Assembly (NCBI GenBank): GCA_023231475.1
Contig: JALJEE010002820.1
Coordinates: 1-34,811 of the forward strand
From: Seison nebaliae
Taxonomy: Eukaryota
DNA length: 34,811 nucleotides
Direction: 5' to 3'
The translations under genes and the position numbers were made by a program. Under the pieces are notes generated by a model. That model did no database searches, was not told the origin of the DNA, and was given only the letters and a program-made list of their open reading frames with translations. Below are positions 1-34,811 of the stretch, piece by piece (position 1 is the first letter of the stretch; the number at the start of each line of letters is the position of its first letter).

Positions 1-311
1 CGAGACTCTGTAAATTTTGGAAAACAAAAATCCAGACATAACAATCCTATACAGCTGTGTAGCTATATATATATTTTATTATTATTTTATTAATAAATTT
101 CAGAAAATCAAAGTCTGCGTGGCTCTTATGTCCTAGACTCGTGTAGCATATCTCAATTACAATTTTTTCCCAATTTCAATCCAACTGATCTCACAACTCT
201 CAGTTTATGTGGTTAGTTAGTTTTAGTCATTAGTATTTATTTCTCGACAATTATTTTTTCAATTCTACATCATTGTAAAGGACAGAGCGAATGCTTCCAA
301 TCGTTTTCCTG

Positions 312-2208
312 TCATGTATTTTCTAAAAAAAGAAATGAAGTACTAACCAGTGAGTATCCCGAATACTTTCGATCTGCTTCATAAAATTGCTTTAGAGGTG
401 CACTAAATTTTATATTAGGACAATTCATAGAATTCCAACAGTTCATAATCTCATTCGTTGATAAATCATTCCTAGATTAATGATAATATTACATTTAATT
501 TTGATAATTGTGAAACTCAGATAAAAATTTCATAAATTCATCTTGACTATATTTTGAGACGCATTTTGAGAGAGCGGTATCCTTCGACTCGTAATACAGT
601 ATTACATTGCAAGGAAAGGCAACGGCACCTGAAAGTTTCTTTAAATTTTTAATATTTTTTTGCACAAATTCATAAATTTACAATAACTTCAGAATAAGTA
701 CATTGGATAACTATTTCCGTTTTCGGTTTAATGGAAAATTCGACATCATGATAATGATTGGATCGGATACGATTTTTTTCCTGAGTACTTACTTCGGTTG
801 TTTTTTTGCCATTAATCAGTGAAATAGAACCGCTAATATGAGGTTTCAATAAATATTGAGCTTTGAATATCTTAAGATCATCGTCTTTGATGTATTTCTA
901 ACAAAACAAAATTATAGTAATTTTGCCCACAAAAAAACCTGTGTTACTGCACTAGGACATATGTATTTTATCGTTTGTTCTTCGTCATTCATTCTAATGA
1001 ACGATCCTCGTAAATAAGAACCAATATGTAAGGACGATACCGTTTTTTTTTGCTGTAATTTATGATAAGTTATCTCGAATGTACTATTGTCGACGTAATC
1101 TGAGAATGATATGTATAAACAGAATTTGAAATGGATCTTCAACCTTCCTTCACATCGCCGTAAGTAGTTTGTATCATAATGTATTTGGATTTAATTTTGA
1201 AACCCGAATCCTTTGGAAAACTCAAGAGCTAAAGGCAAAGTCAACTCATTATAATTTCTTAGAAATTGAACTCTTTGGTTTCCTTTGTTCCAGTGTTGAA
1301 TAATAAAGTTAGTACATTCATTTAATATGTTTCCATCGATTCCACTACATCTTCCATTGGGTAAATTATGTTTTGAAACGAAGTTTATCCTAGACGAACA
1401 ACCGTACAATGTCATTTGTTCAATATATCTTCCTGCTGGCATTGCCACCAATCTGATGGCATGGTTAGTTGGAACGTCTCCCACAAGTACACAATTTTGG
1501 TCACCTGTCATGTCTGAATTAACTGATAACTAATATGAAGTTTATGAGAAGAAAAATAATCTTAAAAGAAATGAGCAACATCAGGATTCTTGTATTTTTT
1601 TTTGAATTCGTTTTCTTTCAATTGCGGTTGTGGCGGAGAATAGTATTCTAATAACTGAGTTTTTTTGTAGATTACATTTTCCCCCCTGTTAACCAAAAAC
1701 CTTGTATTGATTTTCCCACACTAAATAAATAAATTACGTTCACTATTAAAAGGATACAAACCAATAACGGAAGATCGTGATTACTGTCATTAGTAAAAAG
1801 TTTCCGTGTCATTTTAATAGTTATACCCGCGGATGACACATTCAAGAAAGTCATTCTCCAGTCATTCTGTTTATCTTCAGATTGTTCACCATCAAGAGAA
1901 TAGTAATCCTTTAATATAATTTAATTTTAGTTTAATATAAATTCGAATTAAAAAAAAACATAAGACGAATACAAATCATTTGTTGGTGAAAGTTTCTTCA
2001 GTTTTAGTACATCTTCATAATCCTTCTTATCTGTAAAGAAACCGAATTCAACCTCGTAATTTTTCGGAAATTCGAATTGTATTTTGATCTCATCTTCGAC
2101 AACATTTGAGGAAAATTTAAACTGCTTATCTTCAGATTCAACGTCTACCGCACGTAATTCAAAGAGTAATATCAAATGAATGATAATAGTTAGAAATTTC
2201 TTAAACAT
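312..2208 (-). CDS. DBH/MOXD1-like protein (signal peptide + DOMON + Cu2-monooxygenase N and C domains), ~510 aa, 9 exons; probable pseudoenzyme
   Basis: Exons 2208-1960, 1908-1762, 1720-1580, 1529-1272, 1228-1144, 1099-939, 897-688, 638-517, 471-312 join in frame across eight GTT..AG introns of 41-51 nt. DOMON-like DKQNDWRM...IKMTRKLFTNDSNHDLPL. Monooxygenase-like YIEQMTLYGC, YIMIQTTY..DYVDNSTFEITY, IKPKTEIVIQCTY and PCNVILYY..LSKCVS align with MOXD1 VHHILLYQC, YVLLEVHY..LIDNSGLRLFY, ILPGDNLITECRY and EMCLSYLLYY..LTRCAS. 3' end uncertain: an extra 25-nt intron 347-323 would end the CDS at 251. Confidence 0.8.
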
Positions 2209-2940
2209 TTTCTTCGCACTTGTTTTAATGAAGTTATGATTATAAATCAAATTTTACCGTTTACTTTATATCAATAGAGACTTTAAACAAATTGAAATTA
2301 TTTTACTCATTGACGATGTCGAACAAAACCTTATTATACTTATACGCATTATGCCTCACTGTTCCTTGAATAAATATCTATTGTCCGAATTATTTTATAA
2401 GGAGTGACACAATAAAATTTTAATCAATTTCTCATGATTTTCTAAGTGTTAATCAAATTGTATTGTTTTCTTGTTTTTGATGGAAACGGTCCATAAATCA
2501 TGGACTAGGACATTTTTTGCATTGTAATTATTCTTTAAACAATTTTAGTCATGTCTTTATCTTTTTTTAAAATGGTAATTACATTGATGATTGGGAAACT
2601 TCGAATACTAGAAAAATTATAATAGTTCGAATACTAAATGTAAAAGTTGTTGAATTTCATATTAATTATCCTATCTTCTTAACAGTTCGTTTTTTGCATC
2701 TAAAGCTATATAATACTGATTTTTCGATTAAATTTTTCGAAACCACATGACGTAAATTTTCAGATATGAACTATTACAATTCAATTGTTAAAAAGCAATG
2801 ATTGTATATCGAAAATATTACATTTGTCCTTGTTACTCCTGAGTGTTAGTTGATAGTTTCAAAGTCCGATTGTCCCATTTAACTCTCTCTCTATCAATTT
2901 GATAATAGATATTTGGAAAATAAAATTAGAAAAACTTTAT

Positions 2941-3012
2941 GGGCTTGGCCGGGGATTGAACCCGGGACCTCCCGCACCCTAAGCGGAAATCATACCACTA
3001 GACCACCAAGCC
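2941..3012 (-). tRNA. tRNA-Pro (anticodon AGG)
   Basis: Reverse complement GGCTTGGTGGTCTAGTGGTATGATTTCCGCTTAGGGTGCGGGAGGTCCCGGGTTCAATCCCCGGCCAAGCCC forms a cloverleaf with A box, GGTTCAA B box and anticodon loop TT-AGG-GT. Pol III terminator T5 at 2934-2930. Confidence 0.97.
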
Positions 3013-3394
3013 TGTAAATTAGGGGAAAATAGAAGTATTTAAGAAAAGATAATTGGAAATTTTTTAAAAAAGATAATTTGTCGGTACAAAATTTTTGGCA
3101 ATATAATCAATTTATTCTATACATCAATCAAGAAGCTTTTGAGGATATTTGTTAAAATTGATGTTTGTACTACAAACTTTGTAGCCATAGCCATAGCCAT
3201 ATAAACTAATCACGTAATGGTATGGCAATTTTCAAATAGTTCCGTTAAATATATTAACATGTTATGTTATTGCATGTTAGTTGATTGGTCTGAATAATGT
3301 GGTTGATATATATTTATATTATTATCTTAATATAATAATTAGTGTTAGGATAAATATATTATTATCTTAAGATAATAATATTATCTGATAAAAT

Positions 3395-3474
3395 CCCCTG
3401 TTGGCATTTGAACGTTTTTTTAACGTTTATATACATCAAAAAAACATTCTCAAGACGTTCAAATGCTTAAAGGG
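3395..3474. mobile_element. Small MITE-like inverted-repeat element
   Basis: Perfect 12-bp inverted repeat GCATTTGAACGT (3404-3415) / ACGTTCAAATGC (3455-3466) within CCC...GGG ends; no clear target-site duplication. Confidence 0.4.
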
Positions 3475-3927
3475 TCACTACTTCACATTAAATATCTACA
3501 GATAGATACCATACATATGATCATTGTATATCATTAGATACTATTCAGACTGTTAGAATTTCTCCCTACAATTTTTATTACTTATACGGTTAAGGATGGA
3601 AGAACAAATTATATCGACCATAAAGAGTATTTATACAATAATGTACACGAAGATCTCAGGAGATTGTAGAACAATTTGTTTATCTTCTATTTATTAGAAG
3701 ATATTTTAGATAAATAGAACCTATTTTATAGATATATATAAATATTATATATATAATGTATATATCAAAATTGGACAATAAATATAATATGATGTCATTC
3801 GATTTAAAATGTTCGTTTATCACAATAAAATTTTAAATTTTACCATATAATTGGTAATTTTTTATTCGTTCTAATATAATTTACTTCCTTCGTGGAAATA
3901 AAAATTGAAAAATGTGTTAAAATTCTT

Positions 3928-3999
3928 GGGCTTGGCCGGGGATTGAACCCGGGACCTCCCGCACCCTAAGCGGAAATCATACCACTAGACCACCAAGCC
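3928..3999 (-). tRNA. tRNA-Pro (anticodon AGG), second identical copy
   Basis: 72/72 nt identical to 2941-3012; T4 run on the minus strand at 3922-3919. Confidence 0.97.
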
Positions 4000-4290
4000 T
4001 GTACGGTCTATAAAAATAGAAATAATTGAGAAAAGGTTACAAGAATTTGTAAAACTTAAATAAATTTCGCATAATAAGATATAAAATAAATAAGTAATAT
4101 GGGAAACGTTTTGGAACAGGAATTGTTTGAGAAATTGGAATTAATATCCAAATAACGGATTTAATTTGTTAATTTTACGGTTATAAATATTTGAAAAAGA
4201 AGTAGCATCTTCTTCTTCTCTCACGGGAATTGAAAAAACTGTTACTTTTTTTGAAGACAAATCTGTACAAAAGTTGGTTCAAAATTAAAG

Positions 4291-6812
4291 TTACTTTGTC
4301 GAGTTGAAGGCAAAAGGATTTCGAGTGAAAAAAGTCGAAAGATCTGATGTAGCTGAAAGGATACTTCTAATGAATTGTCGATATACTTTCATGTAATACA
4401 TCGAATTGTTTGCGCATTTGCTGGAGATTGCGCTCTTCTTTTCTAGAATTTTGTCATTTATTCTCTTTGACGATTGTACGGGATTTAACCCTTTAATGAA
4501 ATATCCATTCACTTTAGCAGTTAGTTGAGATCCAGATCTTTTAACACCTTCCACAACATTTTTTAAAGACTCCATAATGGACTGATCCGTTCCTAATCTC
4601 TCTTTAATCCACAATTGTATTTGTTTAATAGCGGTAGCAATTTTACATTTTATTTGCTTGACGTATAATTTAACGTCGATCGATGATAGTCTGGTAACAC
4701 TATCCATTGACGGTAATTTGTTATAGATATTCATCGATGGTAATTTGTTATATATATCCATTGATGGCAATTTATTATAAATGTCCATCGACGGTAGTTT
4801 ATTATAGAATTGCATCGATGGTAATTTATTATAGATATCCATCGATGGTAATTTATTATAGAATTGCATTGACGGTAGTTTGTTATAAATATCCATCGAT
4901 GGTAATTTATTATAGAATTGCATTGACGGTAGTTTGTTATAAATATCCATCGATGGTAATTTGTTATAAATATCCATCGACGGTAGTTTATTATAGAATT
5001 GAATTGACGGTAGTTTATTATAGATATCCATCGATGGCAATTTGTTATAAATATCCATCGATGGCAATTTGTTATAGACATCCATCGACGGTAGTTTATT
5101 ATAGAATTGAATTGAAGGTAAAATATTGTAAATATCTTTTGGTTTTTCTCTTAATAAATTAAAAAAATTTTTTTTGGGAATTTTGTTATACATATCGATT
5201 GACGGTAATCTATCGCGAATAAAGTTTGGGACTAATTTTCCGTAATTGCCGATAAAGTACATTTTTGCACACTGGTAACGGTACTGCATATTTTGAATAA
5301 AATTGTTATACATTTCTCTTACTGATGGAAAGGTAGTGGGTTTTTGAACTTTTTCCGGTAGATTCGTTGACCACATATGTTGATAAGTATCATATAATCG
5401 ATTAGAATACTTCGTTAAAAAACTTTGTTCCATTTTTTTCTCTTCTTGTTCGACCGATGAGGAAAATCGTGGCATATAATCGTAAAGAGATTCGAAATAT
5501 GATTCTTCTAATTTGTCATCGGCAGAAATGGTGTTGGGAATGTTTTCCTTCGAAATAGTGAATGATGGAAATATATTAAAGAACTTATTATAAAAAATTC
5601 CATCATCTTCCGCTTCTTCTACCCTATATTCCTCAATTTTCCTTTCAGGTGTTTCGTGAGAATTGAAAAAGAATGCAGGAATGGCCCAATAATATAATCC
5701 GAATGTTTTTTCATTTTCTAATTCCTTCTTTTCATTCACCATCGTTTCATTCACTTCTTCAGATGATTCTTCGTTGGGTGTGGAGTTGTGTGAAAAAAAT
5801 TTTTTAAAGTCAGTCCAATAATTCTCCACCGGTTTCTCGACGTCTGTGATCGGTTTTTGAACGGTTCTTTTATGAAACTTGTCGATATCGATACTTTGTA
5901 CAACTTTCTTGATTTCTTCAGAGACCACCTTATTATGTTGGACAAAATTGTTGGAAGATTTAATGAAAAGATATCGTAATGCGAAGAAAGCGATGAGAAT
6001 TAAGACTAAAATGATGAAAATCGACATCAATCTGGTGACGATGTATGCCCTGGATTTATTACTATGACTAGCATTAATTTTGAAGAAAAATTTTTCATTC
6101 GATGAATCTTCTTCTGGTGGATAATTGGATACGTTGAGCGTCATATTTGTCGATTCGAAAATTGTTTGATAAAATAAAGCGATCTTTGAAAAAATTTTAT
6201 TCTCAAAATTCCCGCTCTCATAACCGATTTTTGATATTTCATAAAATATTTCTTCGATTAGAACGGCAAATAAGGCGAACGAGAATAATTGGACGAAATT
6301 GGAGAAGGAAAATTGGGATTTGTGTCTTCCATTCGATTGTGGCAGTTCAAACTGTTTGAGATTAATTGAACTTGGTGGTAGTTGAGTAGTAGTCGCAGAT
6401 TCTACCGGTGTGTTTCGTAAAATGCGGGAAAAGAAGAGTAGAATAAAAATAAAGTTGATGGAGAAAATGAGAAATATAGAATAAAAATTATCAGGGAAAA
6501 TTGGAAAGTTTCTTGTTTTACTTATCCGTTTGGCTGTTTCATTAAATTGTTTCTTTAACTTACCAAATTTCTTATGAGAATTTACGAAAAAATAACAGAT
6601 GGATGTAGCGATTGTGGCGAGAATCAGTTTCGTAATAAGTGAGTTGTTCACAGCTTAAAACAAAAAAAATTATTTGACACAGAAAGAATTGTTGAAGAAC
6701 CTTGAAATATCGACATCATATCGAAGTTAATCATATAGAGTCGACAACGTTCGATAACGTGGAATAGAATCAGCAAGGAGAAAAGATGTTTGAATTGAAT
6801 ATCGTTCGTCAT
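4291..6812 (-). CDS. Uncharacterised membrane protein (~4 N-terminal hydrophobic segments) with a 9-aa tandem repeat, ~820 aa
   Basis: 786-codon open frame 4291-6651 lacks an ATG start. A phase-1 GTT..AAG intron (6700-6654) joins it to an upstream exon starting at ATG 6812 (MTNDIQFKHLF...). No family recognised. Confidence 0.7.
4699..5130 (-). repeat. 27-bp coding minisatellite, 16 units encoding YNKLPS(M/I)(D/Q)(I/F)
   Basis: Direct reading of the ORF: one YNILPSIQF unit plus 15 YNKLPSxxx units, with degenerate units on both sides. Confidence 0.95.
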
Positions 6813-8040
6813 TGTCCTCCTTTGTCATTAACGAAGAAGAAAGAAATAGCCTGAAGATGAGGGGGAGAAGAGAATTACACAAGTAAAACGAATATTGACC
6901 GGACTTCTCTTTCTCAATACTTCCTCCCAATTACTAAAATGAAGAAGAGAAAGATAAATACTTTACATAGGAAGGAACATTTATCCGTCCCTCATACCAG
7001 ATATGATCAATTGTTAATAAATTGTTTAACATATTATCTATGATCCCAATTGAAATGGGAGAACTATAAATTTATATTTAATCATCATTTAACAGTCATT
7101 TACTTGAAACATTGATCGCTAATCATGGTTCATTATAAACATGTCAGAAGAAGACGAAACATGGAAGTGTTTGGATGAATTGGATGAGAGATGATGGACA
7201 AATTCTTGATTGTTCTCAATCATCAGGTAAGAAGCAGCAACACGAGAATCATAGAGAAATGAACGCGATGTAATATTGTCTGTTCTTTTCACAGTTACGA
7301 TAATATAAAAAATAAAATCACAAAAATATGAGTAGTTATTTCTCCTTCCTACCAAACACAACCGATACGGAGGAAAGGAGAAGTAATAATTTATATTCCG
7401 AGGTCAAATACAGAGAAAATGTAAGTAGCTACCAATCGGAATGATGTATCGAATTTTTTTACATATTTCAATTATATAGTTTTTTATATTAAAATTATAT
7501 TATTTCTCCCCGTAGTAACAAACTTGAACGGAAAGACGAACAACAATTCATTTTCGTTACTTGTTAGAACTATAACGAATCGACTCATTTATTCGACTTT
7601 CTCCAAATAAATCTAATAGACATTGAAAGATGCATATTTTCAAATTTAGTTTCGACGACCCAATTCTTTAACAATTTAACATGAATTCTTGTTAATTGTT
7701 AATTTCAATAGTAATTTTATTTAAAATTAATTTTTAAAATTTAGATGTCTTTATCCAAAATGAATTGTTTGCAATATTCCTCTGAAAGAAATTTATTTCT
7801 CAAAGATAATTTTAATAATCAATAATATTCATTTCTTACTGAAAAATTTTAATTTAATTTTCTTAATTTAATTAATAACGGTAACAACCGAGATTGCGGA
7901 GATATGACGACGCTAGCAATTTGATTGTTGAATTGTCTTCGGTTTGAGACGATAATTGAGTTAAAAGTTTATTCTCTTTAATGATATTGCCATGAGAAAC
8001 GCTGAAGATTTTTTTTCTAATTTCATTCGGATTGTGAGGA

Positions 8041-8484
8041 ATGGAGAATTTAGAAGCGGAGAATTATGAACATCGACAATTCCAAAAGAAGAAAACGGAA
8101 ATATTGAGGAATATGACGGCAGCTGATTTGGATGATTTAGAGAATCCGGATATTCCTATCGCATATTTTTGGACAGTTGAAGATGTGGGACGTTTTATGG
8201 CTGATCTCGATCTAGCTCAATATATTCCTGCCTTTAAACTCAATTCCATTGATGGGAAGAAACTTATAAATATTTCTGCGTCCACTTTGCCACATATGGG
8301 AATTCAGGATTTCTTTCATATGAAACGAATAACAGCTGCCATCCGTTCTGCTATGAGAATCAGCAACCCAAATACATTCAAGTCGGTCGCAGATGAAAAG
8401 TTGAGTTTATATGAACAATATTTATATTACAAATCGAAAACGGGAATTGAACGTGATCGAACTCCATATTCGAACTTCTTGTAA
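8041..8484 (+). CDS. SAMD15: Sterile alpha motif domain-containing protein 15-like
   Basis: SAM motif WTVEDVGRFM..LAQYIPAF..NSIDGKKLI..STLPHMGIQDFFHMKRI, plus a tail YLYYKSKTG matching SAMD15 YLEQKGHTG. Intronless. Confidence 0.75.
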   Translation: MENLEAENYEHRQFQKKKTEILRNMTAADLDDLENPDIPIAYFWTVEDVGRFMADLDLAQYIPAFKLNSIDGKKLINISASTLPHMGIQDFFHMKRITAAIRSAMRISNPNTFKSVADEKLSLYEQYLYYKSKTGIERDRTPYSNFL

Positions 8485-8949
8485 CGATTATCTTAATTTC
8501 AGTCATAAATGAATATCAAAATGCATTTTCGAAGTTTCTTTCAAGTTAGTTTGAAGTTTAAAATCAAAATGAGGTTTAAAAGTATCTGATAAGCTATATA
8601 CGTTTTTTGTTCGATGACTTTTGAGTAGGCCTGTATATATTTATTATAAAATCAATTATCAATATGAGAAGAAATATCGAAATTAGAAGTAATATGAACA
8701 GCTTCATCAAAGAATAAGTAAGTTCAGTGAAATGATAAAAGAAAAAAATATTGAAAAAAAAAATGAAAAAATAAAAATGAAAAAAGTTTCAATTCGCCGA
8801 TGGAAAAATAAATATTCTATTGAATAATTCACAACCTAGAAGCATCATAAGGACTTAAGTCCTGGCAAGGACTTATGACTGTAAAAGAAAGAAACGGCTA
8901 GTTCATAAAAATCACAACAATAAGTGACGAATAACTTTAACTTCAATTG

Positions 8950-10080
8950 AATCAAAAAATAAGTGCAACGATGATGAAACGCATAAAAACATCTAAAGAA
9001 CTCACATCTAATTTCGACAGTCGTAGCAAAAGTCTTCTTATTATCAAGTTTTATTTCCAGAGATATTCTTCTCCACTAATTTTCTCATATTACCGTCGAT
9101 GGACGGAAGAGAAATGTTAGTAAAGATTTAAGATTTATCTTGATGTTACTATCTTACCGATAACAAAAAATTTCAATTTGTTCTACATTGTATCGAATTA
9201 TTGCAACAAATGAGAATATCATCTGCATAAGGAAAGACTGATGGGGAAATTACAAGTAATTACAAGTAACAACATAGTATTTTCATAAGTAAGAAATTTG
9301 TTAATCATTCTTCCAAAGATCCGAGGAACCAATATTGAATGTTGCCCGACTTCTTTATTAATTTTGAAGAGCGATGAAAATAAAGACTTTAGATTAGCAA
9401 TACCATAAGCATTGGTGAAAAGTAAGGAATAAATTCATCCATTCTAAATTTATGTCACATTCATTTTCTATGGTCCATCGAATTAAAAACTTTGGAAGTG
9501 TGCAAAGAATAAAAGAGACACTTGCTTTCTGACACTCGACATTACGAAATAAAGAATTTAAGAACAATAAGAAAAAGTAGCATTCTTCTGTAAGTATTAC
9601 GATATGTGAAAATTGAAGAACAAGATTATACAATTGTGTTGGAAAACTATTTTTTATAACTTGTTCAATATAATAAGTATGGATTTGGTGTTATTGGTAT
9701 GGAAAGTGATCTAAAAGAAGATTTATTTACTCTACCGAGAAGAATTTCATTCATGTAATCAGTTAGTAGACCTAATGAACTATGTTTCAGATTAGAGATT
9801 ATACATAAAAACCATCTTCATCATGTGAATAATTAACATTCATATATGACATTGCAATCCATAATTCTCCAACAGTAACTAACAAAAGAGAAAAGAACAA
9901 GTTCCAACATCAATTGGACAATGAATTAAATTCGGTGTTATCATTTCAGTTTTGAGGTAACGAATTTCATGAAAGCTCGAAATCATCCAATTCTTATGAT
10001 TTCTCTGCCAATTTTTGATCTGCCCAGTTATATGATGATCGTTAAAGTTTCCGTTTAATATTTAACAAGCTGTTTTCCAT
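8950..10080 (-). mobile_element. Degenerate non-LTR retrotransposon (LINE) relic with APE endonuclease and reverse transcriptase fragments
   Basis: Minus-strand fragments in the expected order: ILNGNFNDHH (APE GDFNAHH-like, ~10060-10030), IHCPI (SDHxPI-like), SFRSLSI (YRPISL-like), SLFKINKEVGQHSILVPRIFGRMIN (GVxQGSxLxPxLF-like) and FPYADDILI (YADD at 9229-9218). Many stops and frameshifts; boundaries approximate. Confidence 0.7.
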
Positions 10081-11443
10081 AAAGACTAATCAATCATTTT
10101 TTTCTACCATGTAAGTTTTGAGTAGTTGTTGTTTAAAATTTTTGCTATTAAAAAAATCGTCGTATAAAAAAAAATGATCTGATAAGAATCATTATATGTC
10201 GATTTTTTCATTTTTGTCTATTTATTCAAAGAGAACTTCATTTTAATAAATCCATTCATTTTATTCAACTTATACGAAATTATAACAATAGATTTAAGAT
10301 GCTCTCTAAAATCTAAACGTTTCCTGATTTTATAAGTTTAATATATAAATAATTCTCAAATTAGAAATTATTCAAATTACAACCTTCAAAGTTTGAAGAG
10401 TTTGGTTTGAAGTTCAAACCTTATGTAATAAGGGAAATCTTAATCATTGGGAATTTTTGGACTAAAACCGTAATCAAACGAGTCCATCAGTTCTATGTAT
10501 TTATTGAATTTTGTTAATAAATTTTTTTCAGATTTTAAACAATGATGGTATGATGTTCAATATTTGGAAACTAATTAAGATTATATGTGCATTTTATAAG
10601 CTATTCTGCATAATTTTTTTTCATTCGCAAAAAATAAATTGCATATTTTGCTCCAATTTATTTTTAACATATTGTGTAATTTTCCAACTTATGTAGATGA
10701 AATAGGGACGAGATATTCCCTTGTAGTAGTTCATTGATCTGATAATTGTATTAATAAAGGGAAAATGAAAAAACTATATTTTTTATAACAAATTTTGAGG
10801 TCAACAGAGCATTTTCAATTTTAACGTCAATATCTAATGATGTAATAACGATATACTTTTAAAACAAAAAATCGACAGTATATAATAACTTTTAAGAAAA
10901 GAAGTTTGCTTTAAATTTTCAAAATAAACTTTTTCGATTAAAATATAGTTATTTGAGGGAGTAGAAACCTTCTTTACAGAATGAGTCCTGTCTGAATGTT
11001 TTTAATGAGTCTTTAGTATTCACTTCATGTGCCTTCTGTTTTTTCGTGGGGTGAAAGTGAGAATATGTTAAAGAAGAATAATTTGAAATGATGAAATTGT
11101 CCTTAAAGATTTCACATCAAATCATATCTCCACTCTTTCTTCTTAAATAACAATTCAGATTGTGAAACTAAGTGCTTTTGGAAGTGAATATTTGATTTGT
11201 GCTTTTCTCTTTTCATAAGACCAACAAGTAGAATTGCTATCATTGCTCTTATTATGTTTGTCGAGACTTCTTGAAAGAAATGTGACATTTGACGATTAAA
11301 CGATAATTGAAAGAAGACAACTGATATAATAGAATATCTTCATTGCTTTTCGCGAATAAAATCAATTCTACAATTAATTTCTTTTCCTTATTTTTTTTTC
11401 TCAATTAGTCAGTAGAAGAGAGCAATCAAATAATTTTCATAAA

Positions 11444-22926: not shown

Positions 22927-24108
22927 TTAAAAATATCTTTCTTGGAGATATCCCAACCACATTTTGAAATCTTTCAAATAATTCTTGAACGATCGTTTTG
23001 TTGAGGACTTATCGTGAATATGTTTGTAGAATTTGGTGAATGCCAATTTCCTCATTTTGAAACCGATTTGTGCATTCAGTGATTGATCTCGTGTATCTGC
23101 CAGTTTGCGCGCTAAAATTAACCAGTCGAATTGTCCATCGTAAGAATATTGATTAATGTTAAATAAATGGCGGAAGATATATCGAACATAGTTATAATCT
23201 GGTCGTTGCATAAAACCAAGATGTCGAACATAATTTGATAATATCGTAAATTCGACAGGAAGCGATTTACATAGTACATCAGGAGGATATGATGCTTTCA
23301 ATTCCGCTATTTTCTGATATCTTTGATTTTTCGTATTAGCTGCAATACCTTGCCATGGCAACTCACCTTTCAATAAATAAATGAGAACATAAATTAATGA
23401 TTCAAAATCATCACGTCTTGCATGATCTGTACCGCGATGTGTCGTTAATGATATGTATCTGGGAGTTCCCAGAAGTACACCACGTGATCGATTAGGTACA
23501 TGAGCTAAACCTAGACGAATATCGCAATATTTCTTTGACAGACCAAAATCGATGAGATAAACTTTACAATACTTCGAATTGATGCCCATAAGGAAGTTGT
23601 CCGGTTTCAAATCTCGATGGACGTATTCGGCATCATGCAACAATTGGACGCGACATAACATTTGTTCAAATAAGAGTAGAACAGTTTTGAGAGTAAATTT
23701 CCTAAAACAGAAATTGAATAAATCTTCCACCGACGGTCCCAACAACTCCATAGTTAAATAATCATTTCCTTCAATGTTACCGAAATAGAAGATTTTCGGT
23801 ATTCCCAAATTGCCTTTCAAAGTCGAAAGAATCTTCCTTTCAACTTGAAGTTGTCGATAATTACTCGATTCCTTCTCTACTTTAATGGCGCAGCATCTTT
23901 CGACAACTTTTCCCACTTCATATGGATCTTGTGCCGGTTCCAAATCTCTACATAGATACACATCTCCAAACGTTCCGCTAGCAATATGACGTTCCAACTT
24001 AAATCGACCATTACTCTCACCACCAAATCTCATCAACTTTTTCTTCTTATACCGCCAAGTGAGTGTAGCAATGTTGTGTCCGGTGTCCGTTATATCATTC
24101 TGCATCAT
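22927..24108 (-). CDS. Casein kinase 1 family protein kinase, intronless
   Basis: SGTFGDVY, AIKVE, MELLGPSVEDLFNFC.RKFTLKTVLLL, HRDLKPDNFLMG, DFGLSKKY, GTPRY and LPWQG; catalytic residues intact. Confidence 0.95.
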   Translation of the reverse strand: MMQNDITDTGHNIATLTWRYKKKKLMRFGGESNGRFKLERHIASGTFGDVYLCRDLEPAQDPYEVGKVVERCCAIKVEKESSNYRQLQVERKILSTLKGNLGIPKIFYFGNIEGNDYLTMELLGPSVEDLFNFCFRKFTLKTVLLLFEQMLCRVQLLHDAEYVHRDLKPDNFLMGINSKYCKVYLIDFGLSKKYCDIRLGLAHVPNRSRGVLLGTPRYISLTTHRGTDHARRDDFESLIYVLIYLLKGELPWQGIAANTKNQRYQKIAELKASYPPDVLCKSLPVEFTILSNYVRHLGFMQRPDYNYVRYIFRHLFNINQYSYDGQFDWLILARKLADTRDQSLNAQIGFKMRKLAFTKFYKHIHDKSSTKRSFKNYLKDFKMWLGYLQERYF

Positions 24109-24879
24109 TCTTTCACTTCAAGTTATTTAATGAGAATCACTTCGTTAGTATTGTTTCAATGTTAATCTTAGTTTTCAATTTCAATTCCAATTTAATCATT
24201 TCTTTTTCAACTCACCCATTTGAATATCTCTTTCATAGTGTCTGCAATTGATCTTCCTAAAAATGTTCGTAATAATTCTAGCGATATCGACATAATTTCT
24301 TATATCGTCTACAGTTTTTCTTATACAGTTATTTCATTATATATCAAATAATTAAATCATAGTCCATTAATAAATAAAAAATTAATTCTTTAATCACAAT
24401 CCATATCTTTATTTTTCTTACAAGACCTTCCTTACATTGTTGTTAGTTTAACCATCGATCTTCGTTGTCTCTTTTTTTTTAAATTTTATTTCTTATTAAA
24501 AAATTTTTAAAAAAGTTACATTATTCTCCAACTTATCCTCACAGGATATTCAATAATAAATAATAATAATAAACAGCATATCATATACTTATTTCAAAAT
24601 TGTAATGTTCATCCACGACTTTGTCCATCGTTTGTTTGTCCTTGCTGATAACATTTAAAGAAAAAGATTCCAACATGACAGTTGGATAATTCCAGGTTTG
24701 ACATTGGATAATTATGAACTAAAGTGACATCGAATTTCCTGTGAACATTTGACATTTATTCCCATTTCACCTCTCTTCAATCCTATTTTATCTGATCGCC
24801 TTCTACATTTCAATACGTTTCACGATAGGTAGAGATCTCCTATCACTGACCGTAAGGTAGGAGATCGATCAATTAATAT

Positions 24880-25260
24880 TAAATTGCCCAGATTGGGAAC
24901 GTCTCGGATAATTGAAGGAATTATTCTACAATGTTTGGACATATTTCTGTTGTGTATTTGTACAATCTAATATATTTATCGTATGATGTTGAACCAAATT
25001 CATAAGAAATCGTTCTGTGAGAGATCGATGTGCTTAAATCGGAAATATAATAATAATAATTATTATTTTTTATGTTCATAATGTTGCGACAAGAACTTTT
25101 CAAACTGGTCCTGTTAATTATAATCCATGAATCTAAAATGATAAGACTCGATTCCTTTGTACATTTTGAGCAAATTATCCAGACTTGATATTGATCCTAT
25201 AAATATAGAGTATGTACCGAGGATAGGTAAATGAATGAGTCTGATGCATATTTGGAGACT
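24880..25260 (+). mobile_element. Possible highly decayed Ty3/gypsy RNase H fragment
   Basis: Interrupted peptides TSRIIEGIILQ (cf. DASxxGIGAVLxQ) and INIEYVPR..NESDAYL (cf. IxYxPGxxNxxADALS) in the right order; weak similarity. Confidence 0.3.
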
Positions 25261-27318
25261 TTTTGACCATTCATGGTGACATACCTATTCCAATATAATT
25301 ATACACAATGTAGAAAGTTTAATTCAGCGGCGCTAAAATGATTGTAATCTAAATCTGCTTATAAATTTTACTTCTTTTTAATTCATTTTTTTAACATAAA
25401 ATTTCGTTGTCACATTTTTTAAAGAAGTTTCAACATTGTGCATTAAAACTGATTTATTAATTTGTTTCTTTTATGACAAGTATGAATATTGTATATGTTT
25501 GTCAATGATGTCCAACCGTTCGATATCCGATCTAATCAACCAATTTATACGCACTATAAATTTGCACTATAATTATTAGGGTGAGCACGCTGTGACCATT
25601 TTATTAACATTAGTAGAAGTGGAATGAATTATTGAAATAATTTTTCATGTTTTTTCCACCTACAACAATTTTTTTTATCACTTAATCTTGAACGAAGTCA
25701 TAGATTGACTCACGATGAAACGAAGGGAGATAAGAACAAAGCGATTCAATCTTTTTAGTTAGTGTTTCTATTTACAAGTGTTAGTGTAAGTGTTTATTGG
25801 AATTGATGGCCATATCGTCATCATATATATAATATCACACTGATTGAACTATAAGTTTTAGGTTTTATTATGGGCTAAAAGCCGCTAACGAATTACTAAA
25901 GATAAGATAAGATATTATGTAAACCAAAACTCATTTCAATTTTCAAATGATTTCAACGGGAAAGTAATTTACCTGAAGAAGAATTTCTATAATTTATAAT
26001 GAAAATATATTTTCATTAAATATCTAAAGATTTATATATTTATCTAAATATTTTATTTTAATTTCATAAATCGTATAACAATATGAATTATTTAGATGAT
26101 GATCATTGATATCAATAACAAATTATGAACCGAATGCATGCAATTGAATGATATATTGATGGTCCCATAAAATAATTTTCTTATCATTTCTGTATTAACG
26201 ATTCCCAATGGCATTGGATGAGGAAATGAATGCGAATCTAACCATTTTTTGTTTTTCTTTTTATATTTCCTTCTCTAGTTCTCTTCGTTAGTCATTTTTT
26301 CTTAGTCTCTTATTAACCTTGACCGATCCGCCAACATCTACTTGTGTCATATCTTTCGTCGTATTATGAATTCTTCTTCTTTTATCCAATGACCAGGAAC
26401 GTAGTGGAAATAATTACATATTCCATGGAAATAACCTATATATCGAGATAGTTCTCTCTTAACATCCTCCTTCCATAACTAGGATGAGTTATACAATTCT
26501 TATTTTTACCATTAATTCCTAAATGATGGTTTGAATCGACATCCACCGATCAGTAGCCAAACGAATAAAGCGACAATCTCATTATGATAATGATTAATGT
26601 TAGCTGATAATCGAAATCTATCATGTGGATCTTACCAAGAAAAATGATTTTATTCGATAACATCAAAGCGACTGATATACAGTAATGTTTCTTCAATAAT
26701 CTTCTTTCTTGACTTATCGATTCAAAGATTATGAATTCGAATAAAACATGTTATTCAAAATAGATTATTTGGACGTTAATGGAAAAAATTCCATTTATCT
26801 TTTTTCATTTTCATCCAATTTCTAATACCAATTTTTGTTTTTCGAATTGCAAATCTTTTATTGAAACTGGACAACAATAAGGCCTTTTATGATTTTATTA
26901 TTTAATACCAATTTATATTTAATTGTTACATATCTCACCTTTCGAGTAAGAAATTTTTCGATAGTTATGAAGAAGAGAAATTATAGTTTTTTTAGAAATA
27001 ACTTTTCCTTGGTGAAATTTAAAATTTTTTTCCAACATCCAAATTTGGGCTTTAACCGACTTTTAACACCAACGACCGAAATGATCAACGGCCCATGTTG
27101 AGCCCGTTAATTGATCGGCAATTGACTTTTTAGTCGTGAACTTAAATCGAACTCCGAATTTATTTCATGTTACTCCCGTTCCCAACCAAACATTTATAGT
27201 TTGAGGTTATTTTATGTAGGAAGAAAATGAACAGATGTGAAGTTTTATTACTTTAATATAAACACAAAATATTGCAATATTGTGTTTTGATATTTTATTA
27301 TGTATTCAAATGAGCGTT

Positions 27319-28629
27319 TTATTTCTTTAGCATTGCACAAATTTTACGGATATCTCCCATGTTCTTAATGATGGAACGAGTAATAGTCTGAGGTTTTTGA
27401 TAGGTGAAAAATTGACTAGTATTCAGTTGTGTTGAAATGAGAACGAGTTTATTCTTCGATTCAGACCAACTTTTTAGTCGTTGAAGTATCAGATGTATCA
27501 TTAAGCGAATGAAAGAGATAATATCGGATAGTTCCATACTTAATCTCTTTTTGAACTGAAAAGAATTTTGGGCCTTCCCATATACAAATTGTAGTTCGGA
27601 CATTTTATTAAATTGTGCTTCTTGCAACTGATCGAAAAAGGTTGGAAATGCTAGATACTTCCCGTCTAAATATCTGAGGTCTTCCCGTTTACCTTGAACT
27701 TTTTTCGACAAAGAAATTTTCTGACGATGGATATACGCCACGGAATTTAATATCATTATAACTGATTCTCTTTTCGGCCTATTCCTTCCCAATAAACTCA
27801 TCGGCTTTATTTCACATTTGGATGAGGTCATTGGATGAACGGTAATCGTCCTCACATCAATCCGACTGACAGCCATTACTGGTAATTGAATTTCCATATT
27901 TGAATTTTCTAGTAACAGACGTTCCTGACTGGAGAAGTTGCACAAATTATAATAATGTCTACTTAAAGCTCTATTGATTTGTTTCACCATTTGACGGCCA
28001 TCTTTATCTGCCGATTGGAAATCAAATTGTGACTTATCTCTGATGGTAGTCGCCGTCGTTAAATTACTTTTTTCAACCAAACACTGTCTCATTAAGTTTC
28101 GAATGTCTGAAGTTAATTCATCACATACGAACTTATATAAATCTTTCAAATAATCTGTCGTGCGATTTTTTATGTCAATCTTCGTCAAGAGAGACATATA
28201 GAGAATTAAATGATCTTTTTTCGATGACGACTGTCTATCCATCATTTTGACTTGATCATCCAATAATTCCAGTTTCTTTTTAATATCATCCAACTTCTGT
28301 TGCTGCAACATGATCCGATAATTATATCCATTCATTTTCGACGTATAAGTATTTTTTGTTTGTAAGCAAACTGTTCGTTTACCTGTTTTACTTATGAAAT
28401 CATTGTCCTCTCTCAATGTACGATTTCTTTCCTTCAGCTTAAAAACTTCCACATTCAAATGGAATCTTTGCTCTTCACATATCTTCATTTTTTCTTTTCG
28501 ATCATTCATCAAAATGGCTAAATGTTTCTCCTCGTTCAACATTAGTGATTTCAGGTAAGTCAATTGTTTCACCATGACTTTCCCGCAAGCACCTGAATCG
28601 AAATCAATTTTAGATTTATCTCCGCTCAT
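27319..28629 (-). CDS. Coiled-coil protein, possibly of the outer dynein arm docking complex (CCDC151/ODAD3-like) family
   Basis: 436-aa ORF, heptad-rich; weak resemblance LAILMNDRK..FKLKERNRTL to ODAD3 IQLLEGDRK..QLRxENKxL. The ORF is well supported; the family call is tentative. Confidence 0.6.
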   Translation of the reverse strand: MSGDKSKIDFDSGACGKVMVKQLTYLKSLMLNEEKHLAILMNDRKEKMKICEEQRFHLNVEVFKLKERNRTLREDNDFISKTGKRTVCLQTKNTYTSKMNGYNYRIMLQQQKLDDIKKKLELLDDQVKMMDRQSSSKKDHLILYMSLLTKIDIKNRTTDYLKDLYKFVCDELTSDIRNLMRQCLVEKSNLTTATTIRDKSQFDFQSADKDGRQMVKQINRALSRHYYNLCNFSSQERLLLENSNMEIQLPVMAVSRIDVRTITVHPMTSSKCEIKPMSLLGRNRPKRESVIMILNSVAYIHRQKISLSKKVQGKREDLRYLDGKYLAFPTFFDQLQEAQFNKMSELQFVYGKAQNSFQFKKRLSMELSDIISFIRLMIHLILQRLKSWSESKNKLVLISTQLNTSQFFTYQKPQTITRSIIKNMGDIRKICAMLKK

Positions 28630-29116
28630 TTCTAATCAAAAATGAATTTTAAATTAACTAAACCACTTTCTTACCGTTCCTTCTTAATAATCTCCATATA
28701 TAAACTATTTTCCATCATATATAAAATCGGATAAATTTTCTTTCTACTTTTCCCCACAAACATTTTTTATTTGACACCTTAAAAAACAGAAGATATTTCC
28801 CTAGTGACAGAAATAGGAAATGCCAAATTTGTGATTCTCATGATTAATAGGATGAAGGTAGGAAAGCAATTGCTTTAAATGATTTTCATGTGATGATTAT
28901 GAATGTGATCATGATTATGGACTATTTTGATGTAATTTACAATAACAAATTAGTCATGATACTTATTAAATCTTATCATTAATAGGAGTTATGAAAAATG
29001 AATGTGGGTATATGATATACGTGGAAGAGAGTTCAAATTTTATTTGTGAAATATTTCTAAAGATTTTGTTTATCCCACTTGATTAGAGATGCGTTATTTT
29101 CCAGAAGAATGACCTC

Positions 29117-31219
29117 TCAATTAGCGGAATGAAAAAAGATTGGAGGAGCAGAATAATCTTCATATGGAAAATAGTTGAAGTCGATATCTCGGAAATATTG
29201 AGTACGTTTTACATTTTCCGAACCGTTGATACCATAACCGAGTCGTGCACGAACTAATCGACGCAAAAGTCGTTTAAGGAATTCGTTTAATATTTTAATG
29301 TCATCATTCGTTTCTTTCGGTAGTTTGATATCTTCATAACAAATTTTACTCTTCAATAAGTTCACTTGAGTCATATGTAAATATTTTTCGAATGGATTCT
29401 GAGAGGAAAATATTAGAATTTAGATGATTGAAAATTAAAGATAAACCAGTCCCGTATACATGAGATAAATCAGAATACCGAGAGACCAATAATCGCAACT
29501 GTTGTCAAAGAAGAAATTGAAGAGAACCTCCGGCGCAATAAATGTATAATCAGAAATATCAATATGACAAAGATCGTTCGATGTTCCTCTCGAATTCCAA
29601 TGGAAATTGGATAAGGAATATTTGAAATCGGTTAGTATTGGATAATTGTTGTTTGTGAATCGAATGGATTCGGGTGAGAGACAAACGACTGATATATTCC
29701 TCTTATGTAAGTACATGATGGCGAGAAAGATGTGAGCCGCATAAACTTTGGTGACTTTATAAGAAAGTCGTTTGTAATTCTCCAATACATTCTTCAATGA
29801 GAATTGTGAGTATGATTTCATTATTAGATAATAGTCGTTATCACAACGTCCGTTTAATAAGATGGTTGGAAAGAGATTATCATTATTCGTACACTTGTTC
29901 AATATTTTTAATTCCTTCTCATAAATTAGTAGTTCTTCAGGTTTGTTTTCGAATTTCTTAAATGACACTAGACCATGTTTGGGATGATAAGCTAAAAATA
30001 GCTGAAAAGATATTTAAAAAATATTTTCGATTGATGTTCTAACTATATCTGTTCCCTCCATTTTCGTTACACTATTAAAATCGTGCAAGCTAATCGGATT
30101 GACGACGGACAAATCAACTTCTTCGTCTCCTAAATGTTCGTTGTCAGTTGTCGGAGTATTTTCCAAGTTAATTTGTATGTCGAATTCAAATCCTTCGGTG
30201 GAACGATTGAAAGGATCATAAGAATTCTAAAGAGAACCTTTCGCTTCCTGCCAATAATATTTTCTGCATTTCTCCAATTTCTTCCTACAAAACTTTCTCA
30301 TTATCATCAATCTTTTAGGCAGTTTCTTCGTTTCGACGATATCGCAAATTTTATGTAGAGCTTCTTGGAATAAGAGTTCGCGAAGATAAACCTTTTCAAT
30401 TGCGTGCACTAAAAAGTTTCTATCTGAAGAGAAATCTAAGAAATGAAAAAAGACAGTTCGATAACTTTCAATGTCTCTGTCTATCGTTGTAATGGATGGG
30501 GCGTCAGTCATCACTCGATGTCCATGTTCCAATTGTATTGATTCTCTTATGCCGTCCATGTTTGTCTCGCCCATCACTATCGTATCGTCATGACAAATGA
30601 GTTGTGGCATTTCGCTCTCATACGATGTCAATTGTTTTCTGCAGATTTTCGATTTCCTACGTTCTGTCGTTACTAATGCCTGTTCGAAACTAACGAACAA
30701 ATTATTTTTAATACTATTCTCTTCAGATTCACCACAAGAAATATCATCCGAATATTTCCTGGTTATCATATCAGCGATCATAGTTTTATAATTGGAATCC
30801 ACTTTCTTCACGTCCCTCAACACACAGAAAGATTTTGTGTTATTTATTTTTGTGGATCGATTCGGACTAAACTTCTCCTGTTGAGCAATCCATAACGATT
30901 GATTCTCTCCTTTCCCTTCTTCGAATTTATATGCCACCGCCAAATCTTCCATACAATCGATGACAGATATTCCCATTTTCGAATTCGATCTCGTATCAAA
31001 CAACGTATTGAGAGAACGATCGCTGAGCGTTTTCTCTTCCTGTGTGAAAGAATCTTTCATATCTTCATCCTTCTCCATTACCGGTATGGAAATCTTCTTC
31101 ATGTCCAATGTGCCGAACGATGTTGGCTGAGAAATAAATGTTGATCGCGGTTCGGATAACGAACGTTGTACATCCTCTAATCCACTCGATCTGCTACATT
31201 TATTATAGCTACAGTTCAT
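29117..31219 (-). CDS. AGC-like pseudokinase with a long low-complexity N-terminus, 4 exons
   Basis: Exons 31219-30238, 30192-30044, 30001-29447 and 29398-29117 join in frame via GTT introns of 45, 42 and 48 nt. Kinase fold motifs YAAHIFLAIMYLH, LTDF, FIAPEV, DYWSLGILIYLMYTG.NPF and YFRDIDF. Confidence 0.82.
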
Positions 31220-31512
31220 GATGAAAGTAAATCAAGTTAAAAGGCATTTAACTAAATTGTCTTTCATTTCAATTTCCCTCTCCTTATATCCAATCGCCGA
31301 TGAAATGATTTTCCCGTTTCATCCATAACGAGAAGATAATCTTATTAACAACCAGCTCATTTTCCTCAAGAAATAATTTTTCTTCAACATATTTATAAAT
31401 AACGACCCACTTTTATCAAACGTCTTTCTAAAAAGTTGAACTGTGAAAATAAAAACAAAATTTCAAAAAAATTTCATTAAGTTTCTTTAGATTTTCATTC
31501 AGCATTCCTAAC

Positions 31513-32526
31513 ATGAATGTTAGTGAAGAGTACCTTCAGAAGTATGTTGCAGGTCGTGGGGTCATTTTGGGTTACGCATTTCCGGTGACAATAATTTGTG
31601 GGATCATATTAAATGTTCTATCGATCCTGACAATTCTGTTAAGTACGGAATTGAATTCGAAAACTACATTTCGCTATTTCGCTAAACTGCTGATGGCGGA
31701 CACGGCAATATTGTTGGCTTATATGAAAGAACCGTTCGAATATTGGAATATGTATATTAACGACAAATCGATGTGTAGACTGTTGCATTATTTCCGAATC
31801 GCTTTACATCATTTCTCCGCATTCCTAGTCATTATAACGACAACAGATCGTGCAATACTTATCACTTTATCGAAGAGGACAACACTCCTTCAGAAATTGC
31901 GCAAACCCAAAGCTGAAAAAATCATTTCGGGAACAGCTCTTGTGATTTCACTTCTGTTGTCAATCGACATGTTATTCTACCAAACCGTTACCGTATTACC
32001 AAACGAAACATTCTGCGGATTACCACGTAAGAAAACAGATGAGCATTATAATATTTCACGATTATTATTTGTGATTCATATATGCATTTTCTCATCGGTC
32101 ACTTCGACAATCTGTTTCTTCTTAACTATAATTATCATATGGAAACTAATAAGTCATCAACGTCGACGATCAGGAAATAAACTAAGAATTAAAAATGAAG
32201 TAACCATCGATGAAACGACAACGACAACATCAACGAAAAGGTTTAGACCTAAAAGGAAAGTGACCATTGATCGTCATTATAAAACGTCGATTACACTCCT
32301 TTACATCGTTTTCAGCGTCATCATTCTAAATATTCCAATCGATTTATTCTTTTATTATTATCGAACGGCTCCCTTACCTAGTGAAACAGTTTTCTTTATA
32401 CATTCTACTTGTATTTATGCAGTCATCGTTCGTCACTCTATTCATTTTTTCCAAATGTTTGCTTCTTGTCAACAATTCCGCTCTGCAACCCACCAATTAA
32501 TTGGCTGCACAAAAAGAAGCAATTAA
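31513..32526 (+). CDS. Class A (rhodopsin-like) GPCR, probably a neuropeptide-receptor-like orphan; intronless
   Basis: Seven hydrophobic segments; GIILN (TM1), LMAD (TM2), Cys at the top of TM3, TDRA (DRY variant), ECL2 Cys, LNIP (TM6) and helix-8 QQFR. Confidence 0.9.
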   Translation: MNVSEEYLQKYVAGRGVILGYAFPVTIICGIILNVLSILTILLSTELNSKTTFRYFAKLLMADTAILLAYMKEPFEYWNMYINDKSMCRLLHYFRIALHHFSAFLVIITTTDRAILITLSKRTTLLQKLRKPKAEKIISGTALVISLLLSIDMLFYQTVTVLPNETFCGLPRKKTDEHYNISRLLFVIHICIFSSVTSTICFFLTIIIIWKLISHQRRRSGNKLRIKNEVTIDETTTTTSTKRFRPKRKVTIDRHYKTSITLLYIVFSVIILNIPIDLFFYYYRTAPLPSETVFFIHSTCIYAVIVRHSIHFFQMFASCQQFRSATHQLIGCTKRSN

Positions 32527-32805
32527 TTATTGAATGGATATATGTCTCAAAATTTTTTTACTGCAAAATTTCCCTTTAAATTTTGTCTAGCATTCGGTTA
32601 ATGAAATTCACATTACAATACTTCTTTTCCCTTCTTCAATTCATCTTTTCTTCTATTTTTTGAAGTTCCTTCGTTCATTCCATTCCACTTACTTATCGAA
32701 TCTCTCAAATATTACAATTGAATTATAATAAATTTTAAATATAATAAAATTATCCTGATTTATTTCATGAATATAAAAATATGTAGAAACATCATCTGCT
32801 ATGGT

Positions 32806-32872
32806 AAACGGAACGTATTTCCGATCTTTCTCTTTTCTTCCAAAAATTGATAAAACGGAACGTATTTCCGAT
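32806..32872 (+). repeat. 20-bp direct repeat AAACGGAACGTATTTCCGAT x2
   Basis: Identical copies at 32806-32825 and 32853-32872; may be transposon subterminal repeats. Confidence 0.8.
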
Positions 32873-33334
32873 TTTTTTTTCGCTCTCCTTAAATAACATT
32901 TTCCTTATATAAACAAATAGGACTTATCCGAATCAACGTCATTGACGTTCCATTTAGATCAATTTTAAAAAGTTCTGTAAACTAATAAGTCAATAATAAA
33001 GTCCTAATTTATTCAGTTAAACTACGCAGTTATTTAATCAAGTTATCCGAGTTCCATGCGTTAAAAATTTTACGAATTATGCTTTATTAAATTACTTGAT
33101 CTTTTAAGTAAAATTTTACAAATTTTTGACAAGTTTCTATTTTATTACTGTTTGGGATTGTAAGAATAATTTTTCAAAAACTATTCTAATTTAAAGAATA
33201 AAAAATTCGGAAACTAAATGTCCACCGAAAAATTCCATTTTCCCCAACTGGTAAAAAATTTATGGGAATTTTGTCTTAATAACATAAGTCCTATCACATT
33301 GTATAAGGAAAAGGTCCTTTATGTATAAATACTT

Positions 33335-34213
33335 TTATGCCGAAATACCATCAAACGAAAAACTGAATTTCAAATTGGAAATAAATTCGGAAAAATCGGA
33401 GCGAAATTTAAAATGCTTCCTGAGAATTTTTTCTATCCCTATATAATAATATGATATATCTGTAGAAAATTTTTTGGTTGAGGTTGGAAATAAAGTTCTG
33501 CAACTTTTCGGGAAATTTTTATCGAGAGGATTTAAAACCTTGTGTAAAAGTTCGTCGATAAGTGTGTTCGTTAATTTGTGATCGATGCAAATTCTCTTAA
33601 ATTCATTAATCGGCGTATTTTGTGTTAGGTGATTAGGGGAAGTGGTGCCGGAGTTACGATTGAGTAATGGAAAAGATGAGTTGCATGATAAAAATGAATT
33701 GGATTCGGAAGATGAAAAAGAGGAAGAAGAAGAATGCGATGGAGAGTATGAAGATGTTGGAGATGATGAAGATGAATGAGGATATGAATGAGAATATAAA
33801 GAAGGAAATGAATCAGTATGAGACAACGGAACATCCAAAGTTTCCTCTAAAGATTTTGAGCATTGAAAATGTAATTGCGATTTGATGGCATTTTCAGGAT
33901 CTTTTTCATTGTACGTTGTTTTTTCTTTCTTTAATACGTTAATGATATTTTTCATAATCGCATCCATATTGTCAATTTTTTGAATAATTGAATCAAATTC
34001 TTCATTCACGTTGATTTGTGTTTTTTTAACGAATTGATAATTGTTGGATAACGGATTGGATTTATAAGATATTTCTTCAATATTGCTCGTTTTTGTTCGC
34101 AAAATGTTAATGATGTTTTGTTGAATCTCATGAATATAGTCGACTGTTTGTATAATCGATTGAAATTTTTTGTCCATAATGTTTTTTATTAAATAAAAAT
34201 ATACGTTCATCAA
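33335..34213 (-). mobile_element. Truncated CACTA/EnSpm-like transposase ORF
   Basis: LLHKVL..NFPKSCRTLF..YYYIGIEKIL..LKFSFSFDGI matches the LPKDxRTLL..YxHFGI..IxLxINIDG pattern of animal CACTA-like transposases. The ORF stops just after the first catalytic Asp. Confidence 0.6.
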
Positions 34214-34484
34214 ATATATATGACTCTTTTTATACCTAGGTTAGGTTTACATCTTAAACATTGTAGAAATAATAGTAATTAGACAATTATAATATGATTC
34301 CAATTATAATTATTAATTTATAACAATTAATTGACCAGATTATAAATAAATCAAGCAAGACAATTGCAAGATTGTAATCCTGAGATCGTATCAATTGTGG
34401 CGTAATTATAATTACACACATACAACTATATAAATATGTAGATTAGATTAGAACCTTTAAGATTATTACATAAAAATTAATATC

Positions 34485-34811
34485 ATGAAGTACTTTATTG
34501 TTACGATTATGCACCGAGGAAAAGAAACGCTTTGCATATGTAAGGAAGACTGGATAATAGTAAACAGTATGGGGAATAAGTTAAGGTGGAACGACAGGTG
34601 TTTAAACTCGACGGAAAAATTAAGAGAATATTTAGAAGGAAAAGAAGAAACAAATATTACTCGATGGAAACAAATATCTATAAAAGAAATCGTTCGATCC
34701 TCACGTTAGTTTATTTTTTCACAATATTCTGAATATTTTTATTTATTTTTTAGATAATTTAGATAAACTTTGGAAATTTTATGACATGAAAATGGCAAGC
34801 GGAAGATATTC
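34485..34811 (+). CDS. 5' part of a spliced gene resembling the second (accessory) ORF of CACTA-like elements; runs off the window
   Basis: Exon 34485-34704, intron 34705-34753 (GTTAGT..TTTTAG), then open frame HNLDKLWKFYDMKMASGRY. The MxxFIV..W..W..W spacing resembles N-termini of DUF4806-type transposon proteins. Divergent from the transposase remnant. Confidence 0.55.

Follow-up and report, generated by a model that had tools for sequence, protein, structure and literature searches.

GTT intron starts on a contig of Seison nebaliae point to a possible re-coding of the 5' splice site in an animal

Every donor that could be verified on one contig of the marine rotifer Seison nebaliae, 28 of 28, carries T at the third intron position (+3); 20 of these donors are defined by transcripts and eight are ranked by homology. 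Few features of animal donors are as constant as the purine at +3; their major-class (U2-type) form is GTRAGT, and the typical GTRAG form occurs in none of the 28. A genome-wide change in how the Seison splicing machinery reads intron starts is likely. To the more specific reading, that the third donor base recognized by the major spliceosome has switched from A/G to U genome-wide, as predicted from a U1 snRNA change from ACUUAC to ACUAAC, we assign a probability of roughly 0.5. Our literature search found no report of GTT-only donors for any animal. The window throughout is the whole 34,811-nucleotide stretch of contig JALJEE010002820.1 (assembly GCA_023231475.1).

Results

To define junctions, we used GMAP alignments of Trinity transcripts (PMC8351084, supplement 2). 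A sequence-only reading of the window had reconstructed 29 introns, all with T at +3, and every hexamer that it listed was found at its given place. Eighteen of its donors coincide with transcript gaps (eight DBH-like, four carbonic anhydrase, three pseudokinase and those at 6700, 15048 and 15278), 17 of them exactly and the one at 30237 once the gap is shifted by an equivalent 1 nt. The published transcript-to-genome table fixes 20 donors, 19 distinct ones from 20 gaps together with 347, and all 20 are GTT, including two beyond the earlier list, 30465 (GTTATC) and 347 (GTTAGT). All 20 gaps can be read as GT..AG on the strand of the gene; slide ambiguity is absent in 10, and the remaining gaps each allow a single such reading. 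The DBH-like donors rest on transcripts because the protein has no useful foreign homologue (two unrelated matches); it has no PDB match. That no GTA or GTG donor is needed, as had been proposed, agrees with transcript junctions that use GTT alone and pass over neighboring GTA and GTG. GTRAG sites at 792, 6563, 21785 and 23366 (7/9 canonical matches) lie unused inside aligned transcript blocks, and of the GT dinucleotides up to 25 nt away from 27 true donors, the 48 left unused comprise 18 GTA, 8 GTG, 10 GTC and 12 GTT.

For SLC6, all eight donors of the sequence-only reading agree with NCBI model SNEBB_009202. An HMM built from 109 homologues outside Seison was used to score all in-frame GT..AG and GC..AG pairs within 36 nt, and these donors ranked first in eight of eight cases; the lead was slight in two (1.4 and 5 bits), and one donor was the single candidate. 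Scoring without the dinucleotide rule placed the junctions within a few bases, with the GTT register at ranks 1-18, ties included, and homology therefore fixes the SLC6 junctions solely in combination with the GT-AG rule. Among the GMAP table rows listed there is no spliced SLC6 transcript, and one row runs unspliced across four of the introns (13287-14121, direction indeterminate). Four sequencing runs over 11400-17300 consist of contigs, with no intron joints in them; two long pieces from these runs that cover SLC6 are unspliced and match the window without a difference.

T at +3 is thus borne out for 26 of the 29 donors first proposed, 18 by transcript gaps and eight by the SLC6 ranking. 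The other three (20190, 20293 and 34705) lie in open frames that do not fix them and were omitted from the count; at the PKA-R candidates, GTA, GTG and GC alternatives preserve the frame too. NCBI models of the DBH-like, SLC6 and carbonic anhydrase genes have GTT in 22/22 introns. Also omitted, as unverified, were two introns present only in NCBI models (11529 and 19598, both GTT) and one at 1693, a GTT intron that the transcript retains as exon. The NCBI-predicted GTG intron at 19541 was left out of the count and entered as contrary evidence. This sole non-GTT donor met is probably a false call: the SF3B1 frame without it stays open to a stop at 19589, and no transcript row was seen for it.

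Table 1. Introns and candidate introns of the window, by position
Feature	Position	Strand	Donor..acceptor	Size (nt)	Evidence and remarks
DBH-like, tenth intron	342..347	-	GTTAGT		Off contig end; transcript continues on another contig after 348; NCBI partial model
DBH-like	472..516	-	GTTTCA..TAG	45	Transcript gap; NCBI model
DBH-like	639..687	-	GTTATT..AAG	49	Transcript gap; NCBI model
DBH-like	898..938	-	GTTTTT..TAG	41	Transcript gap; NCBI model
DBH-like	1100..1143	-	GTTGAA..CAG	44	Transcript gap; NCBI model
DBH-like	1229..1271	-	GTTCAA..TAG	43	Transcript gap; NCBI model
DBH-like	1530..1579	-	GTTGCT..TAG	50	Transcript gap; NCBI model
DBH-like	1721..1761	-	GTTTGT..TAG	41	Transcript gap; NCBI model
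DBH-like	1909..1959	-	GTTTTT..AAG	51	Transcript gap; NCBI model
Long repeat-bearing ORF	6654..6700	-	GTTCTT..AAG	47	Transcript gap; open frame
SLC6	11884..11937	+	GTTACA..TAG	54	NCBI model; HMM rank 1 of 4
SLC6	12666..12714	+	GTTGTC..TAG	49	NCBI model; HMM rank 1 of 2
SLC6	12800..12846	+	GTTTGC..CAG	47	NCBI model; HMM rank 1 of 4
SLC6	13242..13284	+	GTTAAT..TAG	43	NCBI model; HMM rank 1 of 8
SLC6	13426..13508	+	GTTAGT..TAG	83	NCBI model; sole in-frame candidate
SLC6	13609..13653	+	GTTCAT..CAG	45	NCBI model; HMM rank 1 of 7
SLC6	13755..13802	+	GTTAAC..TAG	48	NCBI model; HMM rank 1 of 3, above GTA alternatives
SLC6	13974..14032	+	GTTTGA..TAG	59	NCBI model; HMM rank 1 of 4, small margin
Non-coding host transcript	14882..15048	-	GTTAGT..TAG		Transcript gaps; Rfam; acceptors 14893 and 14882; C/D snoRNA-like element
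Same host transcript	15091..15278	-	GTTAGT..TAG	188	Transcript gap; Rfam; second C/D snoRNA-like element
SF3B1 tail, predicted	19541..19575	+	GTGTAA..TAG	35	NCBI model
PKA-R, candidate	20190..20253	+	GTTAGT..TAG		Open frame; alternatives exist
PKA-R, candidate	20293..20346	+	GTTGAA..TAG		Open frame; GTA/GC alternatives exist
Carbonic anhydrase	21556..21611	-	GTTAAA..AAG	56	Transcript gap; NCBI model; kept in one isoform
Carbonic anhydrase	21849..21891	-	GTTCCA..AAG	43	Transcript gap; NCBI model
Carbonic anhydrase	22000..22040	-	GTTTAA..CAG	41	Transcript gap; NCBI model
Carbonic anhydrase	22196..22250	-	GTTAGT..TAG	55	Transcript gap; NCBI model
Pseudokinase	29399..29446	-	GTTTAT..CAG	48	Transcript gap
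Pseudokinase	30002..30043	-	GTTAGA..CAG	42	Transcript gap
Pseudokinase	30193..30237	-	GTTCTC..AAG	45	Transcript gap, GT..AG after 1-nt equivalent slide
Pseudokinase, in frame	30424..30465	-	GTTATC..CAG	42	Transcript gap without slide ambiguity; new
Contig end, candidate	34705..34753	+	GTTAGT..TAG		Open frame; no transcript row or homologue

In the window, 0.395 of all GT dinucleotides are followed by T, and T accounts for 0.47 of the bases in intron interiors. The chance of T at +3 throughout is 0.47^28 = 6.6e-10 for all verified donors and 0.47^20 = 2.8e-7 for the transcript-only set. This one 35-kb contig puts the GTT share at no less than 0.86-0.90 (95% lower bound), and 28/28 would still be seen with p 0.05 if the real share were 0.9. 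For this contig there is good support for the proposed switch in what an animal spliceosome accepts at +3; its genome-wide and lineage-wide extent is extrapolated from those 35 kb.

The remaining donor context is canonical but weak. Enrichment is seen for -2A (19/28, p 2e-4), -1G (11/28, p 0.018) and +5G (9/28 against a background of 0.08, p = 1.7e-4) and is absent for +4A (12/28, p 0.12) and +6T (14/28, p 0.44), while +4T (8/28) falls under the intron background. The earlier count of G at +5 in 6 of the first 23 donors was correct, and by the above figures this base is enriched rather than lost; GTTAGT is the commonest hexamer, as reported, in 5 of 28. Introns are short, mostly 41-59 nt and below 60 nt in 24 of 27, with AAG acceptors in six of the 27. 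By the simple pattern NYTRAY, branch-point matches are scattered or absent in these AT-rich introns, with no conserved motif. The introns are best read as U2-type by their GT..AG ends and -2A/-1G/+5G context, the +3 position departing from the purine. The donor motif of U12-type minor introns, RTATCCTT, is present in none of the 28. A test for depletion of GTT decoys across 4295 codons gave z -2.7 for GTT and z -3.7 for GTA, with GTTAG at 4 versus 8.6 and GTAAG at 7 versus 5.7. A search for snRNA genes in the window found none.

Discussion

A one-base change in U1 snRNA, ACUUAC to ACUAAC, would put A opposite +3. Such an A would pair with U alone, collapsing the animal purine rule onto one base and leaving the remaining donor positions loose as +3 becomes fixed. 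The lack of GTC (0/28; p ~5e-4 if any pyrimidine served) points to A rather than G opposite +3, and the predicted ACUAAC would suit what remains of the consensus as well as the case of Entamoeba. Counting pairs for ACUAAC against ACUUAC has no evidential weight, since the substitution itself guarantees one more pair. The -2A, -1G and +5G preferences fit U5 loop 1 and U6 equally, and U1 is therefore not singled out by them. A metagenome scan for U1 with a noncanonical base facing +3, which says nothing on Seison, returned 38 matches, none of them ACUAAC; by inspection 37 are chance (L014 also lacks an Rfam match), and L022 is a true U1 reading ACUCAC.

The switch might also be real and genome-wide with U1 canonical, +3 U being imposed at a later step by an altered U6 ACAGAGA box or by proteins, through a change of the +3-facing G of U6 to A or alteration of U1C, LUC7, SNRNP27K, SNU66 or PRP8. 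We consider this unlikely, if deserving of serious attention. In the available text of PMC11732430, U6 G44 lies opposite +3, where its pairing with the customary A/G is weak, and a G44A change would account for GTT-only donors and absent GTC equally well. Seison splicing proteins are fast-evolving, SF3B1 differing at 86 of 667 near-invariant columns where none of 118 other animals exceeds 15, and several lineages altered donors without altering U1, according to the accessible part of Roy and Bowser (10.1101/2022.06.08.495308). However, Entamoeba, the only +3U lineage in that part of the preprint, retained U6 ACAGA, and with a canonical U1, 16 of 28 Seison donors would form no more than four Watson-Crick pairs across -3..+6 (a count made with one donor out of register by 1 nt).

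We regard as improbable an arrangement with both snRNAs canonical, in which short introns need little U1 pairing and +3 U is selected via wobble with U6 G44. Such wobble is suggested for GUUUGU by Roy and Bowser, who also note extended U6 pairing in the text available (10.1101/2022.06.08.495308). The short introns and the little donor information beyond GTT are in keeping with it. Yet G44 should take C as well, by Watson-Crick pairing, and GTC does not occur; +4T is not favored; and the absence of GTA, normal in other animals, is left unexplained.

A strong GTT bias from AT-rich composition, or a local property of the contig with many GTA/GTG donors elsewhere in the genome, is a very improbable source of the pattern. 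T is indeed the commonest base after GT and in introns, and one contig was sampled, but the probability at background is that given above, the pattern recurs at six unrelated loci on both strands, and A is abundant as well (0.31), yet GTA is never a donor despite the unused GTA sites near donors. Recent copies of an introner (mobile element) with an end reading GTT are scarcely credible, as uniform short length and a mean pairwise local score slightly above shuffles (15.3 against 14.6 +/- 0.2) are set against no shared body, a single pair of 351 exceeding the shuffled maximum (40 versus 29 +/- 3), namely the two snoRNA-bearing introns, which score highly because they hold snoRNA paralogues, and an SLC6 junction that follows the GGG motif and a carbonic anhydrase junction that precedes the third zinc-binding His, both at what we take to be old animal intron positions.

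Should the U1 reading be right, S. nebaliae may be the first case of 5' splice-site re-coding among animals, intron-rich, with nearly all introns switched to GTT, a U1 reading ACUAAC and an otherwise loose consensus, a claim we advance tentatively. To our knowledge, the known cases of U1 co-evolution are in amoebae. An invariant +3 U with other positions loose is a natural experiment on which part enforces +3, whether U1, U6 G44 or protein, and it bears on how thousands of introns shift jointly with the recognition machinery without mass intron loss. If re-coding is true, the Seison spliceosome would be partly orthogonal to those of other animals, and intron calls for this lineage would go wrong in gene predictors trained on other animals. 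Donor data for bdelloids, monogononts and acanthocephalans were not found in the literature.

Compared to animal U2-type introns, those of Seison share GT-AG ends, the -2A/-1G/+5G enrichment, intron-borne C/D snoRNA-like elements, alternative acceptors and retained introns, and differ in the uniform +3 T, never a purine, and the AAG acceptors, and they may differ in the branch point. The precedent named in the sequence-only reading, Entamoeba with +3 T in a fixed hexamer, agrees with the available text of Roy and Bowser (10.1101/2022.06.08.495308), which describes GUUUGU(U) donors, 88-90% of them GUUUGU, with a co-evolved U1 ACAAAC. On that description, the two share U at +3 of GT-AG introns, and the U1 change predicted for Seison would be of the same kind. 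Entamoeba, however, is intron-poor, with +3 and +4 both changed and GUUUGU at ~90%, whereas some Seison genes have 8-9 introns, +3 alone is fixed, GTTTGT is found in 1 of 28 donors and the canonical remainder persists as GTTAGT.

Lineages with a pyrimidine at +4 offer a further comparison. In the same portion of Roy and Bowser (10.1101/2022.06.08.495308), donors changed at +4 with U1 unchanged in yeasts (Saccharomycotina), Giardia, Trichomonas, Thecamonas and Mamiellales, and Mastigamoeba is a +4-pyrimidine lineage with U1 ACGUAC. Like Seison, these show a lineage-wide departure from U1-complementary donors. As described there, they changed mainly at +4, are mostly intron-poor and mostly kept U1 unchanged, whereas in Seison the change is at +3 and in an intron-rich animal.

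RESULTS

GTT donors in transcripts, homology rankings and gene models

The sequence-only reading had claimed that every intron it reconstructed begins with GTT. Supplement 2 of PMC8351084 tabulates where genome-guided Trinity transcripts align by GMAP, and at least 24 of its rows, all on one contig, have exon coordinates equal to those of the window. These rows define at least 20 gaps and 19 distinct donors; the twentieth donor is GTTAGT at 347, where the transcript stops at 348 and continues on another contig. Read on the minus strand, all 20 gaps start with GTT in a GT..AG register, with no slide ambiguity in 10 and a single canonical register in each other gap. The GTT rule thus holds at 20/20 transcript-defined donors, including two, at 30465 and 347, that were missing from the earlier list and are therefore out-of-sample tests. 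Among the window's rows in the 19,906 listed, every spliced one comes from a minus-strand gene, and none belongs to SLC6, the PKA regulatory subunit (PKA-R) or the contig-end gene. The 3' half of SLC6 (13287-14121) has one unspliced row of indeterminate direction, possibly antisense or else unspliced RNA. Some isoforms retain a GTT intron, at 21611 in the carbonic anhydrase (CA) gene, at 15048 and at 15278.

For SLC6, all in-frame G[TC]..AG pairs within 36 nt were ranked with an HMM of 109 non-Seison homologues. Under this GT/GC-AG rule the eight donors proposed earlier were borne out, the GTT junction ranking first in 8/8, with a lead of 1.4 to 28 bits over GTA, GTG, GTC and GC pairs wherever such competitors were present; once the dinucleotide rule was dropped, it ranked 1-18. 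For the proposed donors at 20190, 20293 and 34705 the frames stay open, which does not fix the junctions.

NCBI proteins labelled Seison nebaliae (a rotifer, family Seisonidae), mapped back on the window, have GTT introns in 9/9 cases for SLC6 (SNEBB_009202), 4/4 for CA (SNEBB_009205) and 9/9 for the partial DOMON/monooxygenase-like (DBH-like) protein (SNEBB_009199), and include all 20 donors read earlier in these genes. The models are not independent proof, because the genome-paper passages are silent on how they were made. The sole contrary case encountered is a GTG intron in the model of SF3B1 (SNEBB_009203), which places two introns, GTGTAA (35 nt) and GTTAAC, within the last ten codons. 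We regard both as prediction noise, because the frame without them is open up to the stop and the C-terminal tail has no conservation.

Donor, acceptor and intron statistics

T occupies +3 in 28/28 verified donors (20 transcript-defined, 8 from SLC6), against a background of 0.395 after any GT and 0.47 in intron interiors. If donors are independent, p = 6.6e-10; the true GTT share then has a 95% lower bound of 0.90 (28 donors) or 0.86 (20 transcript donors). The GTT donor feature is real. Within 25 nt of 27 donors lie 48 unused GTs, 26 of them GTA or GTG, and aligned transcript blocks (6729 nt) contain GTRAG six times, four with 7/9 canonical matches, and GTTAG once. Other donor positions show -2A in 19, -1G in 11, +4A in 12, +5G in 9 and +6T in 14 of 28; -2A, -1G and +5G are enriched, +4A and +6T are not. 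Acceptors (n = 27) are TAG (14), CAG (7) and AAG (6), intron length is 41-59 nt in 24/27, and no clear branch-point motif was found in the introns. In a codon-shuffle test of 23 patterns over 4295 codons, exons fell short of GTT (z -2.7) but further short of GTA (z -3.7), with GTTAG at 4 against 8.6 and GTAAG at 7 against 5.7.

Features located in the window
Feature	Position	Strand	Remark
AAG acceptors	639, 1909, 6654, 21556, 21849, 30193		two in the CA gene read TTGGAAG
tRNA genes	2941-3012, 3928-3999	minus	~1 kb apart, equal Rfam score
Long ORF	4291-6810	minus	no Pfam match; peptide YNKLPSM[DQ][IF] repeated in tandem at about 4700-5100
C/D-box snoRNA-like element	14954-15014	minus	Rfam snR61/Z1/Z11, 39.0 bits (below gathering score 45)
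C/D-box snoRNA-like element	15166-15234	minus	Rfam snR61/Z1/Z11, 33.4 bits (below gathering score 45)
Spliced non-coding transcript	14793-15409		one snoRNA-like element per GTTAGT intron
SF3B1 long ORF	15891-19589		conserved part without intron
PKA regulatory subunit	20347-21279		~36-residue insertion in first cAMP-binding domain vs RII-alpha

The spliced non-coding transcript is likely a snoRNA host gene, and both tRNA genes, read by eye, are tRNA-Pro.

DISCUSSION

Seison introns in the window are GT-AG, with invariant +3 T and a remaining consensus that is weak but canonical. The GTRAGT donor consensus mirrors U1 complementarity (PMC1779574), +3 later lies opposite U6 G44, where A or G pair weakly (PMC11732430), and U1C contacts are sequence-agnostic (PMC10599564). 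A U facing +3 would accept A or G, the usual purine rule; an A would accept U alone, and a G both C and U. GTC occurs in 0/28 donors (p about 5e-4 if any pyrimidine served), and GTT-only donors without GTC therefore point to A opposite +3. The simplest change would be U1 ACUUAC to ACUAAC, which would also fit the modal hexamer GTTAGT, and we give this predicted U1 switch a probability of about 0.5.

A change in U6 or a protein is a less probable source: U6 G44A predicts the same donor pattern as U1 ACUAAC, but precedent sides with U1, U6 being unchanged in Entamoeba (Roy & Bowser, 10.1101/2022.06.08.495308). That canonical machinery uses GTT donors is improbable. Compositional bias or introners are more improbable still, and the introns have no common sequence family, which argues against introners.

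No snRNA gene lies within the window. A metagenome scan for U1 with a non-canonical base facing +3 gave one true U1 among 38 matches (contig L022, 3509-3668, 127 bits), reading ACUCAC at its 5' end; it is either a variant or a pseudogene, uninformative for Seison. SF3B1 is divergent, differing at 86/667 near-invariant columns; its branch-adenosine pocket has Ile in place of human V1078 and Ala in place of T1077, and K700, R625, H662, K666 and G742 are kept. Human cells with V1078I are weakly resistant to splicing modulators (PMC5458519). The divergence of SF3B1 may reflect generally fast evolution.

In nematodes, and perhaps in bdelloids, a minority of donors are GTT, and Seison may be the far end of a trend across rotifers. 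Neither GTT donors in Seison nor an animal +3U consensus turned up in the full-text literature searched, which covers few subscription journals. The genome paper (PMC8351084) uses "intron" twice and "splice" once, never on donor sequence, and passages of PMC10125929, PMC11347140, PMC11347168 and PMC3464624 hold no rotifer donor data. The GTT finding yields a sharp prediction, on U1, that is open to check in public data. Several +4-shifted lineages have kept a standard U1, and five Entamoeba species combine GUUUGU donors with U1 ACAAAC (Roy & Bowser, 10.1101/2022.06.08.495308).
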